Of a stretch of 64,000 nucleotides of DNA, positions 1-64,000 are shown piece after piece. The stretch spans positions 145,767-209,766 of IMG/VR virus record IMGVR_UViG_3300010938_000950. One strand, written 5' to 3'. Numbering within the stretch: the first letter of the stretch is position 1; every line of letters starts with the position of its first letter. A program made the position numbers and the translations under genes. The notes beneath the pieces are model-generated. The model searched no databases and was not told the origin of the DNA. It saw only the letters and a list, made by a program, of their open reading frames with translations.

Positions 1-102
1 GCGCCACTACGTACACGAGAGAGGAGCGCCCGCTCCCATTCACGGCCAGCCCAGGGCCAGAGTCGTCCCCACCGCATCCACCCCAACGCAGGAGCCACCG
101 CC

Positions 103-744
103 ATGGATCTCGCCAACATCATCGCGCTCGTCTCGTCCGCTCACGTCGATCCCACCACCGCGCCCGAAGTGAACGTGGACCCCGAGGTGACCGAGACGGT
201 CATCGGCCGCAATCTCCCCAAGCCGGAGCGCGGCAGCAAGAAGCAGGCCAGCAACCAGGCCGCTCCCATTCACAGCAAGGCCAGTGCGCCGGGTGTGGCA
301 CTCAACACCGGCGACAAGCTCGACGCCAAGTCCTTCATCCTCGCCATGCGCAACGCTGGCAAGCGGTGGGTCGAGGGCAAGGGCCAGGTCTTCGACAAGA
401 ACCACGAGCGCAACGACCAGATCCAGGCCATCGCCTCGTACACCGGGTACGACAATGCCCGAGACTTCGGCAGCCAGCAGCAGGCGGCCATGGCCCAGGC
501 GCAGCGCGAGCTGCGAGGCGGTGTCACCCCTGGTCCGACCAGGGAGGAGAAGCGGGCTGCCGAGCGCAGCATGTCGGGCTACGTGGCAGGCATGCCGCTC
601 CCGGCTCAGAAGCTCCTCGCCAATCTCAGGGCCAGGGAGCAAGCGGCGGCCGAGGCGATGATCGACGCCAAGACCCCGGAGGAGAAGGCTGCGCACAAGC
701 AGCTCCTCGACACCATCCGTAAGGCCATCGACGAGCTGGTCTGA
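103..744 (+). CDS. Hypothetical protein
   Basis: 213-aa ORF, GGAG SD, GC3-rich codons, followed by a terminator; contains the 11-mer in frame (APIH). Confidence 0.8.
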   Translation: MDLANIIALVSSAHVDPTTAPEVNVDPEVTETVIGRNLPKPERGSKKQASNQAAPIHSKASAPGVALNTGDKLDAKSFILAMRNAGKRWVEGKGQVFDKNHERNDQIQAIASYTGYDNARDFGSQQQAAMAQAQRELRGGVTPGPTREEKRAAERSMSGYVAGMPLPAQKLLANLRAREQAAAEAMIDAKTPEEKAAHKQLLDTIRKAIDELV

Positions 745-788
745 CGGACACGCCCGCAAGGGTAACTACATAGGCTCACATCCCGAAG

Positions 789-831
789 GGCTCACACCTG
801 GCGGGGTGTGGGCCTTTCGCTTTTTCTTTTT
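789..831 (+). terminator. Intrinsic terminator
   Basis: GGCTCACACC/GGTGTGGGCC hairpin followed by TTTCGCTTTTTCTTTTT, 45 nt after the stop of 103..744. Confidence 0.75.
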
Positions 832-885
832 CGCGATGTACATCCCTAAAGGGATACCCACGTTGTGGGTGTAGGGAAAAGTGGT

Positions 886-908
886 TGGCCCGCCCTTTGC
901 AGGGTGCA
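886..908 (+). promoter_or_regulatory. sigma54 (-24/-12) promoter with GGGTGCA tail
   Basis: TGGCCCGCCCTTTGCA-GGGTGCA; GG-N10-GC spacing. Confidence 0.7.
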
Positions 909-1148
909 ATGCATGTGCCACGGCCACGCGCCCATATGCGAGAGAAGGCCGCCTCCCATTCACTGCCAGTCGAGTCCGAAAGGCGCAGCAACGGACGAAC
1001 GGCAGCAAGGCACACAAGCCAGCGCGTAAGGCGCAAGTCGCTGTCCGATGCTGGGCGCCCAATCACGGCAGCAAGGCTATATGCTAGGGCTTACAGCCCA
1101 CGTCGTGAATCGGCGCCTCCCATTCACTGCCTACCCACGAGGTTGAGC

Positions 1149-1319
1149 ATGACGGCGAACGAAGCGTACGAACGCGGCAAGGCGGACGCAAGGCGCGACA
1201 AGGCGCCCATCTTCCGCTCGACCAGGCACGGAATCGTCCCCACGGTGGACGATGACATGTCGGACAACTGGTCCCAAGAGGATCGGTTCCACTACCTGCA
1301 AGGGTACGACGAGGGCTGA
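1149..1319 (+). CDS. Hypothetical protein
   Basis: Short ORF (MTANEAYERG...) bracketed by 11-mers at 1117 and 1323. Confidence 0.65.
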   Translation: MTANEAYERGKADARRDKAPIFRSTRHGIVPTVDDDMSDNWSQEDRFHYLQGYDEG

Positions 1320-1452
1320 GCCCTCCCATTCACGACTCACCGGCCACGAAGTCTGCGGCACCCCAACGGCAGCATGTGCATAGCACGGGGCCAACGAGCC
1401 CAAGTCGCTGGGGTGCCGCTCTCCCATTCACCACCTGCCGAAGAGGGTAGGC

Positions 1453-1713
1453 ATGAAGCCAGTCGATACCAACAAGCTGCCCGACCTGATGCCGCGAGTA
1501 GCGCGCATCCTGAGTGTCCAGGGCACCACCATCCAGGATGTGGTGGATGAGCTGCGCAACACCGACTTGTCGGAGGCCAGCATCTACTACACCATCAAGG
1601 GCGCGGCCATGTGCTACCCGCACGTCAAGGCTGCGCTGGAAGAGGCGAGCATCCAAGCGGCCCTGGGCACGTCCCTGCCCGACACGGAACGCGAGCCTCC
1701 CATTCACGACTAG
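1453..1713 (+). CDS. Hypothetical protein
   Basis: 86-aa ORF after the 11-mer at 1421. Confidence 0.75.
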   Translation: MKPVDTNKLPDLMPRVARILSVQGTTIQDVVDELRNTDLSEASIYYTIKGAAMCYPHVKAALEEASIQAALGTSLPDTEREPPIHD

Positions 1714-1759
1714 CCGACCGCAACGAACGTCACCGCAACGCAAACGAAGGAGCATCATC

Positions 1760-1945
1760 ATGAAGAACGTCGATTTCTCGGTCTCGGGCGACACCCTCGT
1801 CATCAAGGTCAACCTCAAGGCGCCGACCACCACGTCCGCCTCGGGCAAGTCGGAGGTCATCGCCTCCACGGAGGGGAACGTCAGCATCCCCGGTCACCCC
1901 GAGATCAAGCTCGGGCTCAACTGCTACACGGCCAAGAAGAAGTAA
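1760..1945 (+). CDS. Small conserved protein (SGKS/T..ASTEGNV family), paralogue of 12253..12435
   Basis: MKNVDFSVSGDTLVIKVNL...SGKSEVIASTEGNVSIPG...KLGLN; AAGGAG SD. Confidence 0.8.
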   Translation: MKNVDFSVSGDTLVIKVNLKAPTTTSASGKSEVIASTEGNVSIPGHPEIKLGLNCYTAKKK

Positions 1946-2148
1946 CTCTCTTCTTGCCACGGCGTGAGTGCTCCGCCCCGTGCGATCCCGAGGCCAGTGG
2001 GTCTCAAAAGGGACACGGGGCAGAGCGCTCGATTCTCTTAGCCCTGCGCATGGGCTAAGCCTTTGCACGAAGTGCTGCGGCACCCGCAAGGGGTGCAGCC
2101 TTGTGAGGGCGGGGAGACATGACTCTCCCTAATAGTGCGCAGTGTTCT

Positions 2149-2230
2149 CGCCAGTGTCACTGAAAAGCGTGCGGGGCTGCGCACGGCCTTCCAAGGTTGT
2201 GACACAAGGGTTCGACTCCCTGACTGGCGA
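2149..2230 (+). ncRNA. tRNA-Gly(TCC)-derived tRNA-like element with expanded anticodon loop and D-region insertion
   Basis: Acceptor CGCCAGT/ACTGGCG, T loop TTCGACT, anticodon arm ACGGC-CTTCCAAG-GTTGT (8-nt loop), no encoded CCA. Confidence 0.6.
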
Positions 2231-2270
2231 CTAAGCTTCTCCCATTCATAACCATCGCAGGGAGAATATC

Positions 2271-2447
2271 ATGCGCTCCATCATCGAAGTGCGCTCATGT
2301 AGCAAGCGCTCGTACGCAAACGAGAATGCGGCTCGCATGGCGCTCATGGAGTGTCGTTCTCGGGGGCGGTGTGAGAACCGCTACTACCAGTGTGCCCACT
2401 GCGGTACCTGGCATCTGACCAGTCAGCCCTTCCGCAAGGTTGCCTGA
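2271..2447 (+). CDS. Small Zn-binding phage protein (C..K.SY...YQC.HCG.WHLTS)
   Basis: 58-codon ORF below the track cutoff, GGAG SD, between 11-mers at 2239 and 2448. Confidence 0.7.
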   Translation: MRSIIEVRSCSKRSYANENAARMALMECRSRGRCENRYYQCAHCGTWHLTSQPFRKVA

Positions 2448-2479
2448 CTCCCATTCACCACCAACCCAAGGAGCAAGTC

Positions 2480-2737
2480 ATGCGCAAGCCTCTCGATCTC
2501 GCCGATACGTACGCACCCCTCTCGTACGAGGATGACGAGCCCACCATCAAGACGCACGTGCCCGACTTCTTCCCCAAGGTCATCGTGGACGAAGATGCGT
2601 CGGATGACGAGCCCACGCTGCCCAGCATGCGCAATCCTCTCTACGAGGAGAAGCGCTATCCCGGTGTGGGCCTGGCGCTCGTCCTGGTCACCGGCGCTCT
2701 CTTCTGGGGAGCGGTCGCATGGCTCGTCTTTCGCTGA
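2480..2737 (+). CDS. Hypothetical protein with C-terminal TM helix
   Basis: AAGGAG SD; acidic N-terminus and hydrophobic tail. Confidence 0.7.
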   Translation: MRKPLDLADTYAPLSYEDDEPTIKTHVPDFFPKVIVDEDASDDEPTLPSMRNPLYEEKRYPGVGLALVLVTGALFWGAVAWLVFR

Positions 2738-2899
2738 TTGTCCTCCTGGTGGGCGGTTGTGCGAGGAGCCTACCGCCCGAGGACTACAGCATCACCATCA
2801 CGTCCCACGTGTGCTCCGATGCAGGGGTCTGTGGGACAGTCACCGAAACGCTTCCTCCCATTCACGGCCAACCATCGACGAAAGGTGCGAGGTGATGAC

Positions 2900-3775
2900 A
2901 TGAACATGATCGACCTGATCGACCACATGACCGGCCCGATGGAAGTGCAGTTCACGGAAGCGCCCTTCTCGGACGGCATGGTGGATCCGTTCGCTCCCTG
3001 CGAGGACTCCCCCGAACGCACGGCGGCTCTCCTCCGCATGTGCCCCAACGAGACGGATCGTGAGGAGCCGTCTCCCCTCAACTTCGGCCAGGACGGTGGA
3101 CGCTACATGTCCAGCGTCTTCGAGGAGATGCTCAAGCGGGGCTGGTAAGCCCTGCAAAGGAAGGTGACATGGGTGTAGGCAAGAAGGCCACGGGTCAACA
3201 GCCCTGGTCCAAGTGGTGTGTGGAGCGTCATCAAAAGACGTGCAAGCGCACCTTGAACGCCATGGAGAAGCGCTACGAAACTCGCGTTCGCCGTCAAGGC
3301 AAGCGTGAGTGTCAAGAGCGCGACTGACTCACCTAGGCTCGCCTCCTTCGGGATGGCGGGCTTTAGGCGTTGCAAGCATGGCCCATCTGTTGCAGGGTGC
3401 AATGGCAATGCCATTGCCCAGCCCTATGGGCGCAAGGATGCAAACGGTGGGCCAGCGCGAAAACGAACGGCTCCCATTCACCGCTCGTCGAGAGCGAAAG
3501 GCACAACGGAGGCGAACATGGCATACGGACTGTGGGACGTTTCGGGGAAGGTGATCATTCCGGGCACTCGTAAGAGCGCCAGCTTCGGTCCCGTTCGCAT
3601 CGGCGACAGGGATCGCCAGACCGCCAGCAAGCATCTGGCGAAGCTCCTGAACGAGAAGTTCCGGCGGGACTTGAAGGGCGACCATCGGTTCTCCGATCAC
3701 TTCGCCCTGATGAACCTGAAGTGGGATGATGTGGTCAAGAAGACCACGCCCGCTTCCGAGCAGGCGGCCGAATGA
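2900..3775 (+). other. Hypothetical ORFs 2900..3148 and 3518..3775
   Basis: SD-preceded starts downstream of 11-mers at 2855 and 3471. Confidence 0.65.
3379..3401 (+). promoter_or_regulatory. sigma54 (-24/-12) promoter with GGGTGCA tail
   Basis: TGGCCCATCTGTTGCA-GGGTGCA; GG-N10-GC. Confidence 0.7.
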
Positions 3776-3964
3776 AACTTCTCAGGGGGAATGTCATCAC
3801 TCTTGATGACATCTACCGTCTCACTACCACCAAGCCCCTGATGGCTCTCCTCTGGTTGAGTCTCGGGGCACTGGTAGGAATCATCCTACACGGCTGCATC
3901 GGCTGATACCAAGGCTCGCCCTCCCATTCACGGGACGGCGGGCTTTAGGTGTCAGGAGGCCACG

Positions 3965-4192
3965 ATGAGCAACACACCGACGGCAGAGCAAGTAACCGCT
4001 GGCATTCGTATGGCAGCGGCCGTGGCGGAAGCCATCCGTGACTTGGGCAGCGTGCCCAGCGGCCATCTGTACGCTCGACTCATGGAATACATGAGTCTGG
4101 AGACGTACAACAAGATCATCACCGTTCTCAAGAATGCCAATCTGGTGGAGGAGAGTAACCATCTCCTCACCTGGGTCGGCCCCAAGGAGTGA
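3965..4192 (+). CDS. Small winged-HTH-like protein
   Basis: AGGAGG SD; helical pattern ending NLVEESNHLLTWVG (wing-like). Confidence 0.6.
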   Translation: MSNTPTAEQVTAGIRMAAAVAEAIRDLGSVPSGHLYARLMEYMSLETYNKIITVLKNANLVEESNHLLTWVGPKE

Positions 4193-4238
4193 CCGGCTCC
4201 CATTCATCGCAGACCACCAACGAAGGTAGGAGGTACGT

Positions 4239-5103
4239 GATGTTCCGCACATACGACGACTGGAAGCTCGACACTCCTCCCGAGTACAACGAGCTTCCGT
4301 ACGGAGAACCACCACATGACGAAGAACAAGCTCCGGCTACTCTTCGTGTGCCTTACAGCCAGCCTGGCATGGGCATGCGAGACAAGCGCTCCGAGTGACT
4401 GCGCAGGCAATCACTGTACCTGGATCATCGCAGGTAGGGAAGCAGGTATCTGTTGCCCTACCTCTGCTCCAGTCTGCGGCACCGCATCCACATGTGGTGA
4501 AGGCCACTGTTGCCCGCTGCAAGTCAGCGAGGAGCTGAGGCCGCTCGACTGAGAGGAATGGGCGACTCTTCGGGGTCGCCCCTTCCGTTCCAAGCTGAGG
4601 CACGCCGTTTGCAGGGTGCATGGAACGTGCCGCGCCCAACGAACGAACCGCTCCCATTCACGGCGCATCGGCGCCAAAACCCGAGGCATCCACACATGAG
4701 CAAGCGAGTCACCATTCACGTGCCCAAGTCCGAGCCTCGCAACCACGTTGCCCGCGAGATGATTCTCAACGGCACTGGCAAGAGCCAGATCATGCGTGAC
4801 CGGCGCAATCGGCGTCCCAAGGATGCCCGGCGCCAGCGCGAGCACTTCGACTACTGAGTCGCTCCCATTCACCGCCAATCGAGGAGAGAAGCCATGAGCA
4901 AGCAGATGTTCCGGGTGGTTCGTGTCACGGTCAAGACGGGCTGCGATCTGGCTCGTGAGGTCATCAAGGCCAATCTGCCCAAGGGCAAGGCCAACGAGAT
5001 CCGCTTCTCCCTGGAGAGCAAGAACGGGGCCGAGGAGTTCAACCCCGATCTGATGGTCTCCTATCTGGTGGAGCCCATGAATCCGACTCAGGTGAGCGCC
5101 TGA
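4239..5103 (+). other. Small hypothetical ORFs 4239..4398, 4696..4857 and 4894..5103
   Basis: Each follows an 11-mer or its variant and has an SD-like sequence. Confidence 0.65.
4598..4620 (+). promoter_or_regulatory. sigma54 (-24/-12) promoter with GGGTGCA tail
   Basis: AGGCACGCCGTTTGCA-GGGTGCA; preceded by the UUCG hairpin GGCGACTC-TTCG-GGGTCGCC (4561-4580). Confidence 0.7.
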
Positions 5104-5679
5104 TAGCTGCTCCCTGGGTGCGACAAGTCAGCAGAGCTGGGGAGGGTGTCATGTAAAGTCGCGCGGTTGGTGACCGCTGCACTCAAGCCGACAACCCGAA
5201 AACCCTAAAGATAGCCAAGCCCAGAAACCGTGGGAGATGAGCGCGATGCTAAGCTCCCATTCATCGTCATCCCAAAGCGGAGAACGAGCCATGCGCAAGG
5301 GTGATACCGAGCGGGAGTGAGTCCCGCCCACCTACAGGTACAGTGGCTGCCTTCCACTTCAATTCAAGGAAGGCTCTACCTGCAAGGACAATACCAATAG
5401 GTGTGTAACGCTGCGTCCCATTCATTGGCATAGCCAAAAGGTGAGGCAGGAGAAGCTACCCACATACTAGCGAAGTGAAAAACCTTCCTAACGATATGTG
5501 GCCGCTGACACTGATAACCACACAACCCCACATAAGGGACCGAGCGTCAGGTTACATGCCAGTAAGATTGAAGGGTCAATCGCAAGATTGGCCCCTCAAT
5601 TTTTACCCCGACCGCACTTACCCCGTTATACCGCAGCATACATTGTGCCCATATAGGCACGTATTGGAGGTACAGGCGC

Positions 5680-5702
5680 AGGCATATTGATTGCAGGGTG
5701 CA
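5680..5702 (+). promoter_or_regulatory. sigma54 (-24/-12) promoter with GGGTGCA tail
   Basis: AGGCATATTGATTGCA-GGGTGCA; GG-N10-GC. Confidence 0.6.
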
Positions 5703-5772
5703 AACAGCGAGCCAATTTATTTTGATGTGGGATAGGCACGCACACTGTAATGTAGATGTAGGGAAAGGTAGT

Positions 5773-5795
5773 TGGCACGGTAATCGCAGGGTGCA
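5773..5795 (+). promoter_or_regulatory. sigma54 (-24/-12) promoter with GGGTGCA tail
   Basis: TGGCACGGTAATCGCA-GGGTGCA; upstream GTAGGGAAARGTRGT shared with the site at 886. Confidence 0.7.
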
Positions 5796-5998
5796 AACGA
5801 TGGGCCAACCACTGCGGCCTGGCGGCCTCCCATTCACGGCAAGCCGGCGGCCGAGGTCGCCGCACCGCAACGCAGACAACGCAAGGTGCATACGAACGGA
5901 TAGCATGTGAGTGGATATGAGCACGGAGGACGGGCTCCCATTCACGGCACGCCAAGCGCCGAAAGCGCAGCGGCTCTCTCAGAAAAGGAAAGACGAAC

Positions 5999-6181
5999 AT
6001 GGGCAAGATCATCGTGGTTCTTCTGGCAACCCTGGCGGCACTCTCGCTTCTGGCCGTCTTCTTCGGTGTGCCCCGACTCTCATCCACGGCCTTCAACGTG
6101 GGCACGTTCAACGTGTCCTGGTGGCTGGTGTGCGGTGGTGTGCTCGGGTACGGCATCTACCGCATCGTCAAGGGGAAGTGA
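5999..6181 (+). CDS. Small two-TM membrane protein
   Basis: Two hydrophobic segments, 60 aa. Confidence 0.7.
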   Translation: MGKIIVVLLATLAALSLLAVFFGVPRLSSTAFNVGTFNVSWWLVCGGVLGYGIYRIVKGK

Positions 6182-6993
6182 CCAGGGCTCCCATTCATCG
6201 CAATAACTTCCCGAGGTGGGGCGGTTGAGGGATACTGACTCCCGCCCCATAACAATCCTATAACTTGACCTGGGAAGTTCTCGTCAGCATACCTGTCAAA
6301 AGCTGAAGGTGTACTGCCAGCCGGGTGACATGACTCACTCGCGGTAATTGCGACCAAAGACTAGGAACAATACAGGCTGGGTAGCAGCTTCGGTTGTCCA
6401 ACTGTATGGTCTAAGGTATAGGCTGATCTCCACCGATTGGGCGGGGTAGGAGACAGGGCTGGTATGCTGACGAGAGCCTCCCATTCACGGCGCAAAGATT
6501 CGGAATTGCGAACCGGATCTCGACAAAGCGTAGGGGGATCTATAGGGGGTATAGCAGATTCTTATCTGACAGGAGCCTACGGGTCAACGAGCCCCGTGCC
6601 AAGAAAACGAACACATACGCTGCCCACGTATAGGGGCTAATCCCGAAGTAACGTAATAGTAGGGAGTCTCAGTGTATGTAAGCAACCGTAAGGTTCGGTA
6701 GGAGTACTTGGTCAATCCCGTGGGTTCCTGCCAGGAAAGAATCGCTCCCATTCATGGGAAGCTGAGCGCAATTGACGAGCCGGAGGTCAAGGTTATGGAC
6801 GAGTTGCCGGAGACCAAACCCGAGAGCATGAGCCAGGACGAGTGGAATGTTGTTGTGGCCGTGCGTCACACCCGGCATGACAACAGACTCGGTGTTCCCA
6901 GGAATTGGAAAGAGTATTGCAGGAAACTGGAATACTGTCTCTTCCTAGCGGACGTGTGAAACTCCCATTCACGACCAAGCGGAGGGCAAGGTC

Positions 6994-7722
6994 ATGGCGA
7001 ACAAGAACAAGATCGAATTGGGTGACGTGGTGAGCCTGGGCTGGGATGACGGCTATCACACGGCCACGGTCTCTCAGGTTCACAAGGACGGGACGGTGGA
7101 TCTCTTCCGTCCCTACACGGCCACGGCTGACTTCTCATGTGCAGGGCGAGAGGAGGGATCTTCCTCGGTCATCTGCTACGTGGGAATCGAAGAAGTCAGG
7201 GGAGTCAATCCCGACAGGCTCAAGCTCTTGCGCAAAGGTAAAGAGCTGAGGTAAGCAGAGGTTCCCATTCATGGGATGGTGTGTGGGGTGGATGTTAGAA
7301 AGGGCGGATGGCCCAAGTCTATCCCCACACAAGCACGCTGAGCTAGTGCTGGACATGTATTGGCCGCCAAGGTACAGTGGTATCTTGGATATAGGGTTCG
7401 ACTCCCTATCGTGTCTCCGGGAGGTTCGCCTCCCATTCACAACCGACAAGGAGCGAATGACATGGACATCTTCGAGATTCTCTCCAAGGACGAACGTGTC
7501 ATTGTCTACTCCTCCCAAGAGGAACGGACACTCATCACCTGGAATCAATCCCTCACACTCCAATACTGGCGCCCTGTTGTCAGGAGGTTTGAGAGTGATT
7601 ATCCCAAGGGACACTTCGATCCCAACGACTGGGAAGAGGTGAATGTGCGCACACTCTCGAATGAGCCCAAGGACTACAAGGCTGCACGAGAAGCAGCCAT
7701 CAGGTGGTACACCGGGTCCTAG
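6994..7722 (+). other. Hypothetical ORFs 6994..7254 (SH3-like) and 7462..7722
   Basis: SD-preceded, downstream of 11-mers at 6962 and 7430. Confidence 0.7.
7351..7417 (+). ncRNA. D-armless tRNA-like element
   Basis: Acceptor GGACATG/CGTGTCT, T arm ATAGGG-TTCGACT-CCCTAT, 9-bp hairpin CCAAGGTAC/GTATCTTGG with 4-nt loop in place of the anticodon arm. Confidence 0.6.
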
Positions 7723-7757
7723 CTCCCATTCACGGTCAATCGAAAGCGGAGGATGCG

Positions 7758-7991
7758 ATGGGCTATCTGAACGAGAACGGGCTGGTCAACGGCAACATTC
7801 CAGCAGGCAAGCCTTGTCCCTGGTGGGGCGGATGTAGCATGAAGGTGGAGCGCTGTCCATCGGAGAAGAATCCCAAGCCAGTGGACTACAGTTGTGCCCT
7901 GGCTCGACTCAACAGCACCATCGACTCCAGCAAGAAAGAGGGCAAGCGGTTGCCTTTGCTGGAGAAGGTCCGGGACAACCTGGGAAAGTAA
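7758..7991 (+). CDS. Cys4 protein, paralogue of 24537..24749
   Basis: NGLVNGNIPAGKPCP..C..CP..YSC motif. Confidence 0.7.
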   Translation: MGYLNENGLVNGNIPAGKPCPWWGGCSMKVERCPSEKNPKPVDYSCALARLNSTIDSSKKEGKRLPLLEKVRDNLGK

Positions 7992-8188
7992 TCCTTGGGA
8001 GCAACTTCTAAGAGCAAGCGAGAGCGTTGGAACGAGGTGGTCAAGGAGACGGGCAAGTGTCCCTTCTGTCCACCTCACAACGGAGAGAACGCAAAGAAGC
8101 GTCCTCGGTCTGACAAGTACAAGAGCAAGCGCAAGGGGCGATAGGGCGCGAGGCTCCCATTCACGGCGAGCCGGCAGCGGAGGGCGAC

Positions 8189-10540
8189 ATGGCGAACGTA
8201 CAAGTGACGCTGACTCAGAAAGAGCTGGAGGAGATTGTCTGCCAGCATCGGATTCCCCTCTGGCTGGAGCATCGGTATCTCTGCCATCCCGAGCGAGAGT
8301 GTGAGGATGGGTGTCAGGTTCACGCTGACCTGAACCGACTCCACAAGTACCAAGATGGTCAAGGGTGTGACCCGGCCTATGGTGGTGAAAGGACCAAGTG
8401 AAGATGCGTGCATGCACACACAAGAGGCGAGAGCTTTGCACCGAAGCTGATGGGTGCTACTGGCTTCGGTGTTTGCATTGCAAGGCTCGCGGTCCCAAGA
8501 AGCATAGCGCCACGCTGGCAATCAAGGCCGCCAAGAACAACATGCGAGAGCGCTGATGGCAAGCTGGCAACTGGAAAAAGATCCTGTCAGGTTGTGGAAC
8601 CTGTTGGCGACATGTCTCTCCTACGGCCACACCATTCCCTACTACTACAGGGATAAGCCGCAAACCTCCTTCCCTCTCAACAATCACGAGCACAACTATT
8701 CCGATAGTTCTTGTGCTCCGTATCTGCTGGAGGATATCCAGCATGCTCTCTTCGATGAGGGGATGCCGGAGGTGAGGCTGGTCTTGTGGGGACGGTCTCA
8801 TGGTCCCATCACAGACACCGTGACCTTCACCTTCAACAAGCAAGGTTTGGTCCAAGCCCTGATCTACTACAACGACGACTAAAAGTCGGCGGCTCCCATT
8901 CACCGCAACCAAGCATCGAAGCCCAACGGAGGAACGAATCATGAGCGAGCAAAAGAATCAGGCGAGCAAGTCGCCTGCAAAAGAGCGCAAGATGACTCCC
9001 AAGGGATTCCTTGCCAAGACTCAGACCAAGGCCGCCAACTCGGCCCTTGCCTTCATCACCCAGTACCGTGAGTATCTGACCACGGGAGAGGTGGCAGACA
9101 GGACCAGTCCCATCATCGCCAAGCTGGATGCTGGCGAGCTTCTGCCGACTCCTGCTCTCCGGGAGATTCAGAATGCCGTGATGACTCACATCATCAAGGC
9201 AGACGAGAAGAAGCTGGAAGAGAGCCTGACGGCTCCTGCCAATGGTGGAGGGACTCGCAAGAACTGGCGAGCCACCATCTACGATGCGGCTGGCAACGTC
9301 ATGACTCGGACCAAGGAAAGCGGGGAAGTGGAGGATCTCATCAAGGGGTTCGATCTCTCCTCGGATGCCGACCGCTGGTGTGACCGGCGACTCTTCGAGG
9401 GGACGCATGGTTGGTATGCCATCGTGGAGCATACCAGCATGAAGGTCTCCACCCGAATCGAGCGAGGGGATGCCATCGCCCGGATTCTCAAGAAGCCCAA
9501 GGGGCCGACGGTCCAGGTCAAGGGCAAGAGCACCAAGACCCTGGGCTTCGGAGTCAAGGCCAAGCAAACCCGAGTCACCTTCTCGGGAAGCTGAGAGCCA
9601 ATGGGGAGCGGGGCCAAACACTCCGCTCCCATTCACAACCAATCGAGGACGATGAGCATGACACCGTTCGAGCAAGCGGTTGCCTCCCTGGGCGACACAC
9701 CCGAGTCAGTCACGGAAGCACTCAGGGCCAAGGGCATCAAGGGCTATCGGCGCCTGGCCTCTTCATGCCCGATTGCCAAGTACCTGAATGCATGTGGGTT
9801 CAAGATCGTCACGGTCGCTACCCACGCTCACAATTACCGCCATCCTATGGATGAGTATGCGGAGCAGGCAATCTCTCTGAATAAGGGAGTTAGGGAGTGG
9901 ATCATCGGATTCGATGATGGCAAGTACCCGGAGTTTTACCAGGACGCATGACCATCTCAGCCGAGGATGAGTTTCTGATTCAGGCCACTGGTCCAGGAAA
10001 GGAAGATCGTTCCTGGTCCCGGAGCACCCTGGCAGTAGCTCAACACATCGCAGACCAGGCCATCACCAAACTTGGGTATGCGTATGCAGAAGTGCGCAAC
10101 CAGTTTGGTGGGCATCTGAGTGACCCTCTCTACAAGGTGGAGAAGATTGCTCGGCCTCCGGGAGAACCAACCAACGAGATGCGGCTCTCCATGAAGAGAG
10201 CTGGCATTGACCCGGACGAGTGGCTACAGAAAGCACGAGCCCCTCAATCACACGCTGCCACTCAGCAATTGATTGCTTTGTTGGCAAAGAGGCGATAAGC
10301 CTCCCATTCACAGAATGCCCATTGCAGGGCATGCGGCAAGCAACGAACGAAAGCGAGACAACGAACATGAACGAGCAGCAGACCTTCCAGAGCCCGACCC
10401 GCCTCTTCCTCCTCCGATGCCATGCGGCCTGGGAGAAGTTCGAGAACGTGGTTCTCTTCCCCTTCCGCTGGCTGAGCGCCCGCTTCGGACAGACCCACGT
10501 GTTCGAGGAGCGAGCGGTCCAGCTCCGACTCGTCAAGTAA
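8189..10540 (+). other. Hypothetical ORFs 8189..8401, 8556..8882, 8941..9594, 9652..9951, 9948..10298 and 10367..10540
   Basis: Tightly packed + strand ORFs with SD sites, most preceded by the 11-mer. Confidence 0.7.
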
Positions 10541-10702
10541 GCAAGCCGAGCGGCTCCCATTCACCGCTCACCGCAAGCGGCAAGCGACAGCACAATCGAG
10601 CATCGGGCCTTCCCCGGCCCATGAGCTAACAAGCAATAAGGTACACACGAACGCTCTGCTCACTCGTGCTGTCGCAACCCGCACCTAAGACAAGGAAGAG
10701 TC

Positions 10703-11080
10703 ATGGCCAAGTGTTCACGCTGTCAGGGTGAAGGCGAGGAGTTTACCGAAGAAGAGGGCCACCCACGAGGTGGAGTCTACGAGACCTGCTACCACTGTGG
10801 TGGTTCTGGTGAAGTGGACGAAGAGACCGACTTCCACGACCGACTCCATGCGGTTGCTTCCGCTCTGGCTTACCAGAAGGAAAGCGAGTATCGCAAGGCA
10901 TGTGACTCTGACCCGGATGGGGATGGGTACGACTTGTGTGCAGCGGAGAATGGCTACCGTACTTACGACTACTTCCGAGTCCGTGTTTGGGAACGCACGG
11001 CGGACATTGCCCAAGAGCTGGCCGAAAGGCCGAGGGCAGACCAAGAGCTACTGGTGGCCTGGAACGAATACCAGGGCTGA
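10703..11080 (+). CDS. DnaJ-type CxxCxGxG zinc-finger protein
   Basis: CSRCQGEG and CYHCGGSG motifs. Confidence 0.7.
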   Translation: MAKCSRCQGEGEEFTEEEGHPRGGVYETCYHCGGSGEVDEETDFHDRLHAVASALAYQKESEYRKACDSDPDGDGYDLCAAENGYRTYDYFRVRVWERTADIAQELAERPRADQELLVAWNEYQG

Positions 11081-11115
11081 CGGCTCCCATTCACTGCAAA
11101 CCGAAAGGCAAGGCC

Positions 11116-12772
11116 ATGCTGATTCGCATGTCGTCCATGTTGACGGGCAAGATTCACGAACGAGAGATTGATGTCACTCCTGAGCAACTCCAGAAGTGGC
11201 ATGATGGCATGCTGATTCAGGATGCCATGCCTCATCTGTCGGATGATGACAGAGAGTACCTGATCAGTGGGGCCACTCCCGAAGAGTGGGATCAGTTCTT
11301 CGGGCCTCCCAAGAAAAAGAAGTAAACGAAGTCCTTCCATGCCCGTATCCAATTCCCTTACAGGAATTGGGGCGGGCATAAGGTGTCGAAAGGAAGGACA
11401 ATGTTTCGAGAACAGACAACGTATCCGCTTCACGACACATCACTCTCACCCGATGCGGAGAAGGGGCAGATTGCGCTTCTCCACAACATCGAGAAGCGGT
11501 GTCAGGCCATCGTCACCAAGCTTCCCAAGTGGGGCGGAGGTGTTCAGGTCAAGGTGCTGAAGGAGTACCTCAACAAGCTCCTCAAGGTCAACTTCAACGA
11601 CAACCACATTCGGTATGCACTGGAGTGGCTGGTCAACAACGACTGCATCGGCAAGAGGGGAAAGGGTGACACCGCTCTCTACTACGCCTATGCCACCACC
11701 CCGGCTCGCTGGTCCAAGGCACGCAAGGCTCATCGCCGATGATGACCGAGACTCAGATCGCCTTGGAAGTGGGTCTGATGGGCAGGAGCCGAGCGGTCAG
11801 CTTTCTCCAGTCTCTTCTCTCTCGGTTCCAAGGGAACGTCACTCAGGCCGCGCCCGAGGCTCCCATTCACGGCATGTCGGCCGCCGAGGATGCGGCAACC
11901 GACGAGCAAGCGGTCAAGGACTGGAACAAGCCCGAGCCCAAGACCAGCTTCGACCATGCGGTCAACTTCATCTTCGCTCACCCCGGCTGTCGTAGTGGGG
12001 ATGTGAAGCGTCACGTCAAGGAAGTGGCAGGCATCACGGACAACCAGTGGGCCAACATTCTTGTCAAGCTGGGCAATGACCGGCGCTTCCGCAAGGAAGG
12101 CGAGAAGATCAACATGAAGTGGCACACGGTCTAGCAGACCTCCCATTCACAAATCATCGCAACCTCAGCCCGTACCTGGCGAAAGCTGGGACGGGCTTGA
12201 GGCATTGAAAGGACGGGAGCTATTGCTCCCCATAACAACAGGAGCAATCAAAATGGAAAACGTCAAGATGTCGGTCAACGGAACGAAGCTCACCATCGAG
12301 GTGGATCTGGCGCATCGGGGTGGCAAGTCCCCCTCTGGCAAGACGATCCGAGTCGCCTCCACGGAGGGCAACGTCTCGATTCCGGGGTACGAGAACGCCG
12401 AGGTCAAGGTCGGTCTCAACGTCTTCACCAAGTGAGTGACGTTGCCTACCTTGAAAACAACTAGGTAGGCAGGCATAAGCTGATTCGCTACCTGGCATAT
12501 GCAGGTCGAAAGGCGGACAGCCTGGCTAGTCGTGAAAGCCGGACTCCCATTCACCAGCCACCAGCCAGGAACGAAAGAACATGAACAAGCGAGCCATCGA
12601 AGGTGTCAAGTCCAATCTCCGCTACATCGAGGAGGACGTGGACAGCGCTCTCTCTCACGCCAAGGAGATCAAGGATCCCGAGCTGACCAAGAAGCTGACG
12701 GAGATCAAGGCGAAGACGCAGGGAGCCAAGGAGTACATCGTCAGCCGTACGGACGCCAAGACCACTGGCTGA
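11116..12772 (+). other. Hypothetical ORFs 11116..11325, 11401..11742, 11739..12134 and 12581..12772
   Basis: + strand ORFs; 11401 and 11739 products have wHTH-like C-termini. Confidence 0.65.
12253..12435 (+). CDS. Small conserved protein, paralogue of 1760..1945
   Basis: MENVKMSVNGTKLTIEVDL...SGKTIRVASTEGNVSIPG...KVGLNVF. Confidence 0.8.
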   Translation: MENVKMSVNGTKLTIEVDLAHRGGKSPSGKTIRVASTEGNVSIPGYENAEVKVGLNVFTK

Positions 12773-12956
12773 CCATAGGGGCTGACCGAAGACGAAGGGG
12801 TGGATGAGCAACCCTCCCGGAATGGCGATAATTGGGTAACGTACTCAAGTAAGCAAAGTTGGTGGCTCCAATCTTCGCATCGGCATAAGCCGACTGCAAC
12901 CATCGGGCAAGGCCGATAGGATCTAACCATTCCTCCCTCTGGTAGATTCTGTCCGA

Positions 12957-13048
12957 GGCCGAAACAAGCATACGACACTATATGGGTTTAGCGGTGAGCC
13001 CTGTAGCTAGTATGCTTGTCTAACAGTGAGGCTGTTACTGACGAGCCC
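12957..13048 (+). ncRNA. Type II hammerhead ribozyme candidate (cleavage after GTC 13020)
   Basis: GAAA at 12961, perfect 10-bp stem III ACAAGCATAC/GTATGCTTGT, GUC triplet, 6-bp stem I TAACAG/CTGTTA, CTGACGA core, short stem II G13045-C12960. Confidence 0.7.
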
Positions 13049-13250
13049 AAGTACCTACACGGGTAGCAGACGAAACCATCTGGCTGGTAACCGGGTGGCT
13101 GATAGTAGGGATACACCAAACGAGATGTAAGTTTGGTCCCTTCTGGTCTATAACAATACCTCACCAGAGAGCGGCTGTTGTCCTACAGGATTGCCAAACT
13201 CTGCTTTGTAATCATAATGCCGGGGTCGCTCCCTGAATTGTCTGTAGGTG

Positions 13251-13319
13251 GCATATCCCAAACTGGATGACCAAGCGACTAGCTATCGCAAGGTGTGGGT
13301 TCGATTCCCACGATATGTA
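13251..13319 (+). ncRNA. Degenerate tRNA-like element (anticodon loop CT-AGC-TA)
   Basis: Acceptor GCATATC/GATATGT, T arm GTGGG-TTCGATT-CCCAC, D-loop-like AACTGGAT without a stem, 4-bp anticodon stem. Confidence 0.6.
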
Positions 13320-13459
13320 CTGAGTTACTTGGCGTGAGTCACTGTGAGTCACAACGCATGTCGGGGTCTCGAATCCTTATGCACCGTGATAGCAGGTTCG
13401 ACCCATGGGAATAACGGCCGGGTAGCTCTCAAGCTCCCATTCATCGCAAGAAGGAAACG

Positions 13460-14327
13460 ATGTTCGACTGCAACACTCAGGGAACGTTGACTGTCCAAGG
13501 AATCCCTTGGGCCTACTTGAAGCACAACGGCAAGTTGGCTTTTGGGTTTGGCCGTCATGCCATTCACTTCGTTCCTCAGACCGGCTTCTATCATATCAAG
13601 GAAGCTGGTGAAACTGTCTTCGCTGCATCCACCGTGGCAGAGTGTCTGGACAACGCTACTCCGTTCGTCCTGGACTACTATGCCGACCGCATCAAACCGT
13701 CCTGGGAGAACTGAAGGAACATGCAAACGACCATCGACACCGCCGATGCCAAGAAGAAGCTCTACAGCACCAACCTCGGAGAGTACCACATCAACGAGTT
13801 TTGTCGAGTGCTGTCCATCCGGCTTCCCGAGCAGATCACTCCGCTCGGCTTTCTGATGGCCTTCGAGCTTCTCATCTCCGACATGGAGAAGGGTGACGGG
13901 CTCTACATCAAGGGCATCGGGGAGCCCATTCGCTCCCGATTGTCCAGCATGCCGCTGGGCTTTCTGATGAGGCTTCACATCGACAAGATCATCGACCAAG
14001 CATTCCCTGCGGAGTTTGGTGCCGAGATCAAGGCCGAACGTCAGGCCGTACTGAACGACATGAAGGCGTCCGGTTTCTGAACCGGCTCCCATTCACTGCA
14101 ACGAACGAGGAACGAACATGGCAACCGTCAACCGCACACCGAGCAGCAAGCCCCGTCAGCCCAGTGTCAGGGAGCTGACCAAGATCAACCGCAAGCTCAA
14201 GCGCCAGGTTCAGAAGGAGAACAAGCGCAACGAGGAGATCAACCGTCTCCGCAAGGAGAACGAGGAGCTGAGCCTCCGTCTCTACTCACTCCGCAACGAG
14301 CGCAACAACACCGGGGAGTGCTGCTGA
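13460..14327 (+). other. Hypothetical ORFs 13460..13714, 13721..14080 and 14118..14327
   Basis: SD-preceded ORFs; 14118 is a basic coiled coil. Confidence 0.7.
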
Positions 14328-14504
14328 GATGAGCACTCCGAAGACCAAGCGAGTCAATGCTCGCAAGTTCCCCGGCATCGCTGGTGCCCGGCCCGACAAG
14401 GCGGCTTGGCGCAAGGAAGCTGCTCTCAAGCGGCAAGCGGCCTACGCTGCTCTTCCCGAGGAAGAGAAGAAGCGCCGCAATCCCAAGAAGTTCGAGAAGG
14501 CGGC

Positions 14505-14630
14505 ATGAAGCTCTCACTTCGGAAGCAGAGGGGATTCACCCTGACCGAGCTTCTGGTCGGCCTCTTCTGGCTCCTCTTCTGGGGCACTCTCATCGTGGTG
14601 GCCGTTCACTTCATCGCCAAGTTCTGGTGA
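14505..14630 (+). CDS. 41-aa type IV prepilin-like peptide
   Basis: MKLSLRKQRG|FTLTELLVGLFWLLFWGTLIVVAVHFIAKFW: basic leader, G-1, F+1, E+5 and one hydrophobic helix. Confidence 0.75.
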   Translation: MKLSLRKQRGFTLTELLVGLFWLLFWGTLIVVAVHFIAKFW

Positions 14631-14634
14631 TAGA

Positions 14635-15165
14635 ATGAGCTGCGATAACTGCAACTGTCTGGACTGTACCAGGCAGCGAGGCATCGACCGAGCCATGAAT
14701 CGGTCCAACGACATGGACGATGCTCCCATTCACGGCCTGCGGTGGCAGGATGCCGAGCCGGCCAACGAAGTGCAGGCCAAGGCATGGGGAACCATCGCTG
14801 ATCACTTCATCGACCACATCGTCTCCATGCCGCTGTCACGACTGGTGGAAGCGGTCTGCAATTCCATCAGGGGACTCAAGCCTGAGAACTACAATCGGGT
14901 GGCAGCTCAGGTGGAGAGATTCATCAGGGAGAGCCCCAAGTACGAGCTTCGTAAGGGTATGGCTGGTGGAGTCTTCAAGCGCAAACCAGCGGGCGGGTCG
15001 GATCTGAGTTTCGTCCAGCCCGTCTACATGGAGCTGAAGCCGGCTACCAACGTACCGGACATGATCACTGGGAAACTTCCCGACGACCACACGTGTCCTG
15101 CATGTGGCAACACCAAGCTGAACAAGGCAGAGAAGTCTTGTTGGAAGTGTGGAGGTGCGCTGTGA
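14635..15165 (+). CDS. Hypothetical protein with C-terminal zinc ribbon
   Basis: CPACG...CWKCG; in-frame 11-mer (DDAPIHG). Confidence 0.7.
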   Translation: MSCDNCNCLDCTRQRGIDRAMNRSNDMDDAPIHGLRWQDAEPANEVQAKAWGTIADHFIDHIVSMPLSRLVEAVCNSIRGLKPENYNRVAAQVERFIRESPKYELRKGMAGGVFKRKPAGGSDLSFVQPVYMELKPATNVPDMITGKLPDDHTCPACGNTKLNKAEKSCWKCGGAL

Positions 15166-15431
15166 GCTTCAAGGACAGAGACGAGACTCCCGAGGAAAAG
15201 AAGAAGCGGGAGTTTAGCGAGAATCCCAAGAACTTCCCTGCCATCACGGTGAGATACTGCCATCAGTGCGGGTGTCACTATACTGGTGGGTGCAAGGAGC
15301 ATGCTTCTGCACTTCAATCTGACTTGAAGTTGAAGCAGTAACCAAGGACGAACGGCGCTCCCATTCACGGGGCGGCGGTGACGAAAACCGGGCAATCGCC
15401 CCAAACAAGAAAGAAACAGGAGAATCGAATC

Positions 15432-15884
15432 ATGGCATGGGACAACACGCCCGCTCAGAAGGAAGCGGTCAAGGCGTTTCTGGTTCAGACGGATGGCAAG
15501 TACGACCTGGAGGCCAGCGTGGAGAAGTTCACGGCGGTCGCCAAGTTGCACATCGCCAAGCAGACGGCAGAGCAGGATCTGATCGCTCTCTGCATGGCCG
15601 AGGTCTTCGATGCCCGTCCGGGTGTCACCCTCAACATCGACTACATCAAGAGCCAGACGGTGGCTCGGATGTCGAAGCGTCACCCGGAGTTGGGTGAGCC
15701 GACCCTCTTCTCCATGCTGAGTGGTCGAGTGGAGGACTACCTCCACGAGAACTGCGACCAGCCGGCGGTGGAGGCCAAGGGTGACAAGCCCGCTCGTGAG
15801 GCCATCACGGATCGCACCTACGCCAAGAAGATGGGCAAGGGTGGCGGGTTCTACCGCAAGTCGGACCAGACCCCGAGCAAGTGA
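15432..15884 (+). CDS. Putative DNA-binding protein, paralogue of 33228..33656
   Basis: VQTDGKYDL and KMGKGGGFYRKSD motifs; AGGAG SD. Confidence 0.75.
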   Translation: MAWDNTPAQKEAVKAFLVQTDGKYDLEASVEKFTAVAKLHIAKQTAEQDLIALCMAEVFDARPGVTLNIDYIKSQTVARMSKRHPELGEPTLFSMLSGRVEDYLHENCDQPAVEAKGDKPAREAITDRTYAKKMGKGGGFYRKSDQTPSK

Positions 15885-16229
15885 TCATGGCAGAGCAGCC
15901 GGTCGATCTGAGCCCCTTCCTCAAGAGGGGGCTCCACTACCGGGTGGCGGACTTTCTGTACCGCCATCTCTTCCAGCATGTGGACAACTTGCTGGAGCGT
16001 CTCAGTGCATGGTCCACTCGCAAGTGGTGCGAGGACAACAGCCAAGCGCTGCGCGACCTGAATCGAAAGGGTCGCTGACAAGGAATCGGGTTTGGTGTAA
16101 GAGTCTAGCCCTTGGCATCGGACCAAGGGAGGACGAACCCAAGAGCACACAAAACACCTATGCTGCCAGGGCGATAGCGATTCAAACTGGTAGCTCCCAT
16201 TCACCGCAACCGCAACCCGAGGAACAACG

Positions 16230-18320
16230 ATGAGCAACCGCGCTACCAACATCCTGCTTCGCCACAACTTCATCCACATCCCTGCTCCGAGCAGCGATAC
16301 GGTGGTGGGTGCCAAGGAAGCTCTTGCCACCATCCTGATGAACCTGACCTACTACGGGAAGGCTCTCAGCCAGGAGGCATATGCCAAGCTCCTTCACCTG
16401 ACGGGTGATGACTTGGTGTCCTGGTGGCAGGTTGTCGAGGCTGAGCTGAAGGACATCACGGGAGCCTCTCGCAAGATTGGCGATTTCGTGGTCTACAAAA
16501 ACTTCCCCAAGGAGGTTCTGGACAAGAGCGCGGCCGAATACTGGCTCCCGCAGATCCTCATGTACTGGGGATTCCCGAAGGAGCTGTTCACCGAAGAGGT
16601 GGTGCCCCGTCCGAAGATGGACGAGCAGCCCAAGTGTACGGTGCTTCATCTCGCCAAGGATGGTCAGCTCCAAAACATCTTCACGTCCTACCTCAAGTCC
16701 CCGGCTCGCTGGAAGGACCATGAGCTGGCTGACGTTCTCTTCCTGGTGGATTGGTTTGCCGTCGATCTCGGCAAGCTGGCCTTCAAGGAGAACATGGTTC
16801 TCCTGGCTTCGGCTCTCATCAGCCGTGGCAAGGACATCAAGGTCAACACGGCCACCGACGTTCTCCGTCTGGCTGTTGGTCTCAGCAACGGTGATGTCTC
16901 TCTCCGTGAGAAGAGCAAGCTCCGTTCCTTCAAGAAGAAGGAACGTCGATTCCTGCTCAACATGCTGGAGAGCTGCACCAATCTGACGGAGGACGTGGCT
17001 CGTAGGCCCGAGCTGTTCAAGCGTCTTCTCCACTCTCTTCACCCCGGCGACTACAAGCGGTCCTATCCGCAAGTCCTCAAGGTGATGAACAGTCTCTATC
17101 ATGACGAGTTGGAGACTTTCAACTCTCAGGTGGAGGGCCTTCTGCTCGACAAGGACGAGCGAGTGCTGAAGCTTCTGGCTGGTCGCCCTGGCGACTTCCG
17201 AAGGCGCCTGGTCCACACGGTCAATCTCTTCGGTAAGAAGGCGGCTTCTGCCTTCACTTCTCAGGAAGTGCTGAGCAAGCTGACGGTCGGGCAGATCGTG
17301 GCTACTCGTTCCTTCCTGAACACGGTCAACGAGCGTACGGCTCGCATCTTCCCGCCCAAGGGGAACTGGAGTCGTGCTCAGTTGGCAGAGCCCCGCACGG
17401 TTGCCAAGACTCATCTCAAGGCCATCGACAAGGCGCTCGGTGCTGCGCTGGCTGCACGTGTTCCGGCAGTTGGTGTGCTCGATCCTGCCACCAGCAAGAT
17501 CAAGCTGCCCAACAACGGAGAGGAAGGTCCCTACACTCGTGGAACGGTCTTCCCGATTCCCGAGGGAACGGACTTCATCCGCACGGCATCCTATTGGGAT
17601 GTCAGCCAGTCTCGCTACACCTGGTTCGACAATGGTTGGAACTTCTTCGACCAGAACTGGAACCCGGTTGGTGCTTGCTGTTGGAACCAGCCCTTCTTCC
17701 CCAGCCGAGGGTACAGCTACTACAGCCGAGATCAGAAGCCTGCCAAGGATACTGGAGCGGTCTTCTCTGGAGACCCGACCATTGCCACTGGTAAGGCTGC
17801 CCAGATGATCGACCTGTATCCCGAGAAGCTTCGTGCTCAGGGAGTCAGGTATGCCGTGTGGAGCGTTCTCTGCTTCTCTCGGTTGACGTTCAACCAGGCG
17901 AACGATGTCTTCGCTGCCTTCCAGTGGGGCAAGGATGCCAACAAGGGCAAGCTTTTCGAGCCGGCCCGTTGTCAGCTTGCCATCCCGCTCAAGGGTGACC
18001 AGCTCACCAAGTACGTCGTTCTCATCGACCTCGATAAGAACGAGATGATCTACTTGGATGCTGGCCTCAAGAGCAGCACCAGCAGCGCAGCCATGAACGG
18101 CCCTCTTCTCCAGAAGACGATGCCGGCGTTCTTGGAGTACATCAACTCCCTCCCCTCCGTTCACGACTTGTTCCGTGAATCGGTGGACGCATCCAGCAAG
18201 ACCAAGATTCTCTACTCCGACAAGGATGCAGAGTTGAAGGGTGAGCCGGCCTATGTTTTCCGCCCGGAGAACAAGGAGAACAAGTTCAAGCCGGTGGACC
18301 TGAACGGTCTTCTCGGATGA
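16230..18320 (+). CDS. Large TerD-domain family protein of the type carried by large phages and Firmicutes
   Basis: 696 aa; family motifs TATDVLRLAVGLSNGDVSL, SFKKKERR, LHPGDY, RPGDFRRRL, IFPPKG, RGT..P, SGD, FEP in a TerD-like C-terminal region (recognised from memory). Confidence 0.75.
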   Translation: MSNRATNILLRHNFIHIPAPSSDTVVGAKEALATILMNLTYYGKALSQEAYAKLLHLTGDDLVSWWQVVEAELKDITGASRKIGDFVVYKNFPKEVLDKSAAEYWLPQILMYWGFPKELFTEEVVPRPKMDEQPKCTVLHLAKDGQLQNIFTSYLKSPARWKDHELADVLFLVDWFAVDLGKLAFKENMVLLASALISRGKDIKVNTATDVLRLAVGLSNGDVSLREKSKLRSFKKKERRFLLNMLESCTNLTEDVARRPELFKRLLHSLHPGDYKRSYPQVLKVMNSLYHDELETFNSQVEGLLLDKDERVLKLLAGRPGDFRRRLVHTVNLFGKKAASAFTSQEVLSKLTVGQIVATRSFLNTVNERTARIFPPKGNWSRAQLAEPRTVAKTHLKAIDKALGAALAARVPAVGVLDPATSKIKLPNNGEEGPYTRGTVFPIPEGTDFIRTASYWDVSQSRYTWFDNGWNFFDQNWNPVGACCWNQPFFPSRGYSYYSRDQKPAKDTGAVFSGDPTIATGKAAQMIDLYPEKLRAQGVRYAVWSVLCFSRLTFNQANDVFAAFQWGKDANKGKLFEPARCQLAIPLKGDQLTKYVVLIDLDKNEMIYLDAGLKSSTSSAAMNGPLLQKTMPAFLEYINSLPSVHDLFRESVDASSKTKILYSDKDAELKGEPAYVFRPENKENKFKPVDLNGLLG

Positions 18321-18459
18321 CGGACCAGCAATATCGGGCGGCCAGATTATATCTGGCCCTCCGATACCTGGTGGTTGATTCAAGTCAGCCACCAAGTTTA
18401 GGAGAGTGTCTCCTATACGAGATGTGCTTTGCATACAAGCAAAAGCACGAGTGAGTTTC

Positions 18460-18605
18460 GGTAGGCCATGATGGTTCTTCCTTCTAAATCAATGGGAAAA
18501 CAGAGCCATCGCTTTCCTACCAATGTGGGCCATAGAGGGTCTTCCTTCTAATTCAAGGCATCAGCCCAAAAGGCTGATAAAAAACAGACCCTCTGCTTTC
18601 CCACA
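18460..18605 (+). ncRNA. Tandem pair of a covarying structured RNA motif (units 1-2)
   Basis: Stem-CCAT-9bp stem-TCCTTCTA-N-AAAAC-stem-GCTTT-stem; units 18460-18521 and 18524-18605 have different but fully complementary stems. Confidence 0.8.
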
Positions 18606-18624
18606 CTAATTCTCAAAGCGTCCA

Positions 18625-20207
18625 ATGTGCATCCAAGACAAAGAACCACGAGAAGAATTGAAGCGACTGCCAGAGATGCTCAAGGAGCACGGCTGGTCGG
18701 CATCTCCCATTCACTGCAACTACTCGGCAACAAGCCCCGGTGATTGGTTGCAAGGTTCTTCGGGGCCAACCGAAACTCATCAAGGCATCACCCTTTTCAC
18801 TGGTACAGCCTTTCAGGTTATCGCCAGAGAAGAAGACCTGAAAGTCAGGGTGGGGTGGCCCGGACAGATGACAACAACCTATACCTGTTTCACCGCAGAA
18901 CAGGTAGTCTGGTGGCTCAGTAAGCTGCTGCCACTGGCTGACAAAGAAATTGCGGAACGGAGGAAGAGCAATGACTTCTGATGAGAAGGAGCTGGCAATT
19001 CAGACCATCATTGGATTCATCCTGGATCCAATGCAAAAGGACAGAGTGCCCGTTTCCGACAGGCAGAAAGCCAATCTGCAAGACAGCATCAGTCGGGACC
19101 TGGACATCAACGGCTGGACTTTGCAGCAATGCAAAGATTCCGAAACCATGCCGGCTGGTGAGTTGATTCTCAACTTCCCCGAGACAACTCATACGATGTT
19201 CAGCATCTACCGCGCTTCCAAGATGTCGTGAAGACTTACCTATCATCCTCATTGGTCGATCGGTTCCAGGTGGAACCTCCGGGTAGTTGAGGGATGGGCT
19301 AGGCAGGCGGCCACGGCCTAGAGGCAAGTGATCATAGCCTAACGAATGAGGGTGTCAAGGAGTGAGATAACGTCAATCTCCAGTGCTCAGTGGCGAGACG
19401 CACCCGCCGATTTACGGGAACCTAGAGTCGTGGGACGTATGGGCAATAGCCCGGAGGTTGGCCACCCGTGGTTCGAGTCCACAAGGTTCTCCCATTCACA
19501 GGATGCCCATTGCAGGGCATGCGGAACGCCGATGCGAAAACTCGCAGTCATCGCCCCAAGGTATCCAACACTACTAGAAAGAATTCTGATGGGGATCACC
19601 TGCATCGGATTCTGTCAAGGCAACACGCCCGAGAACGTTCATAACTGTCATAGGTTTTGTATCGCTAACAAGCAATCATTACCTAGCAGAGATGAAACCA
19701 AGCAACTCGCTCCTTGAATTGGAAGCGTTGGCTCTCAAACTTTACATCGAAGCAGCGGCTGACAATGATTGGTTTTCAATGCTCATCTGTTGGGCCGTTG
19801 TCCTGCGATTGGAAAAACATGCCGGAACAGAAGTTGACGGCTGAGGAAGCCATCACCTATTACTTCATCAAGGCTTGGATTGCTTGGGACGAAGCGTTCG
19901 ACATCCAAGAGTGGATGGAACAGGGATTCAAGTTCAACGAAGCAGACACCAATCTGTATCAAGCGGTTGGGTTGGCTGGGCAGAGATGGCCCTGGGGCTA
20001 CAAGCTGCCGAGGAAACGATGAGAGCCAAGAACGTTTCGGTTTCATTCTACCAGCAAGGCGGAGAGCTTCGTCTCTGGGGAGTGAGTTTCACCCTGAAAG
20101 GATCCTTGCCGACCAAAGACGGCAAGATGGATTCAGCGGCCTACAACAAGAAGTGTCGCGAGATCGAGAAGCTCATTGCTTCCATCGAATTCCCTGACTC
20201 GGAGTAA
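18625..20207 (+). other. Hypothetical ORFs 18625..18981, 18971..19231, ~19818..20022 and 20019..20207
   Basis: + strand ORFs with overlapping stop/start junctions. Confidence 0.55.
19417..19494 (+). ncRNA. Anticodon-less tRNA-like element whose CCA end is supplied by the 11-mer repeat
   Basis: Acceptor GGAACCT/AGGTTCT-C-CCA, T arm GTGG-TTCGAGT-CCAC, GGGC-AATA-GCCC (4-nt loop), long variable arm. Confidence 0.55.
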
Positions 20208-20210
20208 GTC

Positions 20211-20573
20211 ATGAAGCTCATTCTCAATGCCGCTCAGTGCCGTTCGTGTGAGACAATCATCGTCTCCACTCACCGCCATGACTTCCGCACGTGCAAGTGT
20301 GGGAAAGTTAGTGTGGATGGTGGCTTGGAGTACACCAGACGAGTTGGGCAGCTCGACTTGATTGTGGAGCGTTGTGCCTATGTCTGGGATAGGTATTCCC
20401 AGCCCACCGATGCCGCCGGCAAATTCATTGTTTGGAGTCCTGGCGGCAAAACCAATCCCGGAGTCGTCTTTGATTGCAAGGATGATGCCGAGCAGTCAGC
20501 CAAGGAATTGGCTGTCAAGGTTCCGGTCAGTGATTGGTACGTGGCTCAGCTCTCCCACGTCTCGACCCAATGA
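20211..20573 (+). CDS. Conserved phage zinc-ribbon protein
   Basis: NAAQCRSCETIIVSTHRHDFRTCKCGKVSVDGG. Confidence 0.8.
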   Translation: MKLILNAAQCRSCETIIVSTHRHDFRTCKCGKVSVDGGLEYTRRVGQLDLIVERCAYVWDRYSQPTDAAGKFIVWSPGGKTNPGVVFDCKDDAEQSAKELAVKVPVSDWYVAQLSHVSTQ

Positions 20574-20843
20574 GCTACGTCAGACAGTGCCAGCGACATA
20601 CCGAGCATGATGATGATTGCTTTGCTTGTCGCAGCTTCGACCAAGCTATCAAGCAAAGTCTCGTCAACTACACCATTCCTCCACAACAACATCTATCGGT
20701 AATCGCTCCGAAGATTCGTGAATGGATGCGAACGGTGTTCACGGGACGCTAATGGACCCGTATCGTCAACCGAGTCCTCCACTAGTAAAACTACCACGAC
20801 CACCCATCCCTCCACCTGACCCCACACCAATTCCTGAGGTATC

Positions 20844-21542
20844 ATGATTCGTTGGATTCTGAGGGAAGTTTGGGAGAAGGTCAACGTCGTTGCCACCTGG
20901 CGACACATCAAAGAGCTTGGTAAGAAGTACGGCAAGCGTTTCTTCTGGGCTGCGCTCATCTGGGAGATCATCGAAGATGTGGTCTTCCCATTCATCTCAT
21001 GGAAGATGGGTGTACCGGAACTGATTCCGGTTTTTCTGGTGCTACATTTCGAGCCCATTGTCTATCCCGCTTTCTTCTGGGGGTTCAAAACATGGGATCG
21101 CATCCAAGGCAAGGAACCTTGGGAGCCCAATCGAAGCGCTCACTCATCACACTGGCGCTCTGTCCTAAAGGGGCTGACGCTACACCTGTCCGTTTCTGGT
21201 TGGTTGGCGCAAGTTATTCCTTGGAAGCCGCTGGTTGTGCTCATGGTCCTAATGAGTTTCTTTGGATTCATTCATGAGCGCATATGGCATGATACCAACT
21301 ACGGTATCGCTGGATGCGATCAAGTGGAATTCAAACGGGTTCTTGCAAAGACTGGAACCTATATTCTCATCTCCACCATGACACTATATCCCCTTCTGAA
21401 AGTTGCCGGCTCTGCTACTCTTTGGCAGTCGCTCTTGGTAGCTCAGGGGATTACAGGAACGCTGTATCTCATCCTCGAAAGTGTGTGGGCCAAGTCCAAG
21501 TGGGGCGTTCGGTCCTCCCATTCACAACTCGAACCGCAATGA
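20844..21542 (+). CDS. Membrane protein with two DUF2061-like repeats
   Basis: RSVLKGLT...FIHERIWHDTNYG and RVLAKTGTY...LILESVWAKSKWG. Confidence 0.55.
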   Translation: MIRWILREVWEKVNVVATWRHIKELGKKYGKRFFWAALIWEIIEDVVFPFISWKMGVPELIPVFLVLHFEPIVYPAFFWGFKTWDRIQGKEPWEPNRSAHSSHWRSVLKGLTLHLSVSGWLAQVIPWKPLVVLMVLMSFFGFIHERIWHDTNYGIAGCDQVEFKRVLAKTGTYILISTMTLYPLLKVAGSATLWQSLLVAQGITGTLYLILESVWAKSKWGVRSSHSQLEPQ

Positions 21543-22437
21543 ACGTCAGCATCAAAACCAAGACATCCAAAGGTACAGTTCAAACCCGATGGTCAAACGA
21601 CCAATTCAACGGAGTTGGTTGGGAAACTGTTTGGACGGTGCCTGATCCCTACCTTCCTATCGAAAAGATTGAGAAGGTTATGAAGGGCGCAATGTCTTGG
21701 GAAGAGGCCGGACGTAATCACCTGGCCATGTGTCAGAACATCAAGGTCAAAACATGAGCGGCTCAAGCAACAAGCGCTGCAAAGCAATCTCGCACCCCAA
21801 TATCCAGCCTGGTTGGGGTTGCTGCCACTGTCGTACATACAATGGTGAGCAGCGTGATGAGTGCAAGAATTGCAAGCACAAGCGTTGCGACAAAGAACCT
21901 GCCAACCAAGTGAGCTAAGACCATGAGTGCTGGAGGCGTCAAGTCCAAGGTTCGTCATAACGATCGAACCATGGCAAACACTCTGCCTTCCACGGAAAGT
22001 GAAAGGCATTGGGATAATTGCCGAGGCATTCATGGTGCCGCTCGTAGAAGGGCTGGCATCAAACACGGAACTGTCTGCGCCAGAAGGCGTCATGACAAAG
22101 AAGTGATTCAACAAGAACTGGAAGAAAGCTCCAAGTAATGGGGCCGTATCGCATTCCTGGGCATTCGGATCGTAGGTATCGCCGACTGTTCAGACGACAA
22201 GAACGAATCAACAAGCGAATCCTTGCTAGGGCCGAGGCCCGTTTCGAGAGGGAAAACTTGTTGAGAAACATCACGATGGGTGCAGCATATTGTATGCTGT
22301 TCTACATCAGCATCCTTTGGGCCATCATGTTCGTCCGAATGATGTAAAGGAATGCCCTTCTTTATTCAAGAGGACCCGCTCACTGACGTGTCTGAATAGG
22401 AAGGGCCTGTGTCTCTCGCCAATGAGGGAGGAATACA

Positions 22438-23001
22438 ATGGCGAATTACACGGGGCAACAGAAGTTCCTTCTCCGTGATGCCGAAAGATACAGCGAGCTT
22501 GGTTATCGAGTTGGCTTAGCCAAAGGCAAAACGCTCATTCGTGAGTATGTGCCTGAGGACTTTTCTCCTTGGGGAGACCAAGTTTTCTTTGACTTCGATG
22601 GAGTGTCACTGATTCCAGATGGAATTGTCTGTGTAGACATCGACATTCCAGACTTTGGAGTTGTCTATGAGGAACTCCCTCCCACGTTCAAAGAGCGCAC
22701 TCCAAGAGGGTGGCATCTTTGGTATCTTCTACCAAAGTCAATTCACGTTGACAATTCCATTCTCTTTCCAATCTGGAATCCTCAGATCAAATGGCGTCCA
22801 CATGTGGACCTGTTGACCAAGGGTATTCCTAAAAAGGTCAAGTCACGATACAAGAGCACGACTGGTGGTCCTGACCATTGGGGCGAGCATGTATTGTGTA
22901 GTGGAACAACGGGCTATAAAAGAATCTGGCCCGATGAAACACCACATCGAGACAAGCTAACCCTTGCGCCGCAATGGCTGCAAGATGCCCTGCAAAAGTG
23001 A
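22438..23001 (+). CDS. Stand-alone bifunctional primase/polymerase (Prim-Pol) N-terminal domain
   Basis: GIVCVDIDIP...LPPTFKERTPRGWHLWY motifs. Confidence 0.65.
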   Translation: MANYTGQQKFLLRDAERYSELGYRVGLAKGKTLIREYVPEDFSPWGDQVFFDFDGVSLIPDGIVCVDIDIPDFGVVYEELPPTFKERTPRGWHLWYLLPKSIHVDNSILFPIWNPQIKWRPHVDLLTKGIPKKVKSRYKSTTGGPDHWGEHVLCSGTTGYKRIWPDETPHRDKLTLAPQWLQDALQK

Positions 23002-23008
23002 AGGCGTC

Positions 23009-24511
23009 ATGAAAGAGTTGTTCTACTTGTCTCTCGGTCTTTGGTTGCTGGTGGCTGGTTGTCTCAAGCCTTTGCCACCAGAATCAATCCCGGTGACAGT
23101 GATCGAGATCAAACCTCCTTCTCCCAATCTCATCAGAGAACAAGCAGTGGAAGATGAGGACGCTTCTCCTCCACTCAAAACTTGGTTGTCCAAGGAAGAG
23201 GTTGATGCTCGGCGTCTTCAAGAGGCAATCGAAAAGGCAGCTTCGGAAGATCCGTGCCAGAAAGGCGACCCTCTCTGTGAGCACATCCAACCCTCTCCCT
23301 AAGCTAACTCATGTAGCTATCAGGCAGGGTGGAGTTGTATACTCCTTGCCTGCGCCACACCGACATCACCACATTCTCTGGATTCTTTCCAAGAGAAGGG
23401 GGAATGAAGGAGCGCCGGAAGTCAAAGACGAGCATCTGCTTGTCGAGACTCCGAATGCCGGCATGGATAGTCAAGGGTTCTTGGATGCTGACGGTCACTA
23501 CCTGACTCGTCCCGAAGCCCTAATCAGGGCGCAAGCCACCAAACAGATCAAGAACGGCAAGATCATTGGTGGCACCCTAACATCCGAAGACCTCTGGTAA
23601 GTATCATGTGTAGCGCTCATACCTGCAATGAATGTGGACAGCCTGCCCAATACTGGGATAAGGGCTGGGACGATGAAGAGTGGGGTATGGGTGATCCTGA
23701 TACTTATTGGTGTGAGGAACACAAGCACTTCAAACCGGGCGCCGAACCGCTCCCATTCACCGCACAACCGGAGCCGAAGCCATGAGCGAAACTATCGAAT
23801 TGACGTACGAGAACGATGAGGGTGATGAGATCACTCTGGAGCTTCCATCCAAGATGGAAGTTTGCTATGACTGTGAGGGTCATGGCATGGTTCTCAACGA
23901 AGCCATGAGGTATCATGCCTATACCTCAGAGGACGAGGAGTTTCACGACCCGGAATTCCGGGAGGAATACTTCAAGCGGGGAGGCATCTACGATGTAGTG
24001 TGCCCTACCTGCAAGGGAAAGAACGTTCTTCCCGTGGTCAACGAAGAAGCTCTCAACGAGAAGCAGAAGGCGGACTACGCACTCTATCAGGAGTGGAAAG
24101 AAGATCAGGACCGAGCGGATGCAGAGTACGAATCTCTGTGCCGCATGGAACGGATGATGGGCTGCTGAGATGGACAAGAGCGCCATTCTCACGCTAGTCC
24201 AGCGTATACCTGGTACTCAAGAGATTGATGTCCAGGGTTCACTTCACTTGATCGCCAAGGAATTGATTGCAGCCAAAGACGAAGAGCACCGTATTCGTAC
24301 GAGTAGGCGCTATCGTACTGCCATCAAAGCAATCCTTCAAGGTGGAGTTTACATGCCTCGTGGTGAGCTGGTAATGGCAGCCATCAAGCGCATGAAAGTG
24401 AAGCCACAAGAACGAGACAAGGTCATCGCTGAGCTTTGGGAGCACATTCAGTACAACCGTAAAAACGGCTATCTGACTTGGCAGTCTAAGCTTGGGGTTG
24501 CACTGAAGTAA
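23009..24511 (+). other. Hypothetical ORFs 23009..23302 (lipoprotein-like), ~23300..23600, 23782..24168 (CxxCxG zinc finger) and 24170..24511
   Basis: Packed + strand ORFs. Confidence 0.65.
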
Positions 24512-24536
24512 TAACTTCCATTCACCGCATAGAAAC

Positions 24537-24749
24537 ATGAACGAGCACCTTCACCAGAACGGCCTGGTGGGCGGGCTGATTCCCGCTAATCAACCGTGCC
24601 CCTTCTTGAACCGTTGCAAGTTCAAGGTTCACACCTGCCCCGGTGTGGATGGCAAAACCAAGAGCAACAACTTCTCCTGTCCTGCTGCAAAAGTTTTCAA
24701 CTTGCCTGAGGACAATCTGCTGCGCAAGATTGTTGAGAAGAAGCTATGA
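24537..24749 (+). CDS. Cys4 protein, paralogue of 7758..7991
   Basis: NGLVGGLIPANQPCP..C..CP..FSC; preceded by the variant CTTCCATTCAC at 24515. Confidence 0.7.
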   Translation: MNEHLHQNGLVGGLIPANQPCPFLNRCKFKVHTCPGVDGKTKSNNFSCPAAKVFNLPEDNLLRKIVEKKL

Positions 24750-24882
24750 GAAAACGTCTCCTGAAATGGCTGTTCCCGGATGTCTTCGTTTTCATTCAAG
24801 AAATCTACTTGATGCCCAAGGACCCGTCCTACTTCATCAAGCTTCCGGACATGCCACCACACATCAAGGAACTGTTCGAGCC

Positions 24883-25041
24883 ATGAAAGACTTCGATTCT
24901 CACTTCAACAAGATTCAGAAGCAGAGCGCCACGGTTTTCCGCGTTGCTTTTGTGGCCTGGATCGTTGGTGCCCTGATCAGTCTCGCCCTTCTCGGTGGTC
25001 TGGTATACGTGGCAATTCACTTTCTTGCCAAGGTTTGGTGA
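24883..25041 (+). CDS. Small membrane peptide sharing its C-terminus with the pilin-like peptide
   Basis: VAIHFLAKVW versus VAVHFIAKFW. Confidence 0.65.
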   Translation: MKDFDSHFNKIQKQSATVFRVAFVAWIVGALISLALLGGLVYVAIHFLAKVW

Positions 25042-25501
25042 GATAATGGGCCGCCCAGTGGCGGTAATGGGTTTGGATGGAGACAACGATAAGCACATTA
25101 TGGTTGTTGTCTGTCTGAATCCTCCCGAAGCCTACGTCAACAAAGACAACAAACACATCGGCCACATCATAGCGGCTAAGGTGGTTCCAGTCAAAGATGC
25201 GGCCATCCTTTCGGAACGAGAGCACACGGCAGTTATCAGAGCGCACTTCGCTTTGAAGAATGCCTTGGAGAATGCTCATGCTGACACATCTTCTGATCCA
25301 TACCGCTAACTTGATCTACCTCGCATCTTATGCTGTCAAAAGCATCAAGGTGCTTCGATGGTTGACCATTGTTGGCATCGTGCTTCTTATACCTTACTAT
25401 CTGTCCTACCAACTTTGGGCAGCGGCCATCTGGAATGGCATCTTCTTGGTCATCAACTTATACCGACTCAAGCCCGCCAACAACTCATCACCAAAACCCA
25501 C

Positions 25502-26368
25502 GTGAGAAAAGCTGTACCGTTTCTCTTGTTCCTTCTGTCATGTACACTGAAGGATTCCCCATCAACTTCTCAGGGACCCGAAGTCCCATCTAGTCAGACC
25601 GTACGTCTTTCAGTAAAGGACGTACGGTCGGTAGAAAAACCCTCTGCCTGTCCTGCCGACATGGTAGAGATCGATGGGGATTATTGCCCCAACGAAGAGA
25701 TTGTCTGTCTCTACAACACAGACAATGATGGCAATAGATTGCCAGGTCCCGGCGACATCAATAAAGCATGTGGTGAGTACAAGAATCCCACACGCTGCTT
25801 GTCAGAGAAAGTGCATATGCACTTTTGCATCGACAGGTACGAATGGCCAAACAAGCCCGGCCAGATTCCCCAAGATTGGATGAGCTTTTTTGACGCAGAA
25901 AAGGCAGTCAAAGAGGCAGGCAAACGCATCTGCACTCACAAGGAGTGGACATTGGCGGCCGAAGGCCCCAACATGCATCCCTTGCCCTATGGTGATGGAT
26001 ATCATCGGGACAAGACGGCATGTAATTTCGATAACAAGAATCCGGGAATCGACGTTTTCAAGTCGAAGCACCCGAATGATGAAGCATCCAAGGCGCTTCG
26101 GGCATTGCTGGTCCCCTCTGGGTCGCGACCCAATTGCGTGAGTGACTTTGGTGTTCATGACATGAGCGGCAACATTGACGAATGGGTCGTCAATGAGAGT
26201 AGCCAAGATATGTGTATCAACAAAACCAGCGGTAATTGCCGAACTGGCTTGATGGGTGGACATATCTGGCACGTTCGCAATGCCAGCCGTCCCATGACAA
26301 CTGCCCATGGTGCAGGTTTTTCATGGTATGAAACTGGTGCCCGAGCCTGTAAGGACATTCAACCATGA
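25502..26368 (+). CDS. SUMF1/EgtB/PvdO (FGE-sulfatase domain) lipoprotein
   Basis: CPADMVEIDG, FCIDRYEWPN, AGKRICTHKEWTLAAEG, CVSDFGVHDMSGNIDEWV; GTG start with lipobox-like LLSC. Confidence 0.85.
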   Translation: MRKAVPFLLFLLSCTLKDSPSTSQGPEVPSSQTVRLSVKDVRSVEKPSACPADMVEIDGDYCPNEEIVCLYNTDNDGNRLPGPGDINKACGEYKNPTRCLSEKVHMHFCIDRYEWPNKPGQIPQDWMSFFDAEKAVKEAGKRICTHKEWTLAAEGPNMHPLPYGDGYHRDKTACNFDNKNPGIDVFKSKHPNDEASKALRALLVPSGSRPNCVSDFGVHDMSGNIDEWVVNESSQDMCINKTSGNCRTGLMGGHIWHVRNASRPMTTAHGAGFSWYETGARACKDIQP

Positions 26369-27226
26369 AGATCAATCACCTGTTCCCCGCCCTTCTCCTT
26401 CTTGCTGGTTGCGCTGGTTGGCAGCGTGACTGCAACTCCAGTGTTGCCTCCTCGTTTGGTGGTGACTGGATCGTTCTCCAGTATGGCATGGATGGAACAC
26501 CCATCAACTGCTGGAAGCTGAAGGATACTGCCATCAGTAACGAAGCTCACACCGATGGGATCTTCTGGCAGGATCCTGGTGGACACCTGGTTCACATCTC
26601 CGGATGGTACAACCGAGTCCAAGTCAACAACGGGGACTATGCTGGTGCGGCCAAGTCCATCGGAATCGAGCTGGATCGTTGTGTTGGCGGAAAGTATATG
26701 GCTCCGGTCAAGACTGGTTTCTATGACTGGAGACTGAATACTACGCCTTGGGCGTACGCTCAAAACTGAGATGTCCAAGAAGAAACACAAGAAGAAACAT
26801 AAAAAGCATCGTGAATACATTCTCATTGAGGGACACGTTCTCAATGAGAAGTCTGGAAAGCTAGAACCATACACTAAGAAGGTGTATACCGACAAGCGTT
26901 GGTAGGCGGCTCCCATTCACGACGCATCGAAAGCGAAAGCCATGAGCGAACAACGAAAACAACTTCTGCGTCTTCTACGAAAAGAGCGTGAGGAGTTGCA
27001 GTCCAGGGTGAGTGAGCTGTCAGAAGAGATTGCTCAACTGGATCTGGCAGAACGTCGTGAGGAGCATCCCTGTATCTGCGTCAAGCTGAATCAGGACATC
27101 GAGATTTACGACATGCAAGAGCAAGAGCGCCGAGGGCGAGTGCCTCTTAGTGCCGGTGGTTTCGTAGCTCATACGCTGACGGCTCTGAAGAACTGTCCAA
27201 CGTGCAAGGGAACCGGCAAGCCATGA
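26365..27226 (+). other. Lipoprotein 26365..26769 (LLLAGC) and coiled-coil/zinc-finger ORF 26942..27226
   Basis: Lipobox; CPTCKGTG motif. Confidence 0.65.
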
Positions 27227-27783
27227 ACCTCTGGTTCATCAGCGATACCCACTTCGGACACGCCAACATCATCAAGTATTCCAACCGCCCTTTCAAGGAC
27301 GTGGATGAGATGAACGAGATGATGATTCAGGAGTGGAACAAACTAGTCAAACCAGAGGATGAGGTCTACCATAACGGAGACTTTGCCTTCATGACGTATG
27401 ACAAGTTTCGTCAGCTTACCTGGAGGCTCAATGGTCGAATTTATCTGCAACTCGGCAATCACGACAAGACGATCATCCAGCATCGGAATCACCTTCTGAG
27501 GCAAGGAAAAATTGTCAGCATCGAGAACTATCGAGAGTTGAAGGTTGCTGGTCAGATGATCGTTTTGTTCCATTACGGACAGCGTGTGTGGAACAAGTCA
27601 CATCACGGAAGCATTCACCTCTACGGTCACTCCCATGGCTCCTTGCCGCCGCATGGCAAGTCAGTTGACATTGGAGTGGACTGCAAAGAGATCACCCACG
27701 AGTACCGACCCATTCACTTGGATGAGGTACTCACTTACATGAGCAAGCGAGAGCAAGCCGTGGTGGATCATCACGGCATGTAA
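27223..27783 (+). CDS. Calcineurin-like metallophosphoesterase
   Basis: SDTHFGH, GDFA, GNHD, FHY and GHSH motifs. Confidence 0.92.
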   Translation: MNLWFISDTHFGHANIIKYSNRPFKDVDEMNEMMIQEWNKLVKPEDEVYHNGDFAFMTYDKFRQLTWRLNGRIYLQLGNHDKTIIQHRNHLLRQGKIVSIENYRELKVAGQMIVLFHYGQRVWNKSHHGSIHLYGHSHGSLPPHGKSVDIGVDCKEITHEYRPIHLDEVLTYMSKREQAVVDHHGM

Positions 27784-27790
27784 GCGAAAA

Positions 27791-28267
27791 ATGATTCGGG
27801 TTCCTCGTCAATTCAATGGTCCTTTCATCACTCGCCACTTCTTCCCGGAGTATGCCCGCCACAGGAATCTCCAAGGAATCAACCAGGGTCGTTGCTACGA
27901 TTGGGCATACTTTGCCTATCGTATGTTTCCCAACGTGACTCTCTGGACCACAGACTACCATGCCTGGGTCCAGGTCTTCGACCGCAATCTCGGATATCGT
28001 TTTTTCGATTCCGAAACTCCCAAGGGAGTGAAGAGTTTCATGGAGCTGGGTTGCAATCGGCGCCATGCTCCGGTTCCCTGGGATGAGCAGTTCCCGACTC
28101 GAATGAATGTCTGCGACTTCAAGAAGTTCTGGGACAAGCATGGCGGCGGCTACAAGCGTCATTGGGATTCTCTTCTGGAGAACGATCTCAAGAAGGTGCT
28201 TGGCAAGCACTACAAAGAAGAAGGCCCCATCTTCTTCAAACCTCAACCCGCACTGGTCATCCCATGA
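27791..28267 (+). CDS. Putative papain/transglutaminase-like Cys enzyme, paralogue of 41615..42028
   Basis: INQGRCYDWAY...HAWV...FFDSETPKG. Confidence 0.55.
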   Translation: MIRVPRQFNGPFITRHFFPEYARHRNLQGINQGRCYDWAYFAYRMFPNVTLWTTDYHAWVQVFDRNLGYRFFDSETPKGVKSFMELGCNRRHAPVPWDEQFPTRMNVCDFKKFWDKHGGGYKRHWDSLLENDLKKVLGKHYKEEGPIFFKPQPALVIP

Positions 28268-31200
28268 GCAACGTCCTCAAAATCGAAAACCACAAAACCA
28301 TTCTGAGCGCATCTCGGATCGTTTGGTCCGAAGGTTGTGCTCCGATGCGTGTGGTCCTCAGAGACAACGGAGGAGAATTCGTTACGCATCTGGAAGTGTT
28401 GGATCTGGAAGATGGCGTGTTCAAGCACGGCGACTTCCTGCATGGACACTACTTCGGCAAAGATGGTGAGAAAGCCATGGCCGATTACCAGGAGCGCCGA
28501 GCGAAACTCTAATGTGCGACCTATTGGCACGTTTCGATGCCTCACGTAATCTGGATGGCACGCCTGGTGGCATTCGTGATTACGGCAATGGTGTCACTGG
28601 TAGTGTGTCAATCACTTTCGGGTCTGGGAAACTGGATCACACTTGGGGAGTCTTCGGTACGCGATATTCGTACCGATATACTGCTAAGTACCAGTGGAAA
28701 GACAAGAATGGCATTCTACGGATAGTCAAGCTCTCTTCTGATTACTATTCAGAAGAGACCGCTTGGAGAGATGTCGATAAGTACGCTAGTCAAAAACAGC
28801 TAGAGTTAGCCTTTAGCTAGGGCTCCCATTCACGGTTTGCGGTTCGAGGGTGGCATGAAAACCGAAGCACAGCTTGCTAGGACAGAGATGGAGTTGAATG
28901 CCATCGACAACGCTCGTGAAATGATGAGGTATTTGGGATTCTCTCCCCATAACGGAGATACCTGGAAACGTCATTGCGAAGAGCTGAACTACAAGCTTGT
29001 GGATGAGTTGAAGCGTGGAGAGTTTTGGCTCAACAACCCTAACTACAAGATGAGTTTCTAAGTTATGGCCAAGTTTCTCCTGACTGACTGGGAAATCAAC
29101 GGGTACGATGACTCCGACTTCATGGCATCGTACTATGATGACAAGTCCAACACCATCGGATTCACGTGCTATGGTAGCACGCGGTATCCCTCGGCCACTA
29201 TCATCGGACACAATACCGATGGCTCGACGACTGTTGTTGTCGATGGTGAGAATCTTCTCATGCCTAACTCTGACGTGGTGGAGAAGGCTCGACTGGTTCT
29301 GGAAGAAAACATCTTCCAGCGTCTCACCAAGTCCGATAAGCGTTTGGTAGATGAGCCGGAAGTGGAGGATCTTTCTAAGGGCCTCCGTGTTCGTCTGCTC
29401 ACCAGCGCTCGCATGCAGGTCCGCTCCACCGAACCTTGCACCAAGTGCAATGGTTCTGGCAAGTGGGTCAATCCTCGTCGGGAAACTGATGTTCGTGATT
29501 GCTTTTCTTGTGGTGGCTCTGGTCAACACAAGGGAGCTAAGGTCAAGAACGAGGAAGGAAAGCAGGTTTACGAAGTGTTGCCTGCCGACCTTGCAGGATC
29601 CGTAGTGGATTGGAATAGCTTCGGGCAGTTTTATGCCAGCGGCTATAACAAGCCCAATCGCCACAACACTACGGTTCAGTTCCGAACTGACGATAACAAG
29701 GTGGTTCGGGCCAGTCTTTCCAAGTTGCGCTTGGATCGGGACTACCAGTCACCCGAAGTTCTTCGTAAGAAAGCTAAGGATTTTTCCTTCAGCTATCAGT
29801 TCAGCGCTCTGTATCCTCGGTTCGCTTGGGATACTCGCAACTATGCGGCGCAAGTCGCCGCTCCCATTCACCGCTAGCCCGGAACGATCGCCATGACGTT
29901 CGATGTTTCCAAGGTCACACACGAAAGCCGCATCCTGGTGGGTGCGGTTCAGGTCAACAAGCCCTTCATCTATCACGATGCCAGCTACGAATGCGCAGCA
30001 TGGTGGGAAGATCGTGAGGCTCAGACTGGAACGCATCCGGTCTATCTTGCTCGCAGCTACCATCATCCGAAGAATCTGACCCTGACGGCTCACATCAAGG
30101 CCAAGGTGGTGAATGATTACTTCCCTGGTCTTTGGGGTGGTGTGGCTATCAGTCGCGAGCCCTACAAGCCCAAGCATATTGGGGAAGAACGTACCATCTA
30201 TCGTGGCCTGGATATTGTCGAGGCCATCGAATCCACCGGAAATTCTCCCGGCTCTGACCTTGACATCTTCATTCACCCTTCTTGGTGGAAGGTGTTCACG
30301 GATGAAGCGGAGGCGGAGCTTCGAGAGGATTACCGGCGCCTTCCTGAGTTTTGGAACGAGTGGAACAATCTCGATCCTCAGACGTTCAGGACCAAGATGG
30401 ATGGTCGCTGGGAATTCGATGATGAGTTTCGTTCCCGTTTGGGAATGATTGCTCACTTCGGAAACCTGTTGGAGAAATGGTCTCGTCGAATCGAGAAGAT
30501 CAACTGGCGATATCAGTACCACAAGGTGGGTGGCAAGTACGACACGGCCTACCAGCGTGACAACTTCGCCAAGAATACCGAGTGGACCAAGTCCATTCCT
30601 ATTCAGACTCATACATGAAAGAAATAGAAGTCTGGCCAGGTAACCACATCGTCCGCACCATTCAAAAAGCGCTCAAAGAAGCGCCCTGCTACTTCATCTT
30701 CAACGGTTGCCGAATTGAAGTTGTAGAAAGCATGATTGATCATAAAGATGCAGAAGCTCATCTTTATCAGGTCTATCTTGCCTATATGGATAAACGACCG
30801 GCACCCGTTTGGAATAGCAAGAGCGCAGAGAAGCCTTGTAAATCGTGTGGACGAAACAACTTCATCACTGACAAGAAATGTTGGTGGTGTGAAACCGCAA
30901 ATCCCTGTCTCTGAAAGAACATGAAAGCATACATCTTCCTGAAGAATGATTCGGGGGAACCTCAACTTCTCGCAAAGGTGGAGGATCTGGAAGTTGTGCC
31001 GCGAGGCATCTATGTGATCGATGGGGTGGAATACCAGTATACTGGTCAGCCCACCTTCATCATCGACAAGATGCCTTATCTCTATGGTGGAAAACACCGA
31101 CTGACTCGGGTGGAATTCCAAGTAGAGAAAAAGATTCAAGAAACCTGAACATCAAATGTTCGTCCTCTTCAACACACTCTTCCGAAAAAAGGAAGAGAAA

Positions 31201-33225
31201 TGCCAGCCGCAGGGTGGACCGTATCGGATGCCGGCAGAGATGCCGCCTCCCATTCCCGACCCGCCCAAACCAAAACCCAAACGTCAATTCAAATTCAAAA
31301 TGCCTGCCGTCAATCCCAGTAAGACTACCAAAGTCTTCATGTGCATTCTCGCAATTGGTGCCTGCCTGATCGGAATGGGTCTTCTGTACGATGCCCCATT
31401 GCTGGGTCTGGGTTTCAAATGGGGTACGGGTGGGGCACTTGGCGTTCTTGCTGTATTCTTCGCTGTCAAGGTCTTCGTGATCATCGACGACAAAGAGTAA
31501 CATGCAAAGGTTCTTCATCATAATCACCATATTGATTGCCCTATTCACTGGCTGGTGTTTCTACACTAAACAGCCACGTGAAACCAAGGCACTCAATCTG
31601 GTAAATACGATGTTGGGCCTGCGACTTATAATTCTTTACTCGCAGAAAAAGGACAGAAGCAAAAATCATGGGTGATAAGGTCAAGCCTTGGCACAATCGT
31701 AAGCCGAAGAAGCATGGTGAGCAGCGCGGTAAGCGTGTGCATCCATTGCGTCCCAGCCAAGACAAGCGTATCGTTCCTCTTCGACCGAATGATCGTTATG
31801 GGGACGAGCGTGTTCGAGAGTACAATCTCGACGATTACGACGACTACCTGGACCACTAGAAGTCATGGGCGGTCCCATCAAACCCAAGGATGTGCAATCC
31901 AAAAAGGATGCTGCACTTCCCGAAGAAGTCTTCGAGGTTTTCAACCAGCTCATCGTCGAAAATTGGGATGGTCGTTCGGCTACTGTCAATCAAGATGAGG
32001 CTTGCAAACGCATATGCAAGGCTCTAAAGATCAAGAGTGGCGAAGCTTACGACCGTGGCCTGCTTGATGTAGAGTCTGCGTATCGAAAGGCCGGCTGGAA
32101 AGTCGTTTTCGATAAGCCCGGTTTCAACGAAAACTACGATGCCTTCTTCGTCTTTTCCAAAAAGAAATAGCAAATGAAAGACGCTCTCTGGGTTTTCAAA
32201 TCGTTCGGCTTCAAGGCCGGCGTCCTTTTCGTCTTGGGCGCCGTTGGTCTCAAGATCCGACGACTCCTGGGCCGCTCGAAAAAGCCCAAGAAATTCGAGG
32301 AGTTATCTGACGAAGAAGCTAGGAAGGTAGCTGCACAATTCGGCATCTTTCCTGGTCAAAGTCGTCATATGCTCAACTACCAATTCAACGAGCAGAACGA
32401 AAACAGGACTCTGCACTGACATGCGATTCACCACCATCAGCGGTTCACTTTACGAAGTGGATACCGAGAACAAAAAGATCCGGCGCCTCAACGGCAAAAA
32501 GGATCCCACTCCACGTCAAGGGAAAGATGGTGAGTGGCGCGGTTATCTTGGCGAGCTGTCCGTTACTATCGGTCAGCCTGTTTGGATTATCTGGGCAGAT
32601 GCTCATCCCTTGACGGATGAAACCAAGGGCCTCTTCGGTATCAATGATGCCGATGATGTTCCTGTTCCTGGTCGCTCTACCTTCACTAGTGTGGTGGTAG
32701 AGATCGATGACAAAGTATACCACTAAATCCTCATAAGGATTAGGTAGGTGTTTCGTGTTCTTAGTACGGCAACAAAGAAAAGTGATTGGGTCGTTTGACC
32801 TATTCGTGGACGCTTGGTTGTACGTCTACCTAGAATGCGAATGCTTTGCGATGATCCTAGAGCGGGGAACCAGTTATAACTGGATAGTAAATCCCGCTCT
32901 GAGTAATTAGACTTAGCTATTACATATCTCAGCAGGTATTCGAAAATTCCGCTGCGGCTGTAACGGCTCCCATTCACGGCAACCGCTCGCCGATTGCCGT
33001 CGAATCGCTTACGCAAACGGGGCACACGAGCCCCATTGAATGACGGAGCTAAATCTCCTCAGAGAGATGACGCAACGGCAGACGATGCCGGCTCCTGTAA
33101 ACTGTCCCGTGTTTGTCAGACGGGACATACTTACTTATATAAGTCGCTATGAACTAATAGCATCTCAACGTGTTGTTGGGACTAGGATAGTGAATAGCAT
33201 GTCTCGTCAAAAAGGAATTCACAAA
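28264..33225 (+). other. Run of hypothetical ORFs including 28264..28512, 28512..28820, 29065..29877 (DnaJ-type zinc finger), 29893..30618, 30921..31148, 31156..31500, 31668..31859, 31865..32170, 32174..32419 and 32421..32726
   Basis: Contiguous + strand ORFs with short or overlapping spacers. Confidence 0.7.
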
Positions 33226-33227
33226 TC

Positions 33228-33656
33228 ATGAGCACTTCTCTCGATATCACGGTGACGCTCGTCCAGGTGGACGGCAAGATCGACCTCGACCAGTCCGCTG
33301 CGGCCTTCCGCACGGCGGCCCTCAAGCGCCAGGCGGAGCTGGAGACGGAGACGACCGAGATCGCTGCGGCGGTCGAGGCCATCTACGACCAGCACCACGG
33401 CAAGTCCATCCCGATGCCGACCCTCGGCTCGATGGTGGCGCAGGCGCTCAACGCCCAGCCGGAGAACTTTGCGGTTCTCAGCGAGCGTGCCCTCGACTAC
33501 GTCCGGGCGAACAGCCAGGGCGAGGTCAAGGATGGTGTCGAGGAGCGTCCCGATTCGCTCTTCGTCATCAGCAAGGGCAAGGGCGGTGGCTGCGGTCGCC
33601 GTGCCGACCTTCCGGCCAAGCCGGCCAAGCCCGCCAAGGGCAGCAAGACGGCCTGA
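33228..33656 (+). CDS. Putative DNA-binding protein, paralogue of 15432..15884
   Basis: VQVDGKIDL and SKGKGGGCGRRAD; very GC3-rich codons; basic PAK tail. Confidence 0.8.
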   Translation: MSTSLDITVTLVQVDGKIDLDQSAAAFRTAALKRQAELETETTEIAAAVEAIYDQHHGKSIPMPTLGSMVAQALNAQPENFAVLSERALDYVRANSQGEVKDGVEERPDSLFVISKGKGGGCGRRADLPAKPAKPAKGSKTA

Positions 33657-33663
33657 TCCGTCA

Positions 33664-33701
33664 GTGAATAGGGGCTGGCTGTAAAGGTCAGCCCCATTCA
33701 C
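33664..33701 (+). terminator. Strong hairpin after gene 33228..33656 whose 3' arm is a variant of the 11-mer
   Basis: GTGAAT-A-GGGGCTGGC-TGTAAAG-GTCAGCCCC-ATTCAC; no clear U-tract. Confidence 0.45.
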
Positions 33702-33717
33702 AAGTCTAAAGATATTG

Positions 33718-33871
33718 GTTAGGCCATAGTAATCCTTCCTTCTATATTTGCTAAATAAAACAGGGTTACTGCTTTCCTAACTAAGACGAGCCATGTAGAT
33801 GCATGTTTACACCATGCATTCGCCCTTCCTTCTATACTGCGAACATAAAACAGGGCCTACGCTTACTCGTC
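33718..33871 (+). ncRNA. Tandem pair of the same covarying RNA motif (units 3-4)
   Basis: Units 33718-33781 and 33785-33871 keep CCAT, CTTCCTTCTA, AAAACAG and GCTTW; unit 4 carries an inserted hairpin ATGCATG/CATGCAT. Confidence 0.8.
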
Positions 33872-33985
33872 ACTTTTCAGAGATAGGCCATAGTCTCATT
33901 CACTGAGAATACTATGTGCTTAGTTGTAATGGTAAGTGATATTGCCATTACCCCGGAGGTATGACCATAAGGCGTATCCTCCGTT

Positions 33986-34055
33986 TCCCATCATGGTATG
34001 ACGCCAATTGTGTAGCTACATGGCGTGGGGATGGTTCGATTCCACCCGGTGGGAC
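33986..34055 (+). ncRNA. D-armless tRNA-like element
   Basis: Acceptor TCCCATC/GGTGGGA, T loop TTCGATT, ACGCCA/TGGCGT stem with a 14-nt loop. Confidence 0.5.
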
Positions 34056-34124
34056 TGGCGCCTACAGACACTCTAAGTCCTTTTCCTTCCAGGCAATGTA
34101 GTCTGATGGCGCCTCTATGTTTAT

Positions 34125-34251
34125 CCCCGTACGTATTGGTGCGAGCGTTAGTGCAAGTAATCAGTGTTCTAGAAGCTGATGATGCCAAGAGTCTGCTAGC
34201 GACTCATACGGAGTGAAACTAACTAGCTGGGTTCGAGTCCCAGTGCGGGGT
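34125..34251 (+). ncRNA. tRNA-like element with a 65-nt structured insertion at the anticodon position
   Basis: Acceptor CCCCGTA/TGCGGGG, T arm CTGGG-TTCGAGT-CCCAG, stem GTTAGT/ACTAAC enclosing internal hairpins. Confidence 0.6.
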
Positions 34252-34531
34252 GCCCTTTCCAAAAAGAAAACATGCAACACATCGAAGATCCTCCTCCCTG
34301 TCGTCATTGTGGACGCTGCGTATTCTGCGGACCTCCTTGCTGTGATGGTATGGCAGAGGACATCAAGGCGTGGCAAAACTCTCCAGAATATCTGGAGCTA
34401 GTTCGTAAGCAAAAAGAAGAAGGCAAGCGAGCCAAAGCCGAAAGAAAAGCCGCCAAGAAATTGCGGCGGCAAAAGCAGCTTGCCGAACGAAACAATCCTC
34501 CCATTCACAGCAACCTTCAACCGCAAGAAAA

Positions 34532-35122
34532 ATGAACAAACCCTACATTCAGCTCGACGAAAACTTCCCTGGCATCGTGAGTCTCTTCATGTATGACAAG
34601 GAAAATGCCAAGAACCTTTCCTCTATGGCGGAGACCATTCTGCGCCGGGAGCGTTCTGGTCTGAGTCAGGGTCAGCGAGAGCTGATTGCTGCGGTCGTTT
34701 CTCGCTGCAACGAGTGTCAGTTCTGCTATCGTTCGCACGCTGCCTGTGCCAAGGAATACTTGGGTGAGGAGCTGGTGGACGAGGTGTGCGAGAAGCTGAA
34801 TCCCGAAGCGGTTCCTCCCAAGTTCCGAGCGCTGCTTGGTCTGGCTGCCAATGTGACGGTTCTCGATCGTGAGGCCATTGCACGTTCGGTTGCTCTTGCC
34901 AAGGAGCTTCAAGCTTCAGACGAAGAGATTCACGATACCGTTCTGGTGGCTGCCTTCTTCAACATGTGCAACCGCTATGTGGACGGCCTCGGTACCACGT
35001 TCAAGGAGAACGAGCCCGAGGAAGGCGGTCGTAGTCTTCGCAAGTACGGCTACATCTTTGGTGTTCGTCGCTTCATTGGCGAAGTTCTCCCCAAGATGTG
35101 GGCGAATCTCTGGAAGGAGTAG
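34532..35122 (+). CDS. AhpD/carboxymuconolactone decarboxylase-family (peroxidase-related) protein
   Basis: LSQGQRELIAAVVSRCNECQFCYRSH; FNMCNRYVDGL. Confidence 0.88.
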   Translation: MNKPYIQLDENFPGIVSLFMYDKENAKNLSSMAETILRRERSGLSQGQRELIAAVVSRCNECQFCYRSHAACAKEYLGEELVDEVCEKLNPEAVPPKFRALLGLAANVTVLDREAIARSVALAKELQASDEEIHDTVLVAAFFNMCNRYVDGLGTTFKENEPEEGGRSLRKYGYIFGVRRFIGEVLPKMWANLWKE

Positions 35123-35126
35123 AAGC

Positions 35127-36273
35127 ATGGCCGGGTCGGTGGCTGTTGCCGTAAATCCCCAGACCGTGGATATCCGACCCTTCGTAAAATATCTTTGTGG
35201 AATGGATAAGCGCATTGTTGTTTATCCATTCTATGAGGATGTAGAAGAAAACAAGGGATTCTTCGTTACGAAGGACAACATCTTCATCCCATACGTCCTA
35301 CCTAAGATTGAGCACGACATTGCTCATCTCTTAGAGTTGCGTAATTCCAAGCGCTGGACTATGGTGGATTGGGGCATGCCTCGCTTCGAGAAGGATGACA
35401 TCAAGCCTAGTCCATTCTTTGCTGCATTGAGTCGTGAGATTCGTACCCGAGCCATCCAGCTTCATATGGAGCCGGAAGCTGTCGGCAATATGAACAGCAC
35501 AACTTACAATCAGTTGGCCAATCATTATTGGTCAGACATGGTGAAGAAGCTTCTACCGTTTGGTCGCTTCCAAACCTATCAAGATGTAGAGTGTTGGCTC
35601 GGACACTTGAGAGAGTGTACCTACAAGGCTTGGTGCCAAGATCGAATTGTCCACGAATGGAAGATTCGTTTGAATCATATCCAGAATTGGATGGAAACCG
35701 CATGAGATTCAAAGCCACCTTCAAAACCCCGGACGTTCTAGACTATGCGCTAGAATACTTCGAGGGTGAAGACCGAGAAACCGCTAAAGAACTGGCTGAA
35801 AAGTACATCGAATATGGTGAGTATATTACCATCGTATTCGATACCGAAACTCAAACCGCTACTGTCCTACCTATCAGGTAGGCCACCAAAGAAGAAAGAC
35901 AATGCCGAAGATGCAGAAGCTCCTGACTATGAATCGTCAGGGCGAGTTCCAGATTTACACCTATGGTGATTCTCACTGTGGAACACTGACCAATCAGTTC
36001 CTTCCGGTGAAGTATCATCTGGTGTGTGAATGCGAGAACATCCTGGATCCGCGCGGGTTCCTGTTCGAGCAGGTCAGCGTGGACACCTTCTTCAAGAGCT
36101 TGAAGAAGACCAAGCTTTCCTGTGAGAAGCTGACCATTTCTTGCTGCAAGAAGTTGGTCTCTCTCATTCGCAAGGACAATCCGGTCTGTCGGGTGCGCAG
36201 CATCAAGCTGACGCTTTCGCCTCACCCGTTCCAGGCCAGCATGACCTACTCAGTCGAGCCCATCCGCGCCTAA
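35127..36273 (+). other. Hypothetical ORFs 35127..35705, 35702..35881 and 35902..36273 (possible T-fold)
   Basis: Packed + strand ORFs. Confidence 0.65.
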
Positions 36274-36292
36274 CAGCGCAAGGTAGGTTGCG

Positions 36293-36751
36293 ATGCAAAC
36301 GAACTACCTTCAGCACGTTTTTGATCAGGCGCTCTTTCAGAAGTCAGTGGACAAAACCATTGCTATTGCGGAGCGCCTAAAGAAGAGTGAAGGTTTCGAT
36401 ACCATCGCTTTCAGTGGAATGAGCGGGGCAGCAATGGCTTTCCTGCTCTCTCACTGGATGAATGTCCCTTTGTTGTGTGTTCGCAAAAAGGCTGACACTT
36501 CTCATTACGTCCAGTCATCTCGAAAGTTTCTGGAAGGTAATGTGGCGGATGTTCACAGGTATCTGATTGTTGATGACTTCATCTCCAGCGGAGCTACGGT
36601 CCAATACATCATTGATACCATCAAATATAGCAGATTCGATAGTGAGTGTGTTGGCATGATTATGTATGCTGCATACTCAAATCGAGAATGGACTCACCCT
36701 ATTACTAGGGAAGTTTACCGCGTGATAACTTCCAGTCCGGAAGCGACATGA
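36293..36751 (+). CDS. Type I phosphoribosyltransferase
   Basis: SGMSG...VRK...YLIVDDFISSGAT PRPP-binding motif. Confidence 0.9.
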   Translation: MQTNYLQHVFDQALFQKSVDKTIAIAERLKKSEGFDTIAFSGMSGAAMAFLLSHWMNVPLLCVRKKADTSHYVQSSRKFLEGNVADVHRYLIVDDFISSGATVQYIIDTIKYSRFDSECVGMIMYAAYSNREWTHPITREVYRVITSSPEAT

Positions 36752-37635
36752 AAAACAAAATTCTGGAAGCTCTGGAACACAGGGCACTTTCTCAGCAAGA
36801 GCTAGCAAATTCAATTGGGGTGGAAGATGATGCCCATGAACTCATGAAGGCTCTCTACCACCTCAATCAAGAATCACTCATCGTCAAGCATCCTATCATG
36901 GATGGATGCAAAACCTGTGCATGTCACGTTACTTACAAGTGGCGTTTGACTTTTGCCGGCCGTCAATACCTGAACGAAAACATCAAACCACAAGAGACAC
37001 AATCATGAGCGAGAAGAAGCACACCAGGCACGATCGCAAGCACGACCGGGAATTCAAGAACGAGCAGTTGGAGCTGGATGAGGAAGACAAGTGGCATCCG
37101 ACTCCAGAACAGTTCGCGGCCTTCCAGGCCCATGATGCTGGTCTTTGCATCGGCAATCTGCGCCTGCTCCTGTCGGGGCGCTTCCCGCTCTCGCTCAAGG
37201 AGTTGAAGGACTCTACCCTTCACTCTGCCTTGACGGTAGAGCGGCAGGTTGCTGCGTGGCTCCAGACTGGCTACGTTCTGGAGAACAAGGGGAAGTATTC
37301 TCTCAATCCTGCCTACAAGGGACGATAATGTTCCCCTCGCCTAAAGAACTAGATGCCCAATCCCAAATCAAATTGGATGGTTGGGTGGATCTAGATTCAG
37401 AAAGGTGGCGGGAAACTGACTCTGACCCAGGGCTGACCAAGAAGTGGTTGGTAATGCTCATGAAAGAGCCTGCCTACCTTTTCACAGATTCAGATGGTCG
37501 CATCTGGGGTAAAGGTGAGAACGGGTACTATTATCCTTACCATTATGAATATGGTAAGAAGAAATATGGAATCCGTATTCCCAAGAAAGCCGCCAACTAA
37601 AACCTCCCATTCACGGAAAACCAACGAGCCCGGTT

Positions 37636-38784
37636 ATGAACGCTGCTACGACTGAATTCGAGAACATCGTACTGACTGAACTTAGCCGGGCTTGGCATTC
37701 TAACGTCCTCAAGTTCAAGTGGAATAAGAGCGGAATCACAGCCCCTCAGTTTCGTATTACCGAAGCTCATGTGGATCATTGGGCTCAGTGGGTTCCAAGC
37801 AAACGAGAGATGCACTTCTCTCGTCATCTCGTCTCCACCCGTCCTTGGAATGAAGTGCTGGAAGTTCTCAAGCATGAGATGGCTCACCAGTATGTGAGCG
37901 AAGTTCTCAAGGTTACTGGCGAGCCTCCGCACGGACCTGCGTTCAAGTCTGTATGCAAACAGTACAACATTGACGCTGCTGTTCGTGGTACTCCAGGTGC
38001 AGACAAGGTGACGACCACGAACCATATCGTGGAGAAGATTCAGAATCTTCTGAAGAAGACGGTAGAGAACGGAGCCTCCGAAGAGGAAGCAAAAGCTGCC
38101 GCTTCTATCGCTCATAACTTGATGCTCAAGTACAACATCGAGCTTCAAGAAAAGAACGAAGAGCTTGGCTACACGGTACGCTATCTTGGCGGGGTGACTG
38201 GACGTATTCAGGGATACATGAGTGAGCTTGCTGCTCTCATCAGCAAGTATTATTTTGTGGAAATCATCTGGATTAGCTCCTATGACCCTCGTACCAAGAA
38301 GAAGGGTCATGAGCTGGAAATCTCCGGCACAGAAGAAAACGTAGAGGTAGCAGAATACGTCTACAATTTCATCTCCAAAGCTGCCGTGGAAACTTGGGAG
38401 AATAAACTGAAGGACAAAAACTTCAAGTTTTCTCTTCACCAGGAATTCAACCGCAACTTTGGATATAGCGGTTATGCTCCGCAATCTATCCAAGGCTTTA
38501 TCACTTCTTCCCGAACCAACTTCCTGATTGGATTCGTTCGTGGATTCCGCGAGCAACTCAAACAGGCCGAGGCTCAGGAGCAGGAGGCTGGTCTGATTCT
38601 TCGTAAAGATCCAAACCTGGAAGCCTTCTACCATCAGCGCCACCCGCACATTCAAAACATCAAGCGTGGAGGGGGTTTCGCTAACCCCAACATGCGCAAC
38701 CAAGGTTTTGCCGAAGGTCAGGCACTCAAGATGCCGTCTGGAATCAAGGCCAGTAAGCAATACATCCCCCTTTTGGGAAAGTGA
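37636..38784 (+). CDS. SprT-like metalloprotease fused to DUF2786 domain
   Basis: VLKHEMAHQ, PHGPAFKSVC, then EKIQNLL...EEEAKAA...LMLKYNI. Confidence 0.85.
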   Translation: MNAATTEFENIVLTELSRAWHSNVLKFKWNKSGITAPQFRITEAHVDHWAQWVPSKREMHFSRHLVSTRPWNEVLEVLKHEMAHQYVSEVLKVTGEPPHGPAFKSVCKQYNIDAAVRGTPGADKVTTTNHIVEKIQNLLKKTVENGASEEEAKAAASIAHNLMLKYNIELQEKNEELGYTVRYLGGVTGRIQGYMSELAALISKYYFVEIIWISSYDPRTKKKGHELEISGTEENVEVAEYVYNFISKAAVETWENKLKDKNFKFSLHQEFNRNFGYSGYAPQSIQGFITSSRTNFLIGFVRGFREQLKQAEAQEQEAGLILRKDPNLEAFYHQRHPHIQNIKRGGGFANPNMRNQGFAEGQALKMPSGIKASKQYIPLLGK

Positions 38785-38790
38785 GAAATC

Positions 38791-39342
38791 ATGGTCACGC
38801 AACACATTGTCCCGCTGTATCGTTTGGAATTGATCCGCGAGAAGGATCTGCCTTATCGATCGGTCACCTCAATCGAGGCAGCGGCTGAGGTGTTCCATGA
38901 AATGCTGGACTCTTCTCCTGTCGAGAAGTTGGCCGTCATTCATTGCAACTCTAGTCTCCAAATGATTGGAGCCGAGTTGATCGCTGTGGGATCCATCGAA
39001 CGGGTGTCGGCTGTTCCCGCTGACATCTTCCGTGGTGCGCTGCGTAATAATGCAGCCACCATCTGGATGGCACACAATCATGTGGACGGGAACGTCAAGG
39101 CATCTCTGCCAGACTACATGTTCACAGAGCGTGCATTGAAGGCAGCCGAGATTCTGGAGATTGGTCTGGAAGATCACTTGGTCATCGGGCCGGGTGCGCA
39201 CTATTCCATCCGACAACACTCCACAGAATTGGCTCTGGAAGTTCGTCAAAAGGAAAAGGCGCGCTTGCAGCAAACACTTCTTGGTGGAGCCGACCCAACA
39301 ATGTTGGCAAAGCTCCTCCTTTTGGGTAAGGGAATCAAGTAA
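38791..39342 (+). CDS. RadC-like JAB domain protein
   Basis: E at the start of the domain, VPADIFRGAL..NAATIWMAHNHVDG...S..D...T. Confidence 0.85.
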   Translation: MVTQHIVPLYRLELIREKDLPYRSVTSIEAAAEVFHEMLDSSPVEKLAVIHCNSSLQMIGAELIAVGSIERVSAVPADIFRGALRNNAATIWMAHNHVDGNVKASLPDYMFTERALKAAEILEIGLEDHLVIGPGAHYSIRQHSTELALEVRQKEKARLQQTLLGGADPTMLAKLLLLGKGIK

Positions 39343-39594
39343 TTGATTTCTAATCTACTACAATGAGTAGCAAAATACTTACCCAAAAAGTCATTACCAC
39401 TTTTGTTAGTGGAGGGATAGAAACTCGTGTTGATGGATATGTTGTGTCCATAGAATATAACACGGGTGATATTGTTACCTTCAAACAAGTAAATGGTAAA
39501 AACGTAGTAACATCACTTCGTACTCATGATGGCATCCAATGGGTAGAAGGAATGCGAAAGATCGCTTTTCCTACCTGGAAATACTAAATACATA

Positions 39595-40110
39595 ATGTTC
39601 ATCTACGGATTCTGGTTCTACGAAGAGTTGGCTGAAAAGGTTGGGGTTGGTCCCGGCAAACACCGAGGGGACAAGGTCGATAGCTACATTCAACTGGAAG
39701 ACGTTCGTGGAAACATCTTCGATGTCAAGGTATCCAGCCTTCGGCTTGAGTTGTTTCGACAGAATCCAAAGTGCGTGAGCTGCCATCGAATCGGAAGCTT
39801 GTGGATTCTGGAAGCCCATCATCGCAAAGAACCTCCCCATCTCAATCTTTACCATGTTGGTGAAGAGGAATGTGGGGAATGGAAAAATCTCTGCAAAGAT
39901 GGGCTAGTCATGATGACCAAGGATCACATCATTCCTCGGTCAAAAGGCGGCCCCACAAGTCTGGATAACCTTCAGACTATGTGTGCCATCTGTAATGGCA
40001 AGAAAGGCAACCAGCTTTTCCATCAAGCAAATCGCTTGAAGAAGGCGCCCGATCCTCTGCTGCCTTTTGGCAGCATGCAAAACATCAACGGCAAGGTACA
40101 ATTCCTATAA
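39595..40110 (+). CDS. HNH endonuclease
   Basis: CVSC...MTKDHIIPRSKGG...DNLQTMCAICNGKKGN. Confidence 0.9.
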   Translation: MFIYGFWFYEELAEKVGVGPGKHRGDKVDSYIQLEDVRGNIFDVKVSSLRLELFRQNPKCVSCHRIGSLWILEAHHRKEPPHLNLYHVGEEECGEWKNLCKDGLVMMTKDHIIPRSKGGPTSLDNLQTMCAICNGKKGNQLFHQANRLKKAPDPLLPFGSMQNINGKVQFL

Positions 40111-40121
40111 GGTAACGTGTC

Positions 40122-41539
40122 ATGGAAGTCTGGATTCTGGAGTGGTCATACCCATATGATAGTGATAACAACATCACAGTATGGGCTAGTGAGCAAGAAG
40201 CTCAGAAGCAGGCTATCAAAGAAATCCAAGACCTGATCACTAATGATTGGGATATGGATGATGTTGATGCGGCGGCATGCGCTGATGATATTGATGACAT
40301 GGTGTCTCGTGGGCATTATGCCGAAGCCATCCGTCGCTTCAATGACTATCAGGACGAATACAATTCTGACTATGCTCAGTATTGGTTCGTCGTTAGGAAG
40401 GATGTACTTGGTGGCAATACCAGTACCATGACGTCTACCAGTAGAAACTATAGTAGTTCTTCTGGCGCGACATGCCGTGGACCCTGTAAGCAGCATAATG
40501 ATTACGCCAATCCTGATAGGTCAGATGGCACTTATGTTTGCCATCAATGCAAAACCTTCGGTCATATCTTTGGGACATCTCCATGAGCGACGATGACGAT
40601 AAGTTCTGCGAGGTAGATTGCTGCTCATGCGGTATTACCTTCAAGTTCTCCAAAAAGATCGAGGAGATGTGGAGAAAGTCTGAAAAGACTTTTTACTGTC
40701 CCAATGGTCATTCTTTGGTTTGGACTAAGCCAAAAGAAACAAACGAAGAAAAAGAGCTGAAAAAGCTCCGGGCGGAAGTCAAGGAGCTAAAGGAAAAGCT
40801 GGCCGCGTCTGAAAAGAAAGCGGAGGCTGAAAAGAAACGGGCCGATGAACTAGCTAACGAGTTGGAAATCTGGAGGCCCTCAACCGACGACAAGAAAGCT
40901 GGGTAATATGGCTACCAAATTCGTACTGGAAATCGAGCTGGGCAATGATGCTATGAAGCTTCCCACCCATGTGGCAGAAGCGGTAGCGGCTGCTGCTAAG
41001 CAGATTCCCCATGTCATTGCTCTCAAGGGTTCATCGATCAAGATCAAGGATGCCAACGGAAATACCGTTGGCACTTGGGGTTACAAGTGAGAGAAATCGA
41101 ATTCACCTGGAAAGGTAAGAAGTATAATGTCAGCAAGAAAGCTGAGCACATTGTGCTTCCCAATCGTACTGTCATCAAACCCAAGTGGTTTCGAGATCCT
41201 CCAGGCTTCGTGGCGGCTGATGAAGTGGCCCACCATCTTCAGCATGCGCCTCTTGGTGAAATTGCAGAGCATGTGGGAAATGCAACCTTTGCTCGGCCCG
41301 TAGAGTAAGCTATGTTTCGTCTTCGTAAGAAGTCGCCGGAGCTTCTCAACTTCGACTGGCAATCGGTACTGGACCAGCTCAATAAGTGCGATCCCAATGA
41401 TGGGTGTTTCTTTATGATCACCTTGAATAAGGGAACTGAAGATGAGTATCGTACTCGCTTCATGTCTTATACAGAGACTCTGGAACTGGTCATGCTGGCC
41501 TTGGAAAAGAAGAAGTTGCGGATTCCGTCCACACTGTAG
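40122..41539 (+). other. Hypothetical ORFs 40122..40586, 40583..40906, 40908..41090 and 41312..41539
   Basis: Packed + strand ORFs, two with zinc-ribbon motifs. Confidence 0.65.
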
Positions 41540-41614
41540 CCGAGCATAGCTCGGATCACAAAGTGCTAATTTCCTCCCATTCACAGGATTCCCGTTCGGG
41601 AATGCGGTCATCGC

Positions 41615-42028
41615 ATGAAAAAACTTGCCGGCCCCATTGATGTAGGTTTTATCAACCGCACATTCTTCCCTGGATATCTGGATGTTTCCGTTATCAATAT
41701 GGGAGAATGCTTTCTCTGGGCCTACATCGCTTTCCATCTCTACGATAATCTAGAACTTTGCGACATGGGTGCGCATGCCTTCGTGCGCTCCAAACTGGAC
41801 AATAAATTCTACGATTCAGAGAGACCCCAAGGCGAGGAAGACTGGAAGGACTTGCCCGCCACCAACTTTGGGGAGGGGTGTGGGTGTAATATCTGTACCC
41901 AGGGTATCAGAAAATATAAGGATATCAAAAAGTTCCAACATACCTGGCGTGGCATGACCAAGAAACATAATGTCAACTGGTCAAAAGTAGATGCCAAGAT
42001 TAGGAAAGTAATCGAGGCAAACACATGA
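41615..42028 (+). CDS. Putative papain/transglutaminase-like Cys enzyme, paralogue of 27791..28267
   Basis: INMGECFLWAY...HAFV...FYDSERPQG. Confidence 0.55.
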   Translation: MKKLAGPIDVGFINRTFFPGYLDVSVINMGECFLWAYIAFHLYDNLELCDMGAHAFVRSKLDNKFYDSERPQGEEDWKDLPATNFGEGCGCNICTQGIRKYKDIKKFQHTWRGMTKKHNVNWSKVDAKIRKVIEANT

Positions 42029-42745
42029 AAGCTTCTTGGGCTACAATTTCTTTAGGATTGGACCAGCTTTGGTTCACTCCTTTTGCGGAAGATGAAACTC
42101 CACAAGACCGAGCAGATGCGACTGAAAACTTTCTCAAAGCCAATGGCTGGACTTGGGATGAAGTTTTGAATGAAATTTCAAAGGAACCTTTCAATGGATC
42201 AGAACCAGTTCGTCACTGAGCTTGCCAAGCTCCGTCCAGGCTCTACCTTCTTGGCGGTCAAGGGGTATCGTAATGAGTCCAGTGAGATTGCCGATTACAG
42301 CATCGCATTTCACTTCTCCTATCAGAAGGCCCTCGAAAAGAGCATGGACATTCTGATTGGCTTGGATCTTCAGACGGACCTGGAAAAGCAAGCACGGGCA
42401 GAATTGCTCGATAGCTTCGCTCGCTCTTTGGCAAAGGGAGCTAGTTCTCCTGAGTTGGAAGAGCGAGACCCTGTGTTCTCCTACTTCAAGGATGACAACG
42501 GAAACTACGTCAAGGGTGTCAAGCTACATGAGCCTACCAATACACTCCATCTATATGGATTGGTGGTTCACAAGAAGGTTCTTCTGCCTGGTCTGTATCT
42601 TCAAAAGACTAGGCGTCCACTGACAATCGCCAAGGACAAGCTACGGTATCTAACGCCGGTTGGCAAGTTCCGCTCTTTCAAGATGTTGCCGTCTCAGGTC
42701 GAAAGCATCTCAGTCCAGAACATCTCTCTTCTTCCCCCGGAGTAA
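42025..42745 (+). other. Hypothetical ORFs 42025..42219 (paralogue of 43591..43824) and 42194..42745
   Basis: Shared ET..Q....E.F....GWT.EE.L pattern between the two small paralogues. Confidence 0.6.
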
Positions 42746-42748
42746 ATC

Positions 42749-43096
42749 ATGTTGGATCTTTTGCGGGTGGCCGCAGAAGTTGCCGATCTGTCAACCGACA
42801 AATATAGAAAGGCTTTTATCGGAGCCGTATCTGTTCGTAAGGATGGCACGTTGGTTTACAGTCGAAACGGTGGAAACCCAAACTCGCATGGCAAAATGCC
42901 ATCGGTGCATGCAGAAGCGCGTGTGCTTAGGAAAAGCGGATATGGAGCAACTGTTTATGTTGCTCGTGTCTTGCGGAACGGAGAGTTTGCAATGGCAAAG
43001 CCTTGTGGACATTGCCGTGCCATCCTTCGAGCCCATAAAGTAGAGATGGTTTATTATACTACCGGACCAAACTCCTGGGAAGGTTTTAGACCGTGA
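42749..43096 (+). CDS. Zn-dependent cytidine/dCMP deaminase-family protein
   Basis: HAEARVL...KPCGHC. Confidence 0.88.
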   Translation: MLDLLRVAAEVADLSTDKYRKAFIGAVSVRKDGTLVYSRNGGNPNSHGKMPSVHAEARVLRKSGYGATVYVARVLRNGEFAMAKPCGHCRAILRAHKVEMVYYTTGPNSWEGFRP

Positions 43097-46000
43097 ATCT
43101 TTACACAGGCGAAAGTGTTCGACAATCTCTAGCTCCCAAATGGGATGAGTATCTCGTCAAGCTTACGACGGGACAACCTCCTAATTGGAAATGCGATCAG
43201 CGTACAAAGGAAAACTTCTGTCTTAGTCAATGGTTGATGGAAGAGTTGATTGCACAAGGCTGTCCACAAGAAGACAGAATTTTTGTGCAGAACTATTTCA
43301 ACAGAAAAGCCAGAGCAGAGAACGACTTGTATGAGCTGGCCGCCCGAGCCATGAACACTTTCCTAGAAGGAAATATAGAAAGGTACAGAGGAAGATGAGT
43401 AGGCAGGTGAGGTTATATTGTTGGCTCGCGCTGATTACATCAGTGTGTTCCGTTGCTTTCGCTTTCTACGAAAGGGATGTAGCCTTCAAGGAATCTCACA
43501 TGAGTGGACTACTCTATTTCCAAAATACCGATCTCAAATACCGTGTCAATGAATTGGAAACAAAGCTCAACGATGCCCAGCGACAAGCAGATGAGTGCAA
43601 AAGCAAACGATAAACTTCGGGTTCCGTACGAGGTGATGGCGGTCGAGGTTGACAAGATGTACCCGCCACATTACGTTCTCAAGCCTGGAGAAACCATTGA
43701 GCAGCACTTGATGGACATCGAAACATTCATCGAATCGTGTGGATGGACCACCGAGGAATACTTGGAGGAGTACATCCATCGTTCTTTGAAGGAGCTTTTC
43801 CCTGACAATAGGGAGATGAACTAACATGGACTTCTCAGACGTCAAAGAGTTTCTCACATCATGGGGTCTTCATTTCGATACTCCTAACGGGGACTCGAAC
43901 GACATTCCATATCCGCAAGTGTACGAGCGTATGCGTGCGGATGCGGGTGATGTTGGAGGAGACAAACTTCAAAAGTTTGTTTCGTCCATTACCGATACGA
44001 CAGATGGTCGCACCTATCTCAAACCCTTTTCTTGGGAAGAGGTAGAGGAAGCTTGGGATTCTCTAGAGTCTCCAGAACAAAAGCGTTCTAAGAATCATCC
44101 TCTTCAATTCGAATACTGTGAGTGCGGCTGTCACTGCCACACTGCAATGTCAAAAGGGGTTGATTATTCCATTTACAACGATCTGGAATCGAAGCTCCCA
44201 TTCACGGTGCGCCGGGGCCATAGCTGGATGGGCATTCAAATCGGCCCCAAGTATGCTACATGGGACGAGGCAGTCAAGGCAGCCCAGGATGATTGGGATA
44301 AAATTCCATGAGTGATAAGTCTACTTCAAAGAAGACTAAGAAAGAACTCATAGAAGAGAACGAAGCTTTGAAGGCAGAGATCGTTTCTCTGAAACAAAAG
44401 ATCAGCAGCCTCGAAAGTGAAGTATATTCTAGACTCACTGATAGGGAGTTAGTTGGATCTGGCTGGTAAACAAACCTGAATCGCAAACGCGAGTGCAAAG
44501 GAACAGGAAATAATGGCAAGCAAGAAGAAGCAGAAGAGTGAACAGACCGAAACGACCGAGCCGGTGGAGACCAAGAAGGCAGAGCCCGAGGCTCCGTCCC
44601 GAGGTGATCGTGGAGAGGTTGGTGTTGCTACGGCAGCGCTGAAGATTCGCCAGCTCTGGCATGAGACTCACTTCACCCGCAAGGATGTGGGTGACAAGAA
44701 CAACCCCGTCAAGCGTATCTGGGTTCCCAACCATGGGACTCCCTCGCTCAAGAGGTTTGCTCGTGAGCTGGCCAAGTCTGGCAATCAAGTCGCCAAGGAC
44801 TGGTTCGCCAACAAGAAGGGCGCCAAGAACCAGAAGCGTTCGGAGAAGAACGTGGCCCGTATCAACCTGGAGAAGCAGGCCAGCAAGGCTGCTCGTCGTA
44901 AGAAGAGCCAGGGCAAGGGCGGTGGTGGAGCCAAGACCGAAGCCGCTACGGCAGCAAAGTGATGTGATGCCATGGAAATCATTGCATCACTCATCAAAGA
45001 GTTTCCTTTCGGCAGTTTCATCATCATTCTTGCTGCCCTGTGGGCATTCGAAAGAATGGTAACTTCTTTCATCAATCGCAACAAACCTATCGTTCAATGC
45101 GACTGTAATTGTTGTGAGGAGGAGGAAGAGGACTGCTGCGAAGAAGACGAAGAGGACGAAGACTAGAACTAAGGGCGAAAGCCCGAAGCGGATCTCATAC
45201 GCCTGGCGGTATGAGGCCGGACATGAACAGCCGGGTGCTACCCAAGCCTCAGGTAAGGTGGGATGGGCCAAGACCTAATTTATATAAGTCAACCTTCCAA
45301 GCGTAGCCGTGTGCGCCTGAGATTACGGCAAAAAGTCCTGGGGGAAATATGGCAGAGGGGAAACCCGTAGAAGCCTAAGTACCCCAGGCATCTATTAGGA
45401 ATCAGAAACCAACAATAGGGTGGTACCCAGCCGAAAGGTGCGTTGTTGGGCGGCGTAAAAGCTGGCTTCGCCTCTAGGTTCAAGCCCTAGTGATTCCACT
45501 TCACAAACCAACAACACTCTAACAAAGGAATATAAATGTCTAATCTTTCGTATGGTCCGATCTACATGCCTGGTGATGCCGTCTACTACACTGGAGAGAA
45601 GCACAAGCAGGAGCTTTCCAATAAGGAAGGCAAGCCCTACAAGGGCTGGATTCATGCGGCAGTGAATGGACAGCCTGGTACGTTCGTGGTTTGGTTCCCG
45701 GACACCAAGGAGTCTGATTCCTATGTGCTGCATGCCAGCCTTCTGACCAAGGCTCGTCCTCCCAAGGTGGAGCGTGGTCGTGAGGGTCCGGTGGTCGAGC
45801 ACATGCCTTCTCGTAGGCGGAAGTCCGAAGACGAGTGATAGCGTCATGCTTGGATGGATGATCGGCTGGGCGTGGTGGATAACTTGGAGACTGGCTGTTT
45901 CACTGGTCTGTCTTCTAACTATCCAGCACGCCATCCACCAAGAAGGTTATCGAGTTGAGTTTTCAACTCTGTTGATAACTGGCGCTTGCGCAATTTTGGG

Positions 46001-49000
46001 TGTTCGGATCTGGATGCCCTTCACCAAAGAAAAGAGTCTGAGTAATGAAGATCGATGATGTCTTCAAGGAAGCATCCCGTGGCTGTCAGGTTCCTGGCTG
46101 TACTCACAAGCATGGTGAGATTGTTCTCACTTCTGTTTGCCACCCAGGTGCAGGCATGCGCGTGTCTGTGGATGCAGGTCGTGGTGTGATGTCGATTGCG
46201 TGCGAGGTCTGTCAGAAAGCAGTCCTTGTCATCAATCACACGATGAGTAACTGAAACGCAGCATAGCTGCTCAACAAAGGAAAACGAATGTATCGTTGTG
46301 AAATCACTGGCAAGCTGAGTCGTCGTGGTGGCCCTGGGCCTACGGATAAGGATGGGTATCCCACCCAGATTCCGGGCGAGAAGCTCAACCGGATTGTGGT
46401 GAAGACCCGTGAAAGGATTTACACCAAGCGAGTCAAGAACGAAGAGACCAAGCAATGGGAAGAGGTCGAGATCGGCCGAGGCTGGGAAATCGTTCGTGAG
46501 ATCAATGCGAGTGATGAGGGCCTGGCTCTCTGGGAGTCTTGGACTCCAGAAGAGCGTGAGGCATTCGTCGATAACTTGGATCACTGATCATGGACATCAC
46601 GAGTGAGGATGTCCATACTTGGATCATGAGCAAGGCAGATGATTCTGACTTGCGCCTGCTTCAAGAGGTCATTGCCCTCAAGCTTCGTCTCCAATTCAAA
46701 GTTGGAGATAAAGTCAAATTCGATGCCAAGACACGAGGTATCATTCATGGTACTATTACCAAGATGAATGCCAAGTCCGTCAAGGTTCAAACCGACACGG
46801 GTGTTACGTGGAACGTATCACCTGCGTTTCTACAAAAACCGTAACACAAAACAATTCAACAAGGAAAAAGAAAATGGCAATGACACGTGAACAGGTTCTG
46901 GCGGAGATGGAAGCCAGCTACGAGCAGATGACAGTCGAGCAGCGTGATGAGGTGCTCTTCAACGAGCGCGGTCAGGACTGGACGCCGACCCTTCTCTTGC
47001 AGGAGGTTCGCAACGACACGGAGTACGGCAAGCTCTATGTCGAGAGCTGGGGTCGTAAGAAGGAGGAGGATGCTTTCCTCCTGGATCTTCTCTCCGCTCT
47101 TCTCGGGGGCCAGGATGGTGATGGCCTGATGACCTGTGGTGATCCGGACTGTCCGAATTGCCATGGTGAGGTTCGCCCCTTCGGTGCGCTCCCTGGTACG
47201 GGCACGGACGGTGATCCCACGATTCACTGAGTCGTGAAAGAGTTTCCGGCTTCTCTTTAAAAAGCCGGTGGAGCGGGACTATAAGTTTGGATGGACACCA
47301 CTAAATAGTCTTCTGCGGTGTCGGTCATGAGGCGTATAGGTGCAGGAGTGCAGATGGGGCCGTCATGACACAAATTTCGAGAGAGGAATAGATCATGATT
47401 GTTTACCCTGGAATGTTGGCGGCTGCGGCAGAACAAGCTGGAATGAAAGTTCCACCGGATCCAGATGGTGATTGGAACAAGGACGAGTTTCCTCACTTCA
47501 ACATCTTCTGTTTGGTACAACTCGCCCGCCCCATTAGGTGGGGTGAGCATTGGGAAAATGCCAAGGTGGTGGCATCTATTCCTGATGATAAGTTGGATAC
47601 TGTTACACTACAGGATCTAATTGAAGCTGGCCTGGAATTCCACACATGAACTGGCTGCTTCGTTTGTTTGGGCTCGGGAAGAAGGAGTTGCCACCGGCTC
47701 CCATTCACGACGATTCGCCACTCGTACAGGCAGCTACGACTCTTGATGACATCTTCTTGGAAGCAATCCAAGAGTCTCATGAAGAGATTTACAAGCTGGA
47801 ATACGAATTGCTGAATGATGCCAAGTTGCGCTCTTACATCAAAGCAGCAGTAAAGATCATGCACGCTGGAGTCAATAAAGACTCCTATGATTTCATTCTC
47901 ATTCATCCGCATGAATGTGGTCTTGACTCAAAAGTCTGGCCGGTCTTTGCACAAATTCTGATCAGACTCTGTCAGAGCATTGGACTTCCTGCTACCGATG
48001 AAGGCCCTTACCTCAAGGTAATGAAAAAGGATGTAGCCAAAGCTTTCGGGGCTTTGAAGAAACAAATCGTTGACATCGACGAGCGTACTCGCGCGATGCT
48101 AAGCACAGGAATCTACCGCTAATGGCACTCAAGAAAGTCGGCAAGGATGAAATGGTCGTCAAGCAAGATGACTTTGGATTCCTTGTGGAATACTTTGTCA
48201 GAGGTATTCTAAGATACAATCCATACGTACCTGACGGTGACTATGGTACGGACACCAAACTCCGTAAATGGTGGCCGATGCTGGAAGAATGGTACCAAAG
48301 ACACATTCAAACGGACATCGAGGTTGCTATTGAGCTGGATAAATATCCAGCTCCTGCACATAGCGACCGGAAGCCGCTGCAAAACAAAGAGCTATGGCAG
48401 AAGTTTATTAAAGACTTCCGGCCTCCGAAGGCTCCATTTACGGTCGATTACCATTGCCACAAATGCAAAGCCCGCAATGTCAAACTTTGGCGCGAGTATA
48501 ATACTTGTGCTGATTATACTGACTTGCTTTGCGCCTCATGTCTAGCTCCTGGTGAGGAGGTAGATGAAGAGGGACGGTGGCAAGAACCTCCCTATAAAGC
48601 TAAGGATGCATATGGGAATCAAATTCCGGGTATGCACACTGACCAAGTGAAGGGGATGGTTCCAGCAGTACCAGTCGGTGATACCTATTGGGGGTACACC
48701 AGTGTTCCATCACAAGACTTGGAGTGGTGGAAAGGTCTGCCGACCTATCCACCAAAGTGACGCACATGGATGCGCGTGAACAGACACTTCTCGATAACTT
48801 GAAAGAAGCAAATACAGACTTGCAATATGCAAGGGCAGCTTTTTCTGAGGCCAGAAAGAAGCTTACCGAAGCTGAATCGAATGTTATCAACGCTAAACTG
48901 CGAGTGGAAAAGCTTACAGAAGAGTTGAGAATTATTCGTATGCAAAAGGTAGTACCAGGGCAGCATTATAGCCTGTTCGATGATGAGGGCTAAGATATGA

Positions 49001-50712
49001 GTAAGTCAGATCATATTACGGCCCTCTTCATAGGAAGTCTCTTTTATTATTATAAAGGAGATAAGCAGCTTGCCATGATGCTTCTGGATACGGCTGTTGA
49101 TATTCATAAGAACTACCCTTTCAAACTCGTAGGTCAAGCATAATGGACGCGCTGGTTTATACTCAAGATACAGCTCCAGATGGAACTGGTTTCAATGATC
49201 CCCCTGTAAATCTCAAAGAGATTTCAGAGGAGGAATTTGCCAAGAGCCAATTCCATAACTACTCTTTCTCCTACGTAGAGTATCGTCAGATGCATCTAAA
49301 AGATGATCTGACTAGGGCTCATGGTGGTGGCAAAGTTGTTTCAGCCAAACTCTTTTGGTTCTCGGATGATACTGGCGTTGCCATCAGCGCAGACTATTGG
49401 AAGGGTAAGGTGCGTTACTTCTCCTTTGGATGCAATCACGATGTAGCTACCAAGGAGTTTGCTCCTGGATGTGGTTGTCATTGTAAGAAGTGCAATACCA
49501 ATGTATACCAGCCTTGGATGGATCTTATCGTAGAAGATTCTGGTTGGAAGATGAATGAGTTTTCCAGTCGCCCATCTCGTGGCATCAGGGACTATGATCG
49601 CTTCATCAAATTCAGTCGTGAACTAACTGATGATGAGCTGAAGGCAGTTCGTAAGTTTCTAGCGAAAGTCAATTGCCCTGGTTGGACTGGTGTTGGTACC
49701 AGAAACGGAGGAGAGCTTCATCCTCATAGGTATCAATTTTCTACTACCCATGACTCTTCGGACTAAACAATGAGATATCTGGGCACATACTTCAGCACGT
49801 ATCCCTGGCATTCCATCAATGTCATTCCCAATATTGGATTGGTTATGACTTATAATGATGAAGAAATTCCAGTCAGATATGGAAGTATGTTGGAGGTGAC
49901 ATTGTTCGGTCAAGTATTCCACCTGCATCTTCCACTCAAGCTCAAACGTAGTTGGTCCATGCCGTTATACGGCCCTCTATGGAGTAGACGTAGGAAGGTA
50001 TGGTACACCGTTCCAATGGATGAATTAAAATAAAAAATTCATTCGGGATTGACGGCTAATTGTTTCGGTTTACAATTAGCCGAAATTTTCAAAGGAAACT
50101 CAAATGATTCTTCTGATTCTGGTTGTGTTGTTTGCCCTGTTCGTTCTGGAATGTATCCTGACCGAGACAGAGAATTTTGGATGGGCCACTATCACTCTGC
50201 TTGCGTGTGGAGTTGCTAGCGTAGTATTGGGACGATGGTTCCACATCTATAGCATTGCTGACTTCATCCGAGACCACGGGGCATTCACGCTTGTGTATGC
50301 GTGTGTGTATATTGGTATTGGAATTCTCTGGTCATTCGTCAAGTGGTTCAGCTATCTGATGAGTTTCCGTGATACCTTCCGAGAAATGAAGGAAGGTTTC
50401 TTGAAGGAAAGAAACCTGGATCCGACCGATCAAGTACCGGAAAATCTTCGTGGTTCCTTCAAGGATTACGTTCGCAACCATGTTGGCTGGAGCAACAAAC
50501 ACCGCACCCAGCTTTGGGATCTGGAGCGTCCACGCGCATCCAAGAACAAGGGGCGCATCACCGCTTGGGCAAGCTTCTGGCCCTTCTCATTCGTGGGAAC
50601 ACTTCTGAATGATCCTGTTCGTCGGCTCTTCAACTTCCTCTTCAAGTGGTTCAAGGAGCTTTATCAAAAGCTTTCTGATCATCTCTTCCGCAAGGATGTG
50701 GAGTTGCAGTGA
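43093..50712 (+). other. Run of hypothetical ORFs including 43826..44311, 44513..44962 (basic), 45536..45838, 46288..46587, 46590..46844 (SH3/KOW-like), 46874..47230, 47646..48122, 48122..48760, 49143..49766 and 50104..50712 (membrane)
   Basis: Contiguous + strand ORFs. Confidence 0.7.
50051..50090 (+). terminator. Possible terminator or processing hairpin
   Basis: CGGCTAATTGT/ACAATTAGCCG 11-bp inverted repeat followed by AAATTTT, intergenic. Confidence 0.45.
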
Positions 50713-50910
50713 CAACGATAGAAAAGGTAGACTATCTCCTAACGATCGTTGACATTATTCTATGTCTGATCGATATGGGATTGATAGTCTACCTTTTCTT
50801 CTACCGATTCCCGCCCGAGAAAAAGAAGAACAAGTTCGATAAGTTTGGATACTACCGTAGACGAGGAAGGGTATTCACAACATCTAGGCGTCGATGATAT
50901 ATTATGGTGC

Positions 50911-51402
50911 ATGCCATATAAAAACATTGAAGACCGTCGAGAATGCCTTCGTAAATATCGTAATGAGAACCGCGAGAAGATACGTGAACAAACACGTAAA
51001 CAATCCTTAGCTTGGCAAAAGGCGCATCCTGAAGCCGGGCAAAAATGGAAAGAAGAAAACGCCGAGAAAATCAAAAAGATTGGTCGCAAATCCAATCTCA
51101 AAAAAGTTGGCTGGACAATAGAGGAATTCGATTCAGCGTTTGAAAAACAAAAACAATCCTGTTGGATATGTGGCGTTGAACTTACCAAAGAGAAGGGTTT
51201 TGGTAATACTGCCCATGCAGATCATAATCATACAACGGGTAAAAAGCGTGGTATTCTTTGCACTAAGTGCAATCTAATAGAAGGGCACATGAATAAATGT
51301 GCGATACCACCAAAAGAATTTCTCGAAAAACTTTTAGAATACTATAAGGTATTCGATACGGAAGGTAATCAAGATGAACTTCATGGCATGGCCGGAGATT
51401 GA
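50911..51402 (+). CDS. Free-standing endonuclease VII-like homing endonuclease
   Basis: QKQSCWICG...HADHNHTTGKKRGILCTKCNLIEG; basic N-terminal region; overlaps the RNA ligase start. Confidence 0.85.
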   Translation: MPYKNIEDRRECLRKYRNENREKIREQTRKQSLAWQKAHPEAGQKWKEENAEKIKKIGRKSNLKKVGWTIEEFDSAFEKQKQSCWICGVELTKEKGFGNTAHADHNHTTGKKRGILCTKCNLIEGHMNKCAIPPKEFLEKLLEYYKVFDTEGNQDELHGMAGD

Positions 51403-52375
51403 ATCGTTCCATAACATCAGGAAATATACTTCACCAGCCGCTCATCCTGAAATCTTGAACGGCAATACTATTGTCGATTATAGACCCAAGGTTAAGTTGC
51501 ATGGTACGAATGCGGCTGTTCAAGTCCATGAGGATGGAAGCATTGTGTGTCAGAGTCGCGAGTCTATTATCACCCGTGAAAAAGACAATGCTGGCTTTGC
51601 TAAGTGGGCACACTCCCAACCTAATTGGGATCTAGCCAAAGGCCATATTCTCTATGGCGAGTGGTGTGGACCTGGTATTCAGAAGGGTGTTGCCATTGCC
51701 CAAATTCCTCGCAAGGTGTTCGCTATCTTTGCAGCGCGTCCTTTGGATGGCAGCGACAAATTGATTGTTGAACCGGACGAGCTTCGTGTTTTGATCGAGA
51801 ATACTAAGTTCAATATTCCTGACGTGTATGTTCTTCCCTGGTACAACGAAGGGCTGGAAGTTGATTGGTCTGAGACAAGTGAAGAGCTAACCAAGGATGT
51901 TAATCTAATCAACGAGTGGGTTAGTGCTGTGGAAGCTAATGATCCATGGGTCGAAGCGACCTTCAATGTCAAGGGGACTGGAGAAGGTTTGGTTTTCTAT
52001 CCTCGTTCAGATGAACATCTCGGCTTCACTAACTTCAATAACTTGGTATTCAAAGCCAAGGGAGAAAAGCATAAGAACATTGCCACGGCTAAGCCTGCGC
52101 AAGTGGATGCAACTGCGGCGGCCAGCATCGATGCGTTCGTGGCTATGGTTCTTACCGAAGCTCGTCTGGAGCAAGGTGCTACCAAGGTGTCTGCTGATGG
52201 TGCACTTACCTATGACATGAAGAACACAGGTAAGTTCGTCTCCTGGGTAAGTGCAGATGTAGAGAAAGAAACTCAGGATGAGCTAGCCGCCAGCAATCTC
52301 ACCTTCAAACAGGTGCAGAAAGCCATCAGTGATAAGGCTCGTGCCTGGTATCTTGCCAAAGCTAAGGAGCTATAA
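51374..52375 (+). CDS. RNA ligase (Rnl2 family)
   Basis: KLHGTN, YGEWCGPGIQKG, FAIF, EGLV and FKAK nucleotidyltransferase motifs. Confidence 0.88.
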   Translation: MNFMAWPEIESFHNIRKYTSPAAHPEILNGNTIVDYRPKVKLHGTNAAVQVHEDGSIVCQSRESIITREKDNAGFAKWAHSQPNWDLAKGHILYGEWCGPGIQKGVAIAQIPRKVFAIFAARPLDGSDKLIVEPDELRVLIENTKFNIPDVYVLPWYNEGLEVDWSETSEELTKDVNLINEWVSAVEANDPWVEATFNVKGTGEGLVFYPRSDEHLGFTNFNNLVFKAKGEKHKNIATAKPAQVDATAAASIDAFVAMVLTEARLEQGATKVSADGALTYDMKNTGKFVSWVSADVEKETQDELAASNLTFKQVQKAISDKARAWYLAKAKEL

Positions 52376-52376
52376 G

Positions 52377-52982
52377 ATGGGCGAAGAGATTAGGGGTATG
52401 GTGGTTTACCACCGCAAGTCACTAAAGCGAGGTAAAATTACTGCCTCTAATCAATTCACCGGACTTATTGCAGTCCAATGGGATGATGGTGAAAAGAACT
52501 TTGCTCATGTTAGCGAGCTAATGAGTGAGCAACTTTTCAACGAACTACAAGAACAAAATAGGAAAGATCAAATGGCTCTCAAAGAAGAACAAGCAACCAT
52601 TGGTGCAATCGTTTTCAAGAACTCTGACGAAGCACCTCTAAGGAAGGGCAAGATTGCCGGACCTGTAGTCAATGGTGTTGCCATTGTCGAATGGGATGAT
52701 GGTCAGCTTGCTAAGGTTGCCATCAAGACTCTTCTTGGTCAAGTCGAGGGCATGGCTGAGAATCAACGCTTGCAAGACGAGAAGGATCGTTTGGAGCGTG
52801 AATTCGAGGAAGTACAAGCTGAGGTCGAGGAGAAGCTTTCTGCCGCGGCCAAGCTAATCAACGAGGCTGCTGCTCTTGCCGATCGTAAAAACGTTTCTAT
52901 CATGGATATGAGCGAAGCTACTTACGAGCTAGAGAGTGCCATGGAGAATGCGGGCTGGAATACTTCTTCCTGGCACTGCTAA
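52377..52982 (+). CDS. Tandem SH3-like plus coiled-coil protein ending GWxxSSxxC
   Basis: Two G.I.....V.WDDG repeats; ends ENAGWNTSSWHC. Confidence 0.75.
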   Translation: MGEEIRGMVVYHRKSLKRGKITASNQFTGLIAVQWDDGEKNFAHVSELMSEQLFNELQEQNRKDQMALKEEQATIGAIVFKNSDEAPLRKGKIAGPVVNGVAIVEWDDGQLAKVAIKTLLGQVEGMAENQRLQDEKDRLEREFEEVQAEVEEKLSAAAKLINEAAALADRKNVSIMDMSEATYELESAMENAGWNTSSWHC

Positions 52983-52991
52983 GAGGGAACA

Positions 52992-53674
52992 ATGGATCTG
53001 GAACAAGAATTCCAAAAACTAATGGATGAAGCTGTCCAGAAGGTACAGGCCAAGCAGGCAGCCGGCGAGCTGTCTGTTGAAGAGGCTGACGACCTAATCG
53101 ATATCATCGCTACACGCAGGCAGAAAGGTGCGCGTGCATGGAGCTATAGCGATAACTGCTATACTGATGATGAAGACTATGACTATGATGGATCGGATGA
53201 TTCACGTGGTTGGCAGCGCTCATCTTGGTGCGGAGATAACGGATGAGCTTATTCAAATACGAAGTAGGCATGCGTGTACGCTATCGCGATGATGAAACTC
53301 GCAAAGGCGAAGTCACCGAAGTAGAGGACGAAAACGAAGTTCGCGTACTTTGGGATCATCGTAAAGATGAAGGACACAAGTGGTGTGAGACGCGAGAGAT
53401 CATGCCTGATACACTGGAGGCTGCCCAGCAGATTTCCAATCTGAATCGAAAGATTCAAGCCAAGATCGATGAGGCTACCTCTCTACTCGAACAGGCATTC
53501 AAGGCTTGGCGTACAGCCAACGCTATGGAAATGGAAGGGACTGATAACCCTGGGCCTGATGATGGTTACTTCGAGGGAGCCTATGCTCTTCGTGGGAATG
53601 AAGAGCTGGATCTTTCTAAGTTCGAGGAAGTGGTAGAGCAAAATGGTTGGAGTACCTCGTCTCTCTACTGTTGA
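52992..53674 (+). other. ORFs 52992..53246 and 53243..53674 of the same GWxxS..C family
   Basis: End GWQRSSWC and GWSTSSLYC. Confidence 0.7.
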
Positions 53675-53901
53675 CCATATCATCAAGGGCCTCAAAAAGA
53701 CCCGAGGTGAATTGGTTAGATTTGCAAAAGCTCTTCCAGATGAAGATGCTTATGCAACTCCCTATTCAATTCTATCAGATGGTGTCAAACATATAGATGA
53801 TCTAATTGATAATCTAAAAGAATCAGTTAGAGATGCCAATCAATACCGCAAAGAAAACCCAGAACAATTCCCCAATCGAGCCAGAAAGTGGTGTATGATC
53901 A

Positions 53902-54828
53902 ATGATTCTCGTCGGAAGTCGCGCTCTAGCACTGAGGATGCCACAAGCACTGATCCGTAAACCTCTTGACTTTGATTGGGTTTGTACTCAGGAAGAGTTT
54001 GACCAGTGGATGGAAAAGAATCAGCACAAGGTCAATCCAACCAAAGTCTATAAAGAAGAGTGCCGACAGGGTCTTTACAAAATGATTGTCGAGGGCAGTA
54101 CCAACTGCGAATTCGAAATCATTGATCCTGAGAAAAGTTCTGGAATTCTTCAGCAGTTGGTAGAGAATAATTCCGAAAGTTTGGAGACGCCGTTTGGCTG
54201 GATTCCATCTTTCGATCTTCTGTTTGCTATCAAGCAGTCTCACCGCTATCTGCGAAATAGCCCGCACTTCTGGAAGACCTTGACCGATTGGCATCTCATG
54301 CGTAGGTTTGGGGCAATCATTCGTCCCGAGCATAAGAGCTTTCTCAAAACTCGTGAGGCCGAGACTTATTGGTATAAGCATCCGAAGCTCAACGTATCTA
54401 AGGATGACTTCTTCCAAGATGATGGTATCCAGTATGTATGGGACCATGACGATATCCACAAGTCAGTTGCAGTGGGTGAGCGACCAGCTTATACCTACTA
54501 CCTGAAGGATGGAGCGCAAGTCGATTGCGACAAAGATAAGTTCTTCGCCTTGCCTCAAGAGATTCGCCTCAATGGAGTAGTGGAAGAGGCCGCCGTGCTG
54601 GCAATCGAGCGCAGCTTGGTACCGCATCCCGGCGTGTGGACGCCTGAGTATGCATGGAAGTTTGCGCTTTCTAAGGTATGCTCTAGCATCACATCGGGAT
54701 GGTTCCGTCAGTTCGCCTACGAGAATGCCCCGGAAATTCTCAAATTGTATCCGAAGGGATATTGGGAGAAGTTCCAGCAAGACTGTGCTGATGGCAAAGT
54801 AAAACCTTTTACCGGAAGCAAGTACTGA
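53902..54828 (+). CDS. Conserved large-phage protein with nucleotidyltransferase-like N-terminus
   Basis: LVGSRAL...DFD motif; KxSH and YxHDxIH blocks typical of this phage family (from memory). Confidence 0.6.
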   Translation: MILVGSRALALRMPQALIRKPLDFDWVCTQEEFDQWMEKNQHKVNPTKVYKEECRQGLYKMIVEGSTNCEFEIIDPEKSSGILQQLVENNSESLETPFGWIPSFDLLFAIKQSHRYLRNSPHFWKTLTDWHLMRRFGAIIRPEHKSFLKTREAETYWYKHPKLNVSKDDFFQDDGIQYVWDHDDIHKSVAVGERPAYTYYLKDGAQVDCDKDKFFALPQEIRLNGVVEEAAVLAIERSLVPHPGVWTPEYAWKFALSKVCSSITSGWFRQFAYENAPEILKLYPKGYWEKFQQDCADGKVKPFTGSKY

Positions 54829-55012
54829 TGAGTGAATACGGAAAGAAGTGGGAAGATATTCGTTTGATTAGAGAGGAGATCAAACGGTTAGTTCCTACTG
54901 CAAATGTCAATAGCTTCAATGAAGCATCAGATTCTTTAGAGAGCTTCAAATCTCTTCTAGATATTCTAATGATGCGATGGGAAGTATTAGAAGCAGAGAT
55001 TAAGGAAGAGCC

Positions 55013-55498
55013 ATGAAATTTTCTATTGGTGATAAGGTAGTTCAAAAGACTTCCGTTCAAGCACATACCAACTATCCGGTTGAAATCGTAGTTGGTTTCT
55101 TGGGTGATGCCGTACTCACTATGAGCTGGGGTGATGGGTTCGGCGATGAGATTCGCCACTATGACTTCTATGAAGATATCAAGCCTGGTGATCGTAGCTG
55201 GCGCTCAGCTATCTCAAGGTATCAAGAGTCAGAGCTTTTGACTCCGGAAGAAGTGATTGTGCAGCTTCGTAAACTAGAAGACGAGCAGTCTAAGCTAGAA
55301 GCAGAATTCGAAAGCGTACGCACACACGTGCAAGAGAAATTAAACCAAGCTGCCGTTCTTGTCAAAGAAGCTACTTCTTTGGTGGAACCTACGGGTAAAG
55401 ATTTCTATGATCTCACCGAAGAATGCAGAGAGTTGCACTTTGCTCTAAGCAAAGGCGGATGGTCTCATTCTACAATGAAGTGCAAATATGGACGATGA
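55013..55498 (+). CDS. SH3-like plus coiled-coil protein ending GWSHSTMKC
   Basis: MKFSIGDKV N-terminus; family C-terminal motif. Confidence 0.7.
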   Translation: MKFSIGDKVVQKTSVQAHTNYPVEIVVGFLGDAVLTMSWGDGFGDEIRHYDFYEDIKPGDRSWRSAISRYQESELLTPEEVIVQLRKLEDEQSKLEAEFESVRTHVQEKLNQAAVLVKEATSLVEPTGKDFYDLTEECRELHFALSKGGWSHSTMKCKYGR

Positions 55499-55681
55499 AT
55501 TTGAATTTCTATACAAAGAGTACCTAGAATATTCTAGGTTGTTCCATTGGTATCATGGAAGTTCTTTTTCCTTTTTCAAAGGTAAAGCTTCTAAAGTAGA
55601 AGCAGAAAGGTATAGGTATCTTTCTAATTATTACTTTGAAAAAGCTGTAATCAAAGCTCGAAAAATGGTAATGCCTAAGAG

Positions 55682-56191
55682 GTGATCATGTTTAAGTATG
55701 ATCAGAATGTTGAGCGCTACGGAATTAAACTGGTTAACGACCGTGTTATCCGCAAAGAGGCTCAATTTTCAACCTATAAGCATTTTGAATTTCTTTCTAG
55801 ATTAGCTAGGCATCTAATTGCCAACCCTGATCCTACTGTAGTTCCTGTTTATAAATTCGAAGTTCTGGAAGAGGCTCCCGAAGGAAAACTGTGGGGCACG
55901 TTTAGATACGCATATGAAATGATGCGCCTGCCTATGCTTTCACGTGAGGAAAAGAGCGCTATCAATACATTCTTCCAACACAGATATAATATGAATAGGT
56001 CTGAAGACCCCTACTTGCTTCGTGATAAGCGGGAGTTTCCGGAGCTAGCTAAGTTCATGTCGAAAGTTTTCGACGATGATAACTATACCGATCTTCACGA
56101 CGGGAACTTCCTAAAAGATGAAGAAGGGAACTATCGTATCATTGACCTGGAGGGATTCTCTCGTTACCCAGGTGTTGGCCATCTAGAGTAA
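55682..56191 (+). CDS. Minimal protein-kinase-like fold protein
   Basis: V.K, DLHDGNF and IIDLEG motifs. Confidence 0.6.
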   Translation: MIMFKYDQNVERYGIKLVNDRVIRKEAQFSTYKHFEFLSRLARHLIANPDPTVVPVYKFEVLEEAPEGKLWGTFRYAYEMMRLPMLSREEKSAINTFFQHRYNMNRSEDPYLLRDKREFPELAKFMSKVFDDDNYTDLHDGNFLKDEEGNYRIIDLEGFSRYPGVGHLE

Positions 56192-57448
56192 TAAATTATG
56201 AATATCAAAGCTGCGCCCGTAATCAAATTCGGGTATGTAATGCTAGCTATTAATATGGCTCTATCTAGCTACTTCTGGTTGTTTGGTCATGATGAAGATG
56301 ATCGTTTCCATACAGCTTTGTTTATGGGCGGCTCCATGCTCTGGATAATCATGATCTTGGTATGGTATAAAGTTCAAGAAACTGAGGAGTAAAACGTGGA
56401 AGATTGGGCTGAGCTAGATGAAGACAAGTGTGCTTGCCATGGTTGTGGCTGGGCAGAAGTTTCAAAAGATGAATGGGTAGAATGCCCCCTTCACTTCGAA
56501 GGTCAGCTTCATCCTGATACGCAGGCTCTGCTACTGGATGAGCCTGAACGTTTAGTTGAAGAGGAGCGTAAATCACGGCTTCGGTTTCAAATCAGAGAAG
56601 CGCGAGCCAAGATTGTTCTTGCCCAAGAGCAACTTAAAGAAGAGCAGAGCAAGCTAGCTCGTCTTGAACTAGAGCTAATCAATAGGACGCCCACTGTTAA
56701 AGCTATGCGAGCAGTCGTTCCACCCCCGCTTCCTATTCCTTCTGAGCCAAAACCATTTGAGCTTACGGAGACAGATTTTCTATGAGAATCTATGATGCTA
56801 TTGATGCTGCGGCTAAGGCCCTAAAGTCTGGAGCACATCCTAATATTCTAAGGATGGCACTAATGAGTGACGGCTTTCCAGCCTCTAAAGTAGAAGTTAT
56901 TTTGGGATGGGCTAACCAATCCAACAAAGGAAAACAAATGAAAACGATTGAAGAAATGAAGGAACTCTTTCCATGGGAAGAGGGCATGGGAGAAATCAGT
57001 GGTTTCGGGGGAGGCTATGAGGAAGCCTGTCGAAACATGGTTTACTCCGGCCTTGCTTGGCTGGAGACCAAACCCAATGCCGAACTGCGTGCTATTGAGT
57101 ATAAGAATGTCTTTGGTATTCTTACTCCAGACAATGCTGATACTCAGGAATTGGACGATGCGGTGGCGGCTGGGGAACCCGGTTGTTCAGGTGCAATGCA
57201 TCATGCTGCCATGAGTCATGTTATGTTCATTGCTAAGAATGGTTGGAACAAATACGTCTCTGAAATGAAGAAACGCGGTTAATCATGACCAAGAAAGATT
57301 ACATCAAGGCCGCCGAGATTGTTCGACAGGACCACAAGAAGAATGGAGATATCTTCTCCAAACTTATGGAAGAGTCTTTCGTCAAACTTTTCCGACAGGA
57401 TAACCCGCGCTTCGATGAGAAGCGTTTCCGTGAAGCCTGCAAGGGAGC

Positions 57449-57787
57449 ATGAGTATGGATACAATTACGTTTGACGATTTCGTCAAAGCAGACATGCGTG
57501 TAGGTACAATCACCTCTGCGGAGGCTGTGCCCAAGAGCAAGAAGCTTCTCAAACTTTCTGTCTCATTCGGTCCTGAGATTGGTACTCGCACTATTCTTGC
57601 AGGTATTGCCGAAGCCTACAATCCAGAAGGCATTGTTGGACTTCAGATTGTTGCAGTAATCAACCTTCCGCCCCGAGCTATGATGGGTATCGAGTCTCAT
57701 GGTATGCTTCTAGCTGGCAGGTCTGCAACTGGTCAACTCATTCTCGTCTCTCCTAATGGTATTGCCGAGGGAGAGCGAATCGGCTGA
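57449..57787 (+). CDS. Trbp111/CsaA-type OB-fold tRNA-binding protein
   Basis: FDDFVKADMRVGTI...KLLKL...RTILAGI...NLPPRAMMGIESHGMLL. Confidence 0.9.
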   Translation: MSMDTITFDDFVKADMRVGTITSAEAVPKSKKLLKLSVSFGPEIGTRTILAGIAEAYNPEGIVGLQIVAVINLPPRAMMGIESHGMLLAGRSATGQLILVSPNGIAEGERIG

Positions 57788-59168
57788 GAGGCGCGGCCTC
57801 CCATTCACGGGAGGCCGTTGCAAAAGGAAGCGCCCATGATTAGGTTGAGAACCAAAGTAGGAAATGGTAGAGTTTTTACTCTCTACTTCATGGGTAAATG
57901 GGTAACTCTCATCAATGATGGTACCAGAGCTTCTTCTGTTGATGCAGACAACCTGATGATGGCAGGAGCTAACCATCTGGCAGCCGCTACAAAACTCAAG
58001 GAGATTATGGATGACAGAGGAAGATTTGCTGAACAGCTACTTCACAGAGAAAGATATTCCGGGAGTCTCAGCTCAGGAGTTTCAGACGGCAGTGATGGGG
58101 CTAATCGAGAAGGGTCTCATCGAGATGGTGGAAGCGAACGGGATCAAAATCTACCGCCCAACTCTTCTTCTGAAGAAAATCAAAACACATCTGAACTCGG
58201 ATCCCAAAACGCAGAGTTAAATGATGGACAAGAAAGAGTTTGAAGAAAAGCTAATCAAAGACTTTCCTGGCCTCTATGCTGATATGTATGGTGATGCCAG
58301 TAAGACTTGTATGGCCTGGGGAGTAGAAATTGGACCAGGATGGTATGATCTGGTTTATGATCTCTCCGCTAAGTTAAACGCCATTATTCAAACCTTTCCA
58401 AAAGAATACGCCCAGAATTTTAGGTTCTCCCAGATAAAAGAAAAGTTGGGCGGCCTGCGTATTCATATGACAAAAACCTCGCCCGAGATGAGAGAACTTA
58501 TTCATAAGGCCGAGTCTGATAGTTATCATATTTGCCATCGTTGTGGACAACCTGGTAAATTAGTAAAAGCTAGTTGGCTCTATACATCCTGTAAAGAGCA
58601 CGCTAAACAAGAACACAAAAACCAATTCTGAGGAAAAATGAGCAACAAGAATTTGCCCCTGGACGAGCAGCTTTTCACCGCCGAACACTTTGCGCCCCTT
58701 CCAGGAGCAGTGCTTGGCCTACAGTTCAAGGATGTGACGCTGAAGGGAAAGGTTGGGGACTTCGAGTCCGGAACCAAGTTCTCTTATGCGGTCCTCCTGG
58801 GTGATGCGTCTGCCCTGGTCCTGATCGATGAGAAACAGGAGGAACACGCATTCCGCCTGAGTGTGAGTGTGGGTGAGCGCATCGATGCGGCCGAGCTTCA
58901 TGAGCCTCATGATGAGAGCTGTGATTGCGGCCACGATCACTGACAATGAAATGGATTGTTTCTTGGCAAACAGTGGTTCATCATAGTGATGGTACATGGT
59001 TTGAAAAAACTGAAAGGCACCATCACTCAAAAGAGTTTGATGATAAAGAAGAGGCATACCAATTCAGAAATGATTTGAGGAATGCAAGATATGTTGTAAA
59101 TGTTGAGCTTAAAAGAGAAGTATCTTTAGACGATATTTACAATGCAATCGCAGCCAAAAACTAAGACC

Positions 59169-59200
59169 TATATGCATACACAGACGTGTGTATGCATATA
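59169..59200. repeat. Perfect 14-bp inverted repeat
   Basis: TATATGCATACACA-GACG-TGTGTATGCATATA directly after a stop codon. Confidence 0.85.
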
Positions 59201-59700
59201 GAGCTAACGAGTACGGTTAGCTTTCGTTCTAGCGGATCGCAATGAAACTAGAACGGGTCAAGGGGACTAACATGCTGCCCCTAAGCTTGCGTATGCGAGC
59301 CGCATGAGGTTGCCAACTAACCATAAATGTTGGGGCGCAGGTGGTCACGCCTATACCTACCCCAGTTCTTGTTCATTATTACTGCGTCTTAATAATGTTC
59401 TTTAGTCAACTCTACAACGACCGAGAGAAAACTGTAGACATCCTTGCTAGCCTTCAGATGTATGTGAACAGCTAGGGGCACTCCTGCCCATACCTGCGAG
59501 CGTGAGTTTTCGCTTCCGTTTTGAGTACGATACACATAGGCGTGTGCTTAGATACGAACTTGCAAGCGTATCGGTGCAGGCGCCTATAAAACGGAGGATC
59601 AATTTTATTGGAGAGTGTATTGGGCACTTGAGCGCCTCATGACGAAGATGGAGATAGTCATGACACCCACTGTAAGACCGTGGTGTATAACGGTCTGAAC
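59201..59700 (+). ncRNA. Candidate large structured non-coding RNA upstream of tRNA-Glu
   Basis: About 500 nt with no ORF of 60 aa or more on either strand and many stem-loops (GAGCTAAC/GTTAGCTT, CGTTCTAG/CTAGAACG, CATTATT/AATAATG, GATACG/CGTATC, AGACCG/CGGTCT). Confidence 0.5.
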
Positions 59701-59701
59701 T

Positions 59702-59776
59702 GGCCCCATCATCTAGTGGTTAGGATATATGGCCTTCACCCATAGTACAGGGGTTCGAATCCCCTTGGGGTCACCA
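59702..59776 (+). tRNA. tRNA-Glu(TTC)
   Basis: Full cloverleaf GGCCCCA...TGGGGTC-A-CCA, D loop AGTGGTTAGG, TATGG-CCTTCAC-CCATA, AGGGG-TTCGAAT-CCCCT; C at position 33. Confidence 0.92.
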
Positions 59777-60982
59777 TGAAAGAAAAGAAAGAAAAATGTA
59801 AGCACCCGAAAATTCCTTCCTATGAATTGGAAGAGCAAGAAGCAGCCAATACTTTGATTGATCAAATCAATCGTGGTGATGTGGTCGCTTATGGATCTCT
59901 TTGTAGATTGGCTGTCTCTGTTGTTAGAGACGGCAGATTCTATCGTGAAACTTGTGAGAAATGTCATGGACTCAGTTCCTCTACAGAAAATTCAGAAGAA
60001 AGCTGAAGCGTATGATTCTACACTTCTCGCTACTGATCCGCGATTTCGCAGAGTTGTGATCCTTGAGCATGAGGACGGTTCTTATCTACAATTCGATAGC
60101 GCATTTTTGATGCGTGTAGATAGAGAGTGGATTGTATGCTTTACAGAACACCATGGTTTTCATGTGTATCATGCTGACGACCTATTTGCATATTCTCAAT
60201 ATGAAAGGTTGAATGTATTGGAGGAGCTTCCATGATTGATGTTGAGGCTACATACAAAAACATTCGTACTCTTTACCAAACGGTTTCTGGTAAGGGCGAT
60301 GCAGATGTTTCTGTTACGTACAAGGGCACTAGTTACGGTGTAACTAAATCATGGCATGCCAAAGTGGACGCGCGCGAGATCAATCATGAGACTCATGATG
60401 GTGCCTTGACTGGCTTGTTAGCTCTACTCAAAAAAGAACTAGCCGATAAGACCAAGTCAGCAGAAAATGAAGCTGCCCGTTTGCGCTCAGCTCTCAACCA
60501 ATTGGGGAACTAATATGATTCGTATCAGATACTCTGATAATAACATCGGGGAATATAAGAACGTGGATGTGGCGAACTTCATGGCTCTTAATACTATGTT
60601 CTCTACATCTGGTAAAATCATTCCCATTGAGGCTGTAGAGGTCATTGGGGTGACTACTGGTGGAGTTTCGGTGGAACGTATCCTCAAGATTAAGCTTGGG
60701 GTTATTGAATACGACTGAGGGGCACGGATTCAAAGTTTAATGAGCCCGCACTTGCCCGCCATATAGCCGCCCTAGGAGCATATACGCACATGAGAAAGAT
60801 TCAAGATGCCGATGTAGTCGGTAAGACAATCAAGTCAATCGATAATGGTTCTGTCAACGTTCTTCGTTTGACATTTACAGATGGCACTAGTCTGGAACTA
60901 TGGGCGGAAGATGCCGTCTATACCCCAATGGGTAATATTCCAGGCATCTTTGTGGAAGATTCCACACCGCAAGAAGGTTAAT

Positions 60983-61696
60983 ATGAACGGTGCAATTTAT
61001 GTCTCTGAGTCTGGTAATACCAAAATCAATGGCTCCAAGAAGGTAGATGCCACCTATGTCTCTATCAAGGCTTCCTGTCCCAAGGATTGCTCTTTGATGG
61101 GCGAAGGTTGCTATGCTGAGTTGGGCTATGTGGGTATCACCACTCACCGATTGGATGATGAAGCCAAGGGTATGACTCCATTGGCGGCTGCCCGAGCTGA
61201 GGCTAAAGCTATCGATGAGTCTTACAAAGGTGGACCAGTACCTGCTGGTCGTGACCTTCGCATTCACGTTGCTGGCGACTCTCGTACCCTGTTAGGAACG
61301 CGAATAATCAACAAGGCCATTGGGCGCTGGAAGCAGCGCGGTGGTGGTGCAGTCTGGACGTATACTCATGCATGGAAGCATGTTCCCCGTGAAGAGTGGA
61401 GTCATGTTTCTATTCTCGCTTCCGTTAATCATGTTGGCGAAGTAGAGGATGCACGTGAGCAAGGGTATGCGCCTGCCATTGTGGTCCCAGAATTTCCTGG
61501 TGAGAAAGCTTTCCAATTGGATGGCTGTGACACCAAGTTCATTCCGTGCCCCAACCAGACTCGTGGTGTTGGTTGTACTGATTGTCGTCTCTGTTTCAAT
61601 GCAGACCGACTTCATGACGGCAACTTTGGCATTGCCTTTGCTGCACACGGAGCTAAGAAGGAACCGCTCAAGCGACATCTCAACGTGCTCCAATGA
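60983..61696 (+). CDS. Phage gp88-like, radical-SAM-like Cys-cluster protein
   Basis: SCPKDCSLMGEGCYA (Cx3Cx6C), RIHVAGD, WTYTH, CP...CTDCRLC, F..HG. Confidence 0.65.
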   Translation: MNGAIYVSESGNTKINGSKKVDATYVSIKASCPKDCSLMGEGCYAELGYVGITTHRLDDEAKGMTPLAAARAEAKAIDESYKGGPVPAGRDLRIHVAGDSRTLLGTRIINKAIGRWKQRGGGAVWTYTHAWKHVPREEWSHVSILASVNHVGEVEDAREQGYAPAIVVPEFPGEKAFQLDGCDTKFIPCPNQTRGVGCTDCRLCFNADRLHDGNFGIAFAAHGAKKEPLKRHLNVLQ

Positions 61697-62689
61697 AAGC
61701 TAAAGACTATTTAGCTAAACTACGTCAGGCTCCCAGAATGTTTGCCTCTAATAAAGAATCATTCTGTGCGCAGGTTATTACTGCACTCATTATGGATGAT
61801 ATAGAGTTTAAAATTCCGGGGCCTGGTAGTGATAGCGGCAATTTTTATGCCAAACATATTGGCAGACAAGGTAGCGCCATCATAGGATGTAATGACCCTT
61901 TTGATGATGAATGGGCTCACGCCGTAGTAGATGATGCTCTTTCATTTATTGGAAAGTAATATGACTGAACGAGAAATGTTTGAGAAATCTTTTCAACGCC
62001 CCAAGAACTACTTCAAGCTAAGTGCTCGTGAACAATGGGATATCGATGCTAGACTTGGTATTCTAGATTGGAACGGTGATGGTCTAACAGAAGAAGACTT
62101 GAAGCGTTTCGATGAACATTACGAGAAGTAAGATGTACTCTACTACTAATGGATGCACATGCCATATGATCCAATCACCAGGCCAACCTTTCCTACAATG
62201 TATCTCATGTCGAAGTCGAGCGGAACGAGCTAAAGAAGGAAAGACTTGCGACCGTTGTGGCGTGGGCGTACACACACATGATGGAGATTCTGAAGAGATG
62301 GGCGGACTTTGCAGCGAGTGTTACTATGACCAATGAAAAGCAAAAGGCAATTAGAACGCTGATGCGTGAACCTCTAATATTCCATGAGAATATTGAGTGG
62401 CTAGGCCGATGTCTGTCGGTATTACATCCAGAACGATACTGTATTATTACAGTTGGAAAATCTTTTCATATTCGTTTGTCACCTTCTGCTCTAGAAGATA
62501 TTGAACGAATACCAGAGAAAGAATTCTTTACTATCTTTGATGATATAAAGAAGGACATGTACGAAGACCGGCGCAAATGCACAACCATCATTGGTCTCCT
62601 TTCAACTCTTCAATCCGAAGAGGAAGAGAAGATTAAGAAGCGAATCGCTCTAGAAGAAGACGAGCGAAGCAAATATCGAAGGTACTGAA

Positions 62690-63829
62690 ATGACTGACTG
62701 GAATCCCCAAATTGTTCGAATTGAAAAGGTAGAGAAGCATCCGTATGCAGATGCATTGGATATTGCTACCGTGCTCGGGGACTATCCGGTCATCGTCAAA
62801 CGAGATGAATATAAAGAAGGCGATCTAGCTGGCTATATTCCCATCGATTCTATTGTTCCTGATACAGAGCAATTCCATTTTCTATGTCCTAAGATTACTG
62901 AGAAGTATGAAGAGGTTGAGGACAACGAGATTGTAACTAAGACTCGTACGCTCGGCCCTAAGTTCCCAGTTGGTTCTGTTCCTGAGAAAAATCGTATCAT
63001 TAAAGCAAAGAAAATTCGTGGAATCTATTCGCAAGGAATGCTCGTTTCTATCCAGAGCCTTCCATTGGTTCCTGCCGGAGATATGAAAATCCTAGGATGG
63101 TTTAATCCTGGCGATACAATTACAGAGCTTCTTGGACTCAAAAAATGGGAAGAGGAAGAAGAGGAAAATCTTCCTGGTCTTAAAAAGACCGGCCGCAATA
63201 ATGAGAAAGCACCTCAAGGATGGTCTATTCCTCATTATGATATTGACTCAGTGCGCAAGGTAGTTCGTCTTCTTCAGCCCGGAGAAGAGATTGTTCTTAC
63301 TGAAAAGATTCATGGTTCCAATGCCGGATTCTCACATGATGGCACACGCCTATGGGTAAAGTCTCGTAACTTCTATAAGAAGCAAGATGAAGAAGATATG
63401 TGGTGGGATATTGCTATCCGCTACGAATTGGAGAAGAAGCTTTCTCAATATCCTGGTCTTGTTTTCTTTGGGGAAGTTTACGGTCAAGTAAAAAAATTCC
63501 GATACGATACTGTTATCGAAGGCGGGCGTCTGCTCACACGTATACGTTTCTTTGATGTATGGGATACTAAGAAGGGACGATACGTTGACTATGATGATCG
63601 TATTAAGATCATTACAGATGCTGGTCTGGATACCGTTCCAGAGTTGTACCGTGGTCCATGGCTTGGAAAGGAACAAATGTATCCTTTTGCTGAGGGCTTG
63701 ACAACCCTAGGTGGCAAACATATTCGTGAAGGTTGGGTTCTCAACACCGTCAAAGAAAGGTTTGAGCCCGAACTAAATTCCCGTATGCAAGTAAAGTTGG
63801 TGGGGGAAGGTTATAACCTTCAGAAGTAA
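62690..63829 (+). CDS. RNA ligase, DRB0094 family
   Basis: N-terminal HPYADAL/KIRGIYSQG OB-like region; EKIHGSN, FGEVYG, FFDV, REGWV and KLV motifs. Confidence 0.9.
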   Translation: MTDWNPQIVRIEKVEKHPYADALDIATVLGDYPVIVKRDEYKEGDLAGYIPIDSIVPDTEQFHFLCPKITEKYEEVEDNEIVTKTRTLGPKFPVGSVPEKNRIIKAKKIRGIYSQGMLVSIQSLPLVPAGDMKILGWFNPGDTITELLGLKKWEEEEEENLPGLKKTGRNNEKAPQGWSIPHYDIDSVRKVVRLLQPGEEIVLTEKIHGSNAGFSHDGTRLWVKSRNFYKKQDEEDMWWDIAIRYELEKKLSQYPGLVFFGEVYGQVKKFRYDTVIEGGRLLTRIRFFDVWDTKKGRYVDYDDRIKIITDAGLDTVPELYRGPWLGKEQMYPFAEGLTTLGGKHIREGWVLNTVKERFEPELNSRMQVKLVGEGYNLQK

Positions 63830-64000
63830 ATGAGTGAAGATAACAATGATGAAGAGGTTTTAAAAAGCCTTTTTCCTAATCCAGAAGATAAGTGCCCAGA
63901 ATGCGGTCATGAAGAGAAATTCCATTCTATTGATGATGGTTGGATTACTTGTAGTGCCGACAATTGGTCATGTAACTGCGGTAATAATATAGGCCGCTAA

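What the first reader, a model, noticed from the sequence alone, without database searches (positions are those of the whole stretch)
33..57808. One-strand, position-graded 11-mer CTCCCATTCAC punctuating the gene cassettes
Seen: 46 exact copies and 6 CAT variants, all on the coding strand, where chance expectation is about 0.015 per strand in 64 kb. 32 exact copies lie in the first 16.2 kb (about one per 500 bp), 13 in the next 32 kb and only one after 48 kb. Most sit just after a stop codon and 15-60 nt before the next SD/ATG, followed by A/C-rich unstructured leaders. Inference: a phage-specific cis signal for early genes. Options are (a) a promoter for a phage or virion RNA polymerase or phage sigma factor, (b) an RNA-level site for antitermination, processing or translational activation, or (c) a polar DNA site (Chi/KOPS-like) for ejection, protection or cassette recombination. 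I do not recognise it as a described motif.
Basis: partly seen in the sequence, partly recalled or inferred. Interest (0 to 1): 0.85.

Follow-up and report, generated by a model that had tools for sequence, protein, structure and literature searches.

The report
Invariant promoter-like 11-mer heading jumbo-phage early genes
An 11-base word, CTCCCATTCAC, sits on one strand in front of dozens of small early genes of an uncultured ~490-kb phage and is letter-for-letter identical in distant relatives, so it is most likely the start signal (promoter) for a still unidentified transcription machinery.

Summary
There are 46 exact copies and 6 CTCCCATTCAT copies, all on the + strand (chance about 0.03), distributed 32/13/1 as described.

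The window is part of a ~490-kb uncultured jumbo phage distantly related to Xanthomonas phage XacN1. The array begins 656 bp left of the window, at an AT-rich divergent region where GC jumps from ~40% to 65%.

- 41 of 52 copies are intergenic, against 21% intergenic DNA.
- The commonest distance to the next ATG is exactly 21 nt.
- The second base after the word is a purine in 88 of 89 sites.
- No copy lies on the other strand in 225 kb of related phage DNA.
- The 11-mer is unchanged in a relative whose orthologous protein is only 40% identical.
- XacN1 has perfect sigma-70 promoters in the same architectural position; this clade has none.

No RNA polymerase or sigma factor was found in the window.

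Rivals are an RNA 5'-end or translation element, and a stoperator- or SAS-like protein site. A Chi/KOPS-like role is disfavoured.

The motif is undescribed. I rate it a new variant of a known kind.

The parts
33..16204 (+). Dense part of the array: 32 exact CTCCCATTCAC and 6 CTCCCATTCAT, about one per gene.
   Evidence: Exact copies start at 33, 263, 953, 1117, 1323, 1421, 1697, 2448, 2855, 3471, 3921, 4651, 4862, 5827, 5935, 6478, 6962, 7430, 7723, 8154, 8893, 9626, 10301, 10554, 11084, 11860, 12140, 12544, 14086, 14723, 15358 and 16194. CAT variants start at 2239, 4197, 5254, 6188, 6745 and 13434. 26 of 42 predicted genes here have a copy within 70 nt upstream.
18704..47708 (+). Sparse part of the array: 13 exact copies, each heading a group of several genes.
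   Evidence: Copies start at 18704, 19489, 21515, 23750, 26910, 28823, 29861, 32967, 34498, 37604, 41574, 44195 and 47698. 8 of 71 genes have a copy within 70 nt upstream. Six of these copies (23750, 26910, 28823, 29861, 37604 at 21 nt; 34498 at 23 nt) are 21-23 nt before an ATG.
57798..57808 (+). Last copy in the window.
   Evidence: The orthologous copy is present in the 340-kb relative (L133:4654).
4862..4896 (+). Example of the minimal cassette junction: stop codon TGA, 4 nt, 11-mer (4862-4872), 21-nt leader with GGAG, ATG (4894).
   Evidence: The orthologue in the 480-kb relative (L002:4281) keeps the 11-mer and the 21-nt length while the leader sequence differs.
263..273 (+). Copy inside gene 2 (103-744), read as Ala-Pro-Ile-His.
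   Evidence: A54, P55 and I56 are at least 90% conserved in 48 homologues, inside an otherwise variable linker that is disordered in the model (pLDDT below 50 for residues 45-66). This points to constraint at the nucleotide level.
953..1116 (+). ORF-less unit that begins with a copy and ends at the next copy.
   Evidence: No ORF. The first ~60 nt are 80-93% identical in many relatives but show no conserved fold.
5827..5934 (+). ORF-less ~100-nt unit between two copies.
   Evidence: Also present in the 340-kb and 480-kb relatives (L001:1160-1272, L002:5344-5445).
886..919 (.). Imperfect palindrome TGGCCCG-N4-TTGCA GGG TGCAA-N-TGCCA, ending 34 nt upstream of copy 953.
   Evidence: The left half fits the sigma-54 -24/-12 consensus. 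It follows the terminator at 784-819.
3379..3413 (.). Same palindrome type, upstream of copy 3471.
4598..4631 (.). Same palindrome type, upstream of copy 4651.
5680..5713 (.). Same palindrome type, upstream of copy 5827.
784..819 (+). Strong intrinsic-terminator-like hairpin (16 pairs, then a T-run) after gene 2. The order is terminator, palindrome, 11-mer, next unit.
   Evidence: The same order follows gene 1 (L005:5252-5279).

Best explanation
CTCCCATTCAY is the core promoter of the early genes of a clade of uncultured jumbo phages. The clade includes the window phage, which is about 490 kb.

I infer that it is read on the non-template strand and directly abuts the transcription start. The word would occupy about -12 to -2. 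The invariant purine two bases after it would be the initiating nucleotide. This gives 5' untranslated regions of about 20 nt that hold only a Shine-Dalgarno sequence.

Nearly every small gene of the first 16 kb has its own copy. Further in, one copy serves an operon of several genes.

It must be either an enzyme or factor delivered with the virion, or a product of the first cassettes, or a host alternative holoenzyme.

Shown: the anatomy, the strand bias, the link to gene starts, and the conservation.
For: 1. There are 52 copies on one strand and none on the other. In 225 kb of related phage sequence there are 238 unique sites on the coding strand and 0 on the other.
2. 41 of 52 copies are intergenic against 20.6% intergenic DNA, p = 4e-19. 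When a copy overlaps the end of the upstream ORF, it still sits 13-23 nt before the next ATG.
3. The second base after the word is a purine in 88 of 89 sites chosen without regard to it, and G in 19 of 22 in a relative found by protein homology only. Nothing upstream is conserved.
4. After genes 1 and 2 the order is strong terminator, then 11-mer, then next gene. A new start signal is needed there.
5. About a third of copies head ORF-less units or lie inside genes, so the word is not purely a translation signal. The copy inside gene 2 is kept as an 'APIH' island in a variable, disordered linker.
6. XacN1's analogous block of small genes carries 13 perfect TTGACA-N17-TATAAT on the coding strand and 0 on the other, mostly 24-30 nt before the ATG (two sit only 6-7 nt before the first ATG), with the same A/C-rich leaders. 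That implies 5' UTRs of about 20-22 nt. The window has no such site.
7. The 11-mer is identical in phages whose orthologues are 40-83% identical. In 30 of 39 orthologous gene pairs the relative keeps a copy, while the upstream flank identity is at random level.
8. Copy density falls in step with synonymous GC, and GC3 drops from 0.82 to 0.39. This fits a temporal early-to-later gradient.
9. Precedent: in Thermus phage P23-45, a conserved motif before pre-early genes proved to be the promoter of a cryptic virion RNA polymerase, and relatives without the enzyme lack the motif (PMC10770324).
Against: - No transcript 5' ends are available, so DNA-level action is inferred.
- No RNA polymerase or sigma factor was found among about 50 window proteins scanned. 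Jumbo phages outside the phiKZ-like and T4-like groups are reported to lack both (PMC7824862; which group XacN1 falls in was not checked). The RsoM2USA paper reports no RNA polymerase gene.
- The word resembles no known promoter class. It lacks the TAnnnT of primary-sigma -10 elements.
- The distance to the ATG peaks at exactly 21 nt (49-58 of about 156 assignable sites). That is sharper than a promoter alone requires and hints at an RNA or translation constraint.
- 11 of 11 positions are invariant over deep divergence. T7-group promoters drift with their polymerases, so this is unusual, although the T4 late promoter is similarly stable (from my own knowledge).
- A sigma-54-like element lies 40-75 nt upstream of the leftmost copies. 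It could be the real promoter there, which would place the 11-mer in the transcript.
Confidence: 0.5

Rival explanations
1. It is an RNA-level element of the leader. The word is transcribed and serves either as a cleavage or 5'-end-defining site that cuts long early transcripts into monocistronic mRNAs, or as a binding site about 32 to 22 nt before the start codon that helps ribosome loading.
For: - The distance to the ATG peaks sharply at 21 nt, and the 21-nt leaders are stereotyped (N-R-C ... YC ... GGAG ... C-ATG).
- Most junctions have no terminator, so read-through transcripts would contain the word.
- Sigma-54-like elements upstream of the leftmost copies could supply the transcripts.
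Against: - The leaders have no conserved structure (mean z -0.1).
- There is no Rfam family match, even at E = 1.
- About a third of copies have no ORF behind them or lie inside ORFs.
- Strong terminators precede some copies, so downstream genes need a fresh start.
- In XacN1 the corresponding position is a promoter.
Confidence: 0.2
2. It is an asymmetric binding site for a monomeric phage (or host) regulator. The regulator acts on passing or initiating RNA polymerase in an orientation-dependent way, for example to shut off or anti-terminate early transcription. This would resemble the stoperators of Cluster A mycobacteriophages, or the unexplained SAS/ESAS elements of Cluster K.
For: - An 11-14-bp asymmetric word, in one orientation tied to the direction of transcription, lies in short intergenic spaces in dozens of copies. 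This is the stoperator pattern (PMC9283540).
- A subset of copies has an imperfect inverted repeat upstream whose left arm is closer to consensus than the right and whose mismatches do not support RNA pairing. ESAS is described in the same terms (PMC3203893).
- The word is restricted to the non-structural, early part of the genome.
Against: - No repressor-like or HTH protein was found in the window.
- The phage looks lytic: it is a jumbo myovirus relative and no integrase was seen.
- Stoperators vary between sites, and neither stoperators nor any other pure roadblock site would be expected to keep a purine at a fixed offset or a 21-nt phase to the ATG.
- SAS contains the Shine-Dalgarno sequence and lies 3-7 bp from the start, which is not the case here.
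- The first copy stands before the very first gene of the block.
Confidence: 0.15
3. It is a DNA site for recombination or cassette shuffling, or another polar DNA process (Chi/KOPS-like, nicking, packaging or ejection).
For: - Gene cassettes bounded by the word differ in presence and order between relatives. For example, window gene 3965-4192 sits elsewhere in the 480-kb relative, and the cassette 1421-1697 is missing in the 340-kb relative.
- The strand polarity is strict, and density is graded from a boundary.
Against: - 79% of copies are intergenic and phased to start codons. DNA-tracking motifs are not expected to be.
- Indels between 11-bp direct repeats are expected by slippage whatever the word's function.
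- The density gradient follows GC3 and gene class, not simply distance. The 9.5 kb to the left has none, although 6 kb of it is + strand genes.
Confidence: 0.05
4. It is a sequence-specific transcription pause or termination signal placed after each gene.
For: - About 24 copies lie 0-10 nt after a stop codon.
- P23-45 has a conserved 26-nt motif at terminators near its left end.
Against: - The distance to the upstream stop has no sharp mode, whereas the distance to the downstream ATG does.
- In long spacers the word more often stays near the next start (12 cases against 8).
- The first copy has no + strand gene upstream.
- A terminator after every early gene would leave the downstream genes without transcripts.
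Confidence: 0.03

Closest known systems
Early promoters of T4-type and XacN1-type phages (host sigma-70 holoenzyme)
   Same: - There are many copies on the coding strand, one before almost every small early ORFan gene.
- The leaders are compact and A/C-rich.
- The promoter-to-ATG spacing is narrow.
- The elements sit in one block next to a divergent region (XacN1).
   Different: The sequence has no -35/-10 hexamers, and the window has no consensus sigma-70 site. It is a single 11-bp block that abuts the presumed start. It shows far less variation than sigma-70 promoters.
Phage-polymerase promoters (T7/T3/SP6 class; P23-45 virion and non-virion RNAP motifs)
   Same: - The block is highly conserved, strand-specific and immediately upstream of an initiating purine.
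- It is clade-specific and absent from relatives that use another strategy (for P23-45).
   Different: No polymerase gene has been identified. The block is 11 bp rather than 17-23 bp. The word does not drift among relatives that have diverged to 40% protein identity.
T4 late promoter TATAAATA (gp55/gp33) and other '-10-only' phage sigma promoters
   Same: It is a single short element, almost invariant within and between related phages (from my own knowledge), with no -35 partner.
   Different: The sequence is unrelated. The genes served here are early, not late. No gp55- or gp33-like protein was found in the window.
SAS/ESAS of Cluster K mycobacteriophages (PMC3203893; function still open in 2025, PMC12699233)
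   Same: - It is an asymmetric short word in one orientation, in front of start codons, restricted to the non-structural part of the genome.
- It is conserved across subclusters in front of unrelated genes.
- A subset has an upstream imperfect inverted repeat with a better left arm and no RNA-pairing support.
   Different: SAS is 13 bp, contains the Shine-Dalgarno core and lies 3-7 bp from the start. Here the word has no SD, lies 21 nt or more away with a separate SD, and about a third of copies have no ORF behind them.
Stoperators of Cluster A mycobacteriophages (L5 gp71)
   Same: They are asymmetric words of about 13 bp, in dozens of copies in short intergenic spaces, with orientation tied to transcription.
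   Different: Those phages are temperate and carry a known repressor. Their sites vary and are not known to be phased to start codons.

Membership tests
Sigma-70 (primary sigma) promoter | TTGACA-like and TATAAT-like hexamers 16-18 bp apart; at the least a TAnnnT -10 element | tested here: not met
   The word contains no such hexamers. Sigma-70-like hits in the window are at shuffle level and not associated with the copies. There are 0 consensus sites, against 13 in the XacN1 early block.
Phage RNA-polymerase promoter (T7-like or cryptic virion RNAP) | Conserved block directly upstream of an initiating purine, on the coding strand only | tested here: met
   The 11-mer is invariant. There is a purine two bases downstream in 88 of 89 sites. 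No copy lies on the other strand.
Phage RNA-polymerase promoter (T7-like or cryptic virion RNAP) | A cognate polymerase gene in the same genome | tested here: inconclusive
   None was found among about 50 window proteins. The other ~425 kb of the genome could not be read with these tools.
Phage RNA-polymerase promoter (T7-like or cryptic virion RNAP) | Primary transcript 5' ends at a fixed offset from the block | not testable with these tools
   No transcript data are available and the phage is uncultured.
Stoperator (Cluster A mycobacteriophage) | Asymmetric word in intergenic spaces with orientation tied to transcription | tested here: met
Stoperator (Cluster A mycobacteriophage) | A cognate immunity repressor and a temperate life style | tested here: inconclusive
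   No repressor or integrase was detected in the window. The rest of the genome was not seen.
SAS/ESAS (Cluster K mycobacteriophage) | The word includes the Shine-Dalgarno core and lies 3-7 bp from the start codon | tested here: not met
   The word has no SD. The modal distance is 21 nt, with a separate GGAG at leader positions 11-15.
SAS/ESAS (Cluster K mycobacteriophage) | One orientation, non-structural region only, and a subset preceded by imperfect inverted repeats | tested here: met
   compared with the description read.
Chi/KOPS-like polar DNA motif | Strand-skewed word spread through the DNA irrespective of gene boundaries | tested here: not met
   79% of copies are intergenic and phased to starts.
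Known RNA family (Rfam) | Match to a curated covariance model | tested here: not met
   Only one tRNA-Glu at 59702 was found. Nothing appears in 1-34000 even at E = 1.
Sigma-54 promoter (for the upstream palindromes, not the 11-mer) | TGGCACG-N4-TTGCW with GG and GC 10 bp apart | tested here: inconclusive
   The left arm fits the full consensus in 58 unique elements. But the element is an imperfect palindrome whose right arm mirrors it, so it may be a protein operator instead. No enhancer-binding ATPase gene was seen.

The most novel reading that the evidence does not exclude
The 11-mer is the promoter of a so far unrecognised transcription enzyme or specificity factor that enters with the virion. 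That would resemble the polymerase hidden in the P23-45 tape measure or in crAss-like virion proteins, here in a jumbo-phage lineage for which no polymerase gene is annotated in the cultured relatives. The matching gradient of synonymous GC would record a timed programme in which the first-expressed genes are tuned to the host's tRNA pool.
Probability: 0.2. Interest if true: 0.85.

Novelty: new variant of a known kind. Interest (0 to 1): 0.62.

Why it matters
If the word is a promoter, it marks a whole clade of 340-500-kb soil and freshwater phages that do not use the host's primary sigma factor for their first genes. Yet no polymerase gene is annotated in their cultured relatives. That points to an undiscovered way of taking over transcription.

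The word also gives a simple handle:
- The early regulon of uncultured phages can be annotated from sequence alone.
- A compact, orthogonal 11-bp promoter with a 20-nt leader could serve as a tool.

If instead it is an RNA or regulator site, it is a second, independent case of the unexplained SAS/ESAS architecture of mycobacteriophages. That would help to crack that open problem.

Tried and rejected
- **Leader hairpins.** By eye, hairpins seemed to start right after the word. Folding all 53 leaders gave a mean z of -0.1 against shuffles, so there is no general structure.
- **Known RNA families.** Rfam gave nothing at gathering score or at E = 1. ARAGORN found only one tRNA.
- **ORF-less units as structured small RNAs.** The alignment of the unit after copy 953 is conserved in sequence but gives no consensus fold (-3.5 kcal).
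- **Same or alternative motif in cultured or more distant relatives.** There is none in 92 kb of XacN1, and none in L134 or L135.
- **Reader protein.** Pfam and PHROGs scans of about 50 window proteins found no polymerase, sigma factor or clear regulator. Sequence searches against the PDB for gene 1 and the 696-aa protein gave nothing. The AlphaFold model of gene 2 (pLDDT 71) had no significant fold match.
- **Host clue.** The scan of 185,579 species genomes found only unrelated longer repeats. No cultured phage holds gene 2 or the SprT-like gene.
- **Metagenome scan.** Most of the 120 hits are unrelated 13-, 14-, 18- or 29-bp tandem satellites that happen to contain the word. Only about 24 loci are phage arrays. 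L003 from the viral scan is such a chance tandem repeat.
- **Resemblance to the sigma-32 -10 element (CCCCATNT).** This comes from memory. No -35-like partner is conserved upstream, so it remains only a lead.
- **First gene model.** A simple longest-ORF gene model was misleading in the GC-rich part and was replaced.

Full report
**Observation.** CTCCCATTCAC occurs 46 times in the window, always on the + strand. Dinucleotide-preserving shuffles give 0.03. Six further copies end in T instead of C (2239, 4197, 5254, 6188, 6745, 13434). Other one-mismatch forms are at chance level: 2 on +, 1 on -.

**Where the window comes from.** The window is the last 64 kb of IMG/VR contig IMGVR_UViG_3300010938_000950. 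The same phage is also on record as a 490,794-bp JGI contig (Ga0063162_1000349). No cultured phage is close at the DNA level.
- The best protein links are a 696-aa protein 41% identical to Xanthomonas jumbo phages XacN1 and Xoo-sp13, and a DUF7275 protein shared with Ralstonia phage RsoM2USA and many large myoviruses.
- All predicted genes in the window are on the + strand. Most are small ORFans.
- The recognisable genes are auxiliary: two RNA ligases, SprT-like/DUF7168, RadC, HNH, endonuclease VII, a metallophosphatase and a phosphoribosyltransferase.

**The array has a sharp left edge outside the window.** One more copy lies at L005:4744, which is 656 bp left of the window. It stands 33 nt before the ATG of the first gene of the block.
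- Immediately to its left is a 490-bp AT-rich divergent region. Beyond that are peptidase genes on the other strand.
- GC jumps from 36-46% to 65% at this point and then decays to about 43% across the window.
- The 9.5 kb to the left holds no copy on either strand, although 6 kb of it is small + strand genes.
- The decay is in synonymous sites. GC3 falls from 0.82 to 0.39 (Spearman -0.79, p = 5e-32) while GC at codon positions 1 and 2 stays at 0.45-0.52.
- Copy number per 4 kb falls in step: 12, 12, 7, 6, 3, 2, 1, 2, 2, 1, 1, 2, 0, 0, 1, 0.

**Relation to genes.** I built a codon-usage gene model, because a plain longest-ORF model fails in the GC-rich part.
- 41 of 52 copies are intergenic against 20.6% intergenic DNA (p = 4e-19).
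- About 24 copies lie 0-10 nt after a stop codon.
- Five of the 'intragenic' copies sit in the last few codons of one gene and 13-23 nt before the next ATG. The word is therefore placed relative to the downstream start.
- The distance from the end of the word to the ATG peaks sharply at exactly 21 nt: 16 of 55 in the window, and 49-58 of about 156 assignable unique sites when relatives are added. A second mode lies at 33-34 nt.
- The 21-nt leaders are stereotyped: N, purine, C, a YC at positions 7-8, GGAG around 11-15, and C before the ATG.
- Nothing upstream of the word is conserved except that the preceding base is rarely A.
- The second base after the word is a purine in 88 of 89 sites from the window and the IMG/VR relatives.
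- The leaders are T-poor and on average unstructured.
- About a third of copies do not precede an ORF. They head ORF-less units of 100-300 nt that end at the next copy (953, 1323, 5254, 5827, 6188) or lie inside genes (263, 11860, 14723, 44195, 47698).

**Conservation.** The same word, on the same strand and in the same kind of place, occurs in several relatives:
- IMG/VR contigs of 480 kb and 340 kb.
- About 24 metagenomic contigs, including one of 498 kb.
- A relative found through protein homology alone, whose gene-2 protein is only 40% identical. It has 18 exact and 4 CAT copies in 11 kb, all +, and the first stands just before gene 1.

In 225 kb of such sequence there are 238 unique sites and none on the other strand. 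Where the window gene has a copy, 30 of 39 orthologues in relatives keep one. Upstream flanks of orthologous sites are at random identity (20-46%), while codon positions 1 and 2 are 74% and 83% identical. Leader length is often kept while its sequence changes, for example at window 4862 against L002:4281.

The copy inside gene 2 is read as Ala-Pro-Ile-His. These residues form a conserved island (at least 90% in 48 homologues) in an otherwise variable linker that the structure model leaves disordered. This indicates selection on the nucleotides.

Caution is needed with raw hits. Most metagenomic hits, and all hits in bacterial genomes, are unrelated tandem satellites or longer repeats that merely contain the word.

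**Comparison with the cultured relative.** XacN1 has no copy of the word in the 92 kb examined.
- Its analogous block of 60-odd small genes (record positions 1-22,500, minus strand) carries 13 perfect TTGACA-N17-TATAAT on the coding strand and none on the other.
- Most of these lie 24-30 nt before the ATG, with A/C-rich leaders; two sit only 6-7 nt before the first ATG. That implies 5' untranslated regions of about 20-22 nt.
- The XacN1 and RsoM2USA papers do not discuss promoters.
- The window has no consensus sigma-70 site. Weaker sigma-70-like hits are at shuffle level.
- The 11-mer therefore occupies the architectural place of an early promoter. If transcription starts at the conserved purine, the resulting 20-nt leader equals that of XacN1.

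**Other context.**
- Strong terminator-like hairpins follow gene 1 (L005:5252-5279) and gene 2 (784-819). After each come an imperfect palindrome and then the next 11-mer.
- The palindrome TGGCAY-N5-TTGCA-N3-TGCAA-N5-RTGCCA accompanies only the leftmost copies. It starts 40-75 nt upstream of them and is conserved in all relatives. Its spacers are not complementary, so it is a DNA site rather than an RNA hairpin.
- Its left arm fits the full sigma-54 consensus and is somewhat better conserved than its right arm.
- Cassettes bounded by the word differ in presence and order between relatives.

**Interpretation.** The most economical reading is a clade-specific core promoter for early genes. Supporting points:
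- strict strand polarity
- placement before starts but also before ORF-less units
- an invariant purine just downstream
- a position after terminators
- replacement of sigma-70 promoters relative to XacN1
- density typical of the early regions of large phages

The P23-45 case shows that such a motif can betray a polymerase hidden in a virion protein.

Against this stand several points:
- There are no transcript data.
- No polymerase or sigma factor is recognisable in the window. Jumbo phages outside the phiKZ-like and T4-like groups are reported to lack both (I did not check which group XacN1 falls in).
- The 21-nt mode is very sharp.
- The word is unusually invariant.
- The sigma-54-like elements may be the true promoters at the left end.

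I therefore give the promoter reading 0.5, an RNA-level leader or processing element 0.2, a stoperator- or SAS-like regulator site 0.15, a recombination or polar DNA site 0.05, and a terminator 0.03.

**Comparison with what is known.** The word matches no promoter class by sequence and is in no phage paper of the library.
- Functionally, it most resembles phage-specific promoters such as the T7 class, the P23-45 motifs, and the T4 late promoter in its invariance.
- Architecturally, the closest described case is the SAS/ESAS pair of Cluster K mycobacteriophages. That is a one-orientation word before starts in the non-structural half, with a subset preceded by imperfect inverted repeats whose left arm is the better one. 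Its function is still open.
- It is not a member of that family. It lacks the Shine-Dalgarno core and sits 21 nt, not 3-7 bp, from the start.
- Stoperators share the asymmetry and orientation rule but belong to temperate phages with a known repressor.

**Verdict.** This is a real, strongly selected, undescribed cis-element of a widespread uncultured jumbo-phage clade. It is best explained as an early promoter with an unknown reader.

Noticed in passing
window 886-919, 3379-3413, 4598-4631, 5680-5713; L005:4590-4625, 4684-4720, 5296-5330, 5367-5400; also L002, L031, L039, L096, L117, L144 and others: A conserved imperfect palindrome, TGGCAY-N5-TTGCA-N3-TGCAA-N5-RTGCCA, starts 40-75 nt upstream of the leftmost 11-mer copies only. 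Its left arm matches the full sigma-54 -24/-12 consensus. The spacers are not complementary, so it looks like a protein or holoenzyme site on DNA. It could be sigma-54-dependent immediate-early promoters or an operator.
   Followed up: partly
window 1-64000 (and L005:4500 onwards): Synonymous GC forms a monotonic gradient: GC3 falls from 0.82 to 0.39 over 64 kb from a sharp boundary, while GC at codon positions 1 and 2 stays flat. The earliest genes may be tuned to a GC-rich host's tRNA pool and later genes to a pool supplemented by phage tRNAs. A mutational or gene-conversion cause is not excluded.
   Followed up: partly
window about 2150-2232, 7315-7420, 13250-13330, 19410-19488, 33975-34060, 34175-34255: Six tRNA-like elements have a GGTTCGAnTCC T-arm and a 7-bp acceptor-like stem, but ARAGORN and Rfam do not call them. 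Several end just before an 11-mer copy. 27 such T-arm words occur in the related phage loci. They may be degenerate tRNA genes or tRNA-like processing signals.
   Followed up: partly
L010 (XacN1, AP018399.1) 1-22500, minus strand: 13 perfect TTGACA-N17-TATAAT promoters, often with an extended TGTG, lie on the coding strand of the small-gene block of XacN1's terminal repeat, and none on the other strand. The published XacN1 paper never uses the word promoter.
   Followed up: yes
window 10301-10345, 19489-19530, 41574-41610: Three copies are followed at once by a near-identical hairpin, AGRATKCCC-loop-GGGMATGCGG (97% identity over 36 nt between the first two). This may be a small sub-family of leader or small-RNA units.
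   Followed up: no
window 964-1025 and orthologues in L002, L039, L043, L063, L096, L116, L117: The ORF-less stretch after copy 953 (...CGAAAGGCGCAGCAACGGACGAACGGCAGCAAG...) is 80-93% identical among relatives. That is better than the neighbouring coding DNA, yet it has no consensus fold.
   Followed up: partly
metagenome loci L014, L016, L033, L038, L055 and others; L003; genome loci L136-L142: The same 11-mer is part of unrelated 13-, 14-, 18- and 29-bp tandem satellites (for example CTCCCATTCACAC repeats) in contigs from a few samples, and of longer repeats in several bacterial and archaeal genomes. These are chance look-alikes that would inflate any naive count.
   Followed up: yes
window 16230-18320: The largest gene of the window encodes a 696-aa protein (phrog_33734) with no Pfam or PDB sequence match. 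It is conserved in XacN1 and Xoo-sp13 (41%) and more distantly in large actinophages and Lactobacillus phage LpeD. It is headed by an 11-mer copy 25 nt upstream. Its function is unknown.
   Followed up: partly
window 1421-1707 against L006:819-933; window 3965-4192 against L002:6432-6673: Whole cassettes (word, leader and gene) are present, absent or relocated between relatives, with the 11-mer at the junctions. The early block evolves by cassette gain, loss and shuffling.
   Followed up: partly

What the first reader, a model, noticed from the sequence alone, without database searches (positions are those of the whole stretch)
16230..18605. TerD-family giant protein followed by a tandem, covarying RNA motif: candidate undescribed ribonucleoprotein system
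Seen: 140 nt after the stop of the 696-aa TerD-domain gene lie two units: GGTAGG-CCAT-GATGGTTCT-TCCTTCTA-N10-AAAAC-AGAGCCATC-GCTTT-CCTACC and TGTGGG-CCAT-AGAGGGTCT-TCCTTCTA-N30-AAAAC-AGACCCTCT-GCTTT-CCCACA. Stem sequences differ while pairing is fully kept. The internal loop (CCAU/GCUUU) and loop boxes (UCCUUCUA, AAAAC) are invariant, and the variable part of the loop can hold an extra hairpin. Established: Ter-type stress systems are genomically linked to RNA-binding and repair components such as Ro/TROVE with Y RNAs. Inference: the conserved single-stranded boxes are a protein-binding site and this protein is the likely partner. I cannot assign the RNA to a named family.
Basis: partly seen in the sequence, partly recalled or inferred. 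Interest (0 to 1): 0.88.

Follow-up and report, generated by a model that had tools for sequence, protein, structure and literature searches.

The report
Small RNA array paired with TerD-fold protein
A ~65-nucleotide structured RNA that is in no RNA database sits, in one to six copies, right beside the gene for an unnamed ~700-residue protein in more than a hundred large phages and bacteria, which points to an undescribed RNA-protein particle built like the Ro60/Y-RNA particle and linked to transfer-RNA genes and RNA repair.

Summary
The window holds four copies of one RNA motif, all on the + strand: 18460-18521, 18524-18605, 33718-33781 and 33785-33871. Each has a 6-bp stem, a conserved internal loop (CYAU/GCUUU), a 9-bp stem, and a loop that starts with an invariant UUCCUUCUA.

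Across 133-189 distinct relatives, 95-96% of pair cells stay paired and 13 of 15 pairs show compensatory changes. Rfam 15 has no family for it.

The 696-aa gene has no Pfam hit. Its predicted structure is a basic alpha-solenoid followed by a TerD-fold beta-sandwich.

The motif lies within about 0-200 nt of homologues of this gene:
- 16 of 16 viral loci
- 67 of 80 metagenome loci
- 29 of 31 bacterial genome loci
- 3 of 3 loci of a distant cellular subfamily
- weakly, next to five very distant phage homologues

By contrast, 847 kb of unrelated viral DNA gave only two orphan copies, both inside tRNA arrays.

One myxobacterial copy carries a YrlA-type tRNA-like domain in its variable loop. Neighbouring genes repeatedly include tRNAs, tmRNA, a CCA-adding enzyme, RlaP and Thg1-like genes.

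The best reading is a new Y-RNA-like ribonucleoprotein built around a non-TROVE protein. Physical binding and function are untested.

The parts
16230..18320 (+). Gene for the 696-aa protein (stop codon included). Residues 1 to about 420 form a basic alpha-solenoid, about 436-618 a TerD-fold beta-sandwich, and 619-696 a small alpha/beta tail.
   Evidence: ORF. No Pfam hit; matches phrog_33734, of unknown function. AF2 model pLDDT 78. TerD fold by Foldseek. N-terminal pI 9.6. 2354 cluster representatives at E <= 1e-3.
17535..18083 (+). Coding part for the TerD-like beta-sandwich (about residues 436-618). It holds the invariant FSGDPT..G..Q.ID motif.
18334..18364 (+). 13-bp hairpin just after the stop codon, conserved with compensatory changes in close relatives. 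Possibly a 3' stabiliser or processing site; there is no T-run after it.
   Evidence: RNAalifold on 7 relatives; fold; no terminator call on the + strand.
18402..18424 (+). Sequence-conserved block (GAGTGTCTC-TTGTAYGAGATG type) about 35 nt upstream of unit 1. Candidate promoter or processing signal for the RNA array.
   Evidence: Alignment A8. The role is an inference only.
18460..18521 (+). RNA unit 1.
   Evidence: 84.7 bits with R1 and 72.8 bits with R2; fold z = -4.3.
18524..18605 (+). RNA unit 2, with an extra hairpin in the variable loop.
   Evidence: 81 bits with R1 and 68.9 bits with R2; fold z = -5.7.
33718..33781 (+). RNA unit 3, an orphan copy 15 kb from the gene.
   Evidence: 84.5 bits with R1 and 74 bits with R2.
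33785..33871 (+). RNA unit 4. Its inner stem is split by an inserted hairpin and its 3' internal loop reads GCUUA.
   Evidence: Read from the sequence; fold; partial model match of 24 bits.

Best explanation
The locus encodes a two-part module: a protein and its partner small RNA.

The protein is about 700 aa. It has a basic alpha-solenoid, a TerD-fold beta-sandwich and a short C-terminal domain.

The RNAs are 60-80 nt. Their 5' and 3' ends pair to form P1 (6 bp, closed by two G-C pairs). Next comes a conserved asymmetric internal loop (C-Y-A-U opposite G-C-U-U-U, containing a U.G or C.A wobble). Then P2 (9 bp, ending in conserved C-G and U-A pairs). The large loop opens with the invariant UUCCUUCUA and continues into a variable stretch that can hold a hairpin or a whole tRNA-like domain.

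Shown here: the RNA fold is under selection. It is read from the gene's strand in all phage loci. The RNA gene travels with the protein gene across phages and many bacterial phyla.

Inferred: the units are cut out of a longer transcript the way tRNAs are. The invariant internal loop and loop box are the protein's docking site. The variable loop is an adaptor for other factors, as in Ro60/Y RNA.

More weakly inferred, from neighbouring genes: the particle acts on tRNA or other stable RNA, in surveillance, repair or protection during phage-host conflict. The TerD-like domain may act as a small-ligand sensor (Ca2+ or a nucleotide derivative).
For: Structure: 95.3%, 95.9% and 95.6% of cells are paired in three alignments. 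13, 12 and 13 of 15 pairs have double changes. The covariation score is 0.62-0.90, against 0.17-0.21 when shuffled and at most 0.20 when partners are slid. G.U pairs are frequent and the reverse strand scores about 9 bits, so the folded molecule is + strand RNA. The UCCUUCU box is present in 188 of 189 distinct units. The loop-closing pair is wobble-isosteric: U.G 112, C.A 13, C-G 1.

Linkage:
- 16 of 16 viral loci, all hits on the gene's strand and next to the gene
- 63 of 80 metagenome loci with model R1, plus 4 more with R2; all 150 hits are on the gene's strand
- 26 of 31 genome loci, plus 3 more with R2
- 3 of 3 loci of a subfamily only 25-30% identical: Leptospira, Gimesia, Flavobacteriales
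- weak but correctly placed arrays next to homologues in phages WXIN, Weasels2, LpeD, RpAliso and RcXuper
- only two orphan copies in 847 kb of other viral DNA

Independent RNA gene rather than a UTR element: orphan copies exist (window 33.7 kb, L032, L077). Three bacterial loci carry it on the opposite strand. Units abut tRNAs by 2-6 nt, and a tmRNA lies about 80 nt upstream of one unit.

Y-RNA-like modularity: the L165 unit carries a YrlA tRNA-like domain (RF02553, 44.3 bits, E 9e-9).

Context: a tRNA nucleotidyltransferase is the next gene in RpAliso and RcXuper. An RlaP gene is nearby in XacN1. A Thg1-like gene and an AAA_33 kinase are adjacent in Gimesia. The window has two RNA ligases.

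Protein: the N-terminal domain is basic, pI 9.6.
Against: No binding, expression or processing data exist. All evidence is comparative.

The protein has no recognised RNA-binding domain. Its solenoid matches nothing significantly: the best PDB hit is E 0.38 and Ro60 is E 1.1.

Neighbouring genes in bacterial chromosomes are not conserved, so the functional context rests mainly on phage loci and one Gimesia locus.

13 of 80 metagenome loci and 2 of 31 genome loci gave no hit. Several of these have cut flanks, but some may truly lack the RNA.

The alignments were fitted to the model's structure, which favours pairing. The slid-partner control argues against this being the cause.
Confidence: 0.7

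Rival explanations
1. Cis-acting regulatory element. The hairpins are part of the gene's own 5' or 3' UTR, and the protein binds them to control its own mRNA (autoregulation or stability).
For: The units lie in the untranslated flank of the gene, on the same strand, in all phage loci and most bacterial loci, often 6-50 nt from the start or stop.
Against: The element can sit on either side of the gene. Three bacterial loci carry it on the opposite strand. Orphan copies occur 15 kb away in the window and inside tRNA arrays in L032 and L077. Arrays reach 6 units with tRNA-like spacing. One copy carries a tRNA-like domain.
Confidence: 0.1
2. Base-pairing small RNA. The exposed pyrimidine tract UUCCUUCU is a seed that pairs with purine-rich targets (Shine-Dalgarno-like GAAGGA, or a conserved cellular RNA). 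The protein would act as its chaperone or effector.
For: The box is single-stranded in every fold and almost invariant. It is complementary to SD-like sequences, which I read from the sequence and did not test.
Against: The distant clades change the box to UUACUUCUA, CAUACUUCUA or UUUCAUUU. That weakens pairing to any universal target and fits co-evolution with the protein better. No target was identified.
Confidence: 0.1
3. Type III toxin-antitoxin-like pair. The tandem RNA repeats would neutralise a toxic protein that also processes them.
For: Tandem RNA units lie next to a protein gene on the same strand, often upstream.
Against: The units are diverged rather than near-identical. Bacteria mostly carry a single unit. 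The protein has no ToxN/AbiQ-like domain and no PADLOC match. Orphan copies sit in tRNA arrays.
Confidence: 0.04
4. Self-cleaving ribozyme or processing 'punctuation'. The units would cut polycistronic RNA arrays, and their link to the protein gene would be incidental.
For: Conserved nucleotides concentrate in an internal loop and a terminal loop. Units abut each other and tRNAs by 2-6 nt.
Against: There is no match to any ribozyme family in Rfam. The tight link to one protein family across phyla is not expected for a stand-alone ribozyme.
Confidence: 0.04
5. DNA-level element, such as a recombination site, replication site or repeated promoter/terminator, rather than an RNA.
For: It is repeated and intergenic.
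Against: G.U pairs are common (for example UG 50 of 133 at one position), and they would be A.C mismatches on the other strand. The model is strongly strand-specific. No promoter or terminator consensus is found on the + strand.
Confidence: 0.02

Closest known systems
Ro60 (Rsr, TROVE) with Y RNAs, especially bacterial and phage YrlA (Rfam RF02553; Chen et al. 2014, PMC4201824)
   Same: In both, a small RNA's paired 5' and 3' ends form a conserved protein-docking stem, and a variable module sits in the loop. The RNA gene lies beside the protein gene, usually on the same strand, and often in more than one copy. Both occur in bacteria and in phages. Both have links to tRNA biology and RNA-repair genes. 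One relative here (L165) literally carries the YrlA tRNA-like domain.
   Different: The protein has no TROVE or vWA domain by sequence. By fold, Ro60 is only a non-significant hit. The C-terminal domain is TerD-like instead. The docking stem lacks the GNCGAAN0-1G Ro60 motif and has its own signature (GGCYAU ... UUCCUUCUA ... GCUUUCC). The window copies have no tRNA-like domain and do not match RF02553 or RF00019.
TerD-family proteins (tellurite-resistance/stress proteins; PDB 2qng, 2qz7, 3ibz)
   Same: The beta-sandwich fold of residues about 436-618 matches (Foldseek probability 1.0, TM 0.65-0.69). There is a remnant of the SGD-x-TG ... (I/V)DL motif. NCBI names relatives 'TerD family protein'.
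   Different: TerD proteins are about 190-aa single-domain proteins encoded in ter operons. Here the fold is one domain of a 700-aa protein with a large solenoid. There is no Pfam TerD hit. No ter genes were seen among the neighbours examined. No RNA partner is known for TerD, as far as I could find.
NCBIfam NF041916, MXAN_6230/SCO0854 family RING domain-containing protein
   Same: It is clearly homologous over the second half of the solenoid and the TerD-like domain (E 1e-56, 193 bits).
   Different: The score is far below the family cut-off (600 bits), and the profile's first 385 or so positions, which include the RING, are not matched. Whether that family also has the RNA was not tested.
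Type III toxin-antitoxin systems (ToxIN and similar)
   Same: A tandem array of short structured RNAs lies next to a protein gene.
   Different: Here the repeats are diverged, the protein is large with no nuclease fold, bacteria carry single copies, and orphan copies sit in tRNA arrays.
tRNA genes in phage tRNA arrays
   Same: The units have the same size class, paired 5' and 3' ends and 2-6-nt spacing, and are interleaved with tRNAs and tmRNA.
   Different: There is no cloverleaf. They are not called by ARAGORN or by Rfam's tRNA model.

Membership tests
Y RNA / YrlA (Rfam RF00019, RF02553) | Match to the Rfam covariance model at the gathering score | tested here: not met
   No hit at E <= 10 over the window units. 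Only the inserted domain of the relative L165 matches RF02553, at 44.3 bits against a gathering score of 69.
Y RNA / YrlA (Rfam RF00019, RF02553) | Ro60-binding motif GNCGAAN0-1G (vertebrate GGUCCGA) near the 5' end (PMC4201824) | tested here: not met
   The 5' strand reads GG-C-Y-A-U followed by a variable stem.
Y RNA / YrlA (Rfam RF00019, RF02553) | Encoded near a TROVE-domain Ro60 gene, on the same strand | tested here: not met
   The partner gene has no TROVE hit in Pfam and no hit to Ro60 chains in the PDB sequence search.
Y RNA / YrlA (Rfam RF00019, RF02553) | tRNA-like domain (T arm, closed acceptor stem, D arm) | tested here: not met
   Absent from the four window units. Present in 1 of 189 distinct relatives.
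Y RNA / YrlA (Rfam RF00019, RF02553) | The 5' and 3' ends pair into a conserved stem, and a variable module sits in the loop | tested here: met
   variable inserts.
TROVE / Ro60 proteins | TROVE (HEAT-repeat ring) domain by sequence profile | tested here: not met
   No Pfam hit for 23 members at E <= 10. The profile against PDB sequences finds no Ro60.
TROVE / Ro60 proteins | Ring-shaped alpha-solenoid fold similar to Ro60 | tested here: inconclusive
   For the N-terminal model, Ro60 (9nfa_A) is rank 7 at E 1.1, probability 0.30, TM 0.24. Nothing is significant.
TROVE / Ro60 proteins | C-terminal vWA domain with a MIDAS site | tested here: not met
   The C-terminal part is a TerD-like beta-sandwich.
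TerD family (Pfam TerD) | Match to the Pfam TerD profile | tested here: not met
TerD family (Pfam TerD) | TerD beta-sandwich fold | tested here: met
   Foldseek hits to 2qng, 2qz7 and 3ibz at E 6e-5 to 2e-4, probability 1.0, target TM 0.65-0.69.
TerD family (Pfam TerD) | Ca2+-binding acidic motifs (GD-x-x-TG ... GDDE; this definition is from my own knowledge of TerD structures) | tested here: inconclusive
   FSGDPTIATGKAAQMIDL keeps the SGD..TG and IDL elements but lacks the acidic cluster. No residue-level structural alignment was made.
TerD family (Pfam TerD) | Located in a ter operon (terZABCDE and similar) | tested here: not met
   None of the neighbours examined is a ter gene.
NF041916 RING_SCO0854 | Whole-protein score at or above the curated cut-off (600 bits), with the N-terminal RING | tested here: not met
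   193 bits. The best stretch covers profile positions 386-712 of 842.
Type III toxin-antitoxin | Near-identical tandem RNA repeats and a ToxN/AbiQ-type endoribonuclease | tested here: not met
   The stems of the units differ. No PADLOC or Pfam match.
tRNA / tmRNA | Cloverleaf recognised by ARAGORN or by Rfam RF00005/RF00023 | tested here: not met

The most novel reading that the evidence does not exclude
This is a second, Ro60-independent class of Y-RNA-like ribonucleoprotein. An alpha-solenoid/TerD-fold protein docks on a dedicated ~65-nt RNA, and the RNA's variable loop recruits other factors, in one lineage through a tRNA mimic. The system would be used by many bacterial phyla and multiplied into arrays by large phages, to survey, repair or shield tRNA and other stable RNAs during phage-host conflict. 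The TerD-like domain may couple this activity to a small-molecule or Ca2+ signal.
Probability: 0.45. Interest if true: 0.9.

Novelty: new variant of a known kind. Interest (0 to 1): 0.82.

Why it matters
Both partners are unannotated, yet common. The protein family has 2354 cluster representatives at 50% identity. It is found in huge phages, in cultured phages of Xanthomonas, Rhodobacter, Ruegeria, Mycolicibacterium, Rhodococcus and Lactobacillus, and in actinomycetes, myxobacteria, cyanobacteria, rhizobia, Leptospira, Planctomycetota and Bacteroidota.

If the RNA binds the protein, three things follow:
- It would assign a partner, and a direction of study, to a large 'hypothetical' / 'TerD family' protein family.
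- It would give the TerD fold a first link to RNA.
- It would show that the Y-RNA design (docking stem plus exchangeable module, including the tRNA mimic) evolved or was transferred onto a different protein.

It would also add a new RNA family to the annotation of phage tRNA regions. Several hosts are ordinary laboratory organisms, so the idea can be tested directly.

Tried and rejected
- Rfam, at gathering and at E <= 10 thresholds, over both loci and the whole window: only tRNA-Glu at 59702.
- Pfam, PADLOC and PDB sequence searches of the protein and of its profile: nothing. PHROGs gave only phrog_33734, of unknown function.
- blastn of the locus against phage genomes: only a 123-nt match in XacN1.
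- First collection pattern (CTTCCTTCTA..AAAACAG): too loose, mostly chance matches.
- Second collection pattern: I mis-specified it, giving a gap of 9-11 nt where 8 nt is correct. It returned four non-homologous matches and wasted a scan.
- TROVE hypothesis for the N-terminal domain: a separate AF2 model and Foldseek gave no significant hit.
- Conserved neighbours in bacterial chromosomes: none found.
- Literature searches for the box sequence, TerD with RNA, YrlA-like RNAs in phages, and SCO0854/MXAN_6230: nothing relevant. Two Aravind-lab papers that might describe the family are not held.
- A complementarity of the box to the SRP RNA or to anti-SD-like sequences occurred to me from memory. 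I dropped it because the distant clades change the box.
- L125 was left out of the protein alignment because its homologue has an in-frame stop.
Full report
**1. What is in the window**

The + strand ORF 16230..18320 encodes 696 aa.

Unit 1 starts 139 nt after the stop codon and runs 18460-18521. Unit 2 follows after 2 nt and runs 18524-18605.

Both units read: P1 (6 bp), CCAU, P2 (9 bp), UCCUUCUA, a variable stretch, AAAAC, P2', GCUUU, P1'. Their stem sequences differ and pairing is kept.

Single-sequence folding recovers this structure, with z-scores of -4.3 and -5.7 on the + strand.

Two more units lie 15 kb downstream at 33718-33781 and 33785-33871. In the last one, P2 is interrupted by an inserted hairpin.

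The box pair occurs 4 times in the window against 0.02 expected.

Covariance models built from three units (R1) and later from 150 relatives (R2) were run over all 64 kb with filters off. They find these four units and nothing else of note. The reverse strand scores about 9 bits.

**2. It is a real, selected RNA structure**

Model hits from related loci were aligned and the pairs were counted. The results for three alignments were as follows.

| Alignment | Distinct units | Cells paired | Pairs with changes on both sides | Covariation score |
|---|---|---|---|---|
| A4 | 40 | 95.3% | 13 of 15 | 0.88 |
| A6 | 33 | 95.9% | 12 of 15 | 0.62 |
| A7 | 133 | 95.6% | 13 of 15 | 0.90 |

For comparison, the score is 0.17-0.21 after shuffling, and no shuffle in 500 reached the observed value. 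It is at most 0.20 when the 3' partners are slid by 1-3 columns.

These alignments were fitted to the model's structure, which favours pairing. The slid-partner control and the many pair types per position (up to six) argue that the signal is real.

G.U pairs are frequent, so the folded molecule is the + strand transcript and not DNA.

Among 189 distinct units, 188 keep UCCUUCU.

The nucleotide before P2 and the nucleotide after P2' behave as a wobble pair: U.G 112, U-A 20, C.A 13, C-G 1. This kind of isosteric constraint is typical of a recognition element.

AAAAC is conserved only among close relatives.

**3. It is not a known RNA**

Rfam 15 gives nothing at either locus, even at E <= 10. 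The whole-window gathering scan gives only tRNA-Glu at 59702.

Literature searches found no description.

**4. The protein**

There is no Pfam hit for it or for 22 relatives. There is no significant PDB sequence hit. PADLOC gives nothing, and PHROGs gives only a family of unknown function.

An AF2 model (pLDDT 78) shows a helical N-terminal part of about 420 residues, a beta-sandwich at about 436-618, and a small tail.

Foldseek places the sandwich with TerD structures 2qng, 2qz7 and 3ibz: E 6e-5 to 2e-4, probability 1.0, target TM 0.65-0.69.

In BFVD there are full-length structural relatives in Lactobacillus phage LpeD and in Campylobacter phages.

The invariant FSGDPT..G..Q.ID segment resembles the TerD signature but lacks its acidic cluster.

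NCBI names some relatives 'TerD family protein', and JGI names some 'stress response protein SCP2'.

NCBIfam shows clear but sub-threshold homology to the MXAN_6230/SCO0854 RING-domain family: 193 bits against a cut-off of 600.

The N-terminal part is basic, with pI 9.6.

Modelled on its own (pLDDT 80), the N-terminal part matches nothing significantly. The list is made of generic solenoid and PPR proteins. Ro60 (9nfa_A) is at rank 7 with E 1.1, although it has the best TM in the list at 0.24.

So 'TerD-family' holds at fold level, and a TROVE relationship is neither shown nor excluded.

The family is large, with 2354 representatives at 50% identity at E <= 1e-3.

**5. The RNA and the gene travel together**

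| Set of loci | Loci with a unit beside the gene | Notes |
|---|---|---|
| Viral loci anchored on the protein, including Xanthomonas phage XacN1 | 16 of 16 | All 43 hits on the gene's strand; nearly all in the flank just before the start or after the stop |
| Metagenome loci | 63 of 80 with R1, plus 4 with R2 | All 150 hits on the gene's strand; arrays of 1-6 units; 2-15 nt between units; nearest unit 6-200 nt from the gene |
| Bacterial genome loci | 26 of 31, plus 3 with R2 | Dactylosporangium, Virgisporangium, Myxococcota, cyanobacteria, rhizobia, Aquabacterium, Chloroflexota; usually one unit, 6-40 nt from the gene; opposite strand in three loci |
| Second cellular subfamily, 25-30% identical | 3 of 3 | Leptospira bandrabouensis, Gimesia, a Flavobacteriales MAG; unit 7-69 nt from the gene; 45-53 bits |
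| Very distant phage homologues (22-28% identity) | 5 of 5, weak hits | WXIN, Weasels2, LpeD, RpAliso, RcXuper; hits fall in the one large gap next to the gene, on its strand; same two-stem fold with variant boxes UUACUUCUA, CAUACUUCUA or UUUCAUUU |

As a control, 847 kb of unrelated viral DNA was searched. That DNA had even been pre-selected for carrying the box pair. It gave two strong hits, both orphan units in huge-phage contigs. Neither fetched locus (7-8 kb of these 359- and 456-kb contigs) encodes the protein.

**6. It behaves as a separate small-RNA gene**

- The orphan units sit inside tRNA arrays. In L032 the unit starts 2 nt after tRNA-Lys.
- In L126 the order is tRNA-Thr, tRNA-Pro, unit, unit, gene.
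- In L127 the order is tmRNA, unit, gene.
- The unit can lie on either side of the gene.
- Three bacterial loci carry it on the opposite strand.

Together these argue against a purely cis-acting UTR element. They suggest tRNA-like excision from a precursor, which is an inference.

In the window, the 139-nt spacer between the gene and unit 1 holds two conserved features. One is a hairpin after the stop codon that covaries among close relatives. The other is a sequence-conserved block upstream of unit 1. Their roles are unknown.

**7. The Y-RNA parallel**

In the myxobacterial contig L165, one unit (108-240, minus strand) carries a T arm, a closed acceptor stem and a D arm between the UCCUUCUA box and P2'. 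This insert matches Rfam YrlA positions 23-86 of 114, at 44.3 bits and E 9e-9 in a 400-nt search. That is below the gathering score of 69.

YrlA is the bacterial Y RNA. Its tRNA-like module sits on a Ro60-docking stem, and YrlA genes lie within 4 kb of Ro60 on the same strand (PMC4201824).

Here the same module sits on a different docking stem, which lacks the GNCGAAN0-1G motif, next to a different protein.

The design is therefore the same: docking stem plus exchangeable module. Family membership fails on every defining feature that could be tested.

**8. Functional context**

- In RpAliso and RcXuper the gene lies among tRNAs, and the next + strand gene is a tRNA nucleotidyltransferase; in RcXuper one small opposite-strand ORF lies between.
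- In XacN1 an RlaP-type RNA-repair nucleotidyltransferase lies two genes upstream.
- In Gimesia an AAA_33 kinase and a Thg1-like enzyme lie directly upstream.
- The window itself encodes two RNA ligases, at 51374-52375 and 62690-63829.
- Bacterial chromosomal neighbours are otherwise variable.

This points to tRNA or stable-RNA maintenance, but weakly.

**9. Verdict**

The finding is real.

It is untested biochemically.

It works most like Ro60/Y RNA but is not a member of that family.

My confidence levels are:
- a genuine, selected RNA family genetically coupled to this protein family: about 0.95
- a physical ribonucleoprotein: about 0.7
- a role in tRNA/RNA surveillance or repair: about 0.35

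Noticed in passing
window 33872-34531 (notably about 34030-34050 and 34245-34275): A 660-nt stretch with no ORF follows the orphan units. It holds two T-arm-like hairpins (GGUUCGAUUCC, and CUGGG-UUCGAGU-CCCAG followed by a possible acceptor strand). ARAGORN calls an intron-containing tRNA-Met-like gene only at relaxed thresholds. Rfam finds nothing, and blastn against phages finds nothing.
   Followed up: partly
window 51374-52375 and 62690-63829; tRNA-Glu at 59702-59776: There are two RNA-ligase genes (Pfam RNA_ligase; the second also has an OB-fold domain) and one tRNA. This part of the phage genome is rich in RNA-repair functions.
   Followed up: partly
window 18334-18364 and 18402-18424: The spacer between the gene and unit 1 contains a covarying 13-bp hairpin and a sequence-conserved block shared with close relatives. 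The whole 308-nt intergenic stretch folds with z = -10.
   Followed up: partly
window 16182-18434 (-): A 750-aa ORF is open on the strand opposite the 696-aa gene, over its whole length. All homologues support the + strand gene, so this is probably a mirror ORF.
   Followed up: no
window 19298-19343 (-): A weak model hit (E 0.2-1.1): a hairpin with GGCUAU ... GCCUGCC flanks but without the UCCUUCU box. It is at chance level.
   Followed up: no
L129 9173-9260; L125 2775-2777: A huge-phage relative encodes a tRNA with a CUA anticodon (amber-suppressor type; ARAGORN labels it Pyl). Another relative's homologue of the protein has a single in-frame stop. Stop-codon recoding in some of these phages is possible.
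   Followed up: no
L259 502-1690 (Gimesia sp. MAG): An AAA_33 kinase and a Thg1-like (3'-5' polymerase) gene pair lies directly upstream of the RNA unit and the protein gene. This is a cassette associated with tRNA 5'-end repair.
   Followed up: partly
L256 249-2082 and L257 59-1979 (phages RpAliso, RcXuper): About 1.8-1.9 kb without annotated genes lies between a tRNA and the protein gene. The model finds only 2-3 units in the last 600 nt or so. The rest may hold further RNA genes.
   Followed up: no
window 20211-20573: A small gene with Pfam DUF7695. Most other neighbours of the locus have no family at all.
   Followed up: no

What the first reader, a model, noticed from the sequence alone, without database searches (positions are those of the whole stretch)
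51374..63829. RNA-repair and tRNA-handling kit matching the tRNA mimics
Seen: an Rnl2-type ligase (51374), a nucleotidyltransferase-like protein (53902), a kinase-like protein (55682), a Trbp111-like protein (57449), tRNA-Glu (59702) and a DRB0094-type ligase (62690), with a phosphoesterase and a deaminase elsewhere in the window. Established: phage ligases and phosphoesterases repair tRNA cut by anticodon nucleases, and Trbp111 binds the tRNA elbow, which is exactly the part retained by the six mimics. Inference: a combined decoy-plus-repair system against tRNA-targeting defences, with anticodon-less mimics as non-cleavable or sacrificial substrates.
Basis: inference. Interest (0 to 1): 0.68.

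Follow-up and report, generated by a model that had tools for sequence, protein, structure and literature searches.

The report
Megaphage RNA-ligase and tRNA gene neighbourhood

Summary
All six listed features exist at the stated coordinates:
- an Rnl2-type ligase
- a Pol-beta-type nucleotidyltransferase (DUF7277+DUF7275, MenT-like fold)
- a minimal protein-kinase-like enzyme, which is not a polynucleotide kinase
- a free-standing Trbp111/MetRS-C-like tRNA-binding protein
- tRNA-Glu(UUC)
- an Rnl5/DRB0094-type ligase

The phosphoesterase (27202-27783) and the deaminase (42749-43096) are also real.

The window is the last 64 kb of a 210-kb fragment, about 49% of a ~450-kb phage. Five relatives keep this neighbourhood in synteny. 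Single members drop out, though: Rnl2 in one relative, Rnl5 in another, Trbp111 in a third.

Complete relatives carry 37-57 tRNAs. The closest one (G004) holds a separate compact repair island: RlaP, two T4-type Pnkp, an Rnl1-type ligase and a further ligase. The other (G002) shows RlaP and two Pnkp. That island lies about 315 kb from the neighbourhood in G004 and about 150 kb in G002. No end-healing enzyme lies in the window region.

The six tRNA-like elements are real. At least one is conserved with compensatory changes. They lie 17-60 kb upstream in a different gene block, and nothing ties them to the ligases or to Trbp111. No RNA data exist.

New leads: the DUF7275 NTase sits near RNA ligases or Pnkp in several phage lineages, and the local tRNA-Glu carries a conserved C33.

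The parts
51374..52375 (+). Rnl2-type ATP-dependent RNA ligase (333 aa), motif I K41-LHGTN
53902..54828 (+). Pol-beta-type nucleotidyltransferase, DUF7277+DUF7275, MenT/AbiEii-like fold (308 aa)
   Evidence: It lies near RNA ligases or Pnkp in other phages.
55682..56191 (+). Minimal protein-kinase-like enzyme (169 aa; K25, D137, N142, D155)
56396..56785 (+). Conserved ORF of unknown function that follows the kinase-like gene (directly or one short ORF later) in all five relatives where the site is visible
57449..57787 (+). Free-standing Trbp111 / MetRS-C-terminal-like tRNA-binding OB-fold protein (112 aa)
   Evidence: It is rare in sequenced phages, found in 20 of 50,697 records.
57797..57807 (+). 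Copy of the promoter-like CTCCCATTCAC motif, directly after the Trbp111 stop codon
59165..59701 (+). Non-coding stretch before the tRNA. Positions 59321-59779 are 79% identical to G004. It holds a perfect 16-bp hairpin at 59167-59202.
59702..59776 (+). tRNA-Glu(UUC) with encoded CCA and an unusual C33 (anticodon loop CCUUCAC)
60881..61696 (+). DUF7227 protein, conserved in relatives, function unknown
62690..63829 (+). Rnl5 / DRB0094-type RNA ligase: N-terminal OB domain plus nucleotidyltransferase domain, motif I K206-IHGSN
27202..27783 (+). Metallophos_2 phosphoesterase (phrog_547), outside the finding's span. In G002 its homologue lies 3.7 kb after Rnl5.
42749..43096 (+). Cytidine/dCMP-deaminase-like protein (115 aa), outside the finding's span
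2148..2232 (+). tRNA-like element 1: acceptor stem plus T arm, with an aberrant middle. It has an orthologue in G004 with compensatory helix changes.
7333..7414 (+). tRNA-like element 2: a D-like hairpin with GG in its loop, and a 9-bp hairpin with a tetraloop in place of the anticodon arm
13251..13319 (+). tRNA-like element 3: Rfam tRNA model 22.3 bits, below the threshold of 29; has a 7-nt loop
19417..19490 (+). tRNA-like element 4, whose 3' end overlaps a CTCCCATTCAC motif. G004 has a positional counterpart at 431250.
33987..34055 (+). tRNA-like element 5: a 10-bp hairpin with a tetraloop in place of the anticodon arm
34161..34250 (+). tRNA-like element 6: the weakest, with a good T arm only. 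Nothing corresponds to it at the syntenic place of G004.

Best explanation
The stretch is the distal part of a conserved accessory-gene neighbourhood of a clade of ~430-480 kb soil and groundwater megaphages.

It encodes a second, loosely organised set of RNA-end-joining and tRNA-support functions:
- two nick-sealing RNA ligases (Rnl2-type and Rnl5-type)
- a MenT-fold Pol-beta nucleotidyltransferase that may add back or modify 3'-terminal nucleotides, in the way RlaP does
- a dimeric Trbp111-like protein that binds tRNA in a structure-specific way
- an extra tRNA-Glu(UUC) with a variant anticodon loop

Proposed mechanism (inferred):
1. Host tRNases cut tRNAs or other structured RNAs.
2. Where needed, the ends are healed by the Pnkp, RlaP and phosphoesterase genes found elsewhere in complete relatives.
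3. One of the lineage's several ligases seals the break, with Rnl2 and Rnl5 acting on nicks held in a duplex.
4. The variant tRNA-Glu and the large tRNA arrays replace what cannot be repaired.

The kinase-like protein most likely phosphorylates proteins, in the style of T7 gp0.7 host takeover, and is not part of RNA healing.

Shown: gene identities, folds, catalytic motifs, synteny, and gene loss in relatives. Inferred: the substrates, and any cooperation among the genes.
For: - Gene identities and catalytic motifs.
- Synteny of NTase, kinase-like gene, g56396, Trbp111 and ligase in G001, G002, G004, L028 and L010.
- The NTase family lies within 10 kb of Rnl2 or Rnl5 in 10 of 11 clade loci. 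In 11 further loci of other jumbo-phage lineages it lies within 10 kb of Rnl1 + Pnkp.
- Complete relatives carry 37 and 57 tRNAs plus a tmRNA. G004 has a canonical island of RlaP, two Pnkp, a PF09414 ligase, an Rnl1-type ligase and a Metallophos protein; G002 has RlaP and two Pnkp.
- The kit-adjacent tRNA-Glu has C33 in both G000 and G004, while the array copy in G004 has the normal U33.
- This pattern (tRNAs, several non-redundant ligases, PNK-HAD, a ligase-associated NTase) is described for jumbo phages in PMC7824862. Phage tRNAs with anticodon-loop changes that evade tRNases are described in PMC10264068 and PMC11555353.
Against: - No end-healing enzyme lies in the region or in the whole 210-kb record.
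- The genes are separated by about 25 unrelated ORFs.
- Rnl2, Rnl5 and Trbp111 are each missing from at least one relative, so they are not an obligate unit.
- The natural substrates of Rnl2- and Rnl5-type ligases are not established (own knowledge).
- Conserved synteny in phages can reflect common descent alone.
- No expression data exist.
- The DUF7275 NTase also occurs in many phages with no ligase detected nearby, 24 of 45 loci with my limited profiles (context).
Confidence: 0.6

Rival explanations
1. The anticodon-less tRNA-like RNAs act as decoys or sacrificial substrates for host anticodon nucleases. The Trbp111-like protein binds their elbow. The two ligases, the NTase, the kinase and the phosphoesterase repair cut tRNAs. 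Together they form one counter-defence system.
For: - The tRNA-like elements are real and lie on the coding strand.
- Element 1 keeps its helices through compensatory changes in G004. Elements 2 and 4 have positional counterparts there.
- Five of the six keep a GG-containing loop or linker plus a canonical T loop, which are the ingredients of an elbow (seen by eye).
- Trbp111-like genes are rare in phages, yet five of six clade relatives have one.
- G004 has both the elements and Trbp111.
Against: - The elements lie 17-60 kb from the ligases, in a separate GC-rich cassette block. They usually sit just before the next CTCCCATTCAC motif, which fits a transcript-end or processing role equally well.
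- The kinase has a protein-kinase fold.
- No healing enzyme is nearby.
- In G004 the canonical repair island is elsewhere in the genome.
- G002 and G001 have Trbp111 but lack the GC-rich block.
- No RNA data exist.
Confidence: 0.1
2. The genes are functionally unrelated neighbours inherited together. The ligases serve phage RNA or DNA transactions other than tRNA repair, for example sealing nicks in RNA:DNA hybrids or processing phage transcripts. The Trbp111-like protein simply boosts aminoacylation or stability of the phage's very large tRNA set. The NTase and the kinase are host-takeover enzymes.
For: - Single members are lost in relatives.
- Many unrelated ORFs are interspersed.
- In G004 a compact canonical repair island exists elsewhere.
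- No phage MetRS is present, so the Trbp111-like protein must act in trans on tRNA or with host enzymes.
- The nearest folds to the NTase are MenT toxins, which block tRNA charging (function from own knowledge).
Against: - All RNA-related genes of the record cluster within 12.5 kb.
- The NTase family lies beside Rnl1 + Pnkp, or beside Rnl2/Rnl5, in separate lineages.
- A variant tRNA-Glu is conserved inside the block.
Confidence: 0.25
3. The tRNA-like elements are decaying tRNA pseudogenes and the local tRNA-Glu is the last survivor of an eroded tRNA array. On this view any link to the ligases is accidental.
For: - Relatives carry many dispersed true tRNAs on the same strand.
- Relatives also hold T-arm sites that ARAGORN does not call.
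- Element 3 scores 22 bits on the tRNA model.
- Element 6 has nothing corresponding to it at the syntenic place of G004.
Against: - Element 1 keeps all four helices in G004 at 78% identity, with helix-preserving changes and an invariant hairpin.
- Elements 2 and 4 keep an acceptor stem and T arm at syntenic places despite diverged sequence.
- The G000 record probably lacks tRNA arrays only because it is a partial genome.
Confidence: 0.05

Closest known systems
Jumbo-phage RNA-repair and tRNA-provision systems (Iyer et al. 2021, PMC7824862), with T4 Pnkp + Rnl1 as the prototype
   Same: Several non-redundant RNA ligases, many phage tRNAs, PNK-HAD healing enzymes, a ligase-associated Pol-beta NTase and phosphoesterases, read as a counter to host tRNases. 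The lineage has all of these.
   Different: In this window the ligases are Rnl2- and Rnl5-type, not Rnl1. There is no Pnkp nearby. The NTase is DUF7277/DUF7275, not RlaP PF10127. A Trbp111-like protein and a C33 tRNA-Glu are added. The genes are spread over 12.5 kb, not arranged as an operon.
[quoted passage not shown]
   Same: A Pol-beta-type NTase found next to RNA ligases and Pnkp in phage genomes. RlaP adds one or two nucleotides to damaged RNA 3' ends.
   Different: The window protein does not match PF10127. Complete relatives have a separate true RlaP as well. The nearest solved folds are MenT1 and MenT3. Its activity is untested.
MenT / AbiEii tRNA nucleotidyltransferase toxins (M. tuberculosis MenT1, MenT3/TglT)
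   Same: The best structural neighbours: Z 11.0, 144 residues aligned at 3.9 A for MenT1, and Z 8.2-8.8 for MenT3. The GS...DxD...E motif is shared.
   Different: Sequence identity is about 11-13%. No antitoxin partner was looked for. The gap to aminoglycoside and lincosamide NTases (Z 7.5-8.1) is small, so the substrate cannot be inferred.
Trbp111 (Aquifex aeolicus), the MetRS C-terminal domain, and CsaA
   Same: A free-standing OB-fold protein of about 111 aa. Full-length match to 1pyb at 2.6e-23. metG_C_term scores 111 bits.
   Different: It is phage-encoded, with no phage MetRS present. It falls just below the NCBIfam cut-off. CsaA-type chaperones score nearly as well, so tRNA binding is inferred and not shown.
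Rnl5 ligases (Deinococcus DraRnl/DRB0094, Naegleria NgrRnl) and T4 Rnl2
   Same: The same domain orders and motif I lysines.
   Different: Both fall below the NCBIfam equivalog cut-offs: 114.5 against 151 bits, and 25 against 197 bits. They are divergent family members whose activity is untested.
T7 gp0.7-type phage protein kinases
   Same: A small phage protein with a protein-kinase fold and intact catalytic Lys/Asp/Asn/Asp residues.
   Different: It is only 169 aa, and nothing matched in the Pfam copy I searched. Its targets are unknown.

Membership tests
Rnl2-type RNA ligase | Nucleotidyltransferase domain with a motif I lysine (KxHGxN) | tested here: met
   PF09414 covers positions 7-171 of 171 at 1.4e-12. 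K41-LHGTN aligns to the T4 Rnl2 motif I EKIHGTN.
Rnl2-type RNA ligase | Rnl2-specific C-terminal domain | tested here: inconclusive
   The alignment to T4 Rnl2 runs to residue 301 of 334, but overall E is only 2.7e-4. phrog_548 matches over the full length at 1e-47. TIGR02307 scores 25 bits against a cut-off of 197.
Rnl5 (DRB0094/NgrRnl) RNA ligase | N-terminal OB domain followed by the nucleotidyltransferase domain, with no C-terminal appended domain | tested here: met
   PF21189 OB at residues 8-77 and PF09414 at 199-361 of 379. Both parts align to NgrRnl.
Rnl5 (DRB0094/NgrRnl) RNA ligase | Score above the curated equivalog cut-off | tested here: not met
   TIGR02306 is the best model at 114.5 bits, but the cut-off is 151.15. 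This is a divergent member.
Trbp111 / tRNA_bind OB family | Free-standing tRNA_bind domain of about 110 aa | tested here: met
   PF01588 at 2e-22. 1pyb at 2.6e-23 over residues 6-111.
Trbp111 / tRNA_bind OB family | Homodimer that binds the tRNA elbow | not testable with these tools
   Needs gel shift or structure work. CsaA chaperones score nearly as well.
T4-type heal-and-seal tRNA repair (Pnkp + ligase) | A 5'-kinase / 3'-phosphatase (Pnkp) encoded with the ligase | tested here: not met
   The 210-kb record has no AAA_33, no PF00149 and no tblastn match to the relatives' Pnkp. Pnkp genes do exist in G002 and G004, 150-315 kb from the neighbourhood. The record is only about 49% complete.
RlaP NTase (PF10127) | Match to PF10127 | tested here: not met
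   The window protein has no match, and neither does G000 as a whole. A true RlaP exists in G002 and G004.
Pol-beta superfamily minimal NTase (MenT/AbiEii-like) | hG[GS] ... DxD ... E catalytic motif on the NTase fold | tested here: met
   Invariant G5 S6 D23 D25 E72. MenT1 at Z 11.0.
Polynucleotide 5'-kinase | P-loop (Walker A) kinase fold | tested here: not met
   The 55682 protein has a protein-kinase fold. Its sequence shows no GxxxxGK[ST] (by eye).
   No RNA runs hold the sequence. Co-occurrence is inconclusive: G004 has both, G001 and G002 have Trbp111 without the GC-rich block, and the L028 genome is not held.

The most novel reading that the evidence does not exclude
A megaphage clade combines four things into a tRNA-centred counter-defence: (a) conserved, anticodon-less tRNA-like RNAs, (b) a rare phage-encoded Trbp111-like elbow binder, (c) a C33 variant tRNA-Glu, and (d) extra Rnl2/Rnl5 ligases with a new MenT-fold, ligase-associated NTase family (DUF7277/DUF7275). 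In this reading the tRNA-like RNAs titrate or trigger host tRNases, while the enzymes rebuild cut tRNAs.
Probability: 0.1. Interest if true: 0.85.

Novelty: new variant of a known kind. Interest (0 to 1): 0.48.

Why it matters
Phage tRNA arrays and RNA-repair enzymes are now seen as answers to the many bacterial defences that cut tRNA. This locus adds three testable pieces to that picture.

- A widespread protein family of unknown function (DUF7277/DUF7275, found in 733 phage records) has a MenT-like nucleotidyltransferase fold. It sits beside Rnl1 + Pnkp or beside Rnl2/Rnl5 in separate phage lineages. That makes it a candidate second 'ligase-associated' RNA-end NTase.
- A free-standing Trbp111-like tRNA binder is rare in phages but is kept in this clade.
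- A conserved tRNA-Glu has C33 in place of the near-universal U33, next to a normal copy elsewhere in the closest relative's genome.

The result also shows that the attractive 'decoy plus repair kit' reading goes beyond the evidence.

Tried and rejected
- Megablast of the 12.5-kb stretch against GenBank phages found nothing.
- The sigma-70 promoter scan showed no excess (20 found, 21 expected), and the terminator scan was weak.
- ARAGORN with introns or relaxed thresholds gave mostly spurious calls. I used it only to bound the six elements.
- My own acceptor/T-arm scan was no better than shuffles: 4 hits against a shuffle mean of 2.2 and a maximum of 6.
- Rfam at E up to 10 found only element 3 as a weak tRNA hit.
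- The six elements share only the T arm with the relatives' true tRNAs, so no parent tRNA could be named.
- PF00149, AAA_33 and RlaP were absent from the record. MetRS was absent from G000, G001, G002 and G004.
- Paper searches for Trbp111 in phages and for DUF7275 found nothing useful.
- No RNA sequencing run holds the sequence. Laying DNA contigs on 2100-7500 (5,401 letters, within the operators' limit) showed strain indels but no covariation data for the elements.
- The MAFFT alignment of element 1 with its orthologue is not structure-aware. I therefore compared independent folds and did not use the pair-count tool.
- I did not use the big protein searches (search for homologous proteins, the search of protein representatives), because family scans, tblastn and folds settled the proteins.
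- I named no other genetic code.
- Complex prediction was not used, because no protein-protein claim is made.

Full report
**What the window is.** The window is the last 64 kb of one 209,766-bp IMG/VR virus record. CheckV rates the record about 49% complete. The record has a single tRNA gene. Its base composition is split: GC is 0.36-0.41 over the first 140 kb, then 0.54 falling to 0.45 in the window. Near-identical DNA occurs in soil and groundwater metagenomes. No RNA run holds it.

**Check of the observation.**
- 51374-52375 is an Rnl2-type ligase. It matches PF09414 at 1.4e-12 and phrog_548 at 1e-47 over the full length. The best solved structure is T4 Rnl2. tblastn finds 192 phage records, the best-ranked mostly annotated 'RNA ligase 2'.
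- 62690-63829 has the Rnl5 architecture, an N-terminal PHA02142 OB domain followed by PF09414. Its best NCBIfam model is RNA_lig_DRB0094 at 114.5 bits, below the cut-off of 151. Its best solved structure is the Naegleria Rnl5 ligase. Both ligases keep the motif I lysine.
- 57449-57787 matches Trbp111 1pyb over its full length at 2.6e-23, just ahead of CsaA. metG_C_term scores 111 bits.
- 59702-59776 is tRNA-Glu(UUC).
- 53902-54828 is DUF7277+DUF7275. Six homologues keep G5 S6, D23 x D25 and E72. The model (pLDDT 75) is closest to the tRNA-modifying NTase toxins MenT1 (Z 11.0) and MenT3 (Z 8.2-8.8), then to LnuA and ANT(2''). 'Nucleotidyltransferase-like' therefore holds.
- 55682-56191 matches no family. 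It folds (pLDDT 85) as a minimal protein-kinase domain with K25, D137, N142 and D155 invariant (Atlas neighbours). It is kinase-like, but not a polynucleotide kinase.
- The phosphoesterase is 27202-27783. The deaminase is 42749-43096 and is dCMP/cytidine-deaminase-like.

**Relatives.** Searching IMG/VR with the Rnl5 ligase, the NTase and Trbp111 found a clade of very large phages. I fetched three of them whole:
- G004: 480,838 bp, rated complete.
- G002: 447,763 bp, rated complete.
- G001: a 95.7-kb fragment.

I also used partial loci from a 340-kb contig (L028/L061/L093) and a 67-kb contig (L010). The table gives gene presence from local tblastn and HMM searches.

| Relative | Present in the neighbourhood | Missing or different |
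|---|---|---|
| G004 | Rnl2, NTase, kinase-like, g56396, Trbp111, tRNA-Glu and DUF7227 at 467-480 kb, same order as here | No Rnl5 anywhere in the contig; the contig ends 520 bp after DUF7227 |
| G001 | NTase, Rnl2, kinase-like (split in two frames), g56396, Trbp111, Rnl5 | - |
| G002 | Trbp111, kinase-like, g56396, deaminase, NTase, Rnl5 and the phosphoesterase, all within 16 kb | No Rnl2 in the whole genome |
| L028/L061/L093 | Deaminase, NTase, kinase-like, g56396, DUF7227, Rnl5 | No Trbp111 between the flanking homologues; no tRNA-Glu |
| L010 | Trbp111 and the NTase | Short fragment |

The neighbourhood is ancestral to the clade. The two ligases and Trbp111 are nonetheless each dispensable.

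**The lineage's other RNA genes.** G001 has at least 17 tRNAs. G002 has 37. G004 has 57 plus a tmRNA.

G004 also holds a compact canonical repair island at 139-156 kb:
- RlaP (PF10127)
- two T4-type Pnkp (AAA_33 + HAD_PNKP)
- a 260-aa PF09414 ligase
- an Rnl1-type ligase (PF09511)
- a Metallophos protein

G002 has RlaP at 189.5 kb and two Pnkp at 194-197 kb. None of these is in G000. By synteny, however, G000 corresponds to only the last ~210 kb of a G004-like genome. Their absence is therefore most simply a matter of the contig being partial.

This matters for the interpretation. At least in G004, the textbook heal-and-seal module is a separate island, and G002's RlaP and Pnkp genes also lie far from its neighbourhood. 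The ligases in the window are additional ones.

**The NTase family.** By tblastn, 733 GenBank phage records encode a homologue, and all those listed are annotated 'hypothetical'. I examined 45 IMG/VR loci with 10-kb flanks.
- 10 of 11 clade members have Rnl2 or Rnl5 nearby.
- 11 loci from other jumbo-phage lineages (about 360-kb contigs, a 109-kb contig and a 58-kb fragment) have an Rnl1-type ligase and a Pnkp within 10 kb.
- 15 loci (14 of these plus the GenBank phage locus L009) have a metallophosphoesterase nearby.

My profiles came from few sequences, so the remaining loci are not shown to lack ligases. The protein does not match RlaP. This points to a second ligase-associated NTase family, in the way RlaP was first defined by gene neighbourhood (PMC7824862; 10.64898/2025.12.29.696909). 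It is an inference from neighbourhood, and the lineages are few.

**The tRNA-Glu.** Its anticodon loop is CCUUCAC, so position 33 is C and not the near-universal U. The orthologue at G004 477320 has the same loop, while its anticodon stem differs through compensated changes. G004's other tRNA-Glu(UUC), in the main array, has CUUUCAC. Phage tRNAs with altered anticodon loops are reported to escape tRNA-cutting defences (PMC10264068, PMC11555353). Whether C33 does so is untested.

**The 'six mimics'.** GGTTCGANTCC occurs 7 times in the window, against 0.18 expected, all on the + strand. One of these is the tRNA-Glu. The other six, at 2209, 7395, 13298, 19470, 34033 and 34230, are the only further copies in the record.
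- Most fold with an acceptor-like stem next to the T arm and an aberrant middle; the last (34161-34250) shows only the T arm.
- Several have a hairpin with a 4-nt loop where the anticodon arm should be.
- Element 1 has an orthologue at G004 422204-422289 (78% identity). It has the same four helices. Two helices are kept through different sequences, and the hairpin GCCUUCCAAGGU is invariant.
- Elements 2 and 4 have positional counterparts at G004 425448 and 431250.

They look like maintained RNAs, not decaying pseudogenes. They lie 17-60 kb upstream of the ligases, inside a GC-rich block of small gene cassettes, each preceded by CTCCCATTCAC. That motif has 56 copies on the + strand. The elements usually sit just before the next motif copy, which fits transcript-end processing or stabilisation at least as well as a decoy role.

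G001 and G002 have Trbp111 but lack this block. The one relative lacking Trbp111 is not held whole. The proposed link therefore cannot be tested by co-occurrence, and no RNA data exist.

**Verdict.** Four parts of it are not supported:
- The 'kit' is loose.
- It lacks healing enzymes.
- It wrongly counts a protein kinase and a nucleotide deaminase as RNA-repair parts.
- It is not tied to the tRNA-like RNAs by any evidence.

I rate it a new variant of a known kind, with moderate interest. That interest rests mainly on the NTase family's neighbourhood, the rare Trbp111-like gene and the C33 tRNA-Glu.

Noticed in passing
window 1-57807 (densest in 1-33000): The motif CTCCCATTCA(C) occurs 56 times on the + strand of the record and 3 times on the - strand. 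It usually lies 20-30 nt before a Shine-Dalgarno sequence and ATG of a small gene, in a block with GC 0.50-0.64. G004 has the same block at 420-460 kb; G001 and G002 lack it. It looks like a phage-specific promoter or cassette boundary.
   Followed up: partly
window 2231-2448 and 6744-6962: Metagenome contigs of related strains skip exactly one small cassette between two copies of the motif. The first deletion starts right at the 3' end of tRNA-like element 1. Cassettes are therefore gained or lost at these repeats.
   Followed up: no
window 59702-59776; G004 477320-477394: The tRNA-Glu(UUC) has C at position 33 (loop CCUUCAC), conserved in the closest relative. That relative also has a normal U33 copy in its main tRNA array.
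   Followed up: partly
window 59165-59701: This 537-nt non-coding stretch lies before the tRNA. It holds a perfect 16-bp hairpin (59167-59202), and 59321-59779 is 79% identical to G004. It may hold another RNA or a leader.
   Followed up: no
G004 139141-155751; G002 189517-197157: In the closest complete relative (G004) there is a compact canonical RNA-repair island: RlaP, two Pnkp, a PF09414 ligase, an Rnl1-type ligase and a Metallophos protein. G002 has RlaP and two Pnkp in the corresponding region; the rest of that region was not scanned. These genes are not in this record, probably because the contig is partial.
   Followed up: yes
L120 3187-13288 and 10 similar loci: In other jumbo-phage lineages the DUF7275 NTase lies in a cluster of Rnl1, Pnkp, then the NTase, then a metallophosphoesterase.
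   Followed up: partly
G002 212881-213035; G004 50073, 172924, 173183, 170047: Relatives carry suppressor-type tRNAs (anticodons CUA twice, UUA once), and G004 carries a tmRNA. I named no other genetic code and did not look for recoding.
   Followed up: no
whole record G000 and G004: IMG/VR labels both 'provirus'. The GC-rich cassette block near the contig end may have been taken for host DNA. The motif also occurs in the lower-GC part, so the block belongs to the phage.
   Followed up: partly
window 37636-39342, 50845-51402, 25358-26368: Other recognisable genes are SprT-like + DUF2786 + DUF7168, a RadC-like JAB protein, endonuclease VII, and an FGE-sulfatase-like protein. Four further families were detected in a batch Pfam scan of the window's ORFs but not located: HNH endonuclease, CMD, phosphoribosyltransferase and DUF7695.
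   Followed up: no
G001 72980-73460: The kinase-like gene of G001 is split over two reading frames, by a frameshift or a sequencing error.
   Followed up: no

What the first reader, a model, noticed from the sequence alone, without database searches (positions are those of the whole stretch)
59169..59776. ~500-nt structured RNA candidate abutting a tRNA-Glu with C33
Seen: a perfect 14-bp inverted repeat, then about 500 nt with at least ten stem-loops and long-range complements (TTCCGTT 59513 / AACGGAG 59590), ending 1-2 nt before the tRNA 5' end. The tRNA has C instead of the near-universal U33. Established: large phage ncRNAs such as GOLLD and ROOL lie next to tRNA genes. I see no RNase P or tmRNA signature. 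Inference: a possibly new large ncRNA released by RNase P. The anticodon-loop substitution may evade a host anticodon nuclease.
Basis: partly seen in the sequence, partly recalled or inferred. Interest (0 to 1): 0.62.

Follow-up and report, generated by a model that had tools for sequence, protein, structure and literature searches.

The report
New large structured RNA beside phage tRNA-Glu
A giant soil phage carries a gene for a previously uncatalogued, intricately folded RNA of about 450-545 bases just upstream of an unusual glutamate tRNA; it resembles in kind, but not in sequence or fold, the mysterious large phage RNAs ROOL and GOLLD.

Summary
Window 59157-59701 (+ strand) is a conserved, non-coding, highly structured RNA, followed at once by tRNA-Glu(UUC) with C at position 33. 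I found 16 distinct homologues, all in one narrow clade of uncultivated soil or rhizosphere megaphages (contigs of 340-500 kb). On their alignment, 127 proposed base pairs are 94.9% canonical. Forty-eight pairs change on both sides, against 27 +/- 2.7 in shuffles and 8-13 in slid controls. G.U cells outnumber A.C cells 250 to 29, which fixes the + strand. All three frames are full of stops.

No Rfam 15 family matches, even at E<=10 and in eight further homologous loci. This includes GOLLD, ROOL, RNase P, tmRNA and group I/II introns.

The element is modular:
- an optional module of about 98 nt (59604-59701).

In two relatives the core abuts tRNA base 1. One relative keeps the core but has lost the tRNA.

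C33 is invariant in 15 homologous tRNAs, but it also occurs sporadically in other phages and in cellular genomes. Expression, RNase P release and nuclease evasion remain untested inferences.

The parts
59157..59170 (+). 5' leader motif (window AAACUAAGACCUAU; family consensus AGACUUAGACUUAC). It starts at or overlaps the stop codon of whichever ORF lies upstream.
   Evidence: It is conserved in all 16 homologues. The exact consensus core was found at most once in any fetched locus (15 loci), and wherever I located it, it lay just upstream of the RNA. It does not recur in the window.
59159..59163 (+). Leader half 1. It pairs with 59403-59407 in a long-range helix that encloses the 5' two thirds of the RNA.
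   Evidence: helix 1: 88.8% paired, and 3 of 5 pairs change on both sides (G-C/A-U with G.U intermediates; U-A/A-U). Per-sequence listing.
59165..59169 (+). Leader half 2. It pairs with GGGUC at 59255-59259.
   Evidence: helix 2: 100% paired in 16 sequences. L038 has a compensated C-G to U-A change, and L015 a U.G to U-A change. The rival partner ACCC (59491-59494) is broken in L015 and L038.
59168..59201 (+).
   Evidence: A hairpin of different sequence sits at the same place in nearly all homologues. helices 3-4: 8 of 9 pairs change on both sides. Sequences.
59201..59223 (+). Hairpin H1 (8 bp; loop nAGUACn with invariant GUAC).
   Evidence: helix 5: 100% paired; the A-U/G-C switch is split 8:8.
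59228..59252 (+). Hairpin H2. Most homologues have an inner CCUG/CAGG stem capped by CGCAA.
   Evidence: helix 6: 5 of 10 pairs change on both sides.
59260..59312 (+). Variable peripheral domain of two hairpins. It is missing in L025, different in L015 and L035, and enlarged in L038.
   Evidence: Alignments. helices 7-8.
59313..59361 (+). Hairpins H5 (59313-59317 with 59329-59333) and H6 (59340-59345 with 59355-59361).
   Evidence: helices 9-10: 3 double-change pairs each.
59362..59397 (+). H-type pseudoknot. Stem 1 is 59362-59365 with 59382-59386. Stem 2 is 59374-59381 with 59390-59397.
   Evidence: helices 11-13: 5 pairs change on both sides. Pair matrix. MAFFT misplaces one bulge, so stem 2 is undercounted.
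59411..59438 (+). Hairpin H8, with invariant ACCGA in its loop.
   Evidence: helix 14: 100% paired, and all 5 pairs change on both sides.
59443..59603 (+). 3' domain, the most conserved part (87% mean column identity). It has six nested helices and ends ...GGAUCAAU.
   Evidence: Alignment. helices 15-21. Model R1 finds one copy in the window's record and one in a complete 480-kb relative.
59557..59566 (+). Loop AACUUGCAAG of hairpin 59551-59572. It contains the 8-nt palindrome CUUGCAAG and is invariant while its stem covaries.
   Evidence: invariant columns. helix 21 (3 double-change pairs in the stem).
59604..59701 (+). Module B, an optional accessory RNA: a three-way junction plus a terminal hairpin. 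It stays attached to the tRNA.
   Evidence: It is conserved in 13 homologues. Stems 59634-59639/59657-59662 and 59673-59679/59688-59694 covary. It is absent in L043, L046 and L025, and an ORF separates it from the core in L033 and L035.
59702..59776 (+). tRNA-Glu, anticodon UUC (59735-59737), C32 59733, C33 59734.
   Evidence: The loop CCUUCAC is invariant in 15 homologues, with compensatory changes in the acceptor, anticodon and T stems.

Best explanation
SHOWN. Window 59157-59603 (+) is a free-standing gene for a non-coding RNA of about 445 nt, with a conserved and elaborate fold.
- A two-part 5' leader clamps onto two distant GGUC segments.
- About a dozen hairpins, one H-type pseudoknot and a near-invariant 3' domain follow.
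- In most relatives a conserved accessory module of about 98 nt (59604-59701) comes next, then tRNA-Glu(UUC) with C33.
- The family is confined to one clade of soil megaphages and matches no catalogued RNA family.

INFERRED.
- All genes here run the same way with almost no spacers, and no sigma-70-like promoter lies in front. The RNA is therefore probably cut out of a long transcript.
- Host RNase P, in maturing the tRNA 5' end, makes the 3' end of the RNA. This end follows the core directly in L043 and L046, and follows module B in the window.
- The core keeps its sequence where the tRNA is lost (L025) or moved away by an ORF (L033, L035). It therefore acts on its own, in trans, as a folded RNA and not as a tRNA leader.

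MOST LIKELY MODE OF ACTION (my commitment, weakest step). It is a stable scaffold RNA of the ROOL/GOLLD kind. It binds copies of itself, through the invariant palindromic loop CUUGCAAG, and/or a phage or host partner of the translation or RNA-repair machinery. The neighbourhood encodes a tRNA-binding-domain protein and two RNA ligases.

THE tRNA. It is a working, selected Glu tRNA. Its fixed C33 is most simply an anticodon-loop variant kept because it changes recognition by some host factor, such as an anticodon nuclease.
For: Structure is real:
- 16 distinct homologues; 127 pairs are 94.9% canonical.
- 48 pairs change on both sides, against 27.2 +/- 2.7 in shuffles (0/500) and 8-13 in slid controls.
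- Covariation score is 0.270 against 0.143.

Strand: 250 G.U cells against 29 A.C cells; 94.9% canonical on +, 83.9% if read on -.

Non-coding: 4-16 stops in every frame of every homologue, and indels that are not multiples of 3.

Not a known family: only the tRNA is found in the window at gathering score, in 58900-60000 at E<=10, and in 8 homologous loci at E<=1.

Boundaries:
- The leader motif matched at most once in any locus, always in front of the RNA where checked.
- Leader helices are documented.
- The core ends at GGAUCAAU, directly before tRNA G1, in L043 and L046.

Autonomy of the core:
- L025 has the core only.
- L033 and L035 have an ORF of 88 or 210 aa, with no Pfam family above threshold, between the core and module B.

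Copy number: one copy per genome.

Context: PF01588 tRNA_bind at 57449-57787, in conserved synteny in every locus. RNA ligases at 51374-52375 and 62690-63829.

Precedent: palindromic loops make the symmetric kissing contacts of OLE, GOLLD and ROOL multimers, and those RNAs lie near tRNAs (bioRxiv 10.1101/2024.12.08.627333).

tRNA: C33 is invariant while the stems covary.
Against: - No transcript evidence: no RNA run was listed, so the 5' and 3' ends, stability and abundance are unknown.
- Folding energy of the core alone is only modestly better than shuffles (z = -2.15).
- Where an ORF follows the core (L033, L035), RNase P cannot make its 3' end, so processing there must differ.
- The homologues are closely related (78% mean column identity). 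Shuffle tests therefore overstate significance somewhat; the slid controls are the fairer comparison.
- The palindromic loop is invariant, so intermolecular pairing cannot be tested by covariation. It could instead be a protein site, or a 2-bp stem extension with a UGCA loop.
- Linkage to the tRNA-binding protein and the ligases is plain synteny within a fully collinear region.
- C33 is not special to this phage, and U33C does not block gamma-toxin.
Confidence: 0.55

Rival explanations
1. The whole 545 nt is a cis-acting 5' leader of the tRNA. It would be a structured precursor segment that controls transcription, RNase P access or the timing of tRNA-Glu maturation, and would have no role once cut off.
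For: It lies directly upstream of the tRNA in 14 of 17 arrangements seen. Module B always travels with the tRNA when the two parts are split. No separate promoter or terminator is visible.
Against: L025 keeps the core, with helices and invariant loops intact, after losing module B and the tRNA. In L033 and L035 an ORF lies between the core and the tRNA. A leader would not need about 445 nt with a pseudoknot and near-invariant loops. This rival remains plausible for module B alone.
Confidence: 0.12
2. The RNA is the scaffold of a ribonucleoprotein with phage proteins encoded nearby (the PF01588 tRNA-binding-domain protein, the RNA ligases, or unknown small proteins). Its conserved loops would be protein sites, not RNA-RNA contacts.
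For: The tRNA_bind gene is conserved about 1.4 kb upstream in every locus. There are two RNA ligase genes in the window. The related invariant loop sequences AACUUGCAAG (core) and ACUUGAGC (module B) could be two sites for one binder.
Against: The whole region is collinear in all relatives, so linkage is not specific. No protein partner is fused, overlapping or co-varying in presence. ROOL and GOLLD, the nearest analogues, assemble without protein. This overlaps with the best explanation and does not exclude it.
Confidence: 0.18
3. It is a self-splicing intron, another ribozyme, or the RNA of a mobile element or guide system (group I/II intron, HEARO or omega RNA, retron msr/msd).
For: The size and the pseudoknot are compatible with a ribozyme. 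ORFs are inserted at the core/module B junction in two relatives, as happens with intron-borne endonucleases.
Against: No intron, ribozyme or omega RNA model matches even at E<=10. There is no interrupted host gene: the tRNA is intact and the upstream ORFs end with their own stops. The inserted ORFs match no endonuclease, reverse transcriptase or transposase family. There is one copy per genome, always at the same syntenic site. No relative's syntenic region contains IscB, TnpB or RT genes.
Confidence: 0.05
4. It is not an RNA gene at all but a DNA-level signal (replication origin, packaging site, attachment site next to a tRNA) or a small-protein gene.
For: The record is classed as a provirus. 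In two records the element lies about 4 kb from the contig end. Phage attachment sites often sit at tRNA genes.
Against: Pairing is strand-specific: 250 G.U against 29 A.C cells. Compensatory changes preserve RNA helices, including long-range ones. There are stops in all frames. Phage genes in conserved order continue on both sides in contigs of up to 128 kb. No repeat array was noticed in the region on reading the sequence and alignments; the repeat finder was not run.
Confidence: 0.03

Closest known systems
ROOL RNA (Rfam RF03087)
   Same: A large, ornate, pseudoknotted non-coding RNA of phages and prophages, often beside tRNA genes, with no known protein partner or function. Highly conserved palindromic loops mediate self-assembly.
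   Different: No match to the ROOL covariance model at any threshold tried. This RNA is shorter (core about 445 nt), has a different helix layout, and is restricted to one clade of soil megaphages. Self-assembly is untested here.
GOLLD RNA (Rfam RF01998)
   Same: A phage-encoded large structured RNA next to, or even enclosing, tRNAs. It has a strongly conserved 3' region and a more variable 5' region, as seen here.
   Different: No match to the GOLLD model. This RNA is about half the size. Its sequence and fold are unrelated.
Phage tRNAs with anticodon-loop substitutions that escape host tRNA nucleases (eLife 2023, PMC10264068; retron evasion by phage tRNAs, PMC11555353)
   Same: A phage-encoded tRNA carrying a fixed, unusual anticodon-loop base, in a genome region with RNA ligase genes.
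   Different: The host and its tRNA-Glu are unknown, so 'differs from the host tRNA' cannot be checked. No nuclease that targets tRNA-Glu at position 33 is identified. Gamma-toxin is indifferent to U33C (PMC2275089).
Candidate structured RNAs catalogued from IMG/VR intergenic regions (PMC10690425)
   Same: Same data source (IMG/VR) and same kind of evidence (covariation in phage intergenic regions).
   Different: I could not check whether this element is among the 8,495 candidates, because no supplementary files are held. That paper excludes nothing about it and assigns no function. It used IMG/VR v3.

Membership tests
ROOL (RF03087) | Scores at or above the family's covariance-model threshold | tested here: not met
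   No match at gathering score, at E<=10 in 58900-60000, or at E<=1 in 8 homologous loci.
ROOL (RF03087) | Phage or prophage location near tRNA genes | tested here: met
   Megaphage contigs; tRNA-Glu lies 0-98 nt downstream.
ROOL / GOLLD | RNA-only homo-multimeric cage | not testable with these tools
   Only an invariant palindromic loop (59559-59566) hints at self-pairing.
GOLLD (RF01998) | Scores at or above the family's covariance-model threshold | tested here: not met
Group I intron (RF00028) / group II intron (RF00029) | Covariance-model match, and interruption of a host gene whose exons rejoin | tested here: not met
   No model match. The tRNA is intact and the upstream ORFs are complete. 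In L043 and L046 the core abuts tRNA base 1.
RNase P RNA / tmRNA | Covariance-model or ARAGORN match | tested here: not met
tRNA (RF00005), Glu isoacceptor | Cloverleaf model match and UUC anticodon | tested here: met
   57.6 bits against a gathering score of 29. ARAGORN calls Glu(ttc). 15 homologues have compensatory stem changes.
tRNA (RF00005), Glu isoacceptor | U at position 33 (near-universal, not defining) | tested here: not met
   C at 59734, invariant in 15 homologues.
Nuclease-evading phage tRNA variants | The anticodon loop differs from the host's cognate tRNA, and the variant resists the host nuclease | not testable with these tools
   Host unknown: no match to the core RNA's 3'-domain pattern in 185,579 species genomes. 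No cleavage assay is possible.

The most novel reading that the evidence does not exclude
The core RNA would be a third, independent class of self-assembling phage RNA after ROOL and GOLLD. It would multimerise through its invariant palindromic loop (CUUGCAAG) into an RNA-only particle. That particle would act on tRNAs, ribosomes or RNA-repair enzymes during megaphage infection. Alternatively, it could be a new ribozyme acting on the adjoining tRNA precursor.
Probability: 0.2. Interest if true: 0.85.

Novelty: new variant of a known kind. Interest (0 to 1): 0.68.

Why it matters
Large RNAs with conserved, complex folds are rare. Each class found so far (ribosome, RNase P, introns, OLE, ROOL, GOLLD) has turned out to be a machine or an assembly.

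This is a compact, well-delimited new family with unusually clean comparative support. Its modular architecture has already been dissected by natural variants: core alone, core plus tRNA, and core/ORF/module B/tRNA. It is short enough for in vitro transcription and cryo-EM.

It lies next to a tRNA, as ROOL and GOLLD do, in a region with RNA ligases and a tRNA-binding protein. It therefore offers another handle on the open question of what tRNA-linked giant phage RNAs do.

The fixed C33 in a selected elongator tRNA-Glu recurs in unrelated phages and in some cellular genomes. This is a smaller, separate lead on anticodon-loop variation in phage-host conflict.

Tried and rejected
- Rfam at gathering and permissive thresholds, on the window and on 8 homologous loci: only the tRNA.
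- BLAST of the region against 50,697 GenBank phages: only a tRNA-level match to IAS virus, whose tRNA-Glu has the normal U33.
- Distant relatives found through the two flanking proteins (L003-L024): no RNA, no tRNA-Glu and no comparable gene-free gap.
- Profile HMMs of the core and of module B against 108 loci holding other phage tRNA-Glu genes: nothing.
- Pattern scan of 185,579 species genomes for the core's 3' domain: 0, so no host or prophage copy was found.
- Leader motif as a general phage promoter: rejected. It does not recur in the window, and it matched at most once in any locus.
- RNAalifold's helices GGGU/ACCC and leader half 2 with 59397-59401: replaced by leader half 2 with GGGUC, which is 100% paired and compensated.
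- GUAC in the H1 loop kissing GUAC in the 59523-59535 bulge: not supported. Variants in L029, L035 and L049 are uncompensated.
- Leader pairing with the 3' end of module B: not conserved.
- Inserted ORFs as homing endonucleases: no family match.
- Expression: no RNA run was listed.
- Supplementary tables of the IMG/VR structured-RNA catalogue are not held.

Full report
WHERE THE WINDOW LIES. The window is the last 64 kb of a 209,766-base IMG/VR virus record, classed as a provirus and estimated to be half complete. The protein encoded just upstream of the finding also occurs on a contig of 490,849 bases. The closest relatives are contigs of 340-500 kb. This is therefore an uncultivated megaphage. 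Around the finding all genes are short, tightly packed and on the + strand.

THE OBSERVATION. ARAGORN and Rfam agree on a single tRNA in the window: tRNA-Glu(UUC) at 59702-59776.
- Its anticodon loop reads CCUUCAC, so position 33 (59734) is C.
- The inverted repeat is 15 perfect pairs (59168-59182 with 59187-59201) around GACG.
- The 537 nt between the upstream stop codon and the tRNA hold no ORF longer than 51 codons.
- They fold to -187.6 kcal/mol, z = -4.45 against dinucleotide shuffles; the opposite strand gives -3.81.
- Without the perfect hairpin the core gives only z = -2.15, and the last 98 nt give z = -1.40. Folding energy alone would be weak evidence.

HOMOLOGUES. GenBank phages hold nothing similar except a tRNA-level match.
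- One flanking protein led to L015 (79% identical RNA region) and a sequence pattern from the RNA led to L025.
- The 101-aa protein encoded directly upstream has 18 relatives in metagenomes. Fetching their contigs gave loci L029-L043.
- A degenerate pattern from the 3' domain added L044-L051 from JGI metagenomes. The same pattern found nothing in 185,579 species genomes and only the two known contigs in IMG/VR.
- In total there are 16 distinct sequences of the RNA, with 78% mean column identity.
- More distant phages that share the neighbouring proteins lack the RNA.
- The family is thus real but phylogenetically narrow.

STRUCTURE. I tested a 127-pair structure on the 16-sequence alignment A6. 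It came from RNAalifold and was corrected by per-sequence inspection. Results:
- 94.9% of cells are canonical pairs, against 87.6 +/- 0.4 in shuffles and 33-42% in slid controls.
- 48 pairs change on both sides, against 27.2 +/- 2.7 in shuffles (0 of 500 reach 48) and 8-13 in slid controls.
- The covariation score is 0.270 against 0.143.

G.U cells outnumber A.C cells 250 to 29. The same pairs read on the opposite strand would be only 83.9% canonical. The RNA is therefore the + strand. Every frame of every homologue carries 4-16 stops.

ANATOMY (window coordinates).
- Leader. The consensus AGACUUAGACUUAC corresponds to window 59157-59170. It begins at the stop codon of whichever ORF lies upstream, matched at most once in any locus and is not a recurring promoter motif.
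- Leader half 1 (59159-59163) pairs with 59403-59407.
- Leader half 2 (59165-59169) pairs with 59255-59259. That helix is 100% paired, and L038 changes C-G to U-A.
- Hairpin P0. It belongs to the RNA and is not a terminator.
- In order after P0: H1, H2, a variable two-hairpin domain (59260-59312), H5, H6, an H-type pseudoknot (59362-59397) and H8.
- 3' domain (59443-59603), with 87% column identity.
- Invariant unpaired elements: a 13-nt bulge containing GAGUACGA, and the loop AACUUGCAAG (59557-59566). That loop's stem covaries at three pairs while the loop never changes. The loop contains an 8-nt palindrome.

MODULARITY.
- The core ends at ...GGAUCAAU (59603).
- In L043 and L046 tRNA base 1 follows immediately.
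- In the window and ten other sequences (eleven in all), a conserved 98-nt module B (59604-59701) lies in between. It is a three-way junction plus a hairpin, and two of its stems covary.
- In L033 and L035 an ORF (88 and 210 aa, no Pfam family above threshold) separates the core from module B plus tRNA.
- In L025 module B, the tRNA and two to three genes are deleted, yet the core is intact.
- A covariance model of the 3' domain finds exactly one copy in the window's record and one in the complete 480,838-base relative.

WHAT IT IS NOT.
- No Rfam 15 family matches in the window at gathering score, in 58900-60000 at E<=10, or in eight homologous loci at E<=1. This covers GOLLD, ROOL, OLE, raiA, RNase P, tmRNA, 6S, Y RNA, group I/II introns, HEARO and the small ribozymes. 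Only the tRNA is found.
- There is no interrupted gene, and no reverse transcriptase, transposase or endonuclease nearby. Intron and mobile-element readings therefore fail.
- Strand-specific covariation rules out a purely DNA-level signal.

HOW IT PROBABLY WORKS.
- Shown: a conserved, autonomous, non-coding fold on the + strand, always at one syntenic site.
- Inferred: co-transcription with its neighbours, since no sigma-70-like promoter or terminator brackets it.
- Inferred: its 3' end is made by RNase P at the tRNA 5' end. This follows from the established role of RNase P and from the direct abutment in L043 and L046.
- Inferred: action in trans, because the core survives loss or displacement of the tRNA.
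- Mode of action: the nearest precedents are ROOL and GOLLD. They are also phage RNAs near tRNAs, and they assemble without protein into cages partly through conserved palindromic kissing loops. The invariant CUUGCAAG loop fits that pattern but cannot be tested by covariation.
- Neighbourhood: a PF01588 tRNA-binding-domain protein (57449-57787, syntenic in every locus) and two PF09414 RNA ligases (51374-52375 and 62690-63829). This suggests a link with tRNA or RNA-repair biology, but the linkage is not specific.

THE tRNA.
- Fifteen homologous tRNAs keep CCUUCAC exactly, while the acceptor, anticodon and T stems change by compensation. The tRNA is therefore functional, and C33 is selected or at least tolerated.
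- From my own knowledge of E. coli tRNA-Glu identity elements, it has U11-A24, U13.G22 and a 4-nt variable loop, but G2.U71 in place of U2-A71.
- C33 is not unique. The same loop at the same distance from a T-loop occurs in 29 IMG/VR contigs. Twenty of the 28 others are ARAGORN tRNA-Glu; many are jumbo-sized and unrelated.
- 22 of 80 sampled hits in cellular genomes are also tRNA-Glu with C33.
- None of the other phage loci carries the large RNA.
- The idea that phage tRNAs escape host nucleases through loop changes is published (PMC10264068). That paper does not mention position 33 or Glu. K. lactis gamma-toxin cuts a U33C Glu stem-loop normally (PMC2275089). The evasion reading is plausible but unsupported here.

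LIMITS.
- No RNA-seq run was listed, so expression, ends and abundance are unknown.
- The homologues are close relatives, so shuffle statistics are generous.
- MAFFT misplaces one bulge in pseudoknot stem 2 and shifts one strand of a module B stem, so those helices are undercounted.
- I could not check the IMG/VR candidate-RNA catalogue of PMC10690425.

VERDICT. It is a new family within the known kind 'large ornate phage RNAs beside tRNAs'. Its function is unknown.

Noticed in passing
window 51374-52375 and 62690-63829: Two proteins of the PF09414 RNA-ligase family. The second also has a PHA02142 OB-fold domain. In T4 such enzymes repair tRNAs cut by anticodon nucleases, so they may relate to the unusual tRNA. 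No Pnkp-like partner turned up among the ORFs I scanned.
   Followed up: partly
window 57449-57787: A 112-aa protein that is essentially a bare PF01588 tRNA-binding domain (E 2e-22). It is conserved about 1.4 kb upstream of the RNA in every homologous locus.
   Followed up: partly
L052-L079 (IMG/VR) and L201-L280 (species genomes): tRNA-Glu(UUC) genes with C33 recur in about 20 unrelated IMG/VR contigs, many of them jumbo-sized. They also occur in at least 22 cellular genomes, including Clostridia MAGs, Hungatella hathewayi, Acidithiobacillus and Asgard archaea. I did not check whether the cellular copies lie in prophages.
   Followed up: partly
window 59604-59701: Module B is a conserved small structured RNA in its own right (three-way junction plus hairpin). 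Its loop ACUUGAGC resembles the invariant core loop AACUUGCAAG, which may mean two sites for one partner.
   Followed up: partly
window 59776-60006: In the window the next ORF starts with an ATG whose A is the last base of the tRNA's encoded CCA. In L015 a GGAG ribosome-binding site and ATG follow the tRNA instead. The tRNA is embedded in a translated operon.
   Followed up: no
L016 and L017, 2145-2217: Other megaphages found through the DUF7227 protein carry a tRNA with anticodon CUA (an amber suppressor, labelled tRNA-Pyl by ARAGORN). L013 has a UCA-anticodon tRNA. These hint at stop-codon reassignment or suppression in those phages.
   Followed up: no
window 1-17000 versus 40000-64000: G+C falls from 0.65 at the window start to about 0.42-0.48 at its end, while GC skew stays positive. 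The record is classed as a provirus, so the high-GC part may be a different module or host-derived.
   Followed up: no
window 58946-59164; L031 3278-3478; L036 3281-3445: Different small ORFs are inserted between the conserved 101-aa gene and the RNA in different relatives. The RNA's leader motif always starts right at the stop codon of whichever ORF comes last.
   Followed up: partly
G000 205206-205370 of 209766; G001 477060-477221 of 480838: In two independent records the RNA lies only about 4 kb from the contig end. This could be an assembly break, the provirus trimming point, or a real genome feature.
   Followed up: no
L200 (NC_049978.1 2609-2680): The table of annotated features lists the IAS virus tRNAs on the strand opposite to the one on which ARAGORN finds them in the same locus. 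This is probably an orientation quirk of the display. That tRNA-Glu has the normal U33.
   Followed up: no
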